DNA from: Heptranchias perlo
Lineage: Eukaryota
Assembly: GCF_035084215.1 (NCBI RefSeq)
Contig: NC_090340.1
Location: forward strand, 15,004,001-15,068,000
Length of the DNA: 64,000 bases
Reading direction: 5' to 3'
Below, one piece after another: positions 1 to 64,000 of the stretch. The position numbers and the translations under genes were made by a program. How positions within the stretch are numbered: position 1 is the stretch's first letter; the number at the start of each line of letters is the position of its first letter. Below the pieces are notes generated by a model, which saw nothing but the letters and a program-made list of their open reading frames with translations, made no database searches and was not told the DNA's origin.

Positions 1-99
1 GGAGTCCCTTCCAGTCAAAACAGTCCAAGACCCCAGGGCTTGGAGATTTCCCTTTATTCGTCATCTTATGTTATTAGCTATGAATTAACCCAAACTCCT

Positions 100-375
100 G
101 TCCTCTGTGTACTTTGCCAATTCGGTTCGGCTCGAGTCTCCCGCTGACTCAACTGAGAGAATTATCCTCAGAGCCCCCTTGCCAAATTCGGTTCAACTCG
201 AGTCTCCCGCTGACTCCACGGAGAGATTTATCCTCAGAGCCGACCCAAATTCGGTTCGACTCGAGTCTCCCGCTGACTCAATGGAGAGATTTATGCTCAT
301 AGCCCACCCAAATTCGGTTTGACTCGAGTCTCCCGCTGACGCAACCGAGGGATTTATATCGAGTCTACCCAAATC
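100..375 (-). repeat. Tandem array of ~61-66 bp units in the leader/PBS position of an LTR element
   Basis: Core ttcggtt(cg)(a/g)ctcgagtctcccgctgac starts at 121, 187, 250 and 313. The variable 16-21 nt segments all end in CCA on + (start TGG on -). The array abuts the LTR end at 376. Confidence 0.9.
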
Positions 376-1122
376 TGTTGACCGGAGGTCACTGGTTACG
401 GTTACTGGCTTAGTACACAGAGGAGAAGATTCAATTCTCTCTTTATTCTCAATTCACTTTATTAACGTTATTAGATCATGTACATACAGCTTATATGTCT
501 GGTTAGATCTAGGCATGCAGTTTACAGCAGGTTATACAGTTTTATACTCATACTAGGATTTAAACGCACACCCACTACGTTTCTCTGACGAACACTCCCT
601 GAGTGGTCACAGAGTAGAAAGGATATTATATTACCCGGAAAGGAGAGCTGACGCTGGCCAGGCGTTCCGTTCTCTCTCTCTCGACGTGGTCTCTACGTCC
701 CTGACATAGCCTCTACGTCCCAGACGTCGGGTCTCCCACTTTCGCGATGGTTAGTCAACGGAGTTTCGCGCACAAACTGGCACCAAGCCTGCAATTCTTC
801 AATCTTATTTCCAAGTCTCTCTTTTCAAATGATGCTGTCTTCTCCTGTTGGCTCAGATTTGCTGGAGTGGTCGGTGTCATCCCCTGATTGGCTCTGTTCC
901 AAGGGGTTAGGTAGTATTAACTCATTACTCCTTTTCTAAATAAGGACTGGTGTCTCATCACAGCTCTTTTGTCCCTTAGAAGCGCAAATAATTCAAACCG
1001 GTTCTGGCCAGCTCAGACCAGTGACTGAACTCCCTGTCATTTCAGTTCAAAAGTTAGTCTCTTTGCCTGGGTGTCAGCAATTCGAAATAAACTCAGTAGT
1101 TTTCTGCAGCACCTGGCCAACA
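376..1122 (-). mobile_element. LTR (probable 5' LTR of an ERV1- or Gypsy-type element whose internal part runs off the window start)
   Basis: Termini TGTTGACCGG...CTGGCCAACA, AATAAA on the minus strand near 440-465, and clear homology to the solo LTR at 59292-60333. It interrupts a CR1. Confidence 0.8.
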
Positions 1123-1665
1123 CCGACTCTTTATTTTCTGTTAGTTAGCCAATCCTCTATCCTTGCCAGTAAATTACACCCAACACCATGAGCTCTTATC
1201 TTTTGCAGTAATCATTATGTGGCACCTTATCGAATGCCTTTTGGAAATCCAAATATACTGCATCCATTGGTTCCCCTTCCTCAAAGAACTCTAATAAATT
1301 TGTCAGACATGATTTCCCCTTCATAAAACCATGTGGACTCTCTTGATTGTTTACGAGTCTCCAAATGTCCTGCTACTACTTCCTTAATAATGGATTCTAG
1401 CATTTTCCCAATGACAGATGTTAGGCGAACTGGTCTATAGTTACTTGCTTTCTGTCTCACTCCCTTCTTGAATAGGGCTGTTACGTTTGCGGTTTTCCAA
1501 TCCACTGGGACGTTTCCAGAATCAATGAATTTTGGAAGATTACAACCAATGCATCCACTATCTCTGTAGCCACTTCCTTTAAGACCCTCGGATGCAAGCC
1601 ATCAGGTCCAGGAGAATTGTTAGCCTTTAGACCCATTAGTTTACCTGGTTTTTTTTCTCTAGTGA
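1123..1665 (-). mobile_element. CR1 LINE ORF2 fragment
   Basis: ORFs with SPGPDGLHPRVLKE and DWKTANVTALFKKG...NYRPVRLTSVIGKMLESIIK, typical of CR1 ORF2. Confidence 0.9.
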
Positions 1666-1689
1666 TAATGACAGTGATAGTAACAATCA

Positions 1690-4075
1690 TTAAGATAGTT
1701 CACGGAAAACTCCTGGAAAATATCAACAAAAACATAAAATTCATATTTTAATGTGAAATATAATTGAGAACCGATAGTAAAACCTGAAGTTATATCATCC
1801 GCTGCACAAATATTCTCAGCCAAACCTTATTTGCCTTCAAATTCCTGTATTTGATGTAAAAGCAAGAGGTTTATCTTTGTTATCTGATTATATTCCATAT
1901 TGTGCTTAATATTAATCACTTTATTTTTTGTTCCCATCATCAAATGGTTTTATTCGTTATTATTATCTAGCTTTCCTACAACACAACGATTACCAAGAGC
2001 TCCGTTCAAATTATCGGCTCTCGCCTTTCTCCCAATGCAGTTACCGATCCTGACCACCATTTTCGGCGATTCCCCGTGAAGAGTTCTGAAATTAAGTCTC
2101 TGGCCAACTTGTGTCCCTCACCCCTCCATGGCACAGCGGTTTGGAGTTGAAACTGTCTCTTGCATTTCAACTAAGCGGTGCCCACAACCTGGCTGCAGTT
2201 CAGCCGGTTACACCGTTTTTGTAACAAACTGATTGTCGAGTCAGACAATAGTGAATAAATCACCGCACGTCGATCTCCTATACTATTCAGTGACATTCAG
2301 TAATACAAAGGCGAACTTAATTATGACTTAACCATGAAGGCAGTGTTATCTGATTTCAAGGAGCGCCGATTGTTCCAGGCAGTAATATTCTCTGCACTTC
2401 AAAACCAGAAATCCTCACGGAATCGGATTAAAATAGTTTTGATTGCCCGTATTTGCAACAAAAGTTTCCACTTTGCAACATGATAAATGGAATGTCCGGC
2501 GACACAAAATCACTTTCCAAACCATTTGGTTGTGGGTGCACAACTAGTTTGAGTGAAGTGCTCTGAGTCTCCGGCCACTAATGGCTATAGATCATTGCTG
2601 ATCGCTACAGTCAAACACTCTCGGTACGATCTAAAATTGAAAATCATGTTCGGCACCATACCGACTGTAGAAATCTCTTTGAAACCACTGATATGGAAAC
2701 TCAGTGAATATTTTAATTATTCATTATGATAAAATTTCATTAATTCAAAGCTGAAAAAGAAGGCGTAACGGGACCGAACCGTTGTGAAAAGCCGGTACGT
2801 TCATTCATTCATTCCCGCAAAGGGTTCAATTATGCAGAAAGATTGATATCATGGAGATATTTAATCATAATCATGTCAGAACAATTTGCCTATTTCCTAA
2901 AAGTATTTGTTCCGCTTACCCGCTTAATGGGTCATACAAATCGTGTTCAGAAAAACATATTTGACGCCAGCGGGGAAGGATTTCACCCTCGGGGAGGAAA
3001 TAGTTTTTCGGAAAAGAAAAGCGAGCGCGGTGTAAAACGGGCGGCCGATTCGCTATCGCTCGTTTCGCGGTATCGCCGAAGGCCAATTTCACTCCCGCCC
3101 GGCGGCGCGTGGCTGTTGCAAATTATTAAATAGGAGGAAAGAAAACTGTCCGTTTAGTTAAAAATGCATCTAAGTAATAACTGTTTATAGATTCAATATT
3201 ATTTGTAATGGGGGAAAATAACTTAATGAATCAGTGTGCTGGAAGTAACGCTCATTTAAGCATTTCTTTATTATAAAATGAAGATTGACAGCTTTAAATA
3301 TTAGGTACAGTGATCACAGTAGTCACCGGTCTTAACATTCGCACGTATGTAGCTATATTAACTATGGTTTCTGCACTTTATTTCTAGCGTATGTTGCTCT
3401 GTTCAATGTTTAACCAGTAGTCTGTAAACTGGTGAAGGCAATGAACTAGCCACATAACAAAACATATACTTGGTTCACATCCAGGAAACAAAGGCTGAGA
3501 CAGTTGATACGCTGCAATAGGTTTGAGCAAAGCTCAGTAAACTCCAAGACGTAAATTTGCAGAGGAAAGGACTGTGTACCATCAGCCGGAGCTTGTAAGC
3601 GGAACAGGCGGTCACAGATCACCAGTGTAGCATCAACGTTGTGGTCATAACGGAAAATATAAGGTTGGTTGACCCTTGTGTATTGTAACTAACGCTGTTT
3701 GCGTGTTATTCTGATGATTGTTTTCGGCAGCAATCCACAAACGGGCAAAACGACCAATTAACAATATTTCCAAAGATGGGTTCACAGACCAAACAAGGGA
3801 CCGACACGACTCTGGAAGTGTCAAGCTCCAAACAAACGGAGAAACCCAAAATAAATACAGAATAACATATTCCAATATTATATCATTGATCGTGGGTGTA
3901 ATTATTTGTTATTGCTTAATCGTTTGAGGAATTTTCATTTATTTTCTTGTAATAAAAATGAACTTTCCTTGCATATTTTTGATCAATATGCACTATTTAA
4001 CAGATGCGAAATCTTTGCAACGATACGCTAATTGTTTTGCTGTACCTCGATATTATCATGCATAATTTCAATAAA
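1690..4075 (+). pseudogene. Receptor copy A, 3' part: post-C1 intron, TM exon deleted, cytoplasmic exon 1 (2751-2794), frameshifted ITIM exon (3485-3520)
   Basis: Colinear with 12980-15982. AG|ctgaaaaagaa...aagccg|GT reads AEKEGVTGPNRCEKP. CAG|gaaaca... reads ETKAETVDTLQ*, with YAAI and TVYHQ left in the shifted frame. AATAAA at 4070-4075. Upstream exons are not in the window. Confidence 0.75.
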
Positions 4076-5012
4076 AATATATGATCTACGATTTCTCTCT
4101 GTTCACCATTAATGATGATTCTTCTTCGCGAGTAAAACCGTGAAACCTGGGTTTTGACCGATGTGTTTCCTTACTGTATTCTGCCTTCCAGTCCAGGCGA
4201 TTCTCCTGATGTGGAAGGCAGGACGCTCCAGTCTATTGACTCGTCCATAAACCCACTGAACCCAGTTTGCAGTTGATGGAGCATGAGATGCCTTTCTCTG
4301 AACTCTGAATGAATATTCATTCCTATCCGAAACGATGCGCCCGGACAGTACCAGTTCACTTCTAAAGGTCCTAAGTAGTGAGAAAAGCCCGACGGAGCTG
4401 AATGCATTTTTATTGGAGAAAAGACTAAATTTATAGGGATTCAGGTCTTTCAAGTGTCGAAAGACTTGGATAATGTGGCAAAAAGCGGGTTTTATGGTTT
4501 TAATACGCAACTGGAGGCTCTGACTTACCAAGCCTCAAGAAAGAGAATAGAGTTAAAATCATTTGCCTCTTTTACTGTGGATGTCTGATCAACTGAGGGA
4601 TAACAACAGTTTGAAAGGTTAAACTATCAGATATTTCACAAGTAGATCACTTGAATTACAGGACGAGAACGAGCTGGTTACTGGAAGAACAGCAGCCCAA
4701 CAGTTCCAGTGACTAAGCCCTTTACTCAGAATTTAAAGATAATACAAGACGAAGTGAATCAGTTGCATTTTATTTACCTTAACTGTCCTGGTTTGATGAC
4801 TGTGTCCATCAACATGCATTTCAGAGTCCTAGAATGTTACAGCGCGGGAACAGTTCATTGGGCTTCTTAAGTCTGTACATTTTTTCTATCCATATGAAAC
4901 ATTTAACTTGTCCTACTTTTCTTTTGGATTCGCACTATCTTTGATATCCGTATTTCAAGCAGCTAATTCCATTCTAAAAGAAATCCTGGACTGTGTTTGT
5001 GGCAGAGAACTC

Positions 5013-8000
5013 CATATTGGCATAGGGTAAATAAGATCAGAGAGATGAATGCGTGGCTCAAGGGTTGGAGTGGGAGAAGTGGGTTTCGATTCATGGGGTA
5101 CTGGCACCAGTACTGGGGAAAGAGAGAGTCGTTCCGTTGGGATGCACCACACCTGAACCATGCTGGGACCAGAGTTCTAGCGAATCGAATGACTAGAGAG
5201 GTAGATCGGGCTTTAAATTAAATAAGGCGGGGTGGGGGTAGGGTCCAGGTGGAGATAAATCTACAATGCTAAAGAGAAAAGACAAAGAAGCAGTGCAGGA
5301 AAGTGATTGCGGTAAGGGTAACCAGATTGTGTCAGGAAGGGACAGAGTGTACAAACAAAAGAGTGCATTAACAAATAGGTCCGGCTAAGAAAAAATGGTA
5401 ATAAGACAAGTAGGGCCATAGTGCAAAACAATGTTAAGATGTCTAAAAACGATAAAACGACAAATGTAAAGGCACTGTATCTGAATGCACGAAGCATTCG
5501 TAATAGGGTAGACGAATTAACAGCGCAAATAGTTGTAAACGGATATGATATAATTGCAATTTCACAGATATGGCTGCATGGTGACCAAGGCTGGCAGCTG
5601 AATATCCAAGGGTATTCGATGTTTAGGAAGGACAGGCAAAAAGGAAAAGGAGGTGGGGTGGCGTTGTTAGTAAAGGATGAAATCAGAGCCATAGTGAGAA
5701 AGGATATTGGCTCAGAAAAGCAAGATGTAGAATCCGTCTGGCTGGAGTTAAGAAGCACCAAGGGGCAGAAAACACTGGTGGGAGTTGTCTATAGGCCTCC
5801 AAACAGTACTGGTAATGTAGAGGATGGCATCAAACAGGAAATTAGAGATGCATGTAACAAGGGTACTACAGTAATCATGGGTGACTTTAATCTACATATA
5901 GACTGGCCAAATCAAATTAGCAATAATACTGTGGAGGATGAATTCCTCGAGTATGGACGAGATGGTTTTTTAGACCAGTACCTTGAGGAGCCAACCAGGG
6001 AACAGGCTATCCTAGATTGGGTATTGTGCAATGAGAAGGGGTTAATTAATAATCTTGTTTTGCAGGGTCCTTTAGGGAAGAGTGACAATAACATGATAGA
6101 ATTCTTCATTAAGATGGAAAGTGAAGTAGTCCAATCCGAAACTAGGGTCCTATATCTAAATAAAGGAAACTACGAAGGTATGAGGAATGAGTTGGCCATG
6201 ATAGATTTGGAAGCTTCATTAAAAGGCATGACAGTGGATAGGCAATCGCTAACATTTATGGAACAAATGCATGAATTGCAATAATTATACATTCATTTCG
6301 GGTGCAAAAACACAAAAGGAAAATCGGCCCAAACATGGCTAACAAAATAAATTAAGGATAGTATTCGATCCAAAGAGGAGTCATATAAAGTTGCAAGAAA
6401 AGTATCAAGCCTGAGGATCAGGAGCAGTTTAGAATTCAGCAAAAACGGACCAAGAGATTGATTAAGACCGGAAAAATAGAGTATGAGGAAGCAAAATAAA
6501 AGTGGACTGTAAAAGCTTCTACAAGTACGTAAAAAGAAAAAGATTAGTGAAGACAAACGTAGGCCCCAAACAATCAAAAACGGGAGATTTTATAATGGGT
6601 TACAAGGAAATGGCAGAACAATTAAACAGAATCTTTGGTTCTGTCTTCATGGAAGAGTATACAAATAACTTCCCAGAAATATTAGGGAACTAAAGGTCTA
6701 GTGAGAAGGAGGAATTAAAGAAAATTAGTATTCGTAAAAAATAGTGCTGGAGAAATAAATGGGACTGAAAACCAATAAATCCCCAGGGCCTGATAATCTG
6801 CATCCCAGAGTACTAAAAGAGGTAGCCATGGAAATAGTGGATGCATTGGTTGTCATCTTCCAAAATTCTATAGATTATGGAACAGTTCCTGCAGATTGGT
6901 AGGTGGCAAATTAACACCACTATTTAAAAAGGAGGGAGAGAGAAAACAGGGAACTACAGACTGGTTAGTGTAACATCAGTAGTAGGGAAAATGCTAGATT
7001 CTATTTCCAAAGAATGTGATAACAGGACACTTGGAAAATATCAACGGGATTAGACAAAGTCAACATTGATTTATGAAAGGGAAATCATGTTTGACAAAAC
7101 TACTGGAGTTTTTTGAGTACGTAAGTGGTAGAATAGATAAGGGAGAACCAGTGGATGTGGTTTATTTGGATTTTCAGAAGGCCTTTGATAAAGTCCCACG
7201 TAACAGGTTAGTGTGCAAAATTAAAGCACATGGGATTGGTGGTAATATACTGGCATGGATTGAAAATTGGTTAACAGACAGGAAACAGAGAGTAGGAATA
7301 AATGGGTCTCTTTTGGGTTGGCAGAATTCAGTGCTTGGGCCCCAGCTATTCACAATATATATCAATGATTTGGAAGAGGGAACTAAATGTAATATTTCCA
7401 AGTTTGCTGATGACACAAAACTAGGTGGGATCGTGAGTTGTGAGTGTGATGCAAAGAGGGTTCAAGGCGTTTTAGACAAGTTGAGTGAGTGGGCAAATAT
7501 ATGGCAGATGCAGTATAATGTGGATAAATGTGAAGTTATCCACTTCGGAAGGAAAAACAGAAAGCAGCGTATTATTTAAATGTAGATAGATTGGGAAATG
7601 TGATGTACAAAGGGACCTGGGTGTCCTTGTACACCAGTCACTGAAAGCAAACATGCAGGTGCAGCAAGCAGTTAGGAAGGCAAATGGTATGTTGGCCTTC
7701 ATTGCAAGAGGATTTGATTAGAGTATCAAGGATGTCTTACTACAGTTATACAGGGCCTTGGTGAGACTAAACCTGGATTATTGTGTGTAGTTTTGGTCTC
7801 CTTACCTAAGAAAGGATATACTTGCCATAGAGGGAGTGCAGCGAAGGTTCACCAGACTGATTCTTGGGATCGCAGGACTGTCGTATGAGGAGAGATTGGG
7901 TTGACTCAGCCTGTATTCACTCGAGTGCAGAAGAATGAGAGGGGATCTCATTGAAAGATATGAAATTCTGACAGGTCTAGACAGACTGGATGCAGGGAGG

Positions 8001-8305
8001 ATGTTTCTCATGGCTGGGGGGTCCAGAACGAGGGGTCACAGTCTCAGTCTTTAGGACTGAGATGATGAGAGATTTCTTCACTCAGAGGGTGGTGAACCTA
8101 TGGAATTATTTACCACAGAAGGCTGTGGAGGCCAAGCCACTGAATATATTTAAGGAGATAGATACATTTCTGGACGCAAAAGGCATCAAGGGGTTTGGGG
8201 GGAGAGCAGGAATATGGTATTGAGATAGAGGATCAGCCATGATCATATTGAATGGCGGAGCTGTTTTGAAGGGCCGAATGGCCTACTCCTGCTCCTATAT
8301 TTCTA
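5013..8305 (+). mobile_element. CR1 LINE, 5'-truncated (ORF1 esterase C-terminus, ORF2 AP endonuclease + RT), decayed
   Basis: LYLNARSIRN..., VYRPP, MGDFN (endonuclease); YLDFQKAFDKVP, KFADDTKLGG (RT); CR1 3' UTR ggccgaatggcctactcctgctcc. The paralogous empty site lies at ~16990-17010. Confidence 0.95.
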
Positions 8306-10219
8306 CATTGCATTCTAACCAGCCTCTGTGTAGAGAGTATTTTACCTCTCCCTTTATTTTTTGAGATTATGTTCAATTTGTGGTCAGTCGTTACAGTCTC
8401 CTGACCACTGGAAACAATCTATCATTATTACCTTATCATCACGCCTCATGCTCTTGAAGACCTCTGTCAGGTCACTACTTAAATTTTTCAACTCAAGTGA
8501 AAGGTGTCCAAGCTTCTCAAATAATAACAACTCCACATTCCTAGTAATAAAGCCTGCCCCTTTTTCAATTGTTTTTATATCCTTCCTTAGCTTTAGAAAA
8601 GCTCTTACATCAGTTGAAGATTGTCTCCTTGAAATTGTATTCAATGCCACCAAATACAAAACCATGACATTCCCTTGCATCTTTATTGGACAATAAACTT
8701 CTGCTGCCATCAATCATTAAGGTAGCTTTGCTGCTCTCCATTTAAAATCCTATAATTTTAGTTGTATTTCCTATTCTTACTTCCAGAAATGTACTATTAC
8801 ACATTTCTCTGCATTCTCCATGGAACATCTATCTGCCCTTCCAATTAACTATCGACGTCGCCTGCAGGATTTCACAATCTGCATTAGGTGCTATCAGCAA
8901 ATTTTAATGTTGCTCCCTCAATTCCCCAGTCGAGATAATTAATCTTTATAATAAATATAAACAGCTCAACACAGACCCCGTGGAACATCTCTCGGCACAC
9001 CTTTCAACTCGGAGAAGCGTCCTTTTACCTTTGCACTTTGTTTTCTGTCCTCCAACCATCTCTGTATCCACGTGGCCACCTTGTCCTGACGTCCACGTGC
9101 GTTTGTGGTATGTGGTATCTTATCAAATACGTTTTGAAAATTCATACAATCTACATCTGCGACACTCTCTTTTTCTCTATTCTCTCTGTTATTTCTTCAA
9201 TTCATTCTTTGAATCAAGCGCAATCTGTTTTTTTTTCGAAACCTTACTGATTAGCTCAGGTTTCTGCAAGAACTTAACAGTTTTATGCGGACTGACGCAG
9301 GTCCTGCTAAATGCGAGTAGATGTGCAACTGTTTACCTGTCATTATGTTTCAGGTTGCTTCACATTCTATATTCTCATTTTGTAAAAATTCGTTGGCTTC
9401 GAGATGGAGATTAAGTCACCGTGGTGCAGATTATTTTGATAATTAGTTAACCGAAAGTGACACTTTCATGGGCAGTGATACAAAATTAACATTTGGGCGT
9501 TTTGTGTTCTGTGTCTTGCGTTCTGATGAAATGTAAGCTATCAACCGAAGTGTTCACCAGTCTGATTTTAGCTGCACCAGATGTTTTGCGATAAAGTGAC
9601 ACGAGCGAATCGTTTTCTCGAGCTAAATAAACAAACGGTTCAGTAGTTCAGCTCGAAGCACCAAATGCTCAAACTTTAAATTTAGCTCTGTTAATTCTAA
9701 CATCATCAAAACGCGCCGAGTGTCGAATAATGGTAGTTATTAAGCAACATGTTTCAATGTATTTGTGATAACATACGATATTCACATTTATCAGAGATAC
9801 GATTTCATATTTGCCTTTGTGACATCTGCTACCCTCATCAATAGTACAGTCTGAAATATATAGCCTCTTTAAGGCGCCATTCTTTCCGATTTCTTACATT
9901 ATATTAAGTGTAAGGTAAGCCGCAAAAGTATTTCCTAAATACATTTTCTGGCGCTGTATTTATTCATCGGTACACAAATACAGTGAAATTGGTTAAACCC
10001 ATGACACTCGGCATAATAACTTCGTGCATTGCAATACTGTAAGATTAATCACACGGGCTTCCAAATTGAAGTTCTAGATATTTTCGAAAATGTCAACAGA
10101 GTTCGGCTAAAATGAAGCGCATGTTATTTAGTTGCCCCATAATTGTAACTATTTATGTGACATGTTATGAAGAACGTTACTCATTCAAGTTGTTCCTATC
10201 ACAGTGTTTTACGCCTTAC

Positions 10220-10640
10220 GCCCCATCCACCACGCCAAACATTCACTCCCTTCACCACCGGCGCACTGTGGCTGCAGTGTGCACCATCCACAGGATGCAC
10301 TGCAGCAATTCGCCAAGGCTTCTTCGACAGCACCTCCCAAACCCGCGACCTCTACCACCTAGAAGGACAAGGCTAGCAGGCACATAGGAACAAGACCACC
10401 TGCACGTTTCCCTCCAAGTCACACACCATCCTGACTTGGAAATATATCGCCGTTCCTTCATCGTCGCTGGTTCAAAATCCTGGAACTCACTACCGAATAG
10501 CACTGTGGGAGAACCTTCACTAATGAACTGCAGCGGTTCAAAAAGGCGGCTCACCACCACCTTCTCAAGGGCAATTAGGGATGGGCAATAAATACTGGCC
10601 TTGCCAGCGACGCCCACATCCCATGAACAAATGAAAAAAA
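10220..10640 (+). mobile_element. 3' end of a second LINE family (CR1/L2/Crack group)
   Basis: NIHSLHHRRTVAAVCTIHRMHCSNSPRLLRQHLPNPRP followed by an A-rich tail. Same family as 37549-38322 and 54249-55918. Confidence 0.85.
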
Positions 10641-11194
10641 GAGCTCGAGATTAGAGGCGATAAAGGAGCAGATTTTGCTAATACTTTCTAATGCGGCATC
10701 TTGCAGCCCTGCTCCAAAAACATTAGGGCACTGGGCAAAGGGAAGAAGTCCGCATTCGGGATATCACATTAGAGGCAATTCCATATGGAATTCCTGCTGC
10801 TCGACCGCCCGGCAGCAGCAGTTCAGGAAGGGTAACTGGAAGACAGTAGTAACTGGAGAGTTATTTCCCTTTAAAATATTGAAGGAATATAAGATAAATC
10901 TGTTATGAATTTCTGTGTTAGAAGAAGCAGAATCGGTGGAATTGACACCCGTTTAGAGAAAGTAAAATGTTGGTAAGTGCAAAGTGATTGTGACACAGGC
11001 GACTGCACTGGTTGCTTAGGAACAAAACGGTCAGCAAATCTCACTTCACCAACGAAACCTATTTTCCGAACCTGCAGCTACAGGGGGTCGAACGTCATTG
11101 TGACGCATTTCAGATTAAATAATCAGCAGACCCTTCTTCTCATGGCAAACTCATGATCAGTGCAGTCTGTGATCAGAGTAATCTTTTACTCGTA

Positions 11195-14100
11195 ATGTTG
11201 TCGAGTGTGGTGCTTATGTTCCTGCTCCTGTCTCTCCGGGGAATTATTTACACAGGTATCTTTTATTCTCCATCCCAGCTGTCGCAATGAAGAAATGCAC
11301 CTGAAGGTGTTACCACTTAAACTGAATGACATTTAGTTCGTCTGCTCTATATTCTTCTTTCTCTAATTTATTTCCATGTACAAATATTTTCGAAAGTGCC
11401 TGGTTCCACATAGCATATAAGTAACCAAATTTTTAATCTATTTTCTAACAGCTGCTGCACGTATTTCTCAAACCCCCGAACAAGTGATTGCATTAAGGGG
11501 GGAAAACATCACCTTCTACTGTGTAATCCCGCTCTCTCAGGACAACTCAGAAGTGCATTGGTGGAAACAGGGCGAGAAAGCATATTTGCAAACAACGGTC
11601 GATAACAGAAAACGATTTGGTGTCAAAAATAAAGGAGCCAGTTTCTTTGAGCTACGGAACGTGACCTTCCAAGACTCTGGAATCTATCAATGCACAGTGA
11701 TCCGTCAGGGAAGCGTTAGTGGAAATGGAACGGGCTCAAATCTAATTGTGTGCGGTAAGTGACTGGGGTGAGTGGGAACTTCCAAATGTATCCAATGTAA
11801 CAGTATAAAACATTTATATTAATACATTTACAGTCAAACTCAATGTTACTCCAATATCTCTGTACACAGCTGTTAATTACACGGCACGATATGGCGCTTC
11901 ATTTACTGAGTTGTGTGAAATTCCATCAATATTAACCAGAGTAAGTAATATATTACTGGATTCATCTCAACATGTAGTTTCCACATCAGACTTCTGATGA
12001 GGGAAGGTGCGGAACAAATTCGAAACATATAGATGACTGACTGAAGATCTTTCATATTAATGCGCCTCCCCCGCCATATACAGGGCTCTTAACCTATTTT
12101 AGAAGCTTTGTTTGTCCCTGTCGCTGTCAGTGGGGTTTAACGGTCACTCCTGAAATTAATGCTCACATACTGACAGGCTGGTTCGAATGGCGGATTTCAG
12201 ATAAGCTACAATTAACTGTTAATTATTGGATTTACTCAACACATAGAACCATGAACCAGAACTTTGCCGCCGCTTTCCCCTGCAATAAACGAATCATTCC
12301 CCAGAGATTGTGTTGCTGAAGCCTTCTGAGGTTGAGCGGAATGTAATTTCCCTGAGCCGATCCCATGCTCCTGCTGTGTGGGCTTCCCGATATCCACTAG
12401 GGCCCTCCTTTCAGTATCAGTAATATACAGATTACTCGTTTCTTTCTTGGGGAGACAGACAGACAGAGCTAGAGATCCTAACAGAGAAGGACAGAGGATG
12501 CCATTCTTCTCCCACATCTTCTGTTACCTATCTCCCCAGAAACCTGATTTTCCACATTTTCTGTCCACAGCTGCCCCAACTCCACTGAAGATTGTCTCCA
12601 GGACACCCGAGAGCAAACCATCTGCTTCTCTGACTCTTGTGTGTGAAACGGCTGAGTTTTACCCGGAGGATTTCACCCTCACTTGGTATAAAAATGGCGT
12701 CAAAACCACAACTGGGATAAATATGACTAAACGGCGGAACACTGAGGGTCTGTATGAAGTTTCCAGCACTTTGGAAGTGACTCAGCCGAAGCGGAATGGG
12801 TCTGTTTACACCTGTTTGGTAACTCATGTCGCCCTCCAGACTCCCGCCATTGCAACCTACACTGTCAGCAATTCCGACTCAGGTAAGGAGCCAACAGTCG
12901 AAGAAGCGAGGTCAGCTACTGTTAAACACTGAAAGGATATTTGATAGGGTTTGTTCATATTAATAATCAGGAAGGTGATTCACGGATAATTCACGGAAAA
13001 GTCATGAGAAATTTCAACAAAACATAAAATGCATATTTTAATGTAAAACATCATTGACAACGGGTAGTAAAAGCTCAAGTTATATCATCCGCCACACAAA
13101 CGTATTCAGTCAAACCTTATTAGCCTTCAAATTCCTTTATTTGATGTAAAGCAAATATAAGCAGAAGTTGAGTTTTGTTATCCGATTATATTTCATATTC
13201 TGCTTATTATTTATCACATTTTATTTATTTTTGTTTCGATGTTAAAATGGTTTTATTCGTTATTATTATCTAGCTTTCCTGCAACAGGGTGATTCCCAGG
13301 AGCTACATTTAAGTTGTCTGCTCTCGGGTTTCTCCCAATGCAGTTCCCGATCCTGACCCCCCTTTTCAGCTACTCCCAGTGAAGAGTTCTGAAATTAATT
13401 ATCTGACCAAATGAATCCCTCACCCTTCCATGGCACAACGGGTTGGAATGGATCTGCCTCATACATTTCATTTAAACGGTGCTCACAACCTGGCTGCAGT
13501 TCTGCCGGTTACACCGTTTTATTAAAAGCTATTTGCCTGGTCAGGCGACAGTGAATAAACCATCGCGCGTTGATCTCCTACTTTGCGATATTCTTACCTC
13601 AATAAATACAGTGCAGTGTAGATATGTGAATTGGGAGTTTTAACCGATTTCTGCAATTCGGCATTTTGTCCGGCAACGGTGAAACGATTGTCATCGAATT
13701 GCCCGCGATTTCATCCAACAATAAATAAAGAACATGAGAAAAGTCAAGGGTAAGAACAAACCATTCGGTCTAGGGAAACATCCCTCTCGTATTCTACCTC
13801 TTCTAAAACAGTGTTTCAATAGTCATAAATTCAGTACCCCTCCTCGAAGATAATTCCAAAAAGGTCTCATCCATTTCAGACATTTGAGAAATTCCTTCCA
13901 ACATTATATCTAAAAAAAGTAACATTTTTAATTTATTGCCGTTCTACACTGTGCAGTTGCTGAAAGCATCATTACTTTAACCAAAAAACGCTCTTGCGGC
14001 ACCTTTTTAGGAAACGCCCGCCATAATGTACAACTCAATATATATGCTCCTATTATTCTTGCAGTTCGTGATGGCATGTCTCCTTACTACTCGGGTTTTA

Positions 14101-14711
14101 GATATGCGATGTGCGGTGTGGCGTTACTAGTGCTTCTGGTCATCATCCGGTCGCACTGCCAATTGCAGGTTAATAAAGGTAAGTTCTACTGTAAGCGTTT
14201 GATTTTCATTCAAAACTTCAGGAAGCGGTGGGGAGAAGTAGTGAGAGTCTCCGAATAACACAAAGAAGGCAGTGTTATCTGATTTCAGGCAGCGTCCATT
14301 GTTCCAACAGTAACAGATTCTGCACTTTATAACGCAGAAATCCTCACAGAATCAGCTTAAAAATTGATCCGATTACCTCTAAATTTGCAACAACAATTTC
14401 CACTTTGCAGTGTGATAAATGAATTGTACCCTGACACATAATCACTTTCCAAACCAGTGGGTTGTGGGTCCCCAACAATGGAGCGGTGTGAGGCTCCGGC
14501 CGGCAATGGCCGTAGGTCATTGCTGATCGCTACCGGGACTCCGATTCAAATACTGTCGGTACAATCTGAAATTGAAAGTCATGTTCCGCTTCATACTGAC
14601 TCTGGAAAGGTCTATAAAATCACTAATGTGGAAACTCAGCAAATATTTCAATCGCTCCTTATAATTAAATTTCATTAATTCACAGGTAAAAACTGCACCG
14701 AACGGTCGTGA
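11195..14711 (+). CDS. Receptor copy B: intact VJ-C1-TM Ig-superfamily receptor (NKp30/SIRP/TCR-like architecture), 271 aa; exons 11195-11255, 11452-11754, 12571-12882, 14065-14178, 14686-14711
   Basis: All four introns are GT-AG and phase 1, and the 816-nt spliced ORF is open. It encodes signal peptide MLSSVVLMFLLLSLRGIIYT, V and C1 domains with canonical residues, a TM segment and tail RSHCQLQVNKGKNCTERS*. An in-frame upstream ATG at 11153 is an alternative start. Confidence 0.85.
11452..11754 (+). CDS. Copy B exon 2: V-set Ig domain with germline-joined J-like G strand
   Basis: ITFYC...VHWWKQ...LRNVTFQDSGIYQC...GNGTGSNLIV; acceptor ttttctaacAG, donor GTaagt. Confidence 0.92.
12571..12882 (+). 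CDS. Copy B exon 3: C1-set Ig domain
   Basis: LTLVCETAEFYPEDFTLTWYKNG...GLYEVSSTLEV...YTCLVTHVAL carries the C1-set FYP, W and YxCxVxH motifs; acceptor ctgtccacAG, donor GTaagg. Confidence 0.92.
14065..14178 (+). CDS. Copy B exon 4: transmembrane exon with arginine
   Basis: ttcttgcAG|...YYSGFRYAMCGVALLVLLVIIRSHC...K|GTaagt. It is 114 nt, the same length as the paralogous exon at 39388-39501. Confidence 0.85.
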
Positions 14712-15397
14712 AAGGCTGGTACGTTCATCCATTCATCCCCGAAAAGTGTTCAAATATGCAGAAAGATTACTATCATGGAGATATTTTTATCATAATCATG
14801 TCAGAACAGTTTGCGTAATTCCTAAAAGTATTTGGTTTGTTTCGCTTAATGGGTCACTCAAATCGTGTTCAGAAAAACATTTGATGCTGGCGGGGAGGGG
14901 TTTAACCCCTCGGGGCGAAATTGTTTTTCGGAAAAGAAAAGCGAGTGCAGTGTACAACGGGCGGCCGCTTCGCTATCGCCCGTTTCGCGCTACCGCCGAA
15001 GGCCAATTTCACCCTGTCTCCGGTGTGTTGCTCTTTTAAATTATTAATTGGCAGAAAAGAAAACTGTCAGTTTCGTTGAAAATGTGTCTAAGTAATTACA
15101 GTTTATAGAGTCAATATTATTTATAATTGTGGAAATTCTTAATATTGTGGAACAACCGCTCATTTAATCATTTATGTGGTGTATAATGAATATTGACGGG
15201 TTTAAATAATAAGTTATAGCGAGCACAGTACTCACCGGTCTTAACATTTGCACTTATGTGACAATATTAATTATGGTTTCTGCAGTTTATCTCTCGTCTA
15301 CATTGTTCTGTTCACTGTTTAACTAGTAGTCTGTAAATTGGTGAAAGCAGTGAACTAGCCACATAACAAATCATATACTTGTCCCTGGCCTATTTGG

Positions 15398-15500
15398 GAA
15401 GCAGAGGCTGGGATCCTTGATACGCTGCATTAGGGTTGAACAGAACTCATTAAACTCCAACACGTAAACTTGAATTGAAGAGGAATGTGTAAAATTAGGC
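15398..15500 (+). pseudogene. Dead ITIM/ITSM exon of copy B
   Basis: Homologous to 56883-57029. The acceptor reads TGG instead of CAG, a 1-nt deletion precedes tac gct gca tta (YAAL, 15421-15432), there is an internal TAA, and the second Tyr codon has become TAA. Confidence 0.8.
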
Positions 15501-15976
15501 GGGACTCGAAAGCGGATCAGACAGAGACAGATTACCAGCGTAACAACAATATTCATCGGATATCGGAAAATATAAGGCTGGCTGACTCTGGTCGTGTATC
15601 GAATCGAAAGCTGTTTCTCTGTTATTCTGTTGATTGTTTTCGGCAGCAGTCCACAAACTGGCAAAACGACCAATTAACAATATTTCCAAACACGGATTAC
15701 AGACCAAAAAAAGGGACCCACGTGACTCTAGGCTCCAAAAAAATGGGAAAATCTCAAAATAACAAATAAAACACAGATTAACATATTCCAGTATTATATC
15801 ATTCAAAAAGGTGTCATTGTTTGTTATTGCTTAAATGTTTGAGGAATTTTAATTGATTTACTTGTACTAAAAATGAACTTTCCTTCCAACTTTTGATCAA
15901 TCTGTCATGTTTTACAGATAAGAAAACTTTGCAATTATATACTTTTTTGTACCTAGTTATTATCATGCATAACTTC

Positions 15977-15982
15977 AATAAA
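15977..15982 (+). terminator. Candidate polyadenylation signal of copy B
   Basis: AATAAA conserved at the homologous position in copy A (4070-4075) and copy C (57694-57699). Confidence 0.5.
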
Positions 15983-18357
15983 AATAGATGTTCTACGATT
16001 TCTCTCTTATCAACCATTAGTGATCATTTTTCTTCACTAGTAAAACTGCAAAACCTGAGTTTTGATCTATGCGTTGCCTTGGTGTATTGTGACTTCCAGT
16101 ACAGGCGATTCTCCTGATGTGGAAGGCAGGACGCTCCAGTCTATGGACTCGTCCGTAAACCCACTGCACCCAGCTTGCAGCTGATGGAACATGAGTTACC
16201 TTTCTCTAATCTCTGAATGACTATCCACTTCGCCCAGACAATTCCAAGCGGCTCCCAAAGGAAATGCCCAGATTATTCTCATTATGCTCTATCTTCAAAA
16301 GGACAGAGATTCGAGAGAGTTCTGAGACAAGCAACAAGAATGAATCCGGGACCTGGCAGTTAAGTTGTGAGAAAAGCCCCACGGAGCCGGTCGCATTTTT
16401 ATTGGAGGTAATACCAAATTAAAAAGGATTCTGGCCTTTTAGAAATGTTGAAAGACGTGGCTGATGTAGATAAGCTCGCTGTATGACTTAACACGCAACA
16501 ACAGGTTCTGAATTATCAATTCCCAAAGAAGAGAATAGAATTACAACCATTTTTTGTGTGGTTGTTTGTTCAGCTGGAAGATAACTAATAGTTTGAATGG
16601 TTAAACTGTCATCTATTTGGAAGTAGATCACTTGAATTACAGGGTGAGAACTATCTGGTTACTGGAAGAATAGCAGCCCAACAGTTCCAGCGACTAAGCC
16701 TTCAACTCAGAATTTAAAGATAATACAAGACGTAGTGAATCGGTTGCATTTTATTTGGCCTAACTCTCTTTGTTTGATGACTCTGTGCATTAACAAGCGT
16801 TTTAGAGACCTAGAATGTTACAGCAGAGAAACAGTTCATTGGGCTTCTAAAGTCTGAACGTTTTTTCTCTCCACATGAACCAGTTAATTTGTCCTATTTT
16901 GCTTTTAAATTCTCACAATCTTTCATATCCCTCTTTTCAAGCAACTAATTCCATTCTAAAAGAAATCCTGCACTGGGCTTGTGGCAGAGAACTATATATC
17001 GCATTCTAACCAGCCTCCGTTTAGAGAGTATGTTACCTCTCCCTTTATTTTTTGAGATTATGTTAAATTTCTGGTCAGTCGCTACAGTTTACTGACCACT
17101 GGAAACAATATAACATTATTACCTTATCATAACGCGTCTTAGTGTTGAAAACCTCTTAAACATCTCAGCTCAAGTGAAAGATGTCCAAGCTTCTCAAATA
17201 ATAACAACCCCACATTCCTGGTAATTAAATTTTCAATTGTTTTTATACCTTTAGTTTTAGAAAAACTCTTCCACCAGCTGAACATTACCTCCTTGCTTTT
17301 GTATTTTATGCCACCAAATACTAAACCAGGACATTCCCTTTGCATTTTTATTTTGCAATAAACTTCTGCTGCCATCATTCGTTAAATTCGCTCTGCTGCT
17401 CTCCATTTAAGATCCTATAATTTAAGATGTATTTCCCATTCCTACCTCCAGAAATGTAATATTTCACGTTTCTCTCCATTCGCCATGGCCATCTACCTGC
17501 TCTTCGAACTAACTATCGATGTCGCCTGCAGGATTTCACAAGCTGCATCGGAATGTCCTTCCCTCCTCCCCATTGTTTGTCATCTGCAAATTTTAATGTT
17601 GCTCCCTCAATTCCCCAGTCAAGATAATTAATCTTTATAATAAATAAAAGCAGCCCAACACAGACCCCGGGGAACACCTCTCGGCACATCTTTCCACTCC
17701 GAGAAATATTCTTTTACCCTTATACTTTGTTTTCTGTCCTCCAATCATCACTCTATTCCCATTAGCCACTTTGTCCTTACTTTCACGTGCCATTGTCGTA
17801 TGTGGTACCTTTTCAAATACGTTCGGAAAATCCATGCAAATTACATCTGCGGCATTCTCCTTCTCTTATTCTCTTTGTTATTTGTTCAATTAATTCTTTA
17901 AATCAAGCGGGATCTGCTTTTTCTAAACTCGTGATTCCTGGACCTGATTAGTTCAGGTTTCTACCAGAATTTCGCCGTTTTATAACGTTTGTCATAGGTC
18001 CTGCAAATTGCAAGTAAATGTGCAACTGTTTACCTGTCATTATGTTGCAGGTTGCTTCGCATTGTTTTTTTCTCATCCAATAACAATTCGTTGGCTTCGA
18101 GGAAGAGATTAAGTCAACGTGCTGTAGATTATTTTGAAAACTAGTTAAGCGAAAGTGACACATTTATGTGCAGTGGTACAAAATTAACATTTGGACATTC
18201 TATCAATCATTTGTTCTGTGAAAATGTAAGATATTAACGGAAGTGTTGACTAGTCTGGATTTAGCTACACGAAATGTTTTGCTAAATATCGACACTAGCG
18301 AATCGTTTTCTCGAGCTAACATGAAGCGCGTGTTATTTAATCGCCCCATCAGTGTAA

Positions 18358-19820
18358 CCATAAGACCATAAGAGATAAGAACAGGAGTAGGCTATTCGGC
18401 CCCACGAGCCTACTCCGCCATTTAATGAGATCATGGCTGATCTGATTTTTACCTCAACTCCACTTTCCCGCCCTTTCCCCATATCATTTGACTCCCTTGC
18501 TGATCAAAAAATAGTCTAACTCAGCCTTGAATGTATTCCAATTACTCAGCCTCCACAGCATTTTGGGATAAAGAATTCCAAAAATTCACGACCCTCTGAG
18601 AGAAGAAATTCCTCCTCCTTTCCATCTTAAACGGGCGACCCCTTATTCTGAGACTATGCCCCGTAGTTTTAGATTCCCCCATGAAGGATAATATCCTCTC
18701 AGCATCTAACCTATCGAGTCCCCTCAGAATCTTGTCTGCTTCAATAAGATCTCCTCTCATTCTTCTAAACTCCAATGAGTATAGTCCCAACCTGTTCAAT
18801 CTTTCCTCATAAGAAAATGCTTCCATACCCGGAATCTACCTAGTGAACCTTCTCTGAACTGCCTCCAATGCAAGTATGTCCTTCCTTAAATAAGGGCACC
18901 AGAACTGTACGCAGTACTCCAGGTGTGGTCTCACCAGTACCCTGTAGAGTTGTAGCATGACTTCCCTGCTTTTATACTCCATCCCCCCAGGAATAAAGGC
19001 CAATATTCCGGATTACCTGCTGCACCTGTATGTTGACTTTTTGTGTTTCATGTACGAGGACACCAAGATCCCTCTGTACCGCAGCATTTTGTAGTATTTC
19101 TCCATTCTAATATTATTTTGCGTTTTTATTTTTCCTCCCAAAGTGGATGACTTCACATTTTCCCACATTATATTCCATCTGCCAAATTTTTGCCTATTTG
19201 CTAAACCTGTCAATATCCCTTTGCAGACACTTGTATCCTCATCGCAACTTGCTTTTCCATCTATCTTTGTATCATCAGCAAATTTGGCCACAAGACTCTC
19301 TGTTCCTTCATCCAAGTCATTGATATATATTGTAAATAGTTGAGGCCCCAGCATTGATCCCTGCGGCACCCCATTAGCTAGAGATTGCCATTTTGAAAAT
19401 GACCCTTTTATCCCGCCTCTTTGTTTTCTGTTAGTTCGCCAATCCTCTATCCATGCCAGTAAATTACCCACAACATCATGAGCTCTTATCTTGTGCAGTA
19501 TTTTTTTTACGTGGCACCCAATCGAACGCCTTTAGGAAATCCAAATATACTGCATCCATTGGTTCCCATTTATCCATCCTGCACTTTACTTCCTCAAAGA
19601 ACTCTATTAAATGTGTCAGACATGATTTCCCCTTCATAAAACTATGTTGACTCTCCTTGATTGTATTATGAGTCTCCAAATGTCCTGCTACTACTTCCTT
19701 AATAATGGATTCTAGCATTTTCCCAATGACAGATGTTAGGATAACTGGTCTCTAGTTTCCTGCTTTCTGTCTCACTCCCTTCTTGAATAGTGGTCTTACG
19801 TTTGCGGTTTTCCAATCCAT
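18358..19820 (-). mobile_element. CR1 LINE 3' part (RT)
   Basis: GVPQGSMLGPQLFTIYINDLD, KFADDTKI, YEERLNRLGLYSLEFRRMRGDLIE. Absent from the copy A position (~10140). Confidence 0.93.
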
Positions 19821-22744
19821 TTTTAGAAGAAAGTTACACATTCACATTGCTCCTATCACAGTGTTTTGCGCCTTAAGACTGGTGGTTGGAGGTGACAAAG
19901 TACCAGATTGTACAAATAATTTCTAATGCGGCATCTTGCACTCCCGCTCCAACCACATCAGAGGCAAGAAATCCGCATTCGGGATATCAAAGGAGAGGCA
20001 AATCCATACAGAATTTCTGCTCCAAGACCGCCGGGAATCAGCAGTTCAGGGTCATAACAAGGGGTGACTGGAAGATTGTATAGTATGTGGAGGGGTATTT
20101 CGCTTTAAAGCATTGAAGGATTATAAGACAAATCTAGCATGAATACCTGTCATGAATATTTGTGTTAGAAGAATCAGGACCGGTGGAATTGATACACGTT
20201 TTGTGAAAGGAAATATTAGTGTGGGATTATAAAAATAAATGATTGGACAGTGACTATTTTTAGCATAAGGGAACTCAATATTAATTATTCCCCATTTACA
20301 TTCAGTTTCATCACATGGTCACAGCTTGAAGTTAATGAACAGTTCAGATCATTTAAATGTTTTTTTATGAATTATAATGACATTTCATAATGGATATATC
20401 TAGTATAATTGTGAATACATAATAGAGGTGTTAAAGGGAGATTACGGTGTGTAATGCAGTAAAAACCTGTTCTCGTTTTATTTCCATCTTTTTATCTAGA
20501 AAGAACATAACAGAAAATAGATAGTTACCTAGTAATGTTACAAATGCACTTCAGTCATCTGATTTCTGGTTTGTCTCGTGTTTTCCATAACTCTTTTCAA
20601 CCTTGATGGTGAGCTGCACCATGATCCTTGGAACTTCGTTTGACGTATGTGACAACACCCGTTCATCCATATACTCACGATTGCGACTGAGTTTACTCAG
20701 CACTGACAGAAACATGAGAGTTGGTAAATTCAAGAATGTAACGCAGTCCACAGTCCACAACATCATTTGAACTACTTGATGCGAAAGTTGAACCTTCATT
20801 GCCTTGGTGAATGATTCTGCAGGAATGATTAAATTGTATGGTTTGAATTTATTTATGGAAATTCAAATTTACAATTAAAGGCTGCATATTGGAGCAACGT
20901 GAAGCATATACTATAGAAATAAGCTTGTGTGAACAGGTCATACCAGGGAGAGTCAAATACCTTTGACAGTGGCCACACTTGATATTTAACAAACTGACGA
21001 TTTTAATGACCAACGCAACTTAAAACCATGACCATTTTCTTAGGGGGATGCCAGCACACGCTATCGCTGTGTCACACTTGTATCTGCTTTGCTTAAATTA
21101 GGTTTTCATTAAAAAAGCAACAAATTACAACTGAAAATGTACAGAACGCCCAAATCAAACACGAGGAAGATGGATAGAAACAACACTGATCATGAATTCC
21201 GAAGAACATATTGAAGTAACAAAGCATGACTGGTGAGTACAATCTACAAACAAAATAAAGAGAAACCAACGAAATTGCTCCACTTTTTGAAAATATTTTG
21301 CTTTTTGTTCCATCACTAAGATAAGGGCTTACTGCTGGCAAAATATCGGGGTTACAACATTTAGAAGAAAATATCCAAACCTATTGACACAATAACATTT
21401 TCTGTGTTTTCAACAGATTCAGAGGACATTTTCGGTTGGAAGCTTGCTTCTCTCTGAGAAGCCTGAGTCAACATTATAAGGGCTTTCCAGAGAAGTCAAT
21501 CTGTTGGCTAACAAGGCAGGAGAGTACAATTCCGACCATGCACCGCTGTGACTGATTTTAACAGCCTGTGTAGAGAATTGCGAGCATGCACTTACTGCTT
21601 CTCCCTTTCTGAATCCAATGAACACGATCATTGTCAGAACACGCCATGACTTGTGATTCGTAAACACATCCTTTTTCCCTGTGCAGCAACGAAAGCGGCA
21701 TTGCTGCGGAATGATGGAAGCAAAAAGGAAAAGAAGCATTGGTTTTCCTCATCGAATACTTTAAAGATAACAGCATTTTTTGCATGGAACATTAAAGCAA
21801 TGTAAAACAGGTACTTTTGAAAACATTCTTAAGGAGATATATTCAACCGGCTGTTGATTTATGTAACTAAAGATATTACATGATATTCCGTTCAATGGAC
21901 ATGTGCACCCCTTTGACATAGTATCATAGTCGGTACAGCACAGAAGGAGGCATGTACTGCCTCTTTGAGAGAGCTATCCAATTGGTGCCATTCCCTTGCT
22001 CTTTCCCCATAGCCATTTTCCCCTTCAAGTAATTACCAATTCATTTTTGAAAGTTACTATTGAATCTGCTTCCATCACTCTTTCAGGTTGTGCATTCCAG
22101 ATCATTACACCTAGCTGCCTCTCCCCTGGCTCTTTTGCTGATCATCTTTATTGGAAACTTAATTGCGGAGGTTACTTTCATCCTAACAGTCTGCGTCCGA
22201 AATAGGTGTGACCAGTCCATTCTGAGAAAGTGTCACAGAACCAAATTGCCCAATTTGGAACTCTCACTGAGAGAAACCATAGTTTCGTTAGCATGCGGGT
22301 GAAAATATGATATTGGTATAATTGCCAGCGTTCTACTCAGGTTGGGGCTGAGCCATACCCTTAGCACCATTCATGCCTTGCTTCTGGATGGAGCTGACAC
22401 CAGAAAATGTCCCCTGTATAATCTGCAACGAATTTGCACACCTATTCGTTGTAAACGGGTTCGGAATGTTGTTATACATAGCACATAGTGTAGAACGACA
22501 TAAATCTATCAGGTAATAGTTCCATTCCCCAGCTCGATTAATGCGGAATTCACCCCAAGTGATTTGAAAAAGGAGGAAAATGGAATTTGAAATTCAGTTA
22601 TACTAAAATCAGAAATATTCAAAATCAGATTACACTTCGGTTGTGCACTTCAGCTGTTCAGTAAAAGTAGACACAGAAAAAAATGTTGATACAAATGACT
22701 CGCTTAGTGCCGTGCAGATATTGACAGTGGTGTCATATGTTAAA

Positions 22745-23032
22745 GAGCTCAACGCAAGCTCGAGGAACAGCATTTCATCTTTCCATTAGGCACTTAACAG
22801 CCTTCAGGCTTTAACATTCAGTTCAACAACTTTAGATCATAACCACCGCTCCCATTTGATCGGACGACATGTCCTGGTTACGGTTCTGTTGTTAGCATTT
22901 ACACTTCCTCTCGACAAATCGTTGTTTCTTCAGCTTTGTTTCTTTACTTGTCGCATTACAACCAGCTTTTTCCTTTCACCATCACTCTTTTTGTCATTTA
23001 ATCACTCCTGCCCTACACTCCATCACAGACCT
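22745..23032 (+). mobile_element. Penelope-like element remnant (continues at 25613-25730 after the ERV insertion)
   Basis: Translates as AQRKLEEQHFIFPLGT*QPSGFNIQFNNFR, resembling the C-terminus of the Penelope GIY-YIG endonuclease. The pyrimidine-rich 3' region resumes after the TSD. Confidence 0.7.
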
Positions 23033-25612
23033 TGTTAGCGTGGATTTTGGACTGTTGAATTAAAGGCAACGATGAAGTGACTATTGGGTACATGGCGGTG
23101 GTCTTTACCCTAAAACCACACTGAAATGTGCTTTGTGTAGATTAGACTAACCTTAATTAAAGGCTTAAATATAACGCTTGACTACTAATAAAATGGACAC
23201 TATTAAACAAAATGGATTCTATTAAACAAAGGGACACTATTAAATAAAATGGATTCTGTGACTGTGGGAAAGACAGTTAAAAGTGTTGAGTTTGTACATT
23301 CCAGAACTGGCTTACAGTCTGGGAATACAAAGGACATTTCACAACGAACTGATAAAACTATAGAACCAGACTGCATGAAACAAAGGCATGCTGTCTTAAG
23401 GTGATAATAGTTGTTCGGACTTAATTGGTTAATGCGTAAGCAGTCCGTTGTTGCTATGCGGACTTAATTGGTTAATGTGTGTAATCAAGATTTATGATGT
23501 AAAAGCTACTGAAAATCTGTATTTCAAAGGTATAAAAAAGCATGACAACCATTTTAAAGTTGAGAAGGTAGCTGCGTTCACTACGGAGTGTCCAGTCCTT
23601 CTCCCAAAGCTTTGTCCAATAAACTGCATGTTGAATCTTTAAGTCTGACTCCGAGTGGTGATTTTTTCCCACAACAATTGGCGTAGTCGGCAGGATCTCA
23701 CTACTGGTGAGCTGATCGGTTGGCCTCGATCAGCGAACTGGAGTCGAGATCATTGAACTGTGGGAGTCAGACTAAGCCAACAGTGCAGTTAACACAGGGG
23801 GGTAAGTTAAGAGAATTTATGGGACTGTTGGGTATAACTAAGAGCTGGTTGCTTGTGCTGATCGACTAAGGACAAGGAAGTGTCTCTCTTGTATCCTGCC
23901 TTAGACTGGCTGTTCAGAGGGGAGATCCCCCACGCGAAGGTCAGGATCTTGAAGTGGATGCAAAAACAGGGGCACTTGCGATTGTGAAGCACGAGTAACC
24001 AGAACCATCCGGTACCAAACTCTGTAGTGGCGAACAAACGCAGAGATTAGAGCATAAGTTAAAGCATAAGTTAATTTACGATGTGTATTGTCTGATCATA
24101 CAACCTAGAACCGAACCCCATGGGAGGAAACACATTATCAAACTGATAATTGTGGCCGTGAGTATATAGTTGCAACTGAAAGTAAAATCTGGAGTGGAGT
24201 TCGGGCTGGGATTTCAGAAAGTTTAGAAAGTTTGGGAGGGAAAAGTAAATCTGGTGTGACCGGCAGTGACCGGTGATTACGGCTGGCTGTACACCAGCAC
24301 ATACCGACAGTGATCGGTGATTAAGTACCGGCAAGTCCCGGGGCCAGGACCCGAAAGTTGAAAGAAAAGAAAATCCGGCGAGAAGCCGGGACCCGAAGGA
24401 AAGATATAGCGAGAGGCTGAGATATCAGAAAAGAAAATCCGGTGGTTAGACCGGGACACGAAAGGTTTGAGTGAAAAGAAAACCCGGTGGATAGACCTTG
24501 ACCCGAAGGATATAGCGAGAACAGAGCACGATAATAAAGTTAACAAGTGAACAACCTAGATGGGGACCTGCAGGTTCCCTTATCGAGAAGTATATGACAG
24601 ACAGACACTCATTGATTAAGCAGATGCAAAAGGATGGCTGGGATATTTCTCAGACCTTAGAACAACAGAGAAAGTGGATAGATGGGGAAAAGAAGGATAA
24701 AACAAAAAAGGCAGGAGTATTACTAGTCCACCAACAAGCTGGAACCTTAGGGAATTAGAAGGCACCTCCACTAGAAAGTGGAGCGAAGATAAGGATAAAA
24801 TTAGGGAATTAGAAACTAGGATAAGGGAATTAGAAAAAAGAATCAATTAAAATGTTTAAAAGACAGAGACCCGGAAAAGAAAGGGTGTACTGTCTCTTTA
24901 AAAAGCCTGTCCTGATTGTGAGTGTTTTTTCGGTGTTGTGGGCCACGCCCCTTCTTACTGCGTCTTACGTGTTTATGTATTTGTTTTGTCTTGTGTTTAA
25001 TTCTGAGATTGCTGAATTAAAATTGGAGTTATTGAGGTTAAGTGACCGATTAAATTCTGATTCTTATAAAATGTGAGCATGTCAAATGACTGGCTGTTCA
25101 GAGGGGAGATCCCCCACGCGAAGGTCAGGATCTTGAAGTGGATGCAAAAACAGGGGCACTTGTTATTGTGAAGCACGAGTAACCAGAACCATCCGGTACC
25201 AAACTCATGCTTTTTTATACCTTTGAAATACAGATTTTCAGTAGCTTTTACATCATAAATCTTGATTACACACATTAACCAATTAAGTCCGCATAGCAAC
25301 AACGGAAATGTCCTTTGTATTCCCAGACTGTAAGCCAGTTCTGGAATGTACAAACTCAACACTTTTAACTGTCTTTCCCACAGTCACAGAATCCATTTTA
25401 TTTAATAGTGTCCCTTTGTTTAATAGAATCCATTTTGTTTAATAGTGTCCATTTTATTAGTAGTCAAGCGTTATATTTAAGCCTTTAATTAAGGTTAGTC
25501 TAATCTACACAAAGCACATTTCAGTGTGGTTTTAGGGTAAAGACCACCGCCATGTACCCAATAGTCACTTCATCGTTGCCTTTAATTCAACAGTCCAAAA
25601 TCCACGCTAACA
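23033..25612 (+). mobile_element. ERV-derived element with a complete left LTR (23033-23676) and an inverted U3 right end (25206-25612)
   Basis: TG...CA ends; GACCT TSD at 23028-23032 and 25613-25617; TATA at 23531, AATAAA at 23618; PBS; gag-like coiled-coil fragment at ~24555-24850 (KIRELETRIRELEKR). Confidence 0.92.
23679..23696 (+). promoter_or_regulatory. Primer binding site, tRNA-Ser
   Basis: TGGCGTAGTCGGCAGGAT, 2 nt after the LTR end, is the complement of the vertebrate tRNA-Ser 3' end (ATCCTGCCGACTACGCCA). Confidence 0.9.
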
Positions 25613-25734
25613 GACCTTCTTCTTTGTTCTTATCTCACTCCGCCCCCTTTTTTCCTGGCAATACACTAACGTGTAAACTGTTAAATCTCTAACTTCTTCC
25701 ATTTCTGATGAAAGTTCATCATCCTGAAACCAAT

Positions 25735-25900
25735 GTGCACGCAACACGGTCTCACAAACAGAAAATTAATTGAATGATCAGCGTATTCACTGATAAATTC
25801 GGATGAATTGCTGACGAGGACACTTGGAGAACTGTGCGCTGTTCTTCAAAAATGCCGTGGGATCTTCTTCATCTACCTAAGCAGGCAGATGGATCCTTAG
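25735..25900 (-). mobile_element. Deu-domain SINE fragment
   Basis: ggagaactgtgcgctgttcttcaaaaatgccgtgggatcttcttcatctacctaagcaggcagatgg matches the copy at 38905-38985. Confidence 0.6.
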
Positions 25901-28199
25901 TTGGGTCATTAGATAATCTTGAAAGCAATGCACATAATCTTAAAGACAATAATCTCAAATCACGCTGAATTCCTTATATTATATCGGTGCGAACTTCCTA
26001 TTAACTTCTTCCATTAGAAATGCCTATGTCGGAATTTCTAATGGAAATTGGTTCTATGCGTTTGTCAAGCTGTAATTATGCCCTCCCGCAATAGGGGCAT
26101 TGCACTGGCACGAGGGCGTAATTGCAGCCCAACGGGTATAACATGGGACATTTCCATTATAAAAATGAATATCAGAATTGATAGGACAGAATGTATATAA
26201 CTTAAAATGGATATCAAGTTACGTCTGTATGCATTGGACCAAATAACACCCATCGTCTAACCTGATGACTGCACGCCTGTTTGATTTTCCTTGTGCAACA
26301 CGATGGGCGATTGAATCTATTTTATAAAATTTACCTTGACATTAAAAAATGGCTGATGCGGACTAACATGAATACAAGCAGAGACAGTGCTTTATAATGA
26401 GATGAGCTACAGGAAGGCAGTTAGCCTTCATGATCAGGATTACATCTTTATGTGGAATATTTCAGCACCTCCTGTTGCTGGTCATTATTTATCCTTTTTA
26501 TAAAAAGGACGAGGGCGGAGTTCAAGTGACATTAGAAGAAATAAAAAATGACAAATTTCCTCTTCTTGTACTTGGGCATGAAGGATTGTTTCTCCTATTG
26601 GCATGCAATTTCTCCTGCCCGATATTCCAAAGGTCCCAGGATAACCCACAATGCTCCTAGAACCTCCGTCCCCAGTGAATCCAGAACTTTGCGTCTTTCC
26701 TCCCACTCCTCCCGACCATTGGGCCCAACGTTCCCCTCCCCCACCCCAAAATATAAAAAACCTGAGACACCATCAAATTACTCCTGACCCTGATCCCCTT
26801 CCCAGTGCGCCGTGGTCCTATGATTGGCCCGAATACTGATAAGCCAATTGTCCCTAACAATAGGACTTGGCATAATAGCGTGTCCTTTCCAGCTCTGACT
26901 CATTGTGAGCAACGCCACGAGAGATCAACTCGTTATATATTAAAAAACTAACAGCTTTGCACTGTTCATGTCACCTTCATCCATTATAAATTGAAAGCTC
27001 CACATGATTAATATAAACAGCCAAAATAATCTTGTCACACTATCGGTACACCATGTCACTACTGAAGGCCCGACTGCATCATAACTAGCAGGACGGTGTA
27101 ATTAGAGCTTGAGAAGTTTACCGTGGCAGTTTACATTATAAGTGTGGCTATAAGAATTTGTATTGAAAACGCAGAAAAATTGCTACTGAATGTATGACTT
27201 TAAAAAGTGACTGGATTATATCTGCACGTCCTGGCCCAATTAAAATCTGCCCATTGAAATAATTTTAATTGAAGACAAGACATGGTCTTGACAGTCTGCA
27301 AAAACACGGACAATTAATTAGTAATATATTAACAATCTTACATATGCAAGTACTTCAATTATAACTTCCCCAGTTCACTTTTATAATGCGAAGTATTTAA
27401 ATAAACTTGTCACACTGTACTGCCATGCTGCCACTAGCACTGAACTGCCTCAGCATTATACTTCGCTGCTCCTCAGCCTGTACTTCAGGGAAGCTCCTAT
27501 GGTCTGACTGCTCTGCTTCCCAGATGGTCATAATTTTGCTATTTAACTATAAATAACTATATAAAACAAAAATAGATGAAAATAAGGACATAATTTATGA
27601 TTTCAATATGTGGATTGAATTAATTCTGCGTCCTCCGGGCCAATTATTTCTCAACCCTCAACCGCTCCTTCACGGAAACACCACCTTTGGTCCCGGCTCC
27701 CGGCGTGTAACGACACGACCGAGGTGCCGAGTATTGTTACTGATTCCACTCTCAGCGCGCCCGCACCACCACCGACCTACTAGCACTACAGCGTTTCTTC
27801 ACTCGTTCAGTTCATTTCCTCTGTTGCCATTTTTGATTCTTCTGCTGCGTTGACCCAATTTGGGTGTGTTTGATATGCGTTGTACTTTAAAGGATTGGGC
27901 TCTGCGAAGTTTAAATTCTTCATTTGGATTCGACTATAAAGTACAGGACTTCAGGCATTGGGATCAGGCTGCAAATGATTCGGGGTATAATTGCCAGTTT
28001 GCAAAAGTGACCTCCCCACTGAGCCCAGCGGAGCACTCATTCGGCCCTCATTGTTCCCTTCTCAAAAAATTTCGTCAAACTCAACCTTCCCATAACAAAT
28101 CCATGCTGACTGTCCTTGGTTAATCTGTACCTTTCTAAATGACGATAAATATTGTCCACAGAATTCCTTCCAATAATTTACCCACCTCTGAGGTTAGGT

Positions 28200-30540
28200 T
28201 GTACTATGTGTTTTAGAATCGTAGAATGTTACAGCATAGAAACAGACCATTCGGCACGTAGGGTCTGCACGATTGTTTGTCTCCACATGAAACACTTGGT
28301 TAATTCCACTCTTCTGTTCGGTCTCCACAACCTTCAACATTCCTCTTTTTTCATGCAACTACTTCCCTTTGAAAAGGATTTCTGCGTCAGAAAAGGAATG
28401 CGGCAGAAAACTCCACATTCTAACCATGATCATTGTAAAGAGTATTTTGCATTTCCCTTTAAATTATTTGCGGTTATATTACATTTGTGCCTGTGCCGTG
28501 ACCCCGCCAGGGATAACGATTTATCGCTATTACTTTCTTACATCCTTCACAATCTACAAAAGCTCTACATGTTCACCCCTTAATATTCTCAGCTCCATCG
28601 ATGAAAGCCCGAGCTTCTCGTCCCTCCATAACATTATTCCACATTTTTTAGCAAAATAGTAGCCTACCTATGATGCACGCCTTCCATTGTTTCCCAATCC
28701 GTCTTGTAAAGGGAAACTCAAACCTCTGCACAACACTCCAATTGTAGTGTAACTAAATTCACGTACATTACCTTTTTGCTTTTCTATTTTATGCCTCTGG
28801 AGAGGAATTCAAAAGAGACTGTTCGGACTTTTAGGACCTAATCTCCGTGCGCTGCCACTGTTGGTGCCTTGTGTATCTGCACACCAAGGTCACTCTGCTC
28901 CTCTGCACCATTTCAAATCCAACTATTAAATGAGTGTTTTGTTTCTCTGTTTTTATCTCCAAAAATGTATTGCTTCAAATTTCTCTGCTTTCTACATCTC
29001 TATCTAACTGTCTATTCAGCGATGTCATGATTTCACACGCTCCATACCAATTCTCCATCATCACCTTCCCATTAGGTGTCACCTTTATGTGTTCAGCGAA
29101 TAAAGGCAGCATTAACTCCGTTGGCTGGGAAGTATCATTCATCAAATATTTGCATTCCAAGAAGCTGCATTTTACTCTTGTACTTTGTTCGCTACCTTCC
29201 AATCATCTCTCTAACCTTCTGGCCACATTCGTCTTACTTACGTTGCTGAGGGTTTCTTATCTGACTCCTTATCAAACGTGCTTCTAAAGTCCATATGAAA
29301 CACATTCACAATCTGTCCTTTGCATTTTCCTTCTGTTATTTTTTCAAAGAATTCTCTAAAGGAAACCAAACACTATCTGCTATTTAGAAATTGGTGCTGG
29401 CTGGCCTTGCTGAGCTCTTGGTTCTACAAGTGCCTGGCAGCTTTTTCTGGAGTGATACAGGGCCCATTAAATATAATTCAATGTTCAGCAACTGTTCAAC
29501 CACGATTATGTTTCAAATTACTTTCACATTCGATTTTCTCATCTAATAACAAAATAATTTCAAGATTCCTTTGATAACTAGTCAAGCAATTGTGATACAT
29601 TCGTGTGCAGCAGTGAAAAGGTCAAGGAGTGGGCGCTCAGGCAGCCCCGTGTTCTGATAAAATTGAAGCAATTAGCTGAAGTTTTCGCCTTGTGTTTTTT
29701 GATTTGCGAAGAAGTGATGCTAAATAGTGACACGGGCGCGTGGGTTTCTCAAGCTAAATAAAGAACAAGGCTCATTTGCTCATCTCCGCTCCAGCAGTGC
29801 AATATTAAATTTAGCTTTTAATTGCAACACTCTGAAAACGTACCGAGTGTTGAACATCAGCAGGTATAACGCCTCGTGGCCCAGTGTAATTGCAGAAACA
29901 GGCAGTGTTCTCATTAAACGGAGACTCTTGTAACGTTTCTTAACCCCACTATCGACTGGAATCGCTTCATCTTAAGGCGGCTGAATCGTTTCTATTCGCT
30001 CCATTTTCTGTATTATGCTAAGTGTAGAAGTGTTTTCCTAAATGCATCTTCGGGCGCTTCATTTATTCATCGACACACAAATTTCAGGACAGTGAAACTG
30101 GCTAAATCCACGACACTCTGCTTAATTGAATGAACTGCAATATTGTAATATTGATCACATGAGCTCCAAACTTGTAAGTTGTGGACAACTGTCTAAAATG
30201 TCAAAAGTATTTGATTAAAGTGAAGCCGATTTGATTCAATCACCTGTTAATTGTAACAATTTTAAGATGAGTGTTACAACTTAAAATTGCCCCTTTTCAC
30301 GGTGGTCTACACCTTAGGACCGCAGGCTGCATGCGACCAAGGAGGGGATTTTGTAAGGAACTTCTTATGAAATATCTTGCCGTGCAACTTCGTCCACGTC
30401 GCGAGCAGTACGCAACGGAGTGGGTAATTGTTCCCATTCGTGATGCCACAGTAGGGGAACTCCCATGTAAATTTCGTGCTCCCAGGCTGCCTGTAAGCAG
30501 CTGTTTCACATCATGTAAGAGGTGACTGAACACAGCAGGT
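28200..30540 (+). repeat. Older paralog (copy G) of the cassette spacer, no exons recognised
   Basis: 28210~4825, 29400-30290~9240-10200 and 30300-30540~19865-20080, with greater divergence. Includes the same ancient minus-strand CR1 relic. Confidence 0.65.
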
Positions 30541-33269
30541 ACAGCTCCACATAAGTTGCGTGACCTGTTGAGTGTATCCAGCATTTTATGTTTCTATTAT
30601 AGGTATTCCACTTCATAACGCTGGAGGCATAAGGGACAGGTTAGCAGAATGCGCTTCTCATTTAAGAACACGCTGCATTTGGTTATGTTGAAGATGGATT
30701 AAAATTTTAAGAACACAACTAGAAACAAGTATACAGACCAACACGCATGTGTGAGTACGTGCGCGCAAGCACACGCACACACCAAATTTATAGTCTCTGT
30801 GCATATCCAGTGAAAAATATCCAACCAGAGTATTCAAATGGATATATAATAAAAATGAAAGTTAATATATCAATGAGAAAGAACAATCTTCTTATCTTAC
30901 TCAAAGGGGGAAGATCATTTTTTGCGAACTAATCGACGTGAACTTATTTGCTGCAATTCAATTGGATATATTCCATATCGATAACACATCATTTGCACAC
31001 TGCATACTTTGAAAGCAATGGTGGTACTGAGACTGTCGCCTGTCCAGCAGTATGAAGATTGCACATGCAACCGAGATCCCTTTTCTTTCAATGGAGAACA
31101 CAAGAGCTGATACACAAAATGAAATAAGGGATCCCTTGGGAAATGTATTTTTAACGTACTTTCGCCTCACACTGCAGTCACACTCAGTGCGGTGTCGAAC
31201 CGAAGCCCTTTGAGACTAACTCCTCCAGGTCGGGCTTTAACTTGAATTCCAGCTGAAACTTTAGCTTGGCTGCGAAGCCGAAACGACTTCACGAGAAGCT
31301 AAAGTTCGTAACAATGGTTTGCAGCCAACAACTGATAAATAATGGTGGAGCCGAATATCCAGCTTGAAAATCCTAGGAGAACCGAATATGTCTTTTACAA
31401 GATGCACAGCTTCCCGCTGATCTCTACCTTTTCCATTGTTAAAGTTGCCAATATGTAATAAACAGAGGAACCGCTCATTGTTGGGGGAGGGGGGCTGTTC
31501 CGATTTTTTAAAAATGAAGTATATTTGGTAGGAATACATCCGCTTTCTTGTACAGTAGCCTTGTGGGTTACACTCTCCGTGGCCTAGTGTAATAATCAAT
31601 CATTCGGACCGCACTAGTCCTTCTAATTCAGGTTAGTAAGAAAGAATGTGCGTCATGGGACCAAAGTTTCCAGAATGCAAACACCTGGACGCTTCTTGGA
31701 TTATCCGGTTAACTAAGAGTCAAAAACTTGTTAATCAGCCTGTTTCATCACTGGGCAAGGCGATACAGATATGCTTATCATAGCAGGAAATTCGGCCCCG
31801 CCGGTCAACTAAAGCAGCAAACTAAAACTGCATGTATATTTAGCTTGCAACCACAGACAGTTAGATACGTGCCGATTAACATGTTCATTCATCTACAGTC
31901 AAACAAGCCTGCAGCGGCTCCACTTTTGCAAAGTGAAGTAAGATTAAACTTTCTATCACAAATATCTAGGAACACGTAATCTTGGTACACATACATCCTG
32001 ATAATTACCTGAGTAAGACTTTAAGTCTTTTCTCTCGGATCTTCAGACTATTTTACCGTTTGAATTTTTTTTACCGTAAAGTATGGAGAACTGCACCCGT
32101 TAATATTGTGACCAACTGCACCAGATTGTCTTTTTAGCCTTTCAAACACAAGTCTTTCAAACATTCTGTGCAATTCGCTGATGACTCAGGGGGCAATAGA
32201 TCCCCGGAGTGCAGTACTGAGTTATGCAGAACAGGAAGATCATTTTTTCTAATCCCGTTGTCTGTGGAAATAGAGTCTGGGAAGTGGGGTTCCACCACCG
32301 ATCTCAGCTGTCGTGGCCTCTGCTTGAAGCTCGTGCATAGAGAAGATAAAGCCGGGATGTGATAGTTCCTCCCATCCGATTATCCACTAATGGACCGGAG
32401 AGTGTAAAATGTAATTTGTGTAGCTAAAACTCCAGATCGCTAATGTCATTCCCAAGATTAAATAAGTCACTGGGAGTTTGACTATCTACACTGCAAGCAA
32501 TGCTGTCGATACAAAACGATTGTTATATTTTGGGTTTTTTATTTTCTTACTCTCTCACAGAAACAAGATGTTAATGGGCCTCCAACACATCTTGTATTTA
32601 TAATTCTACCAATGGAACATTCTCTCTAAGGCACTTCGATTAACATCAGTAAATTATTAGACAAGTGAAAGGTTTACACACTCAAAGCAACTTGACACAT
32701 AAAAAATCAACACTCAGACTTATTCGAAAATATCGTCAGCTGGTGACATACATCCAGCAAGAAACGTGTCAACCCGCAGGAAGTACTAACATGAAGTCCC
32801 AGCTACAACCCTCTCCCCCTTCTGATTACAGCTTTACATAGAATGCATTAAGCTCATTTTATATCCATCCACCAACTTTGTATCATCTAATGCTACAGGA
32901 AGAGTATGTAGCGAACTACAACGGAAAGTGTCTGTAAGCGAATGTTGCATGAACCCTTGATCCGTCTCGGTTGTGGCTCCTTCGCTTCCTGCTTTTTGTT
33001 TCTGTTTTTCTTTCCCAGCTGTACCTGGACACACTTTCCCAAAGGCTAAGGATTTGCTGTCGTTGAATTATGAGCAGCAGAGGCAGATCTTCTCAACAGT
33101 TCTTTACCTGACCATTAAAAACAGAATTCCGCACTTTATTTTTACATATTGTAAATGCTTTGATAATTCTTTCTATTTTTCATCCACACGCGGTGCTCTT
33201 TTCTGCATGTTCGCATCAAAGTCATTTGACTCGCAGACATCATCACCACTGCACCGGCTCACAGGCGCT

Positions 33270-33405
33270 CTCACAACTGTATCAATATTATTAGACTCAC
33301 AGGCATTCACCAATGCATCAATATCTTTAGGCTCATAGTCACACTCACCAATTTATCAATATCATTAGACTTACACACACTCACCACTGCATCAATATTT
33401 AGATT
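33270..33405 (+). repeat. Minisatellite, ~4 x 36-38 bp
   Basis: Repeats of tcaccaatgcatcaatatcattagactcacacacac. Confidence 0.7.
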
Positions 33406-33829
33406 GAATTATTAAATTAAAGGGACGTTCTTCAATTGCATCTTCTCATTGCAATAAAAATAATCTAACATTAAATCAGTGTTGGACTAGAACAAACGTT
33501 CCTCAATTTTCAATAAAGATGCCATCATCTCAGGATGTCACAACGTTCATTCGGCGGTACTCTTTCGCTCATGATTATTGTGTAAGTGCAATTGTAATTG
33601 TGAATTTTGCCTCTTTTATATTTGGAGGCAACCGATTACCTAAACCATAACCGACGTCGCACTGATAGGTTTTCACTGCACTCAATGTTGAATGACTTTA
33701 AACAAAAATACAGCTCTTAGTTTTATGAATAGCTGAGTGAAACTCTTCAAACTCTCTGCATTCACTTGACAGCAAATGCCCTCATGCACACGTATAACAA
33801 TTACATTTCCGCACTGAAATAAGACACAT

Positions 33830-36800
33830 CTTAGGTCAAGGACAGAACCTATTTTGGCAGAGTTAAGAAACAATGTAGATGCCATTATACTAGTGGGTGT
33901 ATTCTGCAGGCCACCAACTAATGGGAAGGATATAGAGGAACAAATTTGCTGGGAAATTACAGAGAGGTGCAAGAGCCATCGAGTAGTGACAATGGGGACA
34001 TCAATCACCCCAATATAGTCTGAGATAGTAATGGTGCAAGCAGCAGAGAGCGAGAAGAATTTCTGAAGTGTGTTCAGGAGAACTTTCTTGATCAGTACGT
34101 TTCCTGCCCAAAGAGGAAGAAGGCATTGCTGGATCTGGTTCAGGGGAATGAGGTGGGACAAATTGAGCAAGTTTTGGTCGCGGAACATTTAGGGAACAAT
34201 GTTCACAGTATCATAAGTTTTAGATTAGCTATGGCAAAGGACAAGGGGCAATATAGAATAAAAATACATAATTGTTGGAGGGCCAATTTCAGGGGGTTGA
34301 GAACGGATCTGGCCCGGGGAAATTGAAATCAAAGATTGGCAGGCAAAACTGTAAAGCAAAAATGGGCGGCCTTTAAACGGGAGATGGTTCGGGTACAGTC
34401 TACATACATTCCCACGAGGGGGAACGGTAGAGAAACTAAAGCCAGAGCTCCCTGGATGACGAAAGAGATAGAGAGTAAGATGAAGCAGAAAAGGGGGGTG
34501 TATGACAGATGTCACGTTGATAAAACAAGTGAGGACCAGGCTGAATATAGAAAGTTCAGAGAGGAAGTTAAAAAAAAGAAATGAGGGGCAAAAAGAAAGT
34601 ATGAGAATAGACTGGCAACTAATATAAAAGGGAATCCAAAAGTCTTCCACAGGCATATAAATAGTAAAGGGGTAGCAAGAGGAGGGGTGGGGCCGATTAG
34701 GGAAATAAAAGGAGACATCTGCAGGGTGGCAGAGGGATTGGCTGAGGTACCAAGTGAGTACTTTGCATCTGTCTGTACCAAGGGAGAAGATGCTGCCAAA
34801 GTCATAGTACAAGTGGAGGTAGATGAGATAATAAATAGAATAAATATGATAAAGAGGAGGTATTAGAAAGGCTGGCTGTATTTAAATTAGATAAGTCACC
34901 AGGTCTGGATAAGATGCAACCTACATTGCTCAGGGAAATACGGGTAGAAATTGCCGGGGTACTAGCCATAATCTTCCAATCATCATAGAGTCATAGAGTC
35001 ATAGAGTTATACGGCACGGATAGAGGCCCTTCGGCCCATCGTGTCCGCGCCGGCCATCAAGCCCTGTCTACTCTAATCCCATATTCCAGCATTTGGTCCG
35101 TACCCTTGGCATTTCAAGTGCTCATCCAAATGCTTCTTGAATGTTGTGAGGGTTCCTGCCTCCACAACCCTTTCAGGCAGTGAGTTCCAGACTCCAACCA
35201 CCCTCTGGGTGAAAAAGTTCTTTCTCAAATCCCCTCTAAACCTCCCGCCTTTTACCTTGAATCTATGTCCCCTTGTTATAGAACCCTCAACGAAGGGAAA
35301 AAGCTCCTTAGTATCCATCCTATCTGTGCCCCTCATAATTTTGTACACCTCGATCATGTCCCCCCTCAGCCTCCTCTGCTCCAAGGAAAACAAACCCAAT
35401 CTTCCCAGTCTCTCTTCATAGCTGAAGCGCTCCAGCCCTGGTAACATCCTGGTGAATCTCCTCTGCACCCTCTCCAAAGCGATCACATTCTTCCTGTAGT
35501 GTGGCGACCAGAACTGCACACAGTACTCCAGCTGTGGCCTAACCAGTGTTTTATACAGCTCCATCATAACCTCCTTGCTCTTATATTCTATGCCTCGGCT
35601 AATAAAGGCAAGTATCCCATATGCCTTCTTTACCACCTTATCTACCTGTTCCGCCGCCTTCAGGGATCTGTGAACTTGCACACCAATATCCCTCTGACCC
35701 TCTGTCGTGCCTAGGGTCCTCCCATTCATTGTGTATTCCCTTGCCTTGTTAGTCCCTCCAAAATGCATCACCTCGCACTTTTCCGGGTTAAATTCCATTT
35801 GCCACTGTTCCGCCCATCTGACCAACCCATCTATATCGTCCTGCAGACTGAGGCTATCCTCCTCGCTATTTACCACCCTACCAATTATTTTTTGATCCTT
35901 AAATATGGTGGTAGTATCAGAGGACTGGAGAATTGCAAATGTTACACCCTTGTTCAAAAAAGGGTGTAAGGATAAAGCCGGCAACTACAGGCCAGTCAAT
36001 TTAACGTCGGTGGTGGGGAAATTTTTAGAAACAATAATCCTGCGCAAAATTAACAGTCACGTGGACACGTGTGGCTTTACTAAAGAAAGCCAGCACAGAT
36101 TGTTTCAAGGCAAATCGTGCTTAACTAACTTGATTGAATTATTTGATGAGGTAACAGGGACGGTTGATGAGGGCAATGTGGTTGATGTGGTGTATATGAC
36201 TTCCAAAAGGCGTTTGTTAAAGTACCACATAATAGGCTTGTCAACAAAGTTGAAGCCCATTGAATAAAAGGGGCAGTGGCAGCTTGGAAACGAAATAGGC
36301 AAGTGACAGGAAACAGAGAGTAGCGGTGAACGGTTGTTTTTCGGACTGGAGGGAGTAATACAGTGTTGTTCCCCAAGTATTGACACTTGGACCACCGCTT
36401 TTCTTGATAAATATTAATGACTTGGACTTGGGTGTAAAGGGCACAATTTCAAAATTTGAAAATGGAACAAAGCTTGGTGGTGTAGTGAAAGTGAGGAGGA
36501 TAGTGATAGACATCAAAAGGACCGAGACAGGTTGATGGAATGGGCGGACACGTGACAGATTAAATTTAACGCAGAGAAGTACGAAGTGACACATTTTGTT
36601 GGGAAAAACGAGAAGTGGCAATATAAACTAAAGGGTGCAATTCTAAAGCGAGTGCAGGGACAGAGAGACCTGGCGATATATGTGCACAAATTGCCGAAGG
36701 TGGCAGGGCAGGTTGAGAAAGTGGCTAAAAAAGCGCATGGGATCCTGAGCTTTATAAATTGAGGCATGGAGTACAAAAGAAAGGAAGTTACGATGAATCT

Positions 36801-37378
36801 TTAGAAAACACTGGTTCGGTCACAACTGGAGTGTTGTGTCCAATTCTGAGCACTGCACTTTAGGAAGGATATGAAGGCCTTAGAGAGGGTGCAGAAAAGA
36901 TTTACTTGAATTGTTCCAGGGATGAAGGACTTCAGTTACGTGGATAGACTGGAGAAGCTGGGGTTGTTCTCCTTGGAGCAGAGAAGGTTGAGAGGAGATT
37001 TGAGAGAGATGTTCAAAATCATGAGGAGTCTAGACAGAGTAGATGGAGAGAAACTGTGCTGATTGACAGATGGGTCCAGAAACAGAGGACACAGATTTAA
37101 GGTGATTGGCAAAAGAACCAAAGGCGACATGAGGAACAACATTTTAAGCAGCGAGTGGTTATAATCTGGAATGCACTGCCTGAGGGGGTGGTGGAGGCGG
37201 ATTCAATCGTGGCTTTCAAAAGGGAATTGAATAAGTACTTGAAGGGAAAAAAATTGCAGAGCTACGGGGATAGGGTGGATAAGTGGGACTAGCTGGATTG
37301 CTCTAACAGAGAGCTGGCACGGGCTCGACGGGCCTCCTTCTGTGCTCTAACCATTCTATGTTTCGATGATTCTATGAT
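33830..37378 (+). mobile_element. Decayed CR1 LINE (ORF2 to 3' UTR) hosting a nested CR1
   Basis: Endonuclease remnant (LLDLVQGNEVGQI), EDWRIANVTPLFKKG...NYRPVNLTSVVGK, and 3' end ttctatgtttcgatgattctatga. Confidence 0.9.
34983..35887 (-). mobile_element. Young 5'-truncated CR1 nested in opposite orientation
   Basis: Uninterrupted ~270-codon ORF2 C-terminus and a (ctctatga)n tail at 34983-35005. Host sequence atcttccaatc|tccttaaatatgg resumes at ~35896. Confidence 0.92.
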
Positions 37379-37548
37379 CTTAAGGAACCCCTGGGTGTCA
37401 CATCGAACCATATAAATTAGAAGATGCCTGTTTGGATTAACAGTCTCTGTTGTGTTTTAGTTCTGGCAGCAGTTATGACACTAAAACTGGTCTGAACGCC
37501 CAGGGAGAGGAAGAGGGCAATTAGCATTAAATCTTGCTGCTGATCGTT

Positions 37549-38322
37549 ATTTTTTTCTATATTCGTTCATGGGATGTGGGCGTCGCTGGCGAGGCCGGCA
37601 TTTATTGCCCATCCCTAATTGCCCTTGAGAAGGTGGTGGTGAGCCGCATTCTTGAACCGCTGCAGTCCGTGTGGTGAAGGTTCTCCCACTGTGCTGTTAG
37701 GAAGGGAGTTCCAGGATTTTGACCCAGCGACGATGAAGGAACGGCGATATATTTCCAAGTCAGGATTGTGTGTGACTTGGAGGGGAACGTGCAGGTGGTG
37801 GTTTTTCGCATGTGCCTGCTGCTCTTGTCCTTCTAGGTGGCAGAGGTCGTGGGTTTGGGAGGCGCTGTCGAATAAGCCTTGGCAAGTTGCTGCAGTGCAT
37901 CCTGTGGATGATACACAATGCAGCCACTGTGCGCCGGTGGTGAAGGGAGTGAATGTTTACGGTGGTGGATGGGGTGCCAATCAAGCGGGCTGCTTTATCT
38001 TGGATGGTGTCGAGCTTCTTGAGTGTTGTTGGAGCTGCACTCATCCAAGCAAGTGGAGAGTGTTCCATCACACTCCTGACTTGTGCCTTGTAGATGGTGG
38101 AAAGGCTTTGGGGAGTCAGGAGGTGAGTCACTCGCCACAGAATACCCAGCCTCTGACCTGCTCTCGTAGCCACAGTATTTATATGGCTGGTCCAGTTAAG
38201 TTTCTGGTCAATGGTGACGCCCAGGATGTTGATGGTGGGGGATTTGGCGATGGTAATGCCATTGAATGTCAAGGGGAGGTGGTTAGACTCTCTCTTGTTG
38301 GAGATGGTCATTGCCTGGCACT
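37549..38322 (-). mobile_element. LINE 3' part (CR1/L2/Crack group)
   Basis: ILGVTIDQKLNWTSHI...YKAQVRSVMEHSPLAW...LDTIQDKAARLIG; T-run tail on +. Confidence 0.9.
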
Positions 38323-38754
38323 TAAGAGGCATCCAGAGGCCGCTGCTAGAAAATGCCGGTCGGATGGCACAGGGGAGCGCTCGACAACGTGATCCCCGTC
38401 CGCACTCGCTCTCTTGACCTATGCGTGAACAGTGGTCACGTGAGCAAAGAACGGCGGGCTGAGAAGGCGGTGCACATCCCAGCAAGAATCCACGCCTTGA
38501 GAAGGGGAGAAACGAGGAGAAACTGGCAAAGTAACCAGACGAAAACAGTTCACTCTGAGAGGCATGTATACCATATTAAATAACTGTCCCATAACACCAA
38601 CCTGGCAAATTTTACAGATGTTAATGCAATAATTAACAAGATCACTCGGAAAGTGGCGACTGCGATACGAATTCTTCAACCATACATATAAACCTTGGAA
38701 AATTGAAGAAACAGGCTGCATTTTACGACCACTGCACGTTCCAAAGAGATTCAC

Positions 38755-39133
38755 GGCCATTGAAGTTCGTTTGAAGTGTAGTCATTGTTATATTGTAGCA
38801 GCAGCAGCAAATTTGGCATAGCAAGTTCCCACAAAGAGCAATGAGAAAAATGACCAAATAATTGGTTTTGGTGAAGTGGATTGAGCAATCAATATTATCC
38901 AGGGCACCGGGGAGAACTTTCCGCTTTTCTTCGAAATAGTGCTATGGGATCTTTTATGTTTACTGGAGATGGCAGATGGGCCTCGGTTTAAGGTCTTGTT
39001 GGAAATTCGGTTCTTCTGACAGTGCAGTACTGCCATGAAGTGTTCGCCTAGACTTGTGCTCAAGTCTCTGGAGTGAGAACTTGAACGCACAACTTCCTGA
39101 CTCAGAGCGAGGAGCTACCATGGAGCCAAGGCT
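38755..39133 (-). mobile_element. tRNA-derived Deu-domain SINE (SacSINE1/AmnSINE-like)
   Basis: Minus-strand head agccttggctccatggtagctcctcgctctgagtcaggaagttgtgcgttcaagttctc has A/B boxes and is followed by the Deu core. Confidence 0.8.
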
Positions 39134-39387
39134 CAAATTTCCTTTCGATGTTCAGATTTTACTATTTGAATTATCCTGTAACAAACTGAATTAAATATGA
39201 AAATTGTTGTGTTAAAAGTATCAGTTTTCCATATTGTCTGCAATTTGGTACCAAAACGTTTTTATCGGCATATTTAAGTTACATAAGAAACAGCTGACGA
39301 AACCTCAATTCTCATCTCCATACCGTCAATCTTATCTGTGTATATGCTTTGAAGGTGATTTCCTGAATTAATAAAGCATTTTCTTAC

Positions 39388-40998
39388 CTTCAATGGAAGT
39401 TACTTTTAAATGGTCCACAATAATATCCGTCAGTCCAAGAATTACCAGAAAACCCATGACAAGCCGACCAATCATGAGGAGCCAAATGATGAAATTGTGA
39501 TCTGAGGTGTCGTTTTAAAACCAAAATATAAAACCGTTGCATATAGAATTATCGAATGGAAGCAACAATAATTTGTTGATACAAAGTAATGGGGTCCATT
39601 AAATGGCTGGTTTAAACTGCACTCCATGGGGGTCGATTTTAACTTGCCGACATCGGGGTTGACAGCGAAATTAGTGGCTCAAAATGGGCTCGGTAAACTA
39701 CCACACCGACCACGGCGTCTTCCACTTTCACAGAGAGCCTATTGCTGGGGGCTAGTGCCTGTTTGTTTCAGGTAGCAGGACCTTCTTCATATCTGAAACG
39801 GATGTGCAAAGGACTCCGATTGCCGTTTTAAGATCGAACTGGTGTGCCCTGCACTCTCTGGCCAGTTTTACTAGAGATAGATATAAAGAGGACTTGAATA
39901 GTTAAGTTTTAAATTATTTTTAAATGCCAGGACGAGTGTCAATATGAGTCTCACAAAAAATAACCTGTGCCGCTGCAACCCGGGCTTCCCAATCCGGGAT
40001 CGCCAGAGCCCGATTTACGTTGCTGGGCACCCGACGGTCTCCGGGCCTCCCTGCGCCCGGCATCGGAACGCCGGATCTGCGTTAACATTCCTGATTTTCA
40101 CTTAAGTTGCCTGGGGTCGACTCCCCACATGGGAGTCTGGTTCTAACTGGCACAGGAGTCCTGCAAATTGTCTCCTTCCGAACTGTAATTTCGACGATTC
40201 CTTAATTTTACTCCAAAATCTGCAGTGAGGGAAACTGTTATATATTCGTCTAAAGAGTCCAAAGCCGTAGTGGTAGCCAGAATAGATATGCTCACCAATC
40301 CACAAGAACCTGAGGAGGGCCGTGTCTCAGTGGATGATGGCCATCCAGGTAATAGTTTACTTACATTTTTGGAGAATGCTTGCAAAAGTTTTTTTTCCCG
40401 TGAGGCTTTGAAGAAAATTCAGGCTCATGAAATTCAGGGGGAGTTGGAAAGTGATAAATGGACAAGGCTCTGTCTGGGGAGCAGTAGAGTTCTACCCGTT
40501 CCATTCTATGCTATCTGGTCTATTGATCAATAAATACAGAGGAATCACTTCTAGTAATAGCCCTAGATTTTCTGATGTCTTCAATGTATGGATAGGTAAG
40601 AAGTAATTTAATAATACCCAAAGCAATCTGGGTCATTTGAGGAAATGCCCCTGAAAGATGCTGGGTGCAGTTCTACACATAACCTGTCCCAATTTTACCT
40701 TGATCAGCGGTGTAGATGATACTGGCGTGCACCAGCAGAGAGACATGAGATACGAGACAAGTATAAACAACCCCTCTCCAGGCAGGCTGCGCTTCTTCCA
40801 TAAAAAAACTGGAAACCTCGTATAGCCCCTCCACTCTCCTGTTTTTCACAGTTTCTCTTCCAGTCAGAATTTCGACGCCACCTCTTCGCCAGGAGATTCC
40901 TAAGTGTTCCGGGCAAAAGGCAGCCTTTTTATGCTCGAGTTTCAGAGAAGTCGGTGAAATCCTTTCAATAGGATCGATTTTCAGGGGGCTTGGGGAAA
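39388..40998 (-). pseudogene. Receptor copy E (inverted): degenerate C1 exon ~40684-40998 and open TM exon 39388-39501
   Basis: C1 relic PSPLKI...AFCPEHLGISW...EGLYEVSS...YTCLVSHVSL lacks the first Cys and has no AG acceptor. TM exon ctcAG|DHNFIIWLLMIGRLVMGFLVILGLTDIIVDHLKVTSIE|GTaaga. No leader or V exon found. Confidence 0.82.
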
Positions 40999-42899
40999 TT
41001 TTGTCAGAAAACATTGTTAGTATTAGTCTCCGTGTATTTATTACTGAAAAATTTGGTAATATCGCAATCTTACCTTAAACTAGAAATGCTTGGGTGCAAA
41101 TTTATCATTTCTGAACATCAAAGTTTGTACATGATCACTACAGTCGAATAGCCTAGTTTCGCGAGACGCATTCACGGGAACGAAACGAAGGGAAAGTGAA
41201 TTTTCTATCGCCGGCGGTTATCAGATTTTAGGTGGTGTACAAATTTGATGATGTCTCTGGGCAATTTCGTAAATACTGGTGTTGTACATAAATATAGTGC
41301 GGTGCCTGAATAAGGCTGGGTTGGAATCTCAATGCAGCACAATTACCAGAAACCGCTTTCTCTGCCTGGGTGAAATCCTCCGACACTGACCCAGTTGGAT
41401 AAACACTGCACGTAGGATTTGGGGAATTCATGAAAATTAGTTTTCCTACCACGCAATATTCTTCCCCGAAATGAAATCCACAAGCTTACATTTTTTTAAA
41501 ACCTGGAGAGAAATTAAAGCATTTCGATATTTTTAAACAAATATGAGTCGACATTCAGCCCAGCAATTACAATAACGCCACAAAATATGGCATAAGTATT
41601 ACGATTGACTACCCTTGATCCAACATAATTGCTCACTCTTGATCTTTGAACCCAGCACAAAAGCTGTGTCTTGGACAACTAAACGGAACGAAATCTATCT
41701 CTTCACTTTCTATTCCAATACCCTCCCTAACCCTTGCGGAATCTGTGGCAATGTTCTATCTTCCCTATATTACAACACGCAGAACCTATTCGCCCAGTGA
41801 AAATATGTAGGTGACTACTTTGACCGCAAGTCAAGACAATTTGGGACACAATTTTGGGTTGGCAGTTCGAAGCGGGTGATATCGAATTGGCATCTCGTTT
41901 TTCATTCCGCTCGATGGACCTCAGTGGAGAAGGAAACCGGGCGGCTTGTAAAACGGACTGGCGATTAATTATTAGTTCCCGCACAAGACGGATTTATATC
42001 CCAATGCCACTTTGCTGTGAACAATGTCAACAGAATTATTCTGGGGAAACACCGTGAAGATTTCACCTCGAGCATTAATCCCAACAAACATATCAATACT
42101 TAGACCCCCGCTCCGGCTATGGCATCAAGCATCGGCCCCCAAAATGTAGAGACCTTTGGAAAACGCCTCAAAATATTAATAAGGGGCGCCATGTTCTGGG
42201 TCCGGGCGTAAATAACTGCCGACTGATGCTTAGTCCAACATAACCATTCAATGCTAGAGCTCATTGAATCTGTGAAGTAACTTCAGCTAAATCAACCTTA
42301 CATCCACAATGCTGGATATTAGAGGCCAATGTTTTGGCCAGTTAACGTCTGTTAATTGAAGTCCAAGATCTATGTTCCAGAAATTTGGGATTCTGTAAAT
42401 TAGACAGTTTCCCTACTTTATAGAAACAATCTGAATTTTGTCTCCATCGTTCGGTGGAGTTGGAATTATATTTATCAACTCTCTAAGTGTTTACTCTGAA
42501 AGGAAAGCTTATGCCACATTTCCAGTTGGTGAATCTGAGCCCATAGGAAGGACATCTTCACTGTGCTCTCTATTTTTTTCTGAAGCATGGCTAATTAAAT
42601 GCCCTCATATCACTTCCTTGAGCGCTTTATGCATGGATGCCCCAAAAACCAAGGAACCATCTTCTACCGTGTGTGTTTATTGATTACTGTCTCCAGCATT
42701 AATATGAAAGTCAAGTCGAACATGAATTCGTGGTTTTTTCTTCACTGTTGAAATGTCTTGTTCTGTGAGGGTGATTGGAGTGTGATGGGAGGCCACTTTT
42801 CCGTCAATACTTGTACCGTGCCATGACCTATTTCCTGTGACAATGAAGCAGGACTAGTAGCTGACCTGAACGTAGTAGTCTCATCCAGTCGGTGACCTG

Positions 42900-43270
42900 A
42901 TAAAAGTCTTTAACATGATGATAGAGATTGAGAGGGTAGACTCGAGAAAATGTTTTCACCTGTGGATGAGTCCAAAACTAGAGGTCATCAATATAAAATA
43001 GTCGCTAATAAATCCAATAGGTAATTCAGGAGGAACTTATTTACCCGAAGAGTGGTAAGAATGTGGAACGCGCTAATACAAGGAATAGTTGAGGCAAATA
43101 GCACAGATGCATTTAAGGGGAAACTAGACAAGCACGTGATGGAGAAAGGAATAGAACGGTATCCTGATAGGTTTAGTTGAAGTAAGGAGGGAAGAGGCTC
43201 GTGTGGAGCATAAACGCTGGCATTGACCATTTGGGCCCAATGGTCTGTTTCTGCGCTGTAGTTTCGTTGT
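42900..43270 (+). mobile_element. Old CR1 3' fragment
   Basis: agagggtagac...actagaggtcat...ttatttacccgaagagtggtaagaatgtggaac, typical of the CR1 ORF2 end. Confidence 0.75.
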
Positions 43271-43504
43271 AATTAGATGTAATTTTTAACAAACCTAATT
43301 TTCATTTTGTAGTTTTTTACCATCAACAGCAGCAATGTTCCGCGTGCTAAATATGTTTCCTAATGACGATTTTAGGCACTGAAGATGGACAAATGCTTTT
43401 ATAAGTTAGATTTAAAGTGTTCTGACATATTTATGATACAATCTCTTCATTGTAACATATTTTCACATTTGAACCGTCTGCCTGGATCAATGATATAAGC
43501 GTGT

Positions 43505-44173
43505 CAGTTACCTACCGGTCCCATTGGACTTCCCCGGGATTCATGGAATTTAGTTCAGCAAATAATTGGAATGTTTACTCAGTTTCCGTGTCCGTGATTT
43601 CAAAGACATTTCTAGTGTCAGTGGAAACCCTTGCATCATTCTCAATATCACAATTATCCGATAGCGTTCGGAAGCCCAGCCCCTGTAACTATCTGCAATC
43701 GAGTGCAGCCATTCCGGACTTCACTCAAACTAGTTCCAGCTCGCAATAGACTGATATTAAATGTGATGACCTACAAATGCAAATTTCAGATACCAACTAC
43801 TCTAAAATGGGCATTTCTGCTTTCAATACACAGATATTCTGACCCATTTATTATATGATTCTGTGAGGATTGCTGCACTTCAAAATGTCTTACTTATTGC
43901 TGTTTGCTGCAATCAGCAATCGCTGTGCCTGTGGCCCCGGACAACGCTGTTTTCAGTTTTCAGTGATACGCCCGTTCTTCTCTCTGTGTTTCACCCTGGA
44001 CCCTTTCGTTTTCACTCTGAAGTGTTGTAAAAGAAGCAACACCAAAGGTAAAATTATGCTTCATCACATATTAAAGCGGCATCGCGTACCGGTGATGATC
44101 CTAATCACTGGAAATGCCGATCTAGAAAATGCACACTCACAAACGCTGATGTAAGAAATCATACCGCCACAAT
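43505..44173 (-). pseudogene. Receptor copy F (inverted): decayed TM exon ~44060-44173, following intron and cytoplasmic exon 1 relic ~43510-43545
   Basis: tcttgcAG|DCGGMISYISVCECAFSRSAFPVIRIITGTRCRFNM* aligns without gaps to the copy B TM exon. The reverse complement of 43510-43630 matches 2650-2780 and 56200-56320 (gaaatgtctttgaaatcac...ggaaactgagtaa...aatgggaccg). Confidence 0.65.
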
Positions 44174-45071
44174 CTGCAAGACATTTTCCGTTATTTCGGG
44201 AGCTATTTCTGGCCCAATAATCTGTCTCACCAGCGTCCAAATCCAGCTCCCGTTGCCTATTCGTGGGTGAACAATCCAAAGTTTGGTGAAATCTGCTTGT
44301 GAATTTTGGGAATAATCCATATCCAAAGATAAAAAGCGATTTCGCAATAAATGCTTGGCTGCCACTCAATTTTCACCATAGTAGCTTTTCGGGAATTTCC
44401 TGCTTAAATCCACCGCACATATTTTGTTTAACTTATTTTGTAGTCCAGTTCTGATTGAATTGTATGGAATCCATGGATCAACACGAGAATCACATTGCTC
44501 TTGCATAGCATCACATCGGGAAATCTATAATTCATAATTTCATCCAGTCTTGCAGATTACGGCACCGTGTAAGACACGCGTTCCATAAAGCATGGTTTAA
44601 TCCTTTGTGGTCAGTTTCTATATTTACTACTTTAAATAATACATTTCCAGTGTCTTGCCGTGGCTTGCTGTCTCTTTATATTCCCTTACGTTTAAGTGAA
44701 AGTATTATTGCTTTTAGTCTGACGATGTGCCCTTTGGAGAAAACGAGACAATGGAGTGGGTATCCTGCATAATCTTCATTGCACCATACTGCATTTGGCG
44801 GGTAATTGTTAACCCCTATGCCCTTGTGGCACAATGACAATGCAGGTTTCTTTTCATATGAGACTTCTTCCTGCTTATGCAACCAACGTTTCTGTAGTGC
44901 CCTAAAGTTACAAGTCTTGAAAGTTCAGTCTGTTACAATCTATTTCCTGAATTGGCAGCCACATGCCCAACGTCACTGCGTCACAATTCGTATTACACAG
45001 TTCGCAACCACCTTTTCATTACCAAAATCATGCACATTGCGGCGAGCGATCGCCTTACTCCTTTGCTCAGA

Positions 45072-45748
45072 ATGTTGACGAGTTTTGTTTTTTCTCCTAG
45101 AGATCATTTACACAGGTACCTACAATTCGATAACCCAGCTGCCTCGATAAACAAAAACACGTGAAATGGTTTCCTCTGAAATACAATGAAATTTAAATGT
45201 CTGCCAATTTTGCTTCTTTCTTTTTTTCATCTCTACGTCGTGTCTATTACAATTAACCAAACTTTGAATGTATTTCCTGATAAACGCTTCTAGTATTTCG
45301 ATCAGTGAATTAACTTCTTGAACAACCAATTACTTTCAGAGTGACACACATCACCTTCGATTGCATATTCTACTCAATATAAATCCAGTGCGATTTAGTT
45401 CATCTTTGCGATTCTTCTTTATCTCTTTCATTTGCAGGTAGAACTGTGCTCTCAAGTGTCTGGTTCTGCGTCCAATGCAATTAGCCAAACTTTGCATGTA
45501 TTTTCTAACATCTGCGGCGCAGATTTTTCGATCTGAGTGGCTCGAATTCCCGAACAGGTGATGGCATTCAGAGGGACACACATTATCTTCGACTGTGTAA
45601 TCTCCTTCTTTCAGGTCAACTCTTGGACAGAAGTGCTTTGGTGGAAACAGGTTGAGAATGATTACCTGCAAAGTGAAACGAATAGCAGAAAATGATTTGG
45701 TTTGAAAATTAAAGGAAGCGGTTTCCTTCAGTTGCTGAACGCGACTTT
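45072..45748 (+). pseudogene. Receptor copy D: frameshifted leader 45072-45115 and truncated V exon ~45512-45748
   Basis: The 44-nt leader ends tttacacag|GT and the acceptor AG has become AT. V reads PEQVMAFRGTHIIFDCVIS...EVLWWKQVENDYLQSETNSRK*FGLKIKGSGFLQLLNAT (TGA at 45693-45695) and is then cut by a CR1. Confidence 0.85.
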
Positions 45749-45749
45749 A

Positions 45750-46172
45750 AGATAAGAACCATAAGAAATAAGAGCAAGAGTGGGATATGCGGCCCCTCGA
45801 GCCTCCTCTTCCATTCAATAAGATCAGGGCTGATCTTCTACCTCAACTCCACTTTCCCACCCGGTACCCATATCCCTCGATTCCATTAGTGTCCAAAAAT
45901 CAATCGATCTCAGTCTTGAATATACTCAAGGACTGAGCATCCACAGCTCTCTGGGGTACCAAATATTCACAACTCTCTGATTGAAGACATTTTCCCTCAT
46001 CTCGGTCCGAAATGGCCGACCCTTTATCTTGAGGCTATGACTACAAGTTCTAGACTCTCCAGCCAGGGGAAACAGCGTCTCAGTATCTACCCTGTCAAGC
46101 CCTTTAAGAATGTTATAAGTTTCAATGAGATCACCTCTCATTCTTCGAAACTCCAGAGATTATAGGCCCATT
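45750..46172 (-). mobile_element. CR1 3' fragment truncating the copy D V exon
   Basis: MRGDLIETYNILKGLDRVD...FNQRVVNIW plus CR1 3' UTR. Confidence 0.9.
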
Positions 46173-48515
46173 TTAAGACGCAGCCAAACTGCCAGATTTT
46201 CAGTTTTTATGTTACATTTCAGTATTCCCTGTTATCTCTCTTGTCTACTGATATCGCTTCAGAGATGCTATATATATCATAGCGGAACTAAAGGAGCCTG
46301 CCTTTGGCTTAGTGGTAGCATACCTACTTGTGAGTCATCAGGTGCACGGTTCAACCTCTACTGCAGACCGCCGTGGCCAGTGGAGACTAGAACTCCAGCT
46401 CTGAGTTCACATCCAACGCGATACAGACTCCCAGTGGGTGAGGGTGGCCAGTGTATAGCTTGTGCCAGCAAATTTCCTGCCGTATAGGGCGAACCATTCT
46501 ATTGGCTGGTATAACGATTGTTATAACCATGAAAGGAACGCCCTGTGAACTTGCAAATCCTTCCCTTATTTCACACTATTCACCAAGGAAAAATATAAAA
46601 ACAACGACCGGAACTAACGTCACGGCAGAAGCATAATTAGTGGCTCCACTTGATTGGAATATTCTAATTTGAACTATAACTGAGCTAAAGTATTGTCAAT
46701 GGAAATAAAATTGGGGAGAGATGTAAAACCGGTTGCCGATTCGCAATCACCCGTTTTACATTATCGCACAAAATCAAAATCTACCCCAATGAGTTAGGAA
46801 ACCGTCCTTTCATGTCTGAGAACCAGTTTTCAATCCCCAATCGATAAAAAAATGGAATCTCATTGTTCTTGCGATTGTTAAATACGTTTTAACAGTTGTA
46901 AGCCTGAATCCAGTGAACTTGAGCCCACAGCAGAAAATTTTCCCTAAATTCTGAATCTCGCTTTGTGAGATAAGACCGGAGGCTATTGTGGAAACTTTTA
47001 TCCTGCTCCAGTCCTCCTCGCAGTTCATTATTAAACGATACTATTCGAACAGCGTAGAGGGATCCCGCAACTAACTTGTACGGCACGACCTATTTTTTCG
47101 AAAGCCGTTTTGTGAATTTCTCATGACCCCTTCCCTTTTCCAGTGATTATAAAGGTCATCTCTTAAAATCCCTTCTAGTGTCTCCCCAAAATGGATGTAA
47201 GGCTTCGATTTGTCCCATTTTTTGAAATTAGGATTGGGTTTGGAACAGCGCGGTAAATAACTCTTCACAACAAACGGAATTACTGGAAATGGTACACGGT
47301 CTAGCACAGCAATGAGTAATTTAAAATATATAACTTTCAGAAAAACATGTGTTACTGAGAGATTACACAATTATATTATTGGACAGTGAGAGTTTCTCTT
47401 TGGATGTGAACCCAATTTTAAAGTTCACAGCTTACAGGGTTATAAGGTCGATTTAATTTTTTTATTATGAATTGTAAAATGTTTCGTCATTTCATCTTGC
47501 ATCATTGTGAGTAGGCAACATGGGTGTCAAGAGGACGTTAGGGCTTCAATTATATTACAAACTATACGCATTGTATTTACGTCGCTGTAGCCCCAGCCAG
47601 CCCAATACAGCGTGTTGTCAGGTATTTAAGTTATCTAATCGACGCATTTATATAATTTTTAAACGAGATCAGCACCATTTACAACTCAGAACTTCTCAAC
47701 GTCAAATGGCGATAAAGATGAAGAGCTCCAAACCAGTCAATAAGAATGTCCATGTACATTTCAACAGAAACTGAAATTGAGACAACTTATCACTCGGGGA
47801 CGATTACATCATGTCATTAACAAGTCAGCTTCCATTCATCGAACGAACTGTTTCTCACACGAAACCGGTGAATAAATTCCTTGAAGTAACTTGTGTTATT
47901 CATGTTAATGAGACAATAAAACTTATGTATAACGACAATTGAAATAGAACAAAATGCAGCTACGCCCATCAAAAGTCCTAGTTTTCTCCCTTCCTCAACT
48001 TGATCAGCCGGTGGCGAGTGGTCCACACTCGGCGCGCACAATCTACGCTCCAAATCAGTATTCCATTTGTAAAAGCCAGTTGAAACTAGCATTTCTATCG
48101 CCCCAAAATGCATAAGCAATTCCAACTGATTCTATCCCCCACTTTTGTTGTAAAATTAGCCTATAATCTGTTAATTAAATATTCCACGATTAAGGAGAGA
48201 AATTAAGGGGGTTATTCAATTCGTCTCAAATGCAACTTTTGGGAATAGAATAGCATATTGGTGTCCTTTAGCTTACACTCTCGCTAAAGCCAATGGAAAC
48301 AAAAATCGGGAGAGATGTAAGACGGGCTGCCGATTCGCTACCGCCCGTTTTACGTTCTCGCATGAAGTCAAAATTACCCTCCTGGTGCGTTACATGCAAG
48401 AAAGAAAGGGCTGAGAAGGCATTTTTGGACAGTGCAGCGCTCACACAGAGCACCGAAGTCGTAGTCTATATTATGTGCTGAAGTCTCTAGACTGGAACTT
48501 GAACCCACAATCTTC

Positions 48516-49990
48516 CAAAATTCTATAAATTCTGGAACGGTTCTGCAGATTGGAGGTTAGCAAATGTAACCCCACTATTTAAAAAAGGAGAGAGAAAACA
48601 GGAAACTACAGACGTGTCAGCCTGACATCAATAGTCGGGAAAATGCTAGAATCTGTTATGAAGGATGTGATAACAGGACACTGAGAAAATAATAATAGCA
48701 TTTGGCAGAGTCAACATGGATTTATACAAGGGAAATCATGTTTGATAAATCTATTGGAGTTCTTTGAGGATGTAACTTTTAGAATAGATAAGGAGGAACC
48801 AATGGATGTGGTGTATTTGGACTTTCAGAAGGCTTTCGATACGTTCCTGCACAGGAGGTTGGTGAACACAGTTCGAGCACATGGAATTGGGCGTAATATA
48901 CTGGCATGGATTGAGACTGGGTTAGCAGACAGAAAACAGAGAGTAGGAATAAACTGGTCTTTTTCAGGTTGGCAGACTGTGTCTAGTGGGGTACCGCAGG
49001 GATCGGTGCTTGGGCCCCAGCTATTTGCAATCTGTATCAATGATTTGGATGAGGGGAACAAATGTAATATTACCAAGTTTGCTGATGACACAAAACTGGT
49101 TGGGAATGTGAGTTGTGAGGAGGATGTAAAGAGGCTTCAAGGGGATATAGACAGGCTAAGTGAGTGGGCAAGAACATGGCAGATGGAATATAATGTGGAA
49201 AATGTGAAGTTATCCACTTTGGTAGGAGAAACAAAAATGCAGAGTATTTTTTAAATGGTAAGATATTGGAAAATGTTGATGTTCAAAGGGACCTGGGTGT
49301 CCCTGGACATGAGTCACTGAAAGCTAACATGCAGGTTCAGCGAGCAATTCGGAAGGCAAATGGTATGTTGGTCATCATTACAAGAGGATTTGAGTACAGG
49401 AATAAAGATGTCGTACTGCAATTATATAGGGCCTTAGTCAGACCGCACCTGGAGTATTGTGTCCAATTTTGGTCTCCTTACCTAAGAAAGGATATACTTG
49501 CCATGCAGGGACCGCAACGAAGGTTCACCAGACTGATTCCTGGGATGGCGGTTTTGTTGTATGAGGAGAGATTGAGTAGACAGGCCTGTATTCTCTAGGG
49601 TTTAGAAGAATGAGAGGTGATCTCATTGAAACATACAAAATTCTTACAGGGCTCAACATGGTCGAAGCAAGGAGAATGTATCCCCTGGCTGGGGAATCTA
49701 GAACCAGTAGTCACAGTCTCAGAATAAAGGGAAGGCCATTTAGGACTGAGATGAGGAGATATTTCTTCACTCAGAGGGTGGTGAACCTTTGGAATTCTCT
49801 ACTCCAGAGGGCTGTGGAGGCTCAATCATTGAGTACATTCAAAACAGAGATCAAATGCATCAAGGGATATGGTGATGGTGCCGGAAAATTGCTTTGAGGT
49901 AGAAGATCAGCCACGATCTTGTTGAATGGCGGAGCAGGATCGAGGGGCTGAACGGCCTACTCCTGCTCCTATTTCGTATGTTCTTATGTT
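48516..49990 (+). mobile_element. CR1 LINE 3' part, inserted into the head of a Deu-SINE (48410-48515 and 49991-50023, -)
   Basis: YLDFQKAFD, GVPQGSVLGPQLF, KFADDTKL, RPHLEYCVQFWSP. The flanks join as gaacccacaatcttc|tgactcggatgcaagagtgctacca. Confidence 0.93.
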
Positions 49991-52900
49991 CTGACTCGGA
50001 TGCAAGAGTGCTACCAATGAGCCTCCATGGAGACCTAACATCACTCTTGTTGAATATTGTATCCTCAAACTTACTTTAATCACCACCATGGGAGATCCAA
50101 ATATTAGCAAATTTGCAATGGCGAGAAAGAGGTTCTACAGCTGTGTACCAAGGTGGGTTTCTAGGATTTGTAAGTGGAAGCAGTGCACAACTCGACTGAA
50201 ATAATTTGGAAACCTGTTTAGAAGGAACAGAATTTAAGAATATGGGTACTCGTTCCCAGCAGAACCTTAACTCTCATCCTGGTTATATCGATGGTGTGAT
50301 CTTAATCTTCAGCTCCTCAAGTCCAAGAGGCGCACACTTGATTGCATCTTGCAAACAAGTGGCGCAGCCATTTAATGCCAAATCTCGCTGGACCAAATGA
50401 AGCTTTGCAGAGTATAACTGCCCACTGCCACAACTGCCCACTACACTTGAATCGTCCTGGAGAGCAAAAGTCACCTATTGTTTCTTTCCTCTTCTACCAA
50501 CGACCGGCTGAAACCCTACTCCCGTAACGACAAGTTCAAAGAAATCATGGATGCATTTGATATCAAATAGAGACCATCCACTCTACTGCATCTCCATTCC
50601 ACTTTCGTGCCAAACCAAACCTATCCTCCACGCCATTCCATATCTATGAGTCCTGTTTCTCTGGAGCTTCTCTCCTTTCTTCCCTCATGCACTCTCTATG
50701 CTCATCTCATTCACACGAAACAATTCCTGCTCCATAGAACCTATTCGCACCATACCGTTGCCCACCTAACTTCCCTGTCAGGCGGTCATGAGAGCTAACA
50801 TTGTAACTGTCTCACTCTCCAAAGGGATTGTCCATCTTCGTTTGGAAACCGCTGTCATCAACCCCTCTCAAAAAATTTACCCTCGACCCCGCTCTCCTTG
50901 CAAACTACCACCCCTTCTCCAACCTCCCTGTCCTCCCTTAAAATCTCTTAGATATGTGCCCATCACCCCGTCTTAAACCTTCCATATCTCCAGCTGTCAC
51001 TTCTCCTTTACAAACCTCCTTCGAATCTGGTCTTTCAGAAAGCTTTAGGTGCTAATATCTCCTTTATTGGCTTTAACTCCTCCATTGTACTTGCCGCTCT
51101 GTGAACCACCTTTTTTCGTATTTCCACGTTAAAGGCACAATGTAAGTGCAAATTGAAGTTTTTATTGTTGCTGGGTTTTGTGGTTGAGGTGAGGTGGTGT
51201 GGGGGGTGTGGGGGTGCTGTTTTCTATTATTGCTTTCTCTATTGCCCATATCTGAGAAATGCCATCAGGGAACTTCAACGGAGATTGGCAATCTGAACCA
51301 ATCTGAGAAGCATGACGTGTTAATTTGTGGAGTGCTGGTATAATGCGAAGCTTTATCTACATTGTTTAAGTCTGGTGCGCCTGGATAGGGGCAATACGTG
51401 AGACTTTTAATTCCATAGATTTTTTAATGTTCTTCTCTAGATCTTCTTTGAAGCGGATGCTCTTCAAACGGTGATAAAGCCTGCATTGGGCAGGAAGTCG
51501 AATGGGAAGAATGTTACCTTTTACTGTTCTTAACTCGTTCTTCCGTCATGAGTGTTTTACTTGCAACTCATTCGGCGGCCAATTTATGTTTAACTAAGTA
51601 ACATAACCACTATAAAGCCAATTTGCACGATTTTAATGTGGCAACCATTAATGCACTGAATTAATTTTGGACAGAATCCGAGCGCTGATAACAGGACAAT
51701 AAAATTGCAGGTAAAGCCAGATTTCAAGGACACATCTGCAGCTTTATAATAGGATTCTACGCTGTGTGTTTTTTCAACATCGGAAAGTTAAAGAAATATA
51801 AAAATGAACAGTTGATAACAAGGAAGCTCACGGTTTGCCACGTCTACTCTCTGCCCATGGAACGACGTTATAATGAAGGGTTTCCGACACCAGCATCAAC
51901 ACCCAGTCGCATGACAACGCACAAAATCACGTGATCACTGATCTTTCAGCTTGTATATTTCTCATTTCGGATTGGTGTCAAGTCTTCTGAGGTATAAGAC
52001 ATTACAAAGCACAGCATCAGTCTAAAATCACCTGACATGTTCAAGGAATTGTGAACTTTTAGTTAACAGTCTGCATACAGGAAACTGCCGTATTAATCAG
52101 TCCTTTTCTAACCAACGTTTTTCAGTAAATATTGCTGCTTATTATTCACAGGCTGATTATGAACGACCTATGATAGTCCCTATTTTGTATTGATTTGGCA
52201 TGTCAAGTATATTTTAGGTCACGTTAAAGTAGTGGGCAGAAAATGGCCAGTGTCCGCATCAACGTCTTGCGAAATTCACCTGAGAAGATCGCACTCGCAC
52301 CTCCATTCCTGCATCTTAATCATCAGGAAACAACACTGACTGCACGAATTTTAGTAAATTCTGCACTTGGAAAGCAAATATTTAACCTTACTCTTTGCTG
52401 CCCGTGAGACATGTGAGTCCAATAGCCGAATAAGTGCAGAAATTTGCATATCGCACTGAACAAACGAATCATCTGTTCTAAAGCCGCAGTTTCAGGAGGT
52501 CAAACGACAATGCGATGCATCTCATGAAAAACAAAGCACAAACCATTCTAAACAATGGCAAGCTCGTAATTAGTGCAGTGCGTCAGTTTAATCTGTTGCT
52601 CAGAATGTCGGCCAGTATGGTGTTTCTGTCCTTGACGCTCCGGGGGATTATTTGCACAGGTACCTCTTTATTCACAAGAACAGCTACTTCAATTTATAAA
52701 AAGATTCCGAAGTCGTTTCCACATAAATGCAATGATCGTAATTCCTCTATCTAGATTCATTTTCTCTCTCTTCCAACTCCATGTCGTATCTAATGCAATT
52801 AACACGGACTTGACTATATTTTCTGACAGCTGCGGAACACAATTCGTTCAGAGTGACTCAAGCGCCCAAACGGGCAATTGTATCCAAAGGGGGAGACATC

Positions 52901-53832
52901 ACCTTCTACTGCACATTCTCCATCTCTCAAGCCCAGTCCCAAGACTCTGGAGTCTATCACTGCGCAGTGATCCGAGAGGGAACAGTTGGAGCAAATGGAA
53001 CCGGATCATATCTAATTGTGCATGGTAAGTGTGAAACACCGGAGAGCGGGACTGTCGCAAACCTATCAAACATAACAAACGGGAATGTTTTGTGATTGCT
53101 TTATTGTACGGTTTGTGGCAGTATAAACATTTCTGCGAACACATTTCGCGAGAAATTTAAGTTGCAGGTTCGCGTTCTCTATATACAACTGCCAATTAGA
53201 GAGTAAAATATTACCCTTCACATGCAGAGTACAGCAAAATGTATCAATATTAAGCAGTTGGAAAAAAACTCCAAATAAATTTATACACCAGATATCTGAT
53301 AGCGGAGGTTCAGAACAAATTCCAAGCTTATAACTGAGTGAAAATTGTTTCTATTAACACGCTTGCCCCACCATATACACGGCTCTTAGCCCATTTTGGA
53401 TGCTCTGACTGCCCCCAGCGCGGTCTCTGGGGGGTTTAACATTCAATAAATTTTTTCTCACATCATGTTTGGCTCGTTAGCGTCACGGATTTGAAAGCCA
53501 GCGTGCAACTAACTATTGATTAACGGATTCACTCAACAAACTGGAGCTTGGAATTCACAACGTTGTCACCTCACTAACCCCCAATAAATACAATACGCCG
53601 GAACTGTATTGCTGCAACCTCCTGAGGTTCAACCGTATAGTTTATTTCACCAATTGTTATGCTTCAGCTGTGAGATCAGTCCAATACCGAGTAATGCCCT
53701 CCTTTTTTCATCGGCAATGTGGAGATTACTCGAATACTCGTCACTGTCTAACTGAGTAAAGAAAATGGAGGGAATGGGCGCGCCAACTTTCTCCCAGGGT
53801 TCATTTGTTTAATTCTTTGGACTCTGAAAATC

Positions 53833-53904
53833 GCAAACAGATATATTGTAGAATTTGCAAACAGATATATTGTAGAACTTGCAAACAGATATATTGTAGA
53901 ATTT
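53833..53904 (+). repeat. 3 x 24-bp tandem repeat
   Basis: gcaaacagatatattgtagaa(t/c)tt at 53833, 53857 and 53881. Confidence 0.95.
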
Positions 53905-54248
53905 GTATTGATAGTCATGAAGATAGTTCACCGGAAACGCATGGGAAATATCAACGAAAACATAAAATTCTTGTTTTAATGTATAATATTATTGAATCCG
54001 ATATGTTGTAAAATGGGGTTATATCGTCCGTAGCACAAATATTCTCAGTCAAACCTTATTTGCCTTCAACTTCCTCTATTTGACATATAACAAATATAAA
54101 CAGGAGTTTATCTTTTGTATCCCATTATATTTGCTCTCCTGCTTAGTATTAATACTTCTTCGGAATATTTTCCAATTTAAAATGGTATTATTCTTTACCA
54201 CTGCCGGCTTTCCCTGCATCAGGACCATTACCTGGCACTGCAGTGAAC

Positions 54249-55918
54249 TTTTTTTTAATTCGATCATGGGATGTGGGCGTTGCTGATAAGGACAGCCTTT
54301 ATTGCCCATCCCTAATTACCCTTAAGAAGGCGATGATGAGCCGCCGACTTGAACCGTTGCATTCCATGTGGTGAAGGTTCTCCCACAGTGCTGTTAGGTA
54401 GGGAGTTCCAGGATTTTGACCCAGCGGCGATGAAGGAATGGCGAGATATTTCCCAGTTGGGATGGTGTGTGACTTGGAGGGGAATGTGCAGGTGTTGTGT
54501 CCATGTGTCTGCTGCCCTTGTCCTTCTAGCTGGTAGAGGTCGCGGGTTTTGGAGGTGCTGACCAAGGTGACTTGGCGAGTTGCTGCAGTGCATCCTGTGG
54601 ATAGTACACACTGCAGCCACGGTGCGCCGATGGTGAACGGAGCGAATTTTTAGGGTGGTGGATGGGGTGCCAATCAAGCGGGCTGCTTTGTCCAGGATGG
54701 TGTCGAGCTTCTTGAGTGTTGTTGGAGCTGCACTCATCCAGGCAAGTGGAGAGTATTCCATCACACTCCTGACTTGTGCCTTGTAGATGGTGGAAAGACT
54801 TTGGGGAGTCAGGAGGTGAGTCACTCGCCGCAGAATACTCAGCCTCTGACCTGCTCTTGTAGCCACAGTATTTATATGGCTGGTCCAGTTAAGTTTCTAG
54901 TCAATGGTGACCCCCAGTATGTTGATGGTGGGGGATTCGGCGATGGAAATGCCATTGAATGTCAAGGGGAGGTGGTGATGGTCATTGCCTGGCACTTGTC
55001 TGGCACGAATGTTATGTGCCATTATCAGTCCAAGCCTGGATGTTGTCCAGTTCTTGCTGCATGCGGACACGGACTGCTTCATTATCTGAGCGGTTGTGAA
55101 TGGAACTGAACACGGTGCAATCATCAGCGAACATCCCCATTTCTGACCTTATGATGGAGGGAAGGTCATTGATGAAGCAGCTGAAGATGGTTGGGGCTAG
55201 GACACTGCCCTGAGGATCTCCTGTCGCAATGTCCTGGGACTGAGATGATTGTCCTCCAACAACCACTACGATATTCCTTTGTGCTAGGTATGACTCGAGG
55301 CACTGGAGAGTTTTCCCCCTGATTCACATTGACTTCAATTTTACTAGGGCTCCTTGGTGGCACACTCGAGCAAATGCTGCCTTGATGTCAACAGCCGTCA
55401 CTCTCATTTCACCTCTGGAATTCAGCTCTTTTTTCCATGTTTGGACCAAGGCCATAATGAGTGTGGAGCCGAGTGATCCTGGCAGATCCCAAAACAAGCA
55501 TCGGTGAGCAGGTTATTGCTGAATAAGTGCCACTTGATAGCACTCTCCATGGCACTTTCCAGCACTTTGCTGGTGATTGAGAGTAGACTGATGGGGCGGT
55601 AATTGGCCGGATGTGATTTATTCTGCTTTTTGTGGACAGGACACACCTGGGCAATTTTCCACGTTGTCGGGTTCATTCCCCCGTTGTAGCTGTGCTGGAA
55701 CAGCTTGGCTGGAGGCGCGGCTGGTTCTGGAGCACAAGACTTCAGCACTACAACCGGGATGTTGTGGGGCTCATAGCCTTTTATGTATCCAGTGTACTCA
55801 GCGATTTCTTGATATCACGTGCAGTGAATCGAATTGGCAGAAGACTGGCTTCTGTGATGGATATGTCGGGAGGAGGCTGAGATGGTTCACCCTCTCGGCA
55901 CTTCTGGTTGAAGATGAT
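54249..55918 (-). mobile_element. LINE (CR1/L2/Crack group) RT and 3' end, occupying the position of the copy C TM exon
   Basis: PANYRPISLLSITSKVLE, GDPQGSVLAPTIFSCFINDLP, MFADDCTVF. Left flank ~B 13300, right flank ~B 14380. Confidence 0.92.
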
Positions 55919-58831
55919 TAGTTGCTTAATTGCTCTCGGACTTCTCTCCTGTTGACAATTCTCAATCCGGACAGCACCCTCCACCTTGCAATAAAAAGTT
56001 ATAATTTGCAGCAAGTGATAAATCAACTGTGCTCTGACACACAGTCACTTTCCAACCCGTTACGTTGTGGATGCGTTATGACTTGGAATGAAAACGTGTG
56101 TGGCCCCGGCCCGGCAATGTTTTACACCGTTGTTAATCGCTGCAGGGGCAGGGATTCAAACACTGTCAGCATAATCTGAAATTGAATATTATGTTCGGCT
56201 TTGTACTGACTCTGGAAATTTCTTTGAAATCACTGAATGGAAACTGAGTAACTGTGTCAATCTTTCAATATCATTAAATTTCATTCGTTCCAGGTAAACA
56301 GGAACGTGTAATGGGACCGACCCGCCATGAAGAGCTGGTACGTTCATTCATTCATCTTCTACAGAGGGTTCAAATGCGAAGAAAGATTGCTATAATGGAG
56401 AGATATTATCACAATACTGCCAGAACAGTTTAAGTCTATTTACTAAAAGCATTTGCCCGGCCTTGGTGAATCATTCAAATCGTAGTTAGAAGCGTATTTA
56501 GCAACCGGTGCGTTGCTGGCAAAAAAGTTAGATAGCGGACAAGAAAACTGCTAGTTTCGTTTAAAATGTACTGAGTTAATAACCGTTTATCGAGTCATCT
56601 ATTGTCTGTATTGGAAAAAAATCCTTTATATTCAAAACTGCCGCTTATTTAAACATTTCTGTAACATATTGTTGTGGAGTGAATATTGACAGGTTTACAT
56701 ATTAGTTATCGTGACCACAGCACTCATCAGGTTTAATATTAGTACTTATGCCAATATATTATGCTTTGTGCACTTGATCTCTAGCCCAGCTCGTTTTGTT
56801 CAATGTTTTGTCAGCAGTACGTAAATTGGTGAAGGCAATGAACTAGCGACGTAACCAAATATTTGCTTTCTGGCCCATGCAGGGAGCAGAGGCTGATATC
56901 GTGCATTGTGCTGCATTAGATTTCAGCAAAGACATGAACATTCCAAGACGTAAAGATGAAGAGGAGCGGACCGTGTACGCTCAGGTAAGGCTGAGTAACA
57001 GATCAGAGAAACATGGATCATTACTGTAACACAAACATTCATGCGATAGTGGAATATTTAAGGTTGTGCTGACTTTGACCTTGTATTGTATCAAAAGCTA
57101 TTTGTGTATTATTCTGATGACTGCTTTGAGCAGCAGTCCACAAAACTTGCAATACGTCCAATCAACAATATTTCCAAACATTGGCTTTACAGAAATAAAG
57201 GGACAACTCGAGACAAGTTGGCGTAGGCAGCTCTAGCAGTGACTGGCTCAGTGAAAAGGGCGCAATGCAAAAATGACGAAAGAAGCACCGACTATGCCCA
57301 GCTACCATCGCAAAACCAAAGAAGAATAACAAAGGTTGTTTACTCCGAAGCAAGAACCAAATAGCGATAGAATTTTAGATGTCGAAGTCTATGTTTGATG
57401 TCTACTGATCGCTTTCCGCTGCGGTATCAACTAAGCGCGTTTGTATACCGTGAAATACCGTACCTCCGAGAGGTAACGCATTCGAGTGCAATATCAGAGA
57501 ATGCAGTCTCTCGTCTTTACTTACTGTTCAATTGCTTCCTGAATTTTCAATTAGCTGCTTTTAAGAGAAAACTAACTTTCCTGACATACTTTCATGTTAA
57601 ATCTGTATTATCTAACTAAACACAGATCTCTATTTCAATTACAATGACACGCTAATAGTCTTGGTGTACCTAATTATCATCATAGAAAAATTCAATAAAA
57701 CCAGATTATACACGATCTCTTATAAATCAACGATTCGTGCGGCTTTTTTGGGAGTAAAACTGCAAAACTTGTGCGTTAATTTATGTGTCATGTTACCGCG
57801 TTCTGACTTCCTGTCCAGGTAACGCTCCTGATATGGAAAGCAGGAATTTCCAGTGTATGGACTCGTCCATAAACCTACTGAACGTAGTTTCCAGTTATTT
57901 TATGTCCTCCAAACATCTGTTTACCCATGTGGCCACGTAGAATCATATAATCTTACAGAACAGAAGGAGTCCATGCGCCTGTTGTGGTCGTGCCTGCTCT
58001 TTGAAAGAGCTATCCAATTAGTCTCAAACCCTGCACTTCCCCAAAGCCCTGCAATGTTTTCCTTTTGAAGCATTTATCCAATTCCGTTTTGAAAGTTCCC
58101 ATTGGACCTGCTTCCCCCACTGTTGCCCTTACTTCTAAGATTCATTATCCTATGGTGTTACTTTGTCATTTTTGTCAATATCCATGCAAACGACATTTGC
58201 TGTATTTCCTATATTTAATCTCTCTGCTGTTTCTCCAAAGCATCCTAAACTGAAAGTCAAGCATGATCTGCGTTTTCGAAATCCGTGCTGACTTGCCTTG
58301 ATGAGCTCAGGTTTCTACAGGAACACAACAGTTTTATCCCGAATGACACAAGGCCTGGAAAATTCAAGGAAATATGCAACTGTTTACCTGCCATCATGTT
58401 TCAGTTTACTTCACATTCGATGTTCTTATCTAATAACAATTCATTACTTCAAAATGGAGTCGAAGTGCTGCAGATTATTTTGATAATTAGTTAACCGAAC
58501 AAGTGTCACATCTGTATAAAGGAATCAAAAGGTCAATTTGTGGGCGTTCTATCAGTACTGATAAAGTTCTGATAAAGTTTAAGCGATTAGCTGGGGGGTG
58601 GGGGGGGCGGCGGGGTATTAGACGGAAATGACATGGTTCAGTCACTCAGCTCGAAGCACCAACACTGATACTTCTAAATTTAACTCTGTTAATTGCAATA
58701 TACTGAAAATGTATCTAGTGTCGAATAGCGGCAGTTATTGCTCATCGCATGTTTCAGTATAATTATAACAACACTTGATGTTCACATTCAATTAAGATTT
58801 TATTTAACATTCGATTTTTCATTGCAGCTTC

Positions 58832-60835
58832 CATAAGAACATGAGAAATAGGAGCAGGAGTGGGCCACCCGGCCCCTCGAGACTTCTCCACCATTCAATT
58901 AAATCATGACACATATTCCACCTCAACTCCAATTTCCCGCCCGATCCCCACACCTCTTGATTCCCTTAGAATCCAAACATCTATCGATCTCAATCTTGAA
59001 TATACTAAACGACTGAGTGTCCACCGTCCCATGGGGAAGGGAATTCCAAATATTTACCACCCTCTGAGTGAAGAAACTCCTCCTCAACTCAGTCCTAAAT
59101 ATCCAACACCTTATCCTGATACTATGCACCCTAGTTCTGGACTCTCCAGCCAGGAGAAACATCTTTTCAGCCTCTACCCTGGCAATTCCTCTTAGAACCT
59201 TATATGCTTCAATGAGATTCCCTCTTATTCTCCTAAACTCCTGAGTATACAGGCCCATTCTACTCAATCTTTCCACATAGGACAACCCTGTTGTTGACCG
59301 GAGGTCACCGGTTACGGTTACTGGCTTAGTACAAAGAGGAGAAGTGTCAATTCTCTCTTAACTCTCAATTCGCTTTATTCACGCGGTTAGATCATATACA
59401 TACAGCTTATACATCTGGTTAGATATAGACATGCAGTTTGCACCAGGTTATAAAGTTTTATACCCAAACTAGGATCTAAACGCACACCCATTCGGTTTTC
59501 CTGACACAACCTGAGTGGTCACAGAATATAAAGGATAATACCCGAAAAGGAGAGCTGACGCTGGCCAGGCGTTCCGTTCTATCTCTCTCTCAATGTCGTC
59601 TCTACGTCCCTGACGTAGGTTCTTCCACTTCCACGATGGTTGGTCTCCGGAGCCTTCGCTCTCTCGCTTTCGAGGTTTCTCTGACACTCCCTGAGTGGTC
59701 ACAGAATATACGTCATCTCTACATCCCTGACGTAGGTTCTTTCGCTTCCTCGATGGTTGGTCTCTGGAGTCTTCGCTCTCTCTCTTTCGAGGTTTCTATG
59801 ACACTCCCTAAGTGGTCACATAATATACGTTGTCTCTATGTCCCTGACGTAGGTTCTTGCACTTCCGTGATGGTTGGTCTCCGGAGTCTTCGCTCTCTCT
59901 CTTTTGAGGTTGCTTTGACACTCCCTGAGTGGACACAGAATATATGTCGTCTCTATGTCCCTGACGTAGGTTCTTCCACTTCCGCGATGGTTGGTCTCCG
60001 GAGTCTTCGCTCTGGCTCCATGCCCCAGATTCTTCAATATTATTCCGAATCTTATCTCTTCAAGCTGTGCTGTCTCTCTCTTTTGTTGGTTTAGGCTTGC
60101 TCTCCTCATTGGCTCTGTCCCAAGGACTTAGGTAGCAATACCTCATTACCCCTTTTCTAAATAAGGACTTGTGTCTTATCACATCTCCTTTGTCTTTCAC
60201 ACAACTTAGTTAATTCAAACCGGTTCCAGCCAACACAGGCCAGCGACTGAACTCAGGTTACTTCAGTTCCAAATTTGCTCTTGCCTGTGTGTCAGCAGCT
60301 GATGTCTCAGGTTACTGCAGCCCCTGGCCAACACTGCCATCCCAGGAATCAATCTAGTGAACCTTCGTTGTACTGCCTCTAAGCCAAGTATATCCCTCCT
60401 CAGGGAAGGAGGCCAAAGCTACAAACTGTATTCCAGGTGTGGTCTCGCCAAAGCCATGTACAATTGCAACATGACTTCCTTACTCTTGTATTCCAATCCC
60501 CTTACAATTAAGGCCAACATACCACTTGCCTTCCTAATTGTTGACTAACTGCATGTTAACCTTCTGTGTTTCGTATACAAGGACACCCAAATCCCACTGA
60601 ACACCAACATTAAATAGTTTCTCACCATTTAAAAATATTCAGTTTTTCTATTCTTTCTACCAAAGTGAATAACCTCACATTTCCCCACATCGTGCTCCTT
60701 CTGCCACCTGCTTGCCCACTCACTTAACCTGTCCATATCACATTGCCGACTCTTCACGTCCTCCTGACAGTTTACTTTACCACCTAGCTTTGCATCATCA
60801 GCAAACTTGGATACATTACACTCGGTTCCTTCATC
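58832..60835 (-). mobile_element. CR1 LINE 3' part interrupted by a solo LTR
   Basis: MSYVERLSRMGLYTQEFRRIRGNLIE...FFTQRVVNIWNSLP; the sequence resumes at 60334. Confidence 0.9.
59292..60333 (-). mobile_element. Solo LTR, same family as 376-1122, with an internal 117-bp tandem repeat (~59595-60013)
   Basis: TGTTGACCGG...CTGGCCAACA; 4-bp TSD ctgt/ctgc (one mismatch); ccctgacgtagg at 59608, 59725, 59842 and 59959. Confidence 0.9.
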
Positions 60836-60899
60836 TACTACTTTCTTCCACTTTAGCCTTCACAGCTAAACAAAATTACTTTTGGCAAAACGTTTCCAA

Positions 60900-62750
60900 A
60901 CCTTTTTATCTACTAACGTTGTAGATCAAATTTCAATTGTTGTTAAAGCATTTGGCATTTATTTAAGATAATACTCATTCAAGTTGTCATTTGACCAAGC
61001 TCTCTACCCTCTGATGTCTGCTGGATGTATGCGTCCATCGGACAATCACTTTTCTGACTTCTGTGGGGATGATATTGGGTTCTGATAATGAACAAATTGA
61101 TCTATCAAGTGTGTGTTTACGTTTGCAATAACTACCAAATGTGTTCGATTTCAGGACAGCTCCAAAGATTTTTGTAAGAGTTCAGCGGTGGGCAATGGCT
61201 TTGGATCTGCTGAGGTGAACTGTCGTTTCTCCCAGATAGGTATATAATCAGTCAGTACCAAATGAGCAAACTGGCTGCTAGAGAAAATGGTCAGTGCTCC
61301 CCGACATCCATCCGGATGGCATAGGCCACTTTGACTAATTCAGCTTACTGTGCTGAATGGCCTCCAGTTAAATCTTTTAACGCATCTGACAGTAATAACT
61401 TCATGGGGGTTTGGGCGGTCATAAGTACGAATTTATCTAATCCAGTGACATAGGCAAATTTGTTAGTGGCCCAGTAGACAGTTAAAAGGTGTTTCTCACA
61501 AGCGATCAACACCAGTGTTTGAGAGGCATATACCACAGGCACCTGAACACCATGTCGTTCTTGGCCAAAGCTGACAACACCAAAATGTTGCTGATCGCTA
61601 CTTATTGCGGGTATGGTTCGCCAGCCTTTGGTGTTTAATTTTAATTCACTCGCTGTAATCACTACTAACAGTTCTTTCAACAAATTGTATTGAAAAATGG
61701 AGGGGAAATTGTGAAATTCCTGTCGTAAACATGTCCAGGTATACTCTTGCTCCTGTTGGATCAAAGGAAATGTATACTAGCACTGACTGGTCAATCTGTA
61801 CTGCTCGGTCTATCCTCCCACGCTCATTCTTGTGTTCTGCCCAACAGAGGGCGATCTTTAGCAATAGATCAAATTCTCTCAGTTTGAGTTGGGGCCGCAC
61901 TGCCAGGCCATTGACCTTTTATCCCTATCAGCAGCCCTCCTTGCGGAGAGCCTGCACCCACTTGCCACCAACACAAATTTCCATGTCCACTACCATATTG
62001 TTCCTTCCCTTCCAATCTGCTCATAAGATACCAACCTTCGCTTCCTGTCAAATTTGAGTTCACATTACTATGTGGCGAGTGTTTACATCCCCGACGTGAT
62101 TTCCTTCTCTACCATCATTCCCGTATCTCCTCCTCCTCCAAAGCCGCCTAGCTCTATTGTGTCTTGAAGTTCAAACTGATCGTCAAGTGCACCCATATCA
62201 TGGTATGCGACACGCCTGTATCAACAAGCAATATCTGTCCCTGACTTTCATGGGTGGTGCTGCGCTATTTATTCTTCCACACTGGGGTAGCGGTGGGGGG
62301 AGGTGTGGGGGAGAGAGAAAAAGTGCTGGGGAAGGGTAGGATCCAAATGATCTAAGCGTTTCTTCAAGAATTCTACCTCCAGTCTCAGAGTGTTTATCTC
62401 AGATTTCAATCTTTCCTCCAGCTCCTATATTTTCATTTGACAGTGGGTGTGATCGCCCACTCCTGATACACTGCACTGGTGGTCCAGGTTTTGATTTGGA
62501 ATTCCTCGTGGGGAACTACTTAACTCATCTACCTTTTTTTATCACATTTTATCCTGATTTTCCTGTAATTGTAGTTCGACATTCAATGCTACTAATTTTC
62601 TGGATCTACTTGCAATTTCGGTTTGAAGGTAATCTACCGATGCAGTCAATATCGTGTTGCAAGCAGTTGTATGAGCTAATTGATTTTTGAGCTCTAAATT
62701 TCGATCCATCAAATTTTTGTTGGGGTCTCCTTCGGTTTCTACTTGTTTCT
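60900..62750 (-). mobile_element. Heavily deleted retrovirus-like or Gypsy-superfamily gag-pol remnant
   Basis: RT-like EYTWTCLRQEFHNFPSIF; RNase H-like PVVYASQTL..ACEKHLLTVYWATNKFAYVTG; coiled-coil gag-like segment at ~62340-62470. Confidence 0.7.
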
Positions 62751-62989
62751 TAAGTTTTATAATTTGCTGTCGCTGACATAGGGATCAAGGGACATGGGGA
62801 AAAAGTGTGAACAGGTTACTGAGTTAGGCGATCAGCCATGATCATTTTGAATGATCATGGCTGAAGGGCTGAATGGACTACTTTTGCTCCTATTTTCTAT
62901 GTTTCTATAACACAACTCTAGCTTTCCAACTTCGCTTTTCACATGCTGTTCGTGGGTATGATCTTAACCAAATCTCTTACCTGTTCTAG

Positions 62990-64000
62990 GTTTCCTGCTT
63001 TTTCTATCACGAAAATCATTGACAGAGCGTCAGCAGCAGCAGAGCTTATCAGGAGACCCAGAGCGGCAGATTCAAACAGAGTGCGAGGGCAGCAGCAGCA
63101 GAGCCTATCAGGTGACCCAAAGCGGCAGAGGGGGAAAAACAGAGGGGAAGATTCAAAAAGTGATTTTATGGTGAGCATAGAGTGAGGCATGGTGGAGCCA
63201 AGGAATTAGAGCTAATTGTTTAAGTTATAATTTATCTTAAGTATTACGAGCATAATATCCTATAGCGCAGAGTGTAAGTCAGTGTAAGTATTTATTTTAT
63301 TGATAAATGTTTTTTGTGGATATTGTGTTTAGCGGTTAGTGGTTTTTTGCTGATTGCTTGGTGCCTACTAGTGGTTAGTGTTTTAGTGTCAGATAAACGG
63401 TAAATTGCCTTAAAGCTAAACAAACAGTTCAAATAACTGTTAGCTAACATGGTAGGACAGCTGGGGCCAGCCGCATACACATCCTGTGCCATGTGGGAAC
63501 TCCAGGACACTGTGTGTGTCCTGGAAAGCCACATGTGTAGGAAGGGCCACCAACTGCTCAGGCTCGAGCTCAGAGTGTTTGCGCTTGAGGGGCGCTGGCA
63601 TCACTACAGTGTATACGGGAATCTGAGAGTTTCATGCATAGCACGTTTCAGGAGGTGGTCACTCCCACAGCTACAGAGAGATCAGGCAGAGACGGAGTGG
63701 GTGACGAGCAGACAGACTAGGAGGAACAGGCAATCAGTGCAGGAGTTCCCTGGGAGTGTCGTATTCAGTGTTGAATAACAGTGAGGCTGTTGACATCTCG
63801 GGGGAGTGCAGTCAGTAGTAAATCCACGCGCCATGAGAGACTCAGCTGCACAGTGGGGGCAAAGAAATGCAGTCTTACCTCGGTGGTGGGCAAACTATTA
63901 GAATCAATACTGAGAGATAGGATAAACTGTCATTTGGAAAGGCATGGTTTAATCAGGGATAGTCAGCATGGATTTGTTCAGGGAAGGTCATGCCTTACAA
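62990..64000 (+). mobile_element. CR1 5' UTR and ORF1 N-terminus joined to an ORF2 fragment
   Basis: TSCAMWELQD...HMCRKGHQLLRLELRV resembles the CR1 ORF1 zinc-finger/leucine-zipper start; agtcagcatggatttgttcagggaaggtcatgcctt at the window end is ORF2. Confidence 0.8.

Follow-up and report, generated by a model that had tools for sequence, protein, structure and literature searches.

About 100 tandem VJ-C1 genes that do not rearrange, with activating-type and inhibitory-type forms, likely germline paired receptors, in the shark Heptranchias perlo

Gene content of the window

The window, that is, the whole stretch of 64 kb that was analyzed, lies on the chromosome of the Heptranchias perlo genome designated here as C18. 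It contains one intact gene, copy B (11195-14718, plus strand), amid broken copies. The plan of this gene is a leader, a single-exon V+J domain, a C1 domain, a transmembrane (TM) segment, and a short tail, with GT-AG borders and phase 1 junctions; under the predicted splicing, its precursor has 271 amino acids and no ITIM. The features of the window are listed below.

1677..4400, plus strand: copy A, pseudogene remnant; post-C1 intron, no TM, exons with stops
2765-2801 and 3478-3585, plus strand: small exon and first Tyr exon of copy A, with stops
11195..11255, plus strand: leader exon of copy B; ATG, 20 codons and 1 base, GT donor
11452..11754, plus strand: single-exon V+J domain of copy B; open frame, AG/GT borders
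12571..12882, plus strand: C1-set exon of copy B; open frame, AG/GT borders, Pfam C1-set E 4.6e-16
14065..14178, plus strand: TM exon of copy B; Arg at the outer helix end, activating type 1
14686..14718, plus strand: small cytoplasmic exon of copy B; predicted protein end after 8 residues
15396..15491, plus strand: decayed first ITIM exon of copy B; frameshift and stops
27374..30304, plus strand: non-coding flank homology, probably cassette G of the initial annotation; no exon found
32555-33833 and 43286-43715: non-coding flank homology at the expected site of cassette F; no exon found
38553..41000, minus strand: copy E, pseudogene without V
41000-40698, minus strand: C1 of copy E; splice acceptor lost, first Cys changed to His
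39501-39388, minus strand: Arg TM exon of copy E, type 2
38712-38553, minus strand: last exon of copy E, frameshifted
45062..45752, plus strand: copy D, pseudogene; dead leader, V with two stops, gene cut by a repeat at 45752
52605..57363, plus strand: copy C, pseudogene of inhibitory type; leader kept, C1 and TM deleted
56880-56984, plus strand: first ITIM exon of copy C; Tyr changed to Cys
57198-57363, plus strand: second ITIM exon of copy C; Tyr changed to stop

The V+J exon of copy B matches the Pfam V-set (E 2.8e-9) and carries the motifs Cys, Trp-Trp, DxGxYxC, and NGTGSxLxV; no recombination signal sequence (RSS) was seen near it. Its decayed ITIM exon matches the ITIM exon of L038, a gene elsewhere in the cluster, at 71% of nucleotides. 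Three contig sets from one sample, aligned to copy B, contained no exon joints and were uninformative. The broken C1 of copy A is found 9 kb upstream of the window (G000:C18:14994880), and the V of copy C has a deletion of 126 nucleotides.

The initial annotation described at least seven cassettes with a shared plan, which is overstated, as the whole plan is present in one of the seven named cassettes (B), and cassettes G and F correspond, with some uncertainty in the matching of labels to stretches, to non-coding flank homology at the expected places. Its two Arg TM exons are confirmed in B and in the minus-strand copy E. The tail that it described as bearing ITIM-like and ITSM motifs belongs to copy C, which is indeed of the inhibitory type; however, this copy is a pseudogene in which both ITIM tyrosines are lost, and the final Val of its “ITSM” (TVYAQV) comes from a splice donor. 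No intact ITIM gene was found within the window, while several are present in the same cluster outside it.

A large tandem family on C18

In a search with the C1 exon, the top 103 of 149 matches all fall on C18, that is, about 100 by hand count, a figure that includes the halves of broken exons. These matches are located at 2.7-6.0, 14.5-15.6, and 19.0 Mb. A search with the V exon places 98 of 100 matches on the same chromosome; an orphan V on chromosome C1 was considered as a retrocopy and rejected, being a dead genomic copy instead. Copy counts may be inflated because the window lies in a duplication, 99.5% identical to its copy 300 kb away, that may be an assembly artefact.

TM charge and Tyr exons were examined at 30 loci. 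Intact genes with an uncharged TM and two Tyr exons are L035, L038, L042, L066, L068, and L069, and L041 has two intact Tyr exons with a Glu in its TM. By comparison, the Arg-TM genes B, L034, L039, and L040 have no intact Tyr exons within the fetched stretch. The type 1 Arg TM exon of copy B is present in six places on the C18 contig. The genomic loci examined have a single C1 each, and the full VJ-C1-TM plan with ITIMs is present in L035, L038, and L042, so that intact ITIM members do exist in this genome, a point on which the initial annotation had made its proposal depend.

Pooled pN/pS is 0.66 in the V and 0.62 in the C1, a weak constraint like that of immune receptor families, and the overall dN/dS of V does not exceed 1. 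TCR and Ig genes have split V and J segments with recombination signals, whereas the shark family has a single-exon VJ, and an RSS was found near none of 11 family V exons; the same pattern found four in the TCR-gamma locus. Germline-joined Ig light chains also differ, having an FGxG J and no TM, while the family has a TM and no Phe or Trp before GxG. The GxG J-like motif is present in 56 family proteins, and the residue ahead of it is Asn in 48 of these and Phe or Trp in none.

Two signalling types behind the same V domain

Pairing is indicated by genes whose outer parts are nearly the same and whose tails are opposite. L035 (ITIM) and L039 (Arg) share 105 of 106 V residues (dN 0.004, dS 0.073), L042 (ITIM) and L033 (Arg) share 104 of 105, and the catshark models P0064 (ITIM) and P0007 (Arg) share 204 of 208 ectodomain residues. 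The non-rearranging VJ-C1-TM family with both signalling types that was proposed at the outset exists, and it is paired in the strict sense.

Among 109 family proteins in the database, 65 had a scorable TM, and their rows are not independent; in these, an ITIM-like motif occurs in 2 of 14 Arg-TM proteins and in 38 of 51 proteins without Arg, with median tails of 16 and 109 residues, respectively. The exceptions are 13 uncharged proteins without an ITIM and the two Arg proteins with an ITIM-like motif. C11 encodes an adaptor with an Asp in its TM.

Relatives with both signalling types are present in sharks, rays, and Callorhinchus, so the family spans the cartilaginous fish, as initially supposed, and, being common to sharks, rays, and chimaeras, is older than their split. 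A two-C1 member appears once among the models scanned, in the skate model P0074. The database gene models of these relatives are automatic, and family genes carry at least seven misleading names, including SIRP-like (often), tapasin-like, CD276-like, and NCR3LG1-like.

Phylogenetic position and fold

The family V forms its own clade (99/96 and 96/88), as does the C1 (100/100), both outside Ig light chains, TCR-gamma, UrIg, SIRP, NKp30-like genes, and the VJ-C1 genes near CD247. In these trees, the genes nest in neither germline-joined Ig light chains nor SIRP, a placement that would have spoken against the initial proposal. The V sits with NKp30-type Vs, in a group with NKp30-like and C11 VJ-C1 genes (89/84), and not with Ig, TCR-gamma, or UrIg; the C1 falls outside the antigen-receptor C1 group. 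AU tests reject joining the family to Ig light chains for V (p 0.023), with p 0.086 for C1, and reject joining it to the UrIg-like gene on C42 for both domains (V p 0.019, C1 p 0.010). The best match in a PDB sequence search is UrIg. UrIg and UrIg2 are likewise non-rearranging shark VJ-C1 genes, but UrIg is secreted, has three C1 domains, and is MHC-linked, according to PMC12227049, whereas the shark family has a TM.

The fold search gives B7-H6 as the best hit (Z 16.6, with 193 residues aligned at rmsd 3.8), a rank it shares with two further V-C tandems, and the top structural neighbours are B7-H6, PD-L2, B7-H3, and butyrophilins, so the fold fits B7-type ligands as well as receptors. That the genes encode V-C1 ligands of B7 type, displayed by stressed or antigen-presenting cells, a reading to which the names CD276-like and NCR3LG1-like would also lend themselves, is nonetheless highly improbable: B7 V domains are not known to have the J-like motif found in the 56 family proteins, the C1 tree keeps B7H6-like C1s apart from the family, and the mutual exclusion of Arg TMs and ITIM tails is a receptor feature. 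An Atlas search with the family matched only generic V-C1 clusters.

The family V also groups with multi-V receptors of turtles and a lizard (P0163, P0131, and P0216): two trees place these as its sister (98/89, 98/98), and a third does not resolve the grouping. These receptors also have both Arg-TM and ITIM forms, but they carry one to six V domains and no C1; a locus common to both is only hinted at. A likeness between the shark type 2 and turtle Arg TMs was dropped as non-specific because a C11 TM with no relation to them reached a score of 44, against 40. The tails fused to the turtle models are chemokines, probably of the CX3C type, and in comparisons with the PDB neither CCL17 nor CX3CL1 was singled out.

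Chromosomal context and comparison with known receptors

The C18 cluster lies between MATCAP1/EEPD1-like and AMFR/BBS2, which corresponds to human 16q; an Atlas search with the AMFR first exon gave no match. Synteny with the MHC or its paralogons, suggested as a check in the initial annotation, is not borne out: the cluster is neither in the MHC nor on a PBX-bearing chromosome, none of 43 MHC I matches is on C18 (all are on small contigs), and MHC I, SEP, CD247, PBX, WT1, myogenic factors, and MENTAL were sought on C18 and found absent. The special closeness to a pre-RAG ancestor that had been drawn from the architecture is unsupported, because the V is with NKp30-type Vs, the C1 is outside the antigen-receptor group, the J lacks Phe/Trp118, and there is no MHC or PBX linkage.

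The SIRP family shares with these genes a VJ plus C1 organization, paired signalling, and a four-Tyr tail, as in SIRP-alpha. The shark genes could be what represents SIRP in cartilaginous fish, or else a sister of SIRP left by genome duplication, with one C1 instead of two and acting as myeloid CD47-type self sensors. The frequent automatic name, the second rank of SIRP-alpha in the PDB sequence search (E 3.7e-14), and the ohnology of human 16q and 20 are consistent with this, and AU tests with one bird and one lizard SIRP do not reject the grouping (V, p 0.10; C1, p 0.34-0.35). We consider it improbable, however, since it is never the best tree, the V preferring turtle multi-V and NKp30-type Vs, and none of the 23 matches to a bird SIRP V query is on C18 (best E 0.0014). 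The SIRP ectodomain is V-C1-C1, and the family Arg is near the outer TM end, whereas the SIRP-beta Lys is mid-membrane. Furthermore, the SIRP locus adjoins NSFL1C, and the shark genes with a SEP domain (NSFL1C type) map to C22 and C3 rather than C18; the 40 kb 5’ of the C22 gene contain no Ig domains, an interval too short to exclude a shark SIRP.

A broader reading of the map is that the family is the unrearranged survivor of a VJ-C1 gene on one pre-duplication chromosome. Today, the four descendants of that chromosome would bear TCR-gamma (human 7p14), TCR-alpha/delta (14q11), SIRP (20p13), and the family (16q), respectively; antigen receptors would therefore trace to that paralogon and not to the proto-MHC. 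The flanking MATCAP1 and EEPD1 paralogue favour it, since in human EEPD1 and KIAA0895 are some 2 Mb away from TRG, as does the presence on C3 of both shark TCR-gamma and a SEP-domain gene. Against it, the family and TCR-gamma stay apart in the trees, and STARD3NL, the direct TRG neighbour, belongs to another paralogon. We regard this reading as speculative and unlikely.

PRARP/VJC1 genes are non-rearranging V-C1-TM genes with ITIM or ITSM, and NCR3H is a single VJ with a TM. It might be argued that the shark genes are simply a second-locus expansion of genes already described in the Ohta-Flajnik and Zhao papers, namely VJC1/PRARP, NCR3, or NCR3H, as the V grouping with NKp30-like and C11 genes and the AU results (p 0.21 for NCR3-like; p 0.14 for V and 0.37 for C1 with C11 VJ-C1) would allow. 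PRARP/VJC1 has the same single-exon VJ, one C1, TM, and tyrosine motifs, but the shark family has about 100 copies and includes activating members, a comparison made by description, the trees covering the VJ-C1 genes of C11. NKp30 (NCR3) and NCR3H resemble the family in a VJ-type V without Phe/Trp118 and an Arg near the outer TM end, to which the family adds a C1 and ITIM members. The V exons that are NKp30-like by their motifs are on C42 together with the UrIg-like gene, and the other VJ-C1 genes are on C11 near CD247, both in separate clades; NCR3/NKp30 is, moreover, MHC-linked. PMC10751288 and PMC11599192 name the PRARP/VJC1 genes, and PMC11999971 describes NCR3 as a single VJ with a TM. 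No description of the shark family was found in the literature searched, in which coverage of the key VJ-C1 papers was incomplete. Overall, identity with these known genes seems quite unlikely.

LILR, KIR, NITR, and other paired receptor families parallel these genes in organization, being tandem birth-and-death clusters with near-identical ectodomains and opposite tails, but they use C2, I, or V-I domains; NITR, with a V-I ectodomain, differs by domain type from the shark family, whose second domain is C1-set.

A candidate paired-receptor system

Gene anatomy, family size, the two signalling types, the shared V, the spread, the separate clade, and the chromosomal place were computed directly. 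The best reading of these sequences is that the family encodes germline paired activating and inhibitory receptors with an NKp30-type V plus a C1, and we give a probability of about three in four to the reading that the window belongs to a tandem array of some 100 such non-rearranging VJ-C1-TM genes, with near-identical Vs joined to an Arg TM or an ITIM tail, that likely act on shark leukocytes. Near-identical outer parts with opposite signalling tails make a large on/off innate immune receptor system likely.

Paired-receptor biology is established for LILR, KIR, SIRP, and NKp30, and from it leukocyte expression and a ligand would be predicted for this family. By analogy, ITIM members would recruit SHP-1/2 once the V binds a self ligand, while Arg members such as B, having lost their ITIM exons, would rely for signalling on an adaptor of CD3-zeta/FcR-gamma type and its Asp, and may counter pathogen mimicry or sense altered self. 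New activating members may repeatedly result from the mutation of a Gly to Arg or from the exchange of the TM exon for one with Arg, after which the ITIM exons would decay; we propose that the pseudogenes of the window result from such birth-and-death turnover.

With this family, the short list of NKp30, PRARP, and UrIg, which is used in arguments on where antigen receptors arose, gains a VJ-C1 lineage that is membrane-bound, signals, and lies outside the MHC, and that is linked to an unnamed reptile receptor family. Apart from NKp30-type genes, cartilaginous fish are not known to have a large paired-receptor system of NK or myeloid cells. A family of roughly 100 loci, in which the same V comes in matched activating and inhibitory versions, would fill this gap and give testable candidates.

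Receptor genes inside the window

The window was annotated by six-frame translation, with profiles of 38 family proteins, and with the exons of intact neighbours as a library. By this annotation, copy B is the single complete gene among the window's copies, with AG/GT borders and phase-1 junctions throughout from leader to TM. In the small exon that follows, a stop after 8 residues is predicted, giving a protein of 271 aa, and the ITIM exon behind it is decayed.

11195-11255, plus strand: copy B, leader exon
11452-11754, plus strand: copy B, V+J in one exon
12571-12882, plus strand: copy B, C1 exon
14065-14178, plus strand: copy B, TM exon with Arg near its outer end
Copy A: remnants of the tail, nothing else
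Copy C: 126-nt deletion in V; C1 and TM lost; ITIM tyrosines changed to Cys and stop
Copy D: two stops in V; truncated by a repeat
Copy E, minus strand: V absent; C1 without acceptor and first Cys; TM with Arg, belonging to a second type

For copies G and F, the exon search of the window gave non-coding homology only. The initial annotation had described at least seven cassettes of one plan, two TM exons with Arg and one tail with ITIM-like and ITSM motifs; since the window holds one whole gene and otherwise wrecked copies, the plan and the two Arg exons are upheld, but seven cassettes and a working ITIM tail are not. Positions 23033-25612 hold an LTR-like element. Its two 308-base ends are inverted repeats without a mismatch and its internal leader is made up of short repeats; it resembles what is left of a rearranged retroelement.

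Family size and exon types

The copy B C1 exon gave 149 matches in its own genome, the best 103 (a hand count that includes halves of broken exons and is a lower bound) all on the window's contig, C18, at 2.7-6.0, 14.5-15.6 and 19.0 Mb. With the V exon, 98 of 100 matches fell on C18. Copy B has a twin 300 kb away, 99.5% identical over the 3.3 kb tested, and near-identical segmental duplications on C18 relate 14.68-14.76 to 14.98-15.06 Mb and 3.46-4.02 to 4.26-4.85 Mb. Part of the copy number is recent duplication; these near-identical segments may be recent and real, or an assembly artefact or false haplotype duplication. A single family V exon, isolated and dead, lies on another chromosome (L120, contig C1, 103.49 Mb).

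In the 30 family loci fetched and annotated, uncharged-TM genes have two tyrosine exons each (in locus L038, IVHYAAL..TVYAQ and LTYATL..TDYAEL). The Arg-TM genes B, L034, L039 and L040 have theirs broken or absent within the stretch examined. Arg TM exons are of at least two types, and single Gly-to-Arg changes occur at the matching TM position in locus L070 and database proteins P0002, P0007 and P0014.

Pairing of Arg-TM and ITIM members

Members with opposite tails can be nearly identical outside the cell. The V of L035 (ITIM) matches that of L039 (Arg) at 105/106 residues (dN 0.004, dS 0.073), that of L042 (ITIM) matches L033 (Arg, type 2) at 104/105, and two catshark models with opposite tails share 204 of 208 ectodomain residues. 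Among the 65 of 109 database family proteins with a scorable TM, an ITIM-like motif was found in 2/14 with Arg versus 38/51 without, these rows being non-independent (isoforms, kin). Pairing of Arg with the Asp of an adaptor and recruitment of SHP-1/2 by ITIMs are established for NKp30, LILR and SIRP. Contig C11 encodes a CD3-zeta/FcR-gamma-type TM bearing Asp, with which the family's Arg TM would pair, and the family's ITIMs would recruit SHP-1/2.

Comparison with known receptor families

No RSS was found near 11 family V exons; the same pattern found 4 in the TCR-gamma locus. Directly before GxG, 48 of 56 family proteins have Asn and none has Phe or Trp. Trees were built with own-genome exons of IgL, IgH, IgNAR, TCR-gamma, UrIg-like, NKp30-like, tapasin, B7H6-like and C11 VJ-C1 genes, which we take to be such from motifs and context, and with one bird and one lizard SIRP sequence; they left out TCR-alpha/beta/delta, NITR and named PRARP, and the alignments had only ~110 columns. 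Family V forms one clade (99/96, 96/88), as does family C1 (100/100). In the mixture-model tree, turtle multi-V domains are sister to family V (98/89), both lie in a group with NKp30-like and C11 VJ-C1 domains (89/84), and Ig, TCR-gamma, UrIg and SIRP V fall outside it; another V tree gave no resolved sister. AU tests, run on reduced sequence sets, rejected family V with IgL (p 0.023) and the family with UrIg (V p 0.019, C1 p 0.010), leaving TCR-gamma (0.055, 0.135), SIRP, NCR3-like and C11 genes unrejected. Structure prediction gave, with confidence, a V-C tandem; it is most similar to B7-H6 and further V-C tandems (Z 16.6-16.0), which says nothing on function. The family probably belongs to none of the named families tested.

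The turtle and lizard proteins have 1-6 V domains, C1 being absent, and include both Arg-TM and ITIM forms. P0163, P0131, P0059 and P0216 are unnamed paired receptors of tandem NKp30-type VJ domains, misnamed pIgR-, titin- or A33-like. Likeness of the TM as a turtle-shark link was dropped, the comparison not being specific. Two turtle multi-V models are fused to chemokine exons, one with presumably CX3C-like spacing; CX3CL1 and CCL17 lie at human 16q21, a weak hint that the multi-V genes occupy the same region as the family.

Two further small groups of non-rearranging VJ-C1 genes lie on C11 (L053-L057, L135; 48.0-48.1 and 54.2-54.4 Mb), with CD247 at a distance of 2-4 Mb. In one, a V with a CD28H-like EIPPP loop is followed by C1 and TM; these genes may be PRARP, or C1-bearing genes of the CD28H-like kind. 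Multi-C1 B7H6-like genes occur at L060 (36.96-37.0 Mb of C18, the family's chromosome) and L116 (contig C12, 29.12 Mb).

Chromosomal setting

The 14.5-15.6 Mb cluster on C18 is flanked by genes that we take to be those of human 16q13-22.

14.32-14.36 Mb: KIAA0895-like/MATCAP1
14.407 Mb (L081:6781-7713): EEPD1-like gene, divergent, in tail-to-tail orientation to MATCAP1
15.67-15.72 Mb: AMFR
15.74 Mb: BBS2

The EEPD1-like/MATCAP1 arrangement presumably mirrors the human EEPD1-KIAA0895 pair, and the EEPD1-like gene is probably an ohnolog lost in mammals. In human, EEPD1 and KIAA0895 lie ~2 Mb from TRG, and 7p14/8q, 14q11, 16q and 20 are ohnologous, which together would suggest that the family and TCR-gamma come from one ancestral chromosome with a VJ-C1 receptor gene. 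TCR-gamma was predicted beside a MENTAL-domain gene and was found so, with V, J and C exons and RSS (L121-L127, contig C3, 121.75-121.80 Mb). We consider this common origin improbable: the trees give no grouping of the family with TCR-gamma, the cluster sits on the opposite side of the EEPD1-like gene, and TRG's neighbour STARD3NL is a member of a different paralogon. Contigs other than C18 carry the genes for MHC I (on small contigs), PBX, CD247, SEP-domain proteins, WT1 and myogenic factors, C42 carries NKp30-like and UrIg-like exons, and a bird SIRP V query had no match on C18 or C22. Beside the larger cluster, an exon at 6.10 Mb (L106:4817-4948) resembles OSGIN1, a human 16q23 gene, with no database match.

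Distribution and status of the family

Of 61 named-database matches, 55 bear names of sharks, rays or Callorhinchus; the others are two Callorhinchus-series accessions, one unnamed and three sauropsid outsiders. All ten weaker family-like matches looked up from a 1.84-billion library were from cartilaginous fish, and Callorhinchus has Arg as well as ITIM forms. Automatic annotation labels the proteins, among other things, SIRP-like, tapasin-related, CD276, class II beta, Ig lambda, NCR3LG1 and PD-L1-like. The portions examined of four papers (PMC12227049, PMC10751288, PMC11599192, PMC11999971) name NKp30, PRARP, UrIg, UrIg2, SIRP, NITR, CD8, CD79 and NCR3H as joined-VJ genes and do not describe the family, nor did a term search of one PMC3964593 supplement archive find it. 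The literature searched, with the likeliest papers outside its reach, gave no description, and we put the chance that the family is already listed somewhere at about one in four.

This is a real and large family of paired receptors in cartilaginous fish, apparently without a name, its genes built like one TCR chain and its V domain of NKp30 type. We infer that it would work like LILR/KIR/SIRP-type pairs.

Follow-up and report, generated by a model that had tools for sequence, protein, structure and literature searches.

What turned a receptor gene with an inhibitory, ITIM-bearing tail into one with a short tail and an arginine in its membrane span, and does the resulting gene still work? The question is raised by one gene, copy B, in a 64,000-nucleotide stretch of Heptranchias perlo DNA (hereafter, the window). 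A reading made from the sequence alone had proposed that an 11-bp deletion was the converting event and that the outcome is a functional activating isoform, not a pseudogene. We find copy B to be an intact five-exon V–C1–TM gene, encoding 271 amino acids up to the stop. It is probably functional, as the activating partner in a family of chondrichthyan paired receptors; the inhibitory members of this family resemble SIRPalpha in having four Tyr motifs in the tail. Its features are as follows:

11195..11255, + strand: leader exon; homologue starts agree with 11195
11452..11754, + strand: V-set (VJ-type) exon, intact (Pfam V-set, 2.8e-09)
12571..12882, + strand: C1-set exon, intact (Pfam C1-set, 4.6e-16)
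14065..14178, + strand: TM exon, 114 nt, sister to the TM of catshark P0015
14686..14718, + strand: cyt1, 33 nt, with an 11-nt deletion found in B only; stop TGA at 14709-14711
15398..15498, + strand: cyt2, dead, with Tyr motifs 1 and 2; both splice sites lost, shifted by one base, TAA
15703..15800, + strand: dead cyt3 (Tyr motifs 3 and 4), probable 3'UTR; acceptor AG retained
15977..15982, + strand: AATAAA, a probable poly(A) signal, at the same place in copies A (4070) and C (57694)

Every one of the five exons (leader, V, C1, TM and cyt1) is GT-AG and phase 1, with splice sites judged by dinucleotides and pyrimidine content, and the frame is open; the leader, V, C1 and TM exons are thus as clean as had been claimed. 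An ATG at 11153 also lies in frame, upstream of the leader start. The V exon retains 15 of 16 family-conserved columns, its predicted structure has a pLDDT of 92.5, and its identity to family members is at most 72%. C1, the single such exon between V and TM, retains all 13 of its conserved columns. The TM arginine codon (AGA, 14100-14102) is at the outer end of the membrane span, with 5 uncharged residues ahead of it and 15 after (16-19 after in most homologues); the residue three positions before it is Ser, leaving copy B without an NxxR motif. The predicted product is a type I receptor: leader, V, C1, TM and a tail of about 18 residues that lacks tyrosine.

Four further family copies were seen in the window:

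1694..9626, + strand: copy A, a duplicate of the 3' half of B (about 80% identity), without a TM exon
2751-2794, 3485-3585 and from 3788, + strand: cyt1, dead cyt2 and dead cyt3 of copy A
39388..40999, - strand: copy D, a degenerate C1 lacking its first Cys, plus a TM exon of 114 nt, closest to P0006
45528..45752, + strand: copy E, a V fragment with an in-frame stop, ended by a repeat
52605..57364, + strand: copy C, of the ITIM-tailed type but broken; Heptranchias P0003 is the nearest to it
56294-56337, 56883-56984 and from 57193, + strand: cyt1, cyt2 and cyt3 of copy C

A search for a TM exon in copy A found none. Copy C has a 120-nt deletion in V and neither C1 nor TM; in its tail, Cys occupies the position of the first ITIM Tyr and a stop falls within the third motif. 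The TM exon of copy D (39501-39388, - strand) encodes Arg as CGG at 39466 and belongs to a TM lineage other than that of B. We considered A and C as intact inhibitory partners of B and rejected both, A for want of a TM exon and C as broken. No flanking non-family gene was identified within the window, which also contains perfect inverted duplications at 23.0-25.6 kb.

As the sequence-only reading had it, cyt1 is 44 nt long in A and C and 33 nt in B; the difference is one 11-nt gap in the MAFFT alignment, and the same gap recurs in 6 of 6 pairwise alignments (three gap settings). Both the resulting peptide, GKNCTERS followed by the TGA stop, and the position of that stop 7 nt ahead of the cyt1 donor were confirmed. 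Copy B cyt2 does retain YAAL codons (15421) but, again as described, has lost its acceptor (GG, versus AG in A and C) and is read one base out; its donor is lost as well (GC instead of GT). A second dead tail exon, cyt3 at 15703, had been overlooked. The dead tail exons of B match the tails of P0003, P0007 and P0008, which supports the proposed ITIM-tailed ancestry. Alternative splicing of B into an ITIM isoform was considered and rejected: none of 89 downstream AGs recovers the ancestral ITIM codons, and the four that yield Tyr-motif-like strings when joined to the TM donor do so by chance only. We hypothesize that the mRNA either splices cyt1 to dead cyt3 or ends without further splicing, and would in that way escape NMD. 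A putative further exon at 16100 was discarded, as it lies beyond the conserved AATAAA.

Evidence on what the deletion did was derived from copy A. Copies A and B have in common a one-base shift before the first Tyr (an offset of 23, versus 24 in C), an in-frame TAA in cyt2 (3538 in A, 15451 in B), a deletion across motif 3, and a change of the motif-4 Tyr to TAA (3863 and 15779, respectively). Since these common lesions remove all four Tyr motifs, the tail was dead before A and B were duplicated. That the 11-bp cyt1 deletion itself converted an ITIM-tailed receptor is nevertheless suggested by its being real, B-specific and placed so as to cut the tail upstream of all Tyr motifs. We consider this very unlikely: copy A, with its full 44-nt cyt1, has the same motif-removing lesions; its exons, joined at conserved sites, give tails free of Tyr; and dead cyt2 is 71-72% identical to C, no nearer than the introns are (72-81%). 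Furthermore, divergence between A and B is uniform across blocks (K2P 0.14-0.22), which argues against A having received its lesions from B by a conversion that spared cyt1. The Arg-bearing TM exon, which is common to B and a short-tailed catshark protein, also speaks against conversion by the deletion. On these alignments, the 11-nt deletion is a later, B-only shortening of what was apparently an already silent tail.

It is highly improbable that the deletion is an error of assembly. The inverted duplications hint at possible assembly oddities nearby, but read errors do not typically take the form of 11 nt missing from sequence that is not repetitive, and the activating verdict would stand in any case, the downstream exons being independently dead. 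With the deletion placed after the tail lesions, the locus gives a sequence of steps, tyrosine loss first and tail trimming later, that KIR could not (PMC2213150).

Is copy B still in use? Neutral divergence since A and B separated amounts to about 9%, yet its frame is intact; over that period about 4.2 frameshifts would be expected under neutrality in 814 nt (P 0.015), and the chance of acquiring neither a stop nor a splice-site loss at K=0.10 is 0.0105. The dN/dS comparison points the same way: set against broken paralogues, L, V and C1 give 0.48-0.74, whereas dead cyt2 gives 1.5-2.0, values that rest on 17-94 codons and broken partners. We think it quite unlikely that copy B was once an activating receptor gene and has lately become a pseudogene, its deletion marking early decay like that of A, C, D and E. 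Four of the five copies in the window are indeed broken or incomplete, activating KIR and Ly49 genes have often been lost (PMC2213150), and protein searches found no protein identical to copy B; on the other hand, no damage is seen in the 790 nt from L to TM, at the start codon or at any splice site, and 28 of 29 family-conserved columns are retained. Loss of function confined to the last fifth of the copy B branch would still be compatible with these figures (P about 0.16 by arithmetic from them).

Another line of evidence comes from the relatives of copy B, which are chondrichthyan SIRP-like receptors. At least two tail Tyr motifs are present in 29 of 67 scored homologues, and none of these 29 has Arg at the TM column, as against 17 of the 38 others; put the other way, multiple motifs occur in 0/17 homologues with the Arg and 29/50 without it (Fisher 9e-6), although many of the short tails are those of automatic gene models and perhaps truncated. 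For named proteins only, the counts are 0/7 and 17/24 (p=0.0013), and phylogenetically independent pairs favour the association in 8 cases and oppose it in 0, another 3 being tied (median p 0.008). This exclusion is seen at none of 12 neighbouring TM columns. With the threshold lowered to one motif, p is only 0.026, six of the 17 Arg homologues retaining one loose Tyr motif; also, 21 of the 50 non-Arg proteins have fewer than two. The matching layout of four tail tyrosines is found in P0007, P0008, P0010, P0017, P0020 and P0022. Lys was found in none of 68 rows within the 13 residues after the Arg column, and Arg there in 4 rows. Copy B has three traits of an activating paired receptor: close relatives with ITIM tails, a short ITIM-free tail, and a basic TM residue missing from the inhibitory members. 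Given the Arg/short-tail association and the frame kept intact through neutral divergence, the likeliest reading of copy B is a functional activating receptor that couples to an adaptor; what does not hold is the description as an isoform, for it is a separate gene.

The TM tree groups copy B with catshark P0015 (support 97/90, or 88/90 for the 36 columns left without the Arg column); 10 of 13 residues are identical between the two, the next best match having 5. P0015 is short-tailed and has a V domain different from that of copy B. A single origin of all Arg TMs was rejected in a test that left out the Arg column (p-AU 8e-5). Where this column does not hold Arg, Gly is the residue found most often (33 of 67), and the Arg codons AGA and CGG are each one base away from Gly codons; the Arg appears to have arisen several times within the family, from Gly. 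The TM and tail of copy B may thus represent an old activating cassette, reshuffled among V domains. We suggest that Gly-to-Arg substitution and loss of all four Tyr motifs produced this cassette before the split from catsharks, that it was then joined to different V domains, and that the duplication giving A and B came later, followed by the 11-nt deletion in the silent tail.

The position of the Arg also bears on the adaptor. The Asp pair of gamma/zeta is bound by an Arg located close to the TM top (PMC13107469); CD3Z is expressed in two sharks (PMC10768021), and a 2014 survey did not find FcRgamma in sharks. Among the adaptors put forward earlier (FcRgamma, CD3zeta and DAP12), the zeta/gamma type fits the Arg position, which argues against DAP12, and FcRgamma is the one that the survey did not find. 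We envisage the Arg engaging the two Asp residues of an ITAM dimer of the zeta/gamma type, with CD3zeta the likelier partner and DAP12-type coupling unlikely. With only 15 uncharged residues after it and NxxR missing, the Arg may instead sit at the membrane surface. That short hydrophobic run and missing motif would suit a protein that is expressed without signalling, as a decoy, adhesion molecule or ligand, with the Arg serving as an interface anchor only; Atlas look-alikes that include NCR3LG1 and tapasin-related clusters (B7-H6/tapasin-like V-C1 proteins) are consistent with such a role, and SIRPgamma is a short-tailed, non-signalling precedent. This alternative is unlikely: a neutral anchor would not stay at one column, be missing from all 29 multi-Tyr members and be gained repeatedly.

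Paired activating and inhibitory receptors are already well documented for mammals, for Xenopus and for bony fish, and the principle is not new. Our literature searches found no description of the chondrichthyan family or of its Arg/tail split, its proteins bearing automatic names only, and the family is apparently undescribed. If copy B works as we propose, the switch from inhibitory to activating is at work in the oldest lineage of jawed vertebrates too, on another scaffold and recurrently at one residue, and concrete receptor-adaptor pairs can be named in sharks. A broader and more tentative idea is that cartilaginous fish own a large SIRP-like V-C1 paired-receptor system in which one TM Gly became Arg several times independently, the tail tyrosines being lost on each occasion, and which couples to CD3zeta, FcRgamma being reported missing; such receptors would then be candidate activating receptors of shark NK or myeloid cells.

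SIRPbeta couples to DAP12 through a Lys in mid-membrane. The Arg of copy B is instead at the outer TM end, and copy B has one C1 where the SIRP ectodomain is V-C1-C1. Likenesses to SIRP include the V and C1 Ig domains, the short-tailed partners and, in the inhibitory members, a tail with four tyrosines (PMC7206415). The top Atlas feature matches (0.97) and most NCBI automatic names are also SIRP-like. The sequence match to SIRPalpha (3.4e-14) is tied with UrIg2 and antibodies, and a fold search with the copy B V domain returned generic Ig domains (best Z 14.6, rmsd 1.8-2.0, 93-97 aligned); SIRP is not among the 50 fold matches listed, and fold and solved-structure matches are generic Ig only. 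Shark non-rearranging VJ-C1 genes (UrIg, NKp30/NCR3, PRARP) likewise have an unsplit VJ-type V exon and a C1 domain. Among solved structures, the sequence that P0008 matches best is UrIg2 (3.6e-15), within C1 and tied with antibodies and SIRPalpha; the UrIg/MHC papers searched make no mention of SIRP or ITIM.

Receptors of the LRC type have a C2-type ectodomain. Copy B resembles the wider group of Arg-TM receptors (CD89, NKp46, NKp30, GPVI, LILRA/PIR-A and Xenopus XFL TM1) in its Arg near the N-terminal TM end, its short tail and the uncharged, ITIM-tailed partners in the same cluster; it differs in its V-C1 ectodomain, in the apparently repeated Gly-to-Arg origin of the Arg inside its own family, in its separate tail exon and in the dead tail exons that it retains. 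With the LRC/XFL TM1 type (LILRA, NKp46, GPVI, CD89) it shares an Arg in the top half of the TM, as judged in copy B from sequence alone, but not NxxR. As in KIR and Ly49, an inhibitory ancestor would have gained a basic TM residue and lost its ITIMs, the cassette then spreading by recombination (PMC2213150), and the domain-wise tree conflict is like that of merohomogenization (PMC3210942). KIR, in contrast, use Lys and DAP12, and activating KIR go back no further than about 18-31 My (Abi-Rached and Parham 2005, PMC2213150); the cassette of copy B, which appears common to a Heptranchias-side shark and a catshark, would be far older.

Copy B is a real feature. As the sequence-only reading had it, the leader, V, C1 and transmembrane (TM) exons are clean; with the first tail exon (cyt1) they encode 271 aa up to the stop.

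Exons of copy B (all GT-AG, phase 1)
11195-11255, + strand, leader (L)
11452-11754, + strand, V; Pfam V-set
12571-12882, + strand, C1; Pfam C1-set
14065-14178, + strand, TM
14686-14718, + strand, cyt1; TGA at 14709-14711

Cyt1 is 33 nt long, against 44 nt in copies A and C, and its tail reads GKNCTERS before the TGA, with the donor 7 nt further on. The 11-nt gap is stable in alignments, and an assembly error at this point is extremely improbable. An unpaired Cys ends the V domain (residue 121, 11751-11753), in common with homologues P0001, P0002 and P0017; others lie in the TM (residue 242) and just inside the membrane (residue 257), and all of these may serve in dimerisation or be palmitoylated.

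Three protein searches gave 39 named homologues, every one from sharks, rays or chimaera, with automatic names that include SIRP-like, tapasin-like and B7-like. A profile search yielded 133 more, unnamed, of which 48 were used (E < ~1e-50 and <=500 aa); copy B's own protein was absent from the proteins returned. Inhibitory full-length members carry four Tyr motifs spread across two exons, and SIRPalpha likewise has four in its tail (PMC7206415, partial text). The dead exons in copies A, B and C correspond to these tails. The V of copy C is the sister of that of the Heptranchias protein P0003 (support 95/93), which suggests that the window comes from the Heptranchias side of the sharks.

Copy A has a complete cyt1, yet it has four tail lesions in common with B, against C and intact homologues.

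Tail lesions common to copies A and B
Lesion 1, one base lost before Tyr 1 (offset 23 vs 24)
Lesion 2, TAA in cyt2 at 3538 (A) and 15451 (B)
Lesion 3, ~17-18-nt deletion across motif 3
Lesion 4, motif 4 Tyr-to-TAA at 3863 (A) and 15779 (B)

When A's exons are joined at conserved sites, the resulting tails (26 or 40 residues) are Tyr-free, and the dead cyt2 is no more similar to C than introns are. Together these observations indicate that the inhibitory tail was dead before the A/B duplication; judged from sequence, the 11-nt deletion in B shortened an already silent tail. The sequence-only reading had cast that deletion as the event that converted an ITIM-tailed receptor into a short-tailed one with a TM Arg. 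This account, highly unlikely because the common lesions predate the duplication, is wrong for a gene whose relative A carries them beside a full cyt1. In the last tail exon of A (3788-3865) and B (15703-15781) both tyrosines are removed, and A's frame is open up to the last one, as if their ancestor had still translated a Tyr-free tail. Copy A is without a TM exon (~680 nt missing, 2280-2336 in A vs 13580-14265 in B) and could encode a secreted form if its 5' exons sit upstream of the window. Copy C is missing 120 nt of V and has neither C1 nor TM; in its tail, Cys replaces Tyr 1 and motif 3 holds a stop. An exon-like block following an AG is conserved in all three copies (4192, 16100-16185 and 57820), 3' of the presumed poly(A) signal, with no match among homologue tails.

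A and B differ by a K2P of 0.14-0.22, with 10.3 non-triplet indels/kb (4168 non-coding bases). Under neutral evolution from that split onward, 814 nt of B should have picked up an expected 4.2 frameshifts (P 0.015), and B would have escaped both stops and splice loss with a probability of 0.0105 at K=0.10; combined, ~2e-4, or ~1e-3 after allowing for the five copies seen. B keeps 28/29 family-conserved columns (10/13 in copy D's C1, 6/8 in copy E's V). The dN/dS comparison proposed earlier gave 0.48-0.74 for L, V and C1 vs 1.5-2.0 for dead cyt2, with broken paralogues as partners and 17-94 codons. That B is a recent pseudogene is quite unlikely. Its V is predicted confidently (pLDDT 92.5), and a fold search with this model gave generic matches. 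The 3' part of V (11670-11753 vs 52940-53023 in C) has a dS to C of 0.22, the 5' part 0.72 (27 codons each), which hints at gene conversion in patches.

The exon after cyt1 retains its YAAL codons and is off frame by one base, with acceptor and donor both gone; the cyt3 acceptor is still there, AATAAA at 15977 is conserved and a single weak donor-like site lies downstream. The last junction is therefore probably 7 nt beyond the stop, within the 50-55-nt rule for NMD, and escape would be expected, as had been anticipated.

We scored 87 homologues for the Arg near the outer TM end of B and kept 67 (18 lacked a TM, 2 the C1 anchor motif). At least two tail Tyr motifs occur in 0/17 with Arg at this column vs 29/50 without (Fisher 9e-6), a count in which short tails are often unverified gene models; for named proteins alone the figures are 0/7 vs 17/24 (p=0.0013). 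None of the 12 neighbouring columns has this association. At a looser threshold of one motif, 6/17 Arg proteins score (p=0.026). The ectodomain tree (65 rows, 4 omitted as too short; 63 carry both traits) implies 12 Arg state changes, and of its 11 independent pairs 8 agree with the association, none opposes it and 3 tie (median p 0.008). A single clade of the 8 Arg TMs was rejected (p-AU 8e-5; 25-row TM tree, Arg column removed). Gly is the usual residue instead of Arg (33/67), and the Arg codons of B (AGA) and D (CGG) are a single base away from Gly codons. Two unnamed homologues, P0052 and P0080, have Arg together with one degenerate Tyr motif and are possible intermediates on an Arg-first route. 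Counting against the significance of the Arg, only 15 uncharged residues follow it and the NxxR motif is absent from B's TM; a non-signalling decoy is nonetheless unlikely.

Second Arg-bearing copy
39388-40999, - strand, copy D; TM exon of 114 nt like B's, separate lineage near Heptranchias protein P0006

Copy D has lost the first Cys of C1, and upstream of it the analysis found neither V nor leader. Elsewhere, 23033-25612 holds inverted duplications of 308 and 102 nt (100% identical) and a direct repeat (119 nt, 98%), either a very recent rearrangement or transposon end, or an assembly artefact. Tandem repeats at 114-374 and 59595-60013 (units ~65 nt and 117 nt) sit inside a repeat element found at 376-709 and 59292-59618.

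B's TM shares 10/13 N-terminal residues with P0015, a short-tailed catshark protein that ends directly after the TM (next best 5; 67 compared). The two TMs are sisters (97/90; 88/90 without the Arg column), whereas B's V clusters with P0001/P0002/P0014/P0017 (83/66) and that of P0015 with the other clade (89/91). The mismatch suggests an old Arg cassette that has been combined with different ectodomains, and in which Arg gain may have come before or after tyrosine loss.

With the Arg/tail split and an intact frame, copy B is likely an activating paired receptor; this part of the sequence-only reading stands apart from its converting event. The shark genomes surveyed for FcRgamma in 2014 were drafts. 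FcRgamma was not found among their sequences (PMC4016189, in part), and CD3Z is expressed in nurse shark and cloudy catshark (excerpts of PMC10768021). When an Arg lies near the TM top, its partner is the Asp pair of an FcRgamma or zeta dimer; a central Lys serves receptors that couple to DxxxT/S adaptors (DAP12 type), apart from NKG2D-DAP10, which uses Arg (PMC13107469, available sections). Xenopus XFLs pair such an Arg TM with FcRgamma (PMC2413239, likewise). We think it probable that B's V would bind a putative ligand and that B would signal via a zeta-type ITAM dimer.

In TM chemistry B is like CD89, NKp46 and LILRA; assignment as an LRC-type TM1 receptor was rejected on the absent NxxR. 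It differs from SIRP in its single C1 and absent mid-TM Lys, and is not filed as a SIRP proper; its orthology to SIRP, compared by sequence, fold and features, is possible (PMC3533184, in extract). SIRP and ITIM go unmentioned in the accessible portions of PMC12227049 and PMC10751288, and one supplement of PMC3964593 gave no matches. The shark family appears undescribed in the literature searched, outside which lay subscription journals (much shark immunology) and bioRxiv supplements, so a prior description is possible. The scaffold is apparently new to the literature and the principle it carries already known: activating KIR and Ly49 have a like history, in which an inhibitory ancestor gained a basic residue and lost its ITIMs, and recombination spread the cassette (passages of PMC2213150 and PMC3210942).

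Follow-up and report, generated by a model that had tools for sequence, protein, structure and literature searches.

ERV loci that carry an inverted partial LTR are already known. In the human locus HERV-K124 (4q32.1), a 968-bp 5' LTR and 1171 bp of internal sequence are followed by a 78-bp inverted LTR piece, a second internal stretch of 206 bp and a further 78-bp inverted LTR piece, an arrangement attributed there to LTR inversion and template switching, crediting Hughes and Coffin 2002 (PMC3625200); a passage of a second paper names the 4q32.1 locus without its structure (PMC3228705). Like HERV-K124, the insertion described here measures some 2.5 kb and consists of an entire 5' LTR, a truncated internal region, a short second internal piece and an inverted, truncated 3' LTR. 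HERV-K124 has two 78-bp inverted pieces and our element a single U3 arm of 408 nt with 105 nt deleted, and HERV-K124 belongs to another retrovirus lineage and host. The combination of a full 5' LTR, a short inner duplication and an inverted LTR piece in both suggests a recurrent retroviral accident. The work of Hughes and Coffin (2002, Genomics 80:453) reportedly concerned a HERV-K element with inverted LTR ends, which its title likens to a DNA transposon.

One-ended integrations of HIV and ASLV provide a second comparison. In these, the free end is truncated and is extended by copying a number of templates close by, on one viral strand or the other; short homology is usual and host DNA is duplicated, the duplications in aberrant HIV integrations being mostly much larger than 5 bp (PMC5041404). 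Our element works like an aberrant integration of this kind, with one normal end, another that is truncated and carries copies of nearby viral sequence, short homology and a host duplication. The HIV-1 and ASLV cases are somatic, induced by drugs or mutations and usually show far larger duplications, whereas the 5–8 nt found here mimic a normal TSD. Inversions occur in two HIV proviruses of PMC9278108, and no two-U3 case appears in the passages considered of PMC9278108 or PMC12657518. The literature that we searched held no mention of two-U3-end, inverted-U3 or U3-U3 elements, from which we do not claim their absence from print.

In lineage terms, our element shares TGT..ACA LTR ends and the deletion of copies that retain the leader and 5' gag with XtERV-S and ERV3/ERV4-type ERVs, in which a 5-nt duplication is typical (PMC8278194, PMC4299795). 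The duplication at this locus, the one insertion examined, is 5 nt and readable as 5–8 nt. According to the same sources, XtERV-S Gag lacks a zinc knuckle; the relatives of our Gag, on which the element has to be judged since it does not contain that part of Gag itself, have zf-CCHC (P0009 above the cut-off, P0006 below). Because these relatives have zinc knuckles and no reverse transcriptase is present, we do not file the element as class III. Its PBS, which we take to be of the tRNA-Ser type, would be a further likeness to XtERV-S. DIRS1-type retrotransposons and fold-back DNA transposons likewise have terminal repeats in inverted orientation and a duplicated piece inside. DIRS elements rely on a tyrosine recombinase and produce no TSD of this sort and, unlike DIRS1 and fold-back transposons, the element has a retroviral Gag, a PBS and a TG..CA LTR.

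Anatomy of the insertion

The window, i.e. the whole 64,000-nt stretch of DNA analysed, is vertebrate DNA with many LINE reverse-transcriptase frames and two Ig C1-set exons; its repeats are of a type that would point to a shark or ray. Positions 23033 to 25612 are occupied by an ERV-derived insertion made up of a complete 5' LTR, PBS, leader, Gag N-terminus, direct leader copy and inverted U3 arm. The features of the insertion and its borders are the following.

22746..23027, forward: interrupted high-copy host repeat, left part (from contig tables)
23025..23031, no strand: host target 7-mer ACAGACC, identical to 25610–25616, candidate closing microhomology
23028..23032, no strand: left GACCT, copy of the 5-nt duplication
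23033..23676, forward: complete 5' LTR, TG..CA, 4-nt terminal inverted repeat
23341..23445, forward: U3 segment absent from the right arm, 105-nt deletion with 2-nt microhomology
23531 (TATA) and 23618 (poly(A) signal), forward: LTR motifs, from which the U3/R/U5 borders were deduced
23679..23696, forward: PBS, 2 nt past the LTR end
23697..24539, forward: leader, with candidate splice donor 23802, candidate acceptor 23903-4 (crude scoring) and short tandem repeats
24540..24841, forward: retroviral Gag N-terminus, frame change near 24755, cut off at ~24840
24830..25087, no strand: separate very high-copy repeat, not gag, joined to gag in other family copies too
25088..25206, forward: direct leader copy, equal to 23904–24022, 119 nt
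25205..25612, reverse: 408-nt inverted arm of U3, reaching from its start to 14 nt beyond the TATA start, without R or U5
25613..25617, no strand: right GACCT, copy of the 5-nt duplication
25618..25740, forward: interrupted host repeat, right part (from contig tables)

A TG..CA LTR followed by a PBS, together with homology to retroviral Gag, marks the insertion as ERV-derived; the two direct LTRs and the paired U3 and U5 ends of a normal provirus are missing. No tRNA gene was found in the window. The two arms can be read directly against each other, and they match without a single mismatch over 308 nt (23033–23340 with 25305–25612) and 102 nt (23444–23545 with 25205–25306). The fold-back layout that a first-pass annotation had proposed from the letters of the window (5' LTR, PBS, leader, gag and inverted U3 arm) holds, as do the 105-bp deletion of 23341–23445 in the right arm, the end of that arm just past the TATA box and the position of a U3 start at either end of the element (23033 on the left, 25612 on the right). 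The second leader copy is likewise present in direct orientation, its start lying one base off that first description, with 25088 paired to 23904 and not 23905. It joins its neighbours with 0 nt of homology on the left and 2 nt on the right, so that the inner joins of the element, counting the U3 deletion, carry 0, 2 and 2 nt, and it is a templated insertion. The two leader copies differ at one adjacent mismatch pair (23979-80), a tandem 2-nt change.

Some variation within the family was visible in passing. The U3 contains 43-nt and 19-nt repeats (23416–23480 and 23190–23253), and contig joints from 23480 to 25306, with depths of 525 and 650 among the joints listed, suggest that family copies vary in U3 repeat number. 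Family contigs with leader deletions of 112 nt (23868–23981) and 168 nt (23832–24001) show that the leader is variable among copies. The element's best-scoring donor and a top-scoring acceptor outline a candidate short leader intron (23802–23904), a splice joint that did not occur among the 15 joints listed.

A library search with Gag gave 12 relatives, the best of them (P0001) 72% identical, and 11 of the 12 mapped back to 24540–24847. One relative (P0009) is a Gag-Pol with RVT_1, and the best PDB matches were to gammaretroviral reverse transcriptase. To the right of this fragment, 24830–25087 is not gag but a separate high-copy repeat, a point that the first-pass annotation had missed. Its crude contig depth relative to single copy was ~730x and ~950x, compared with ~250 for the LTR and 30–45 for gag. 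Its fusion to gag recurs elsewhere, in three contigs among those listed (records 10, 23 and 31), which implies that the parent was already a deleted, composite element. The depth of this repeat was also high in runs guessed to be RNA, and GC-box and TATA-like motifs can be seen by eye on its minus strand. Pfam gave 0 families for the element's two short ORFs, an atlas search with the Gag piece no informative match, and neither protein search nor PBS pattern found relatives of the element among viral contigs. Of two metagenome scans, one gave 0 matches and the other only L001, a 20-mer that matches by chance and shows no similarity beyond it.

Copy and depth estimates come from contigs mapped from four of the eight sequencing runs listed, all of one sample. 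Contig evidence is taken from the 32 pieces listed (7849 further pieces exist) and from 15 listed joints (with 15 further ones). The DNA runs contain 0.59–0.60 of the words, and contigs tend to lose rare variants of high-copy families. Runs X5–X8, the guessed RNA runs, yielded unstranded contigs that are uninformative on expression of this locus.

Target site and right joint

Both the GACCT on either side and the resumption of an interrupted repeat beyond the insertion, as first described, were confirmed. The copies lie at 23028–23032 and 25613–25617, and a given 5-mer such as this has a chance of ~8e-4 in the local composition. The flanks are a single repeat split by the insertion, since 8 of the 15 listed joints pass over the entire element, one of them by exactly 2585 nt, the length of the element plus 5. 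This host repeat may be Penelope-like, the frame at 22747–22839 resembling Penelope. A search of it for GIY-YIG or a hammerhead ribozyme gave 0 Rfam matches, 0 Pfam families and a fold z of -0.28.

The same data bear on whether the locus is genuine. A chimera arising in the library or the assembly, or a somatic insertion in the tissue that was sequenced, would agree with the fact that no element-specific junction is bridged by any of the 32 contig pieces listed, that the runs contain only 0.60 of the words, and that both DNA runs have a contig with the exact empty site, its depth being 0.88 that of the zero-difference contig for the right flank. This depth could reflect a sample without the insertion or a contig that is really a flank paralog; its short side has only 21 letters and right-flank paralogs of 88–91% exist, so it may be the latter. 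We think that the insertion is real, because a fold-back artefact would run on into inverted flank, whereas the element is followed by a direct duplication and the correct right flank. Assembly errors, moreover, do not typically comprise four inner joins together with a deletion and a tandem change, and we hold an artefact or somatic copy to be very unlikely. At one flank base (22921) the sole covering contig in each DNA run differs from the window letter; the runs may be from another individual, or the contigs from a paralog.

The letters shared around the two GACCT copies amount to nine and not five, eight of them ending at the TSD end and one following it. In front of the left GACCT the host has ACA, the same three letters in which the right arm ends, a match with a local chance of 0.014. 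The right joint can thus be taken for a 5-nt TSD next to an intact U3, or else for a duplication of 8 nt next to a U3 that lacks 3 nt. The match probably continues. One contig each from X5 and X6 runs past the U3 start into the same sequence, which in element sense is an A-rich stretch and a G-run, and which we read as a putative polypurine-tract (PPT)/U3 border. Both align through 25616, that is four bases into the apparent TSD. A 7-mer match between target and viral end has a chance of ~3e-5, and the additional 4 nt that would make 7 nt shared across the joint are probable, on the basis of two contigs of one sample and an aligner end point, where an aligner may run through a mismatch.

Integrase needs no homology, whereas polymerase switching and end joining do. 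The first-pass annotation had ascribed both joints to integrase, in the form of a one-off cDNA with two U3 ends inserted in one concerted step; such a cDNA could come from two PPT-primed plus strands or from fold-back by reverse transcriptase. The CA at both ends, the 5-nt direct duplication and the flank resuming in register are just what this account calls for, and concerted integration in the test tube routinely uses the same kind of end twice. It has, however, to treat as chance both the 3-nt match and the probable 7-nt one, which exceed chance homology between viral end and target. Because the right joint sits in microhomology that is certain for 3 nt and probable for 7 nt, we do not retain integrase as its maker, and consider concerted insertion of two U3 ends rather improbable. 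Closure of the right end by microhomology, either during a one-ended integration or in a later rearrangement, is fairly likely when the two are taken jointly. Microhomology joining can thus imitate a perfect TSD next to ends in CA, and caution is needed when integrase action is deduced from nothing but junctions.

Formation of the fold-back

The account that we prefer, at about an even chance, is that of a single, dead and recently formed ERV insertion, with its left joint made by integrase and its right one by template switching and microhomology closure. In this best model the fold-back would have been made while a one-ended integration was under way or shortly after a normal integration. 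Integrase would have joined the left U3 end to the host. Working inwards from the right flank, a DNA strand would have copied the target bases beside the cut and switched to the viral PPT/U3 border at the ~7-nt match; in copying U3 it would have passed over 105 nt at a 2-nt match before switching to the leader at another 2-nt match and jumping to 25087, with everything from 25088 to the normal 3' LTR being lost. Most likely this happened during a one-ended integration completed by host enzymes, and reverse transcriptase may have carried out some of the inner switches at an earlier stage. While the anatomy, the 3-nt match and the 0–2-nt inner joins are direct observations, we infer the order of the steps, the enzymes and the timing, and the standing given to each account is a weighing by judgement, not a computation.

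Several features agree with a one-ended event: one end is normal, the other is truncated and extended by templated viral pieces from either strand, and short homology is present at the aberrant virus-host joint. Against such an event, the duplication (5–8 nt) is not much longer than a normal TSD. The best model is disfavoured in part because the exact 5-nt duplication and the register of the U3 start become partly coincidence. Neither is a coincidence if the provirus integrated normally, with U3 and U5 ends and a true 5-bp TSD, and suffered a FoSTeS/MMBIR-type deletion-inversion-duplication later. In that case the 4-nt LTR terminal repeat would, together with four TSD bases, match the PPT/U3 border in inverted orientation over 8 nt, at a distance of one LTR length; a stalled fork would switch there before moving onward, and serial joins of 0–2 nt would be expected. 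But the ACA match of the host is then left as a 1.4% coincidence, and with the arms still identical over 408 nt, little time would have been available after insertion. We see such a later rearrangement as unlikely, though likelier than any other rival of the best model. The original view of the element as young, ERV-derived, built by template switching and most likely a one-off is supported.

The duplicated pieces carry some information on their source. At 23915, all contigs (12 of 12 in X1, 19 of 19 in X2) differ from the letter common to both leader copies, and at 25516 practically all of the depth in four of four runs differs from the letter common to both arms. Both duplicates were therefore most likely copied from the element's own lineage.

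Two co-packaged family members as the source of the arms were also considered and are disfavoured, as the duplicates share letters absent from the listed family contigs. The leader copy starts 1 nt before the candidate acceptor 23903-4, which has the tied-best pyrimidine tract among 199 AG sites, and a back-spliced RNA was considered as its source. This was rejected, because contigs that leave the reference at 25087 (7 in X1, 9 in X2, 3 in X6) continue with TCCAG and not with a GT donor, and because the copy includes the acceptor's G; these 25087 contigs may derive from the high-copy repeat and not from the ERV.

An alternative already raised at the outset is that the element belongs to a non-autonomous fold-back family, copied with its two U3 ends. 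The parent subfamily is indeed non-autonomous-like, given the fusion of gag to a foreign repeat elsewhere. Downstream of gag, however, the element has neither a copy of R nor a PPT before a sense U3, and for this reason ordinary reverse transcription could not copy it. Other copies leave the reference at 25087 in the same 7 X1, 9 X2 and 3 X6 contigs, and the letters common to the duplicates were not seen among the family contigs listed. Such a family is scarcely credible to us. Most likely the element arose once, through an accident of repair of the type reported before in human endogenous retroviruses. It may be a natural fossil of one-ended integration, a process known mostly from experiments with drugs or mutants. 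As a single dead locus with precedent, its interest is that of a clean example of a look-alike TSD.

Transcription and genomic setting

Promoters facing each other had been thought able to produce double-stranded RNA. Taking putative start sites from the TATA boxes, each U3 lies upstream of its own start and neither LTR-driven transcript would contain both arms, so a hairpin RNA from the element's own promoters is not supported. Overlapping convergent sense and antisense RNAs are possible, as is a hairpin formed through host read-through RNA, and the predicted sense RNA would carry ~400 nt antisense to the family U3. A stronger version, in which a germline two-U3 integrase insertion, now an allele, makes a sense RNA with ~400 nt of antisense or a read-through hairpin of 308 + 102 bp, seems to us highly improbable. 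If it were true, the ~400 nt of antisense would target the U3 at the RNA 3' ends of an LTR family of ~250 copies, and the locus would record how a small-RNA silencer of its own ERV family arose in a single step.

The ERV insertion lies between the two Ig C1-set exons, which are convergent (12546–12875, forward; 41011–40697, reverse) and share 43% protein identity, and the region is probably an Ig-superfamily gene cluster with old local duplications. An example of such a duplication is 2336–5017, which matches 14265–16999 at ~79%. Further along the window, a tandem array of ~117-nt units (59480–60094) keeps a frame of 204 codons open.
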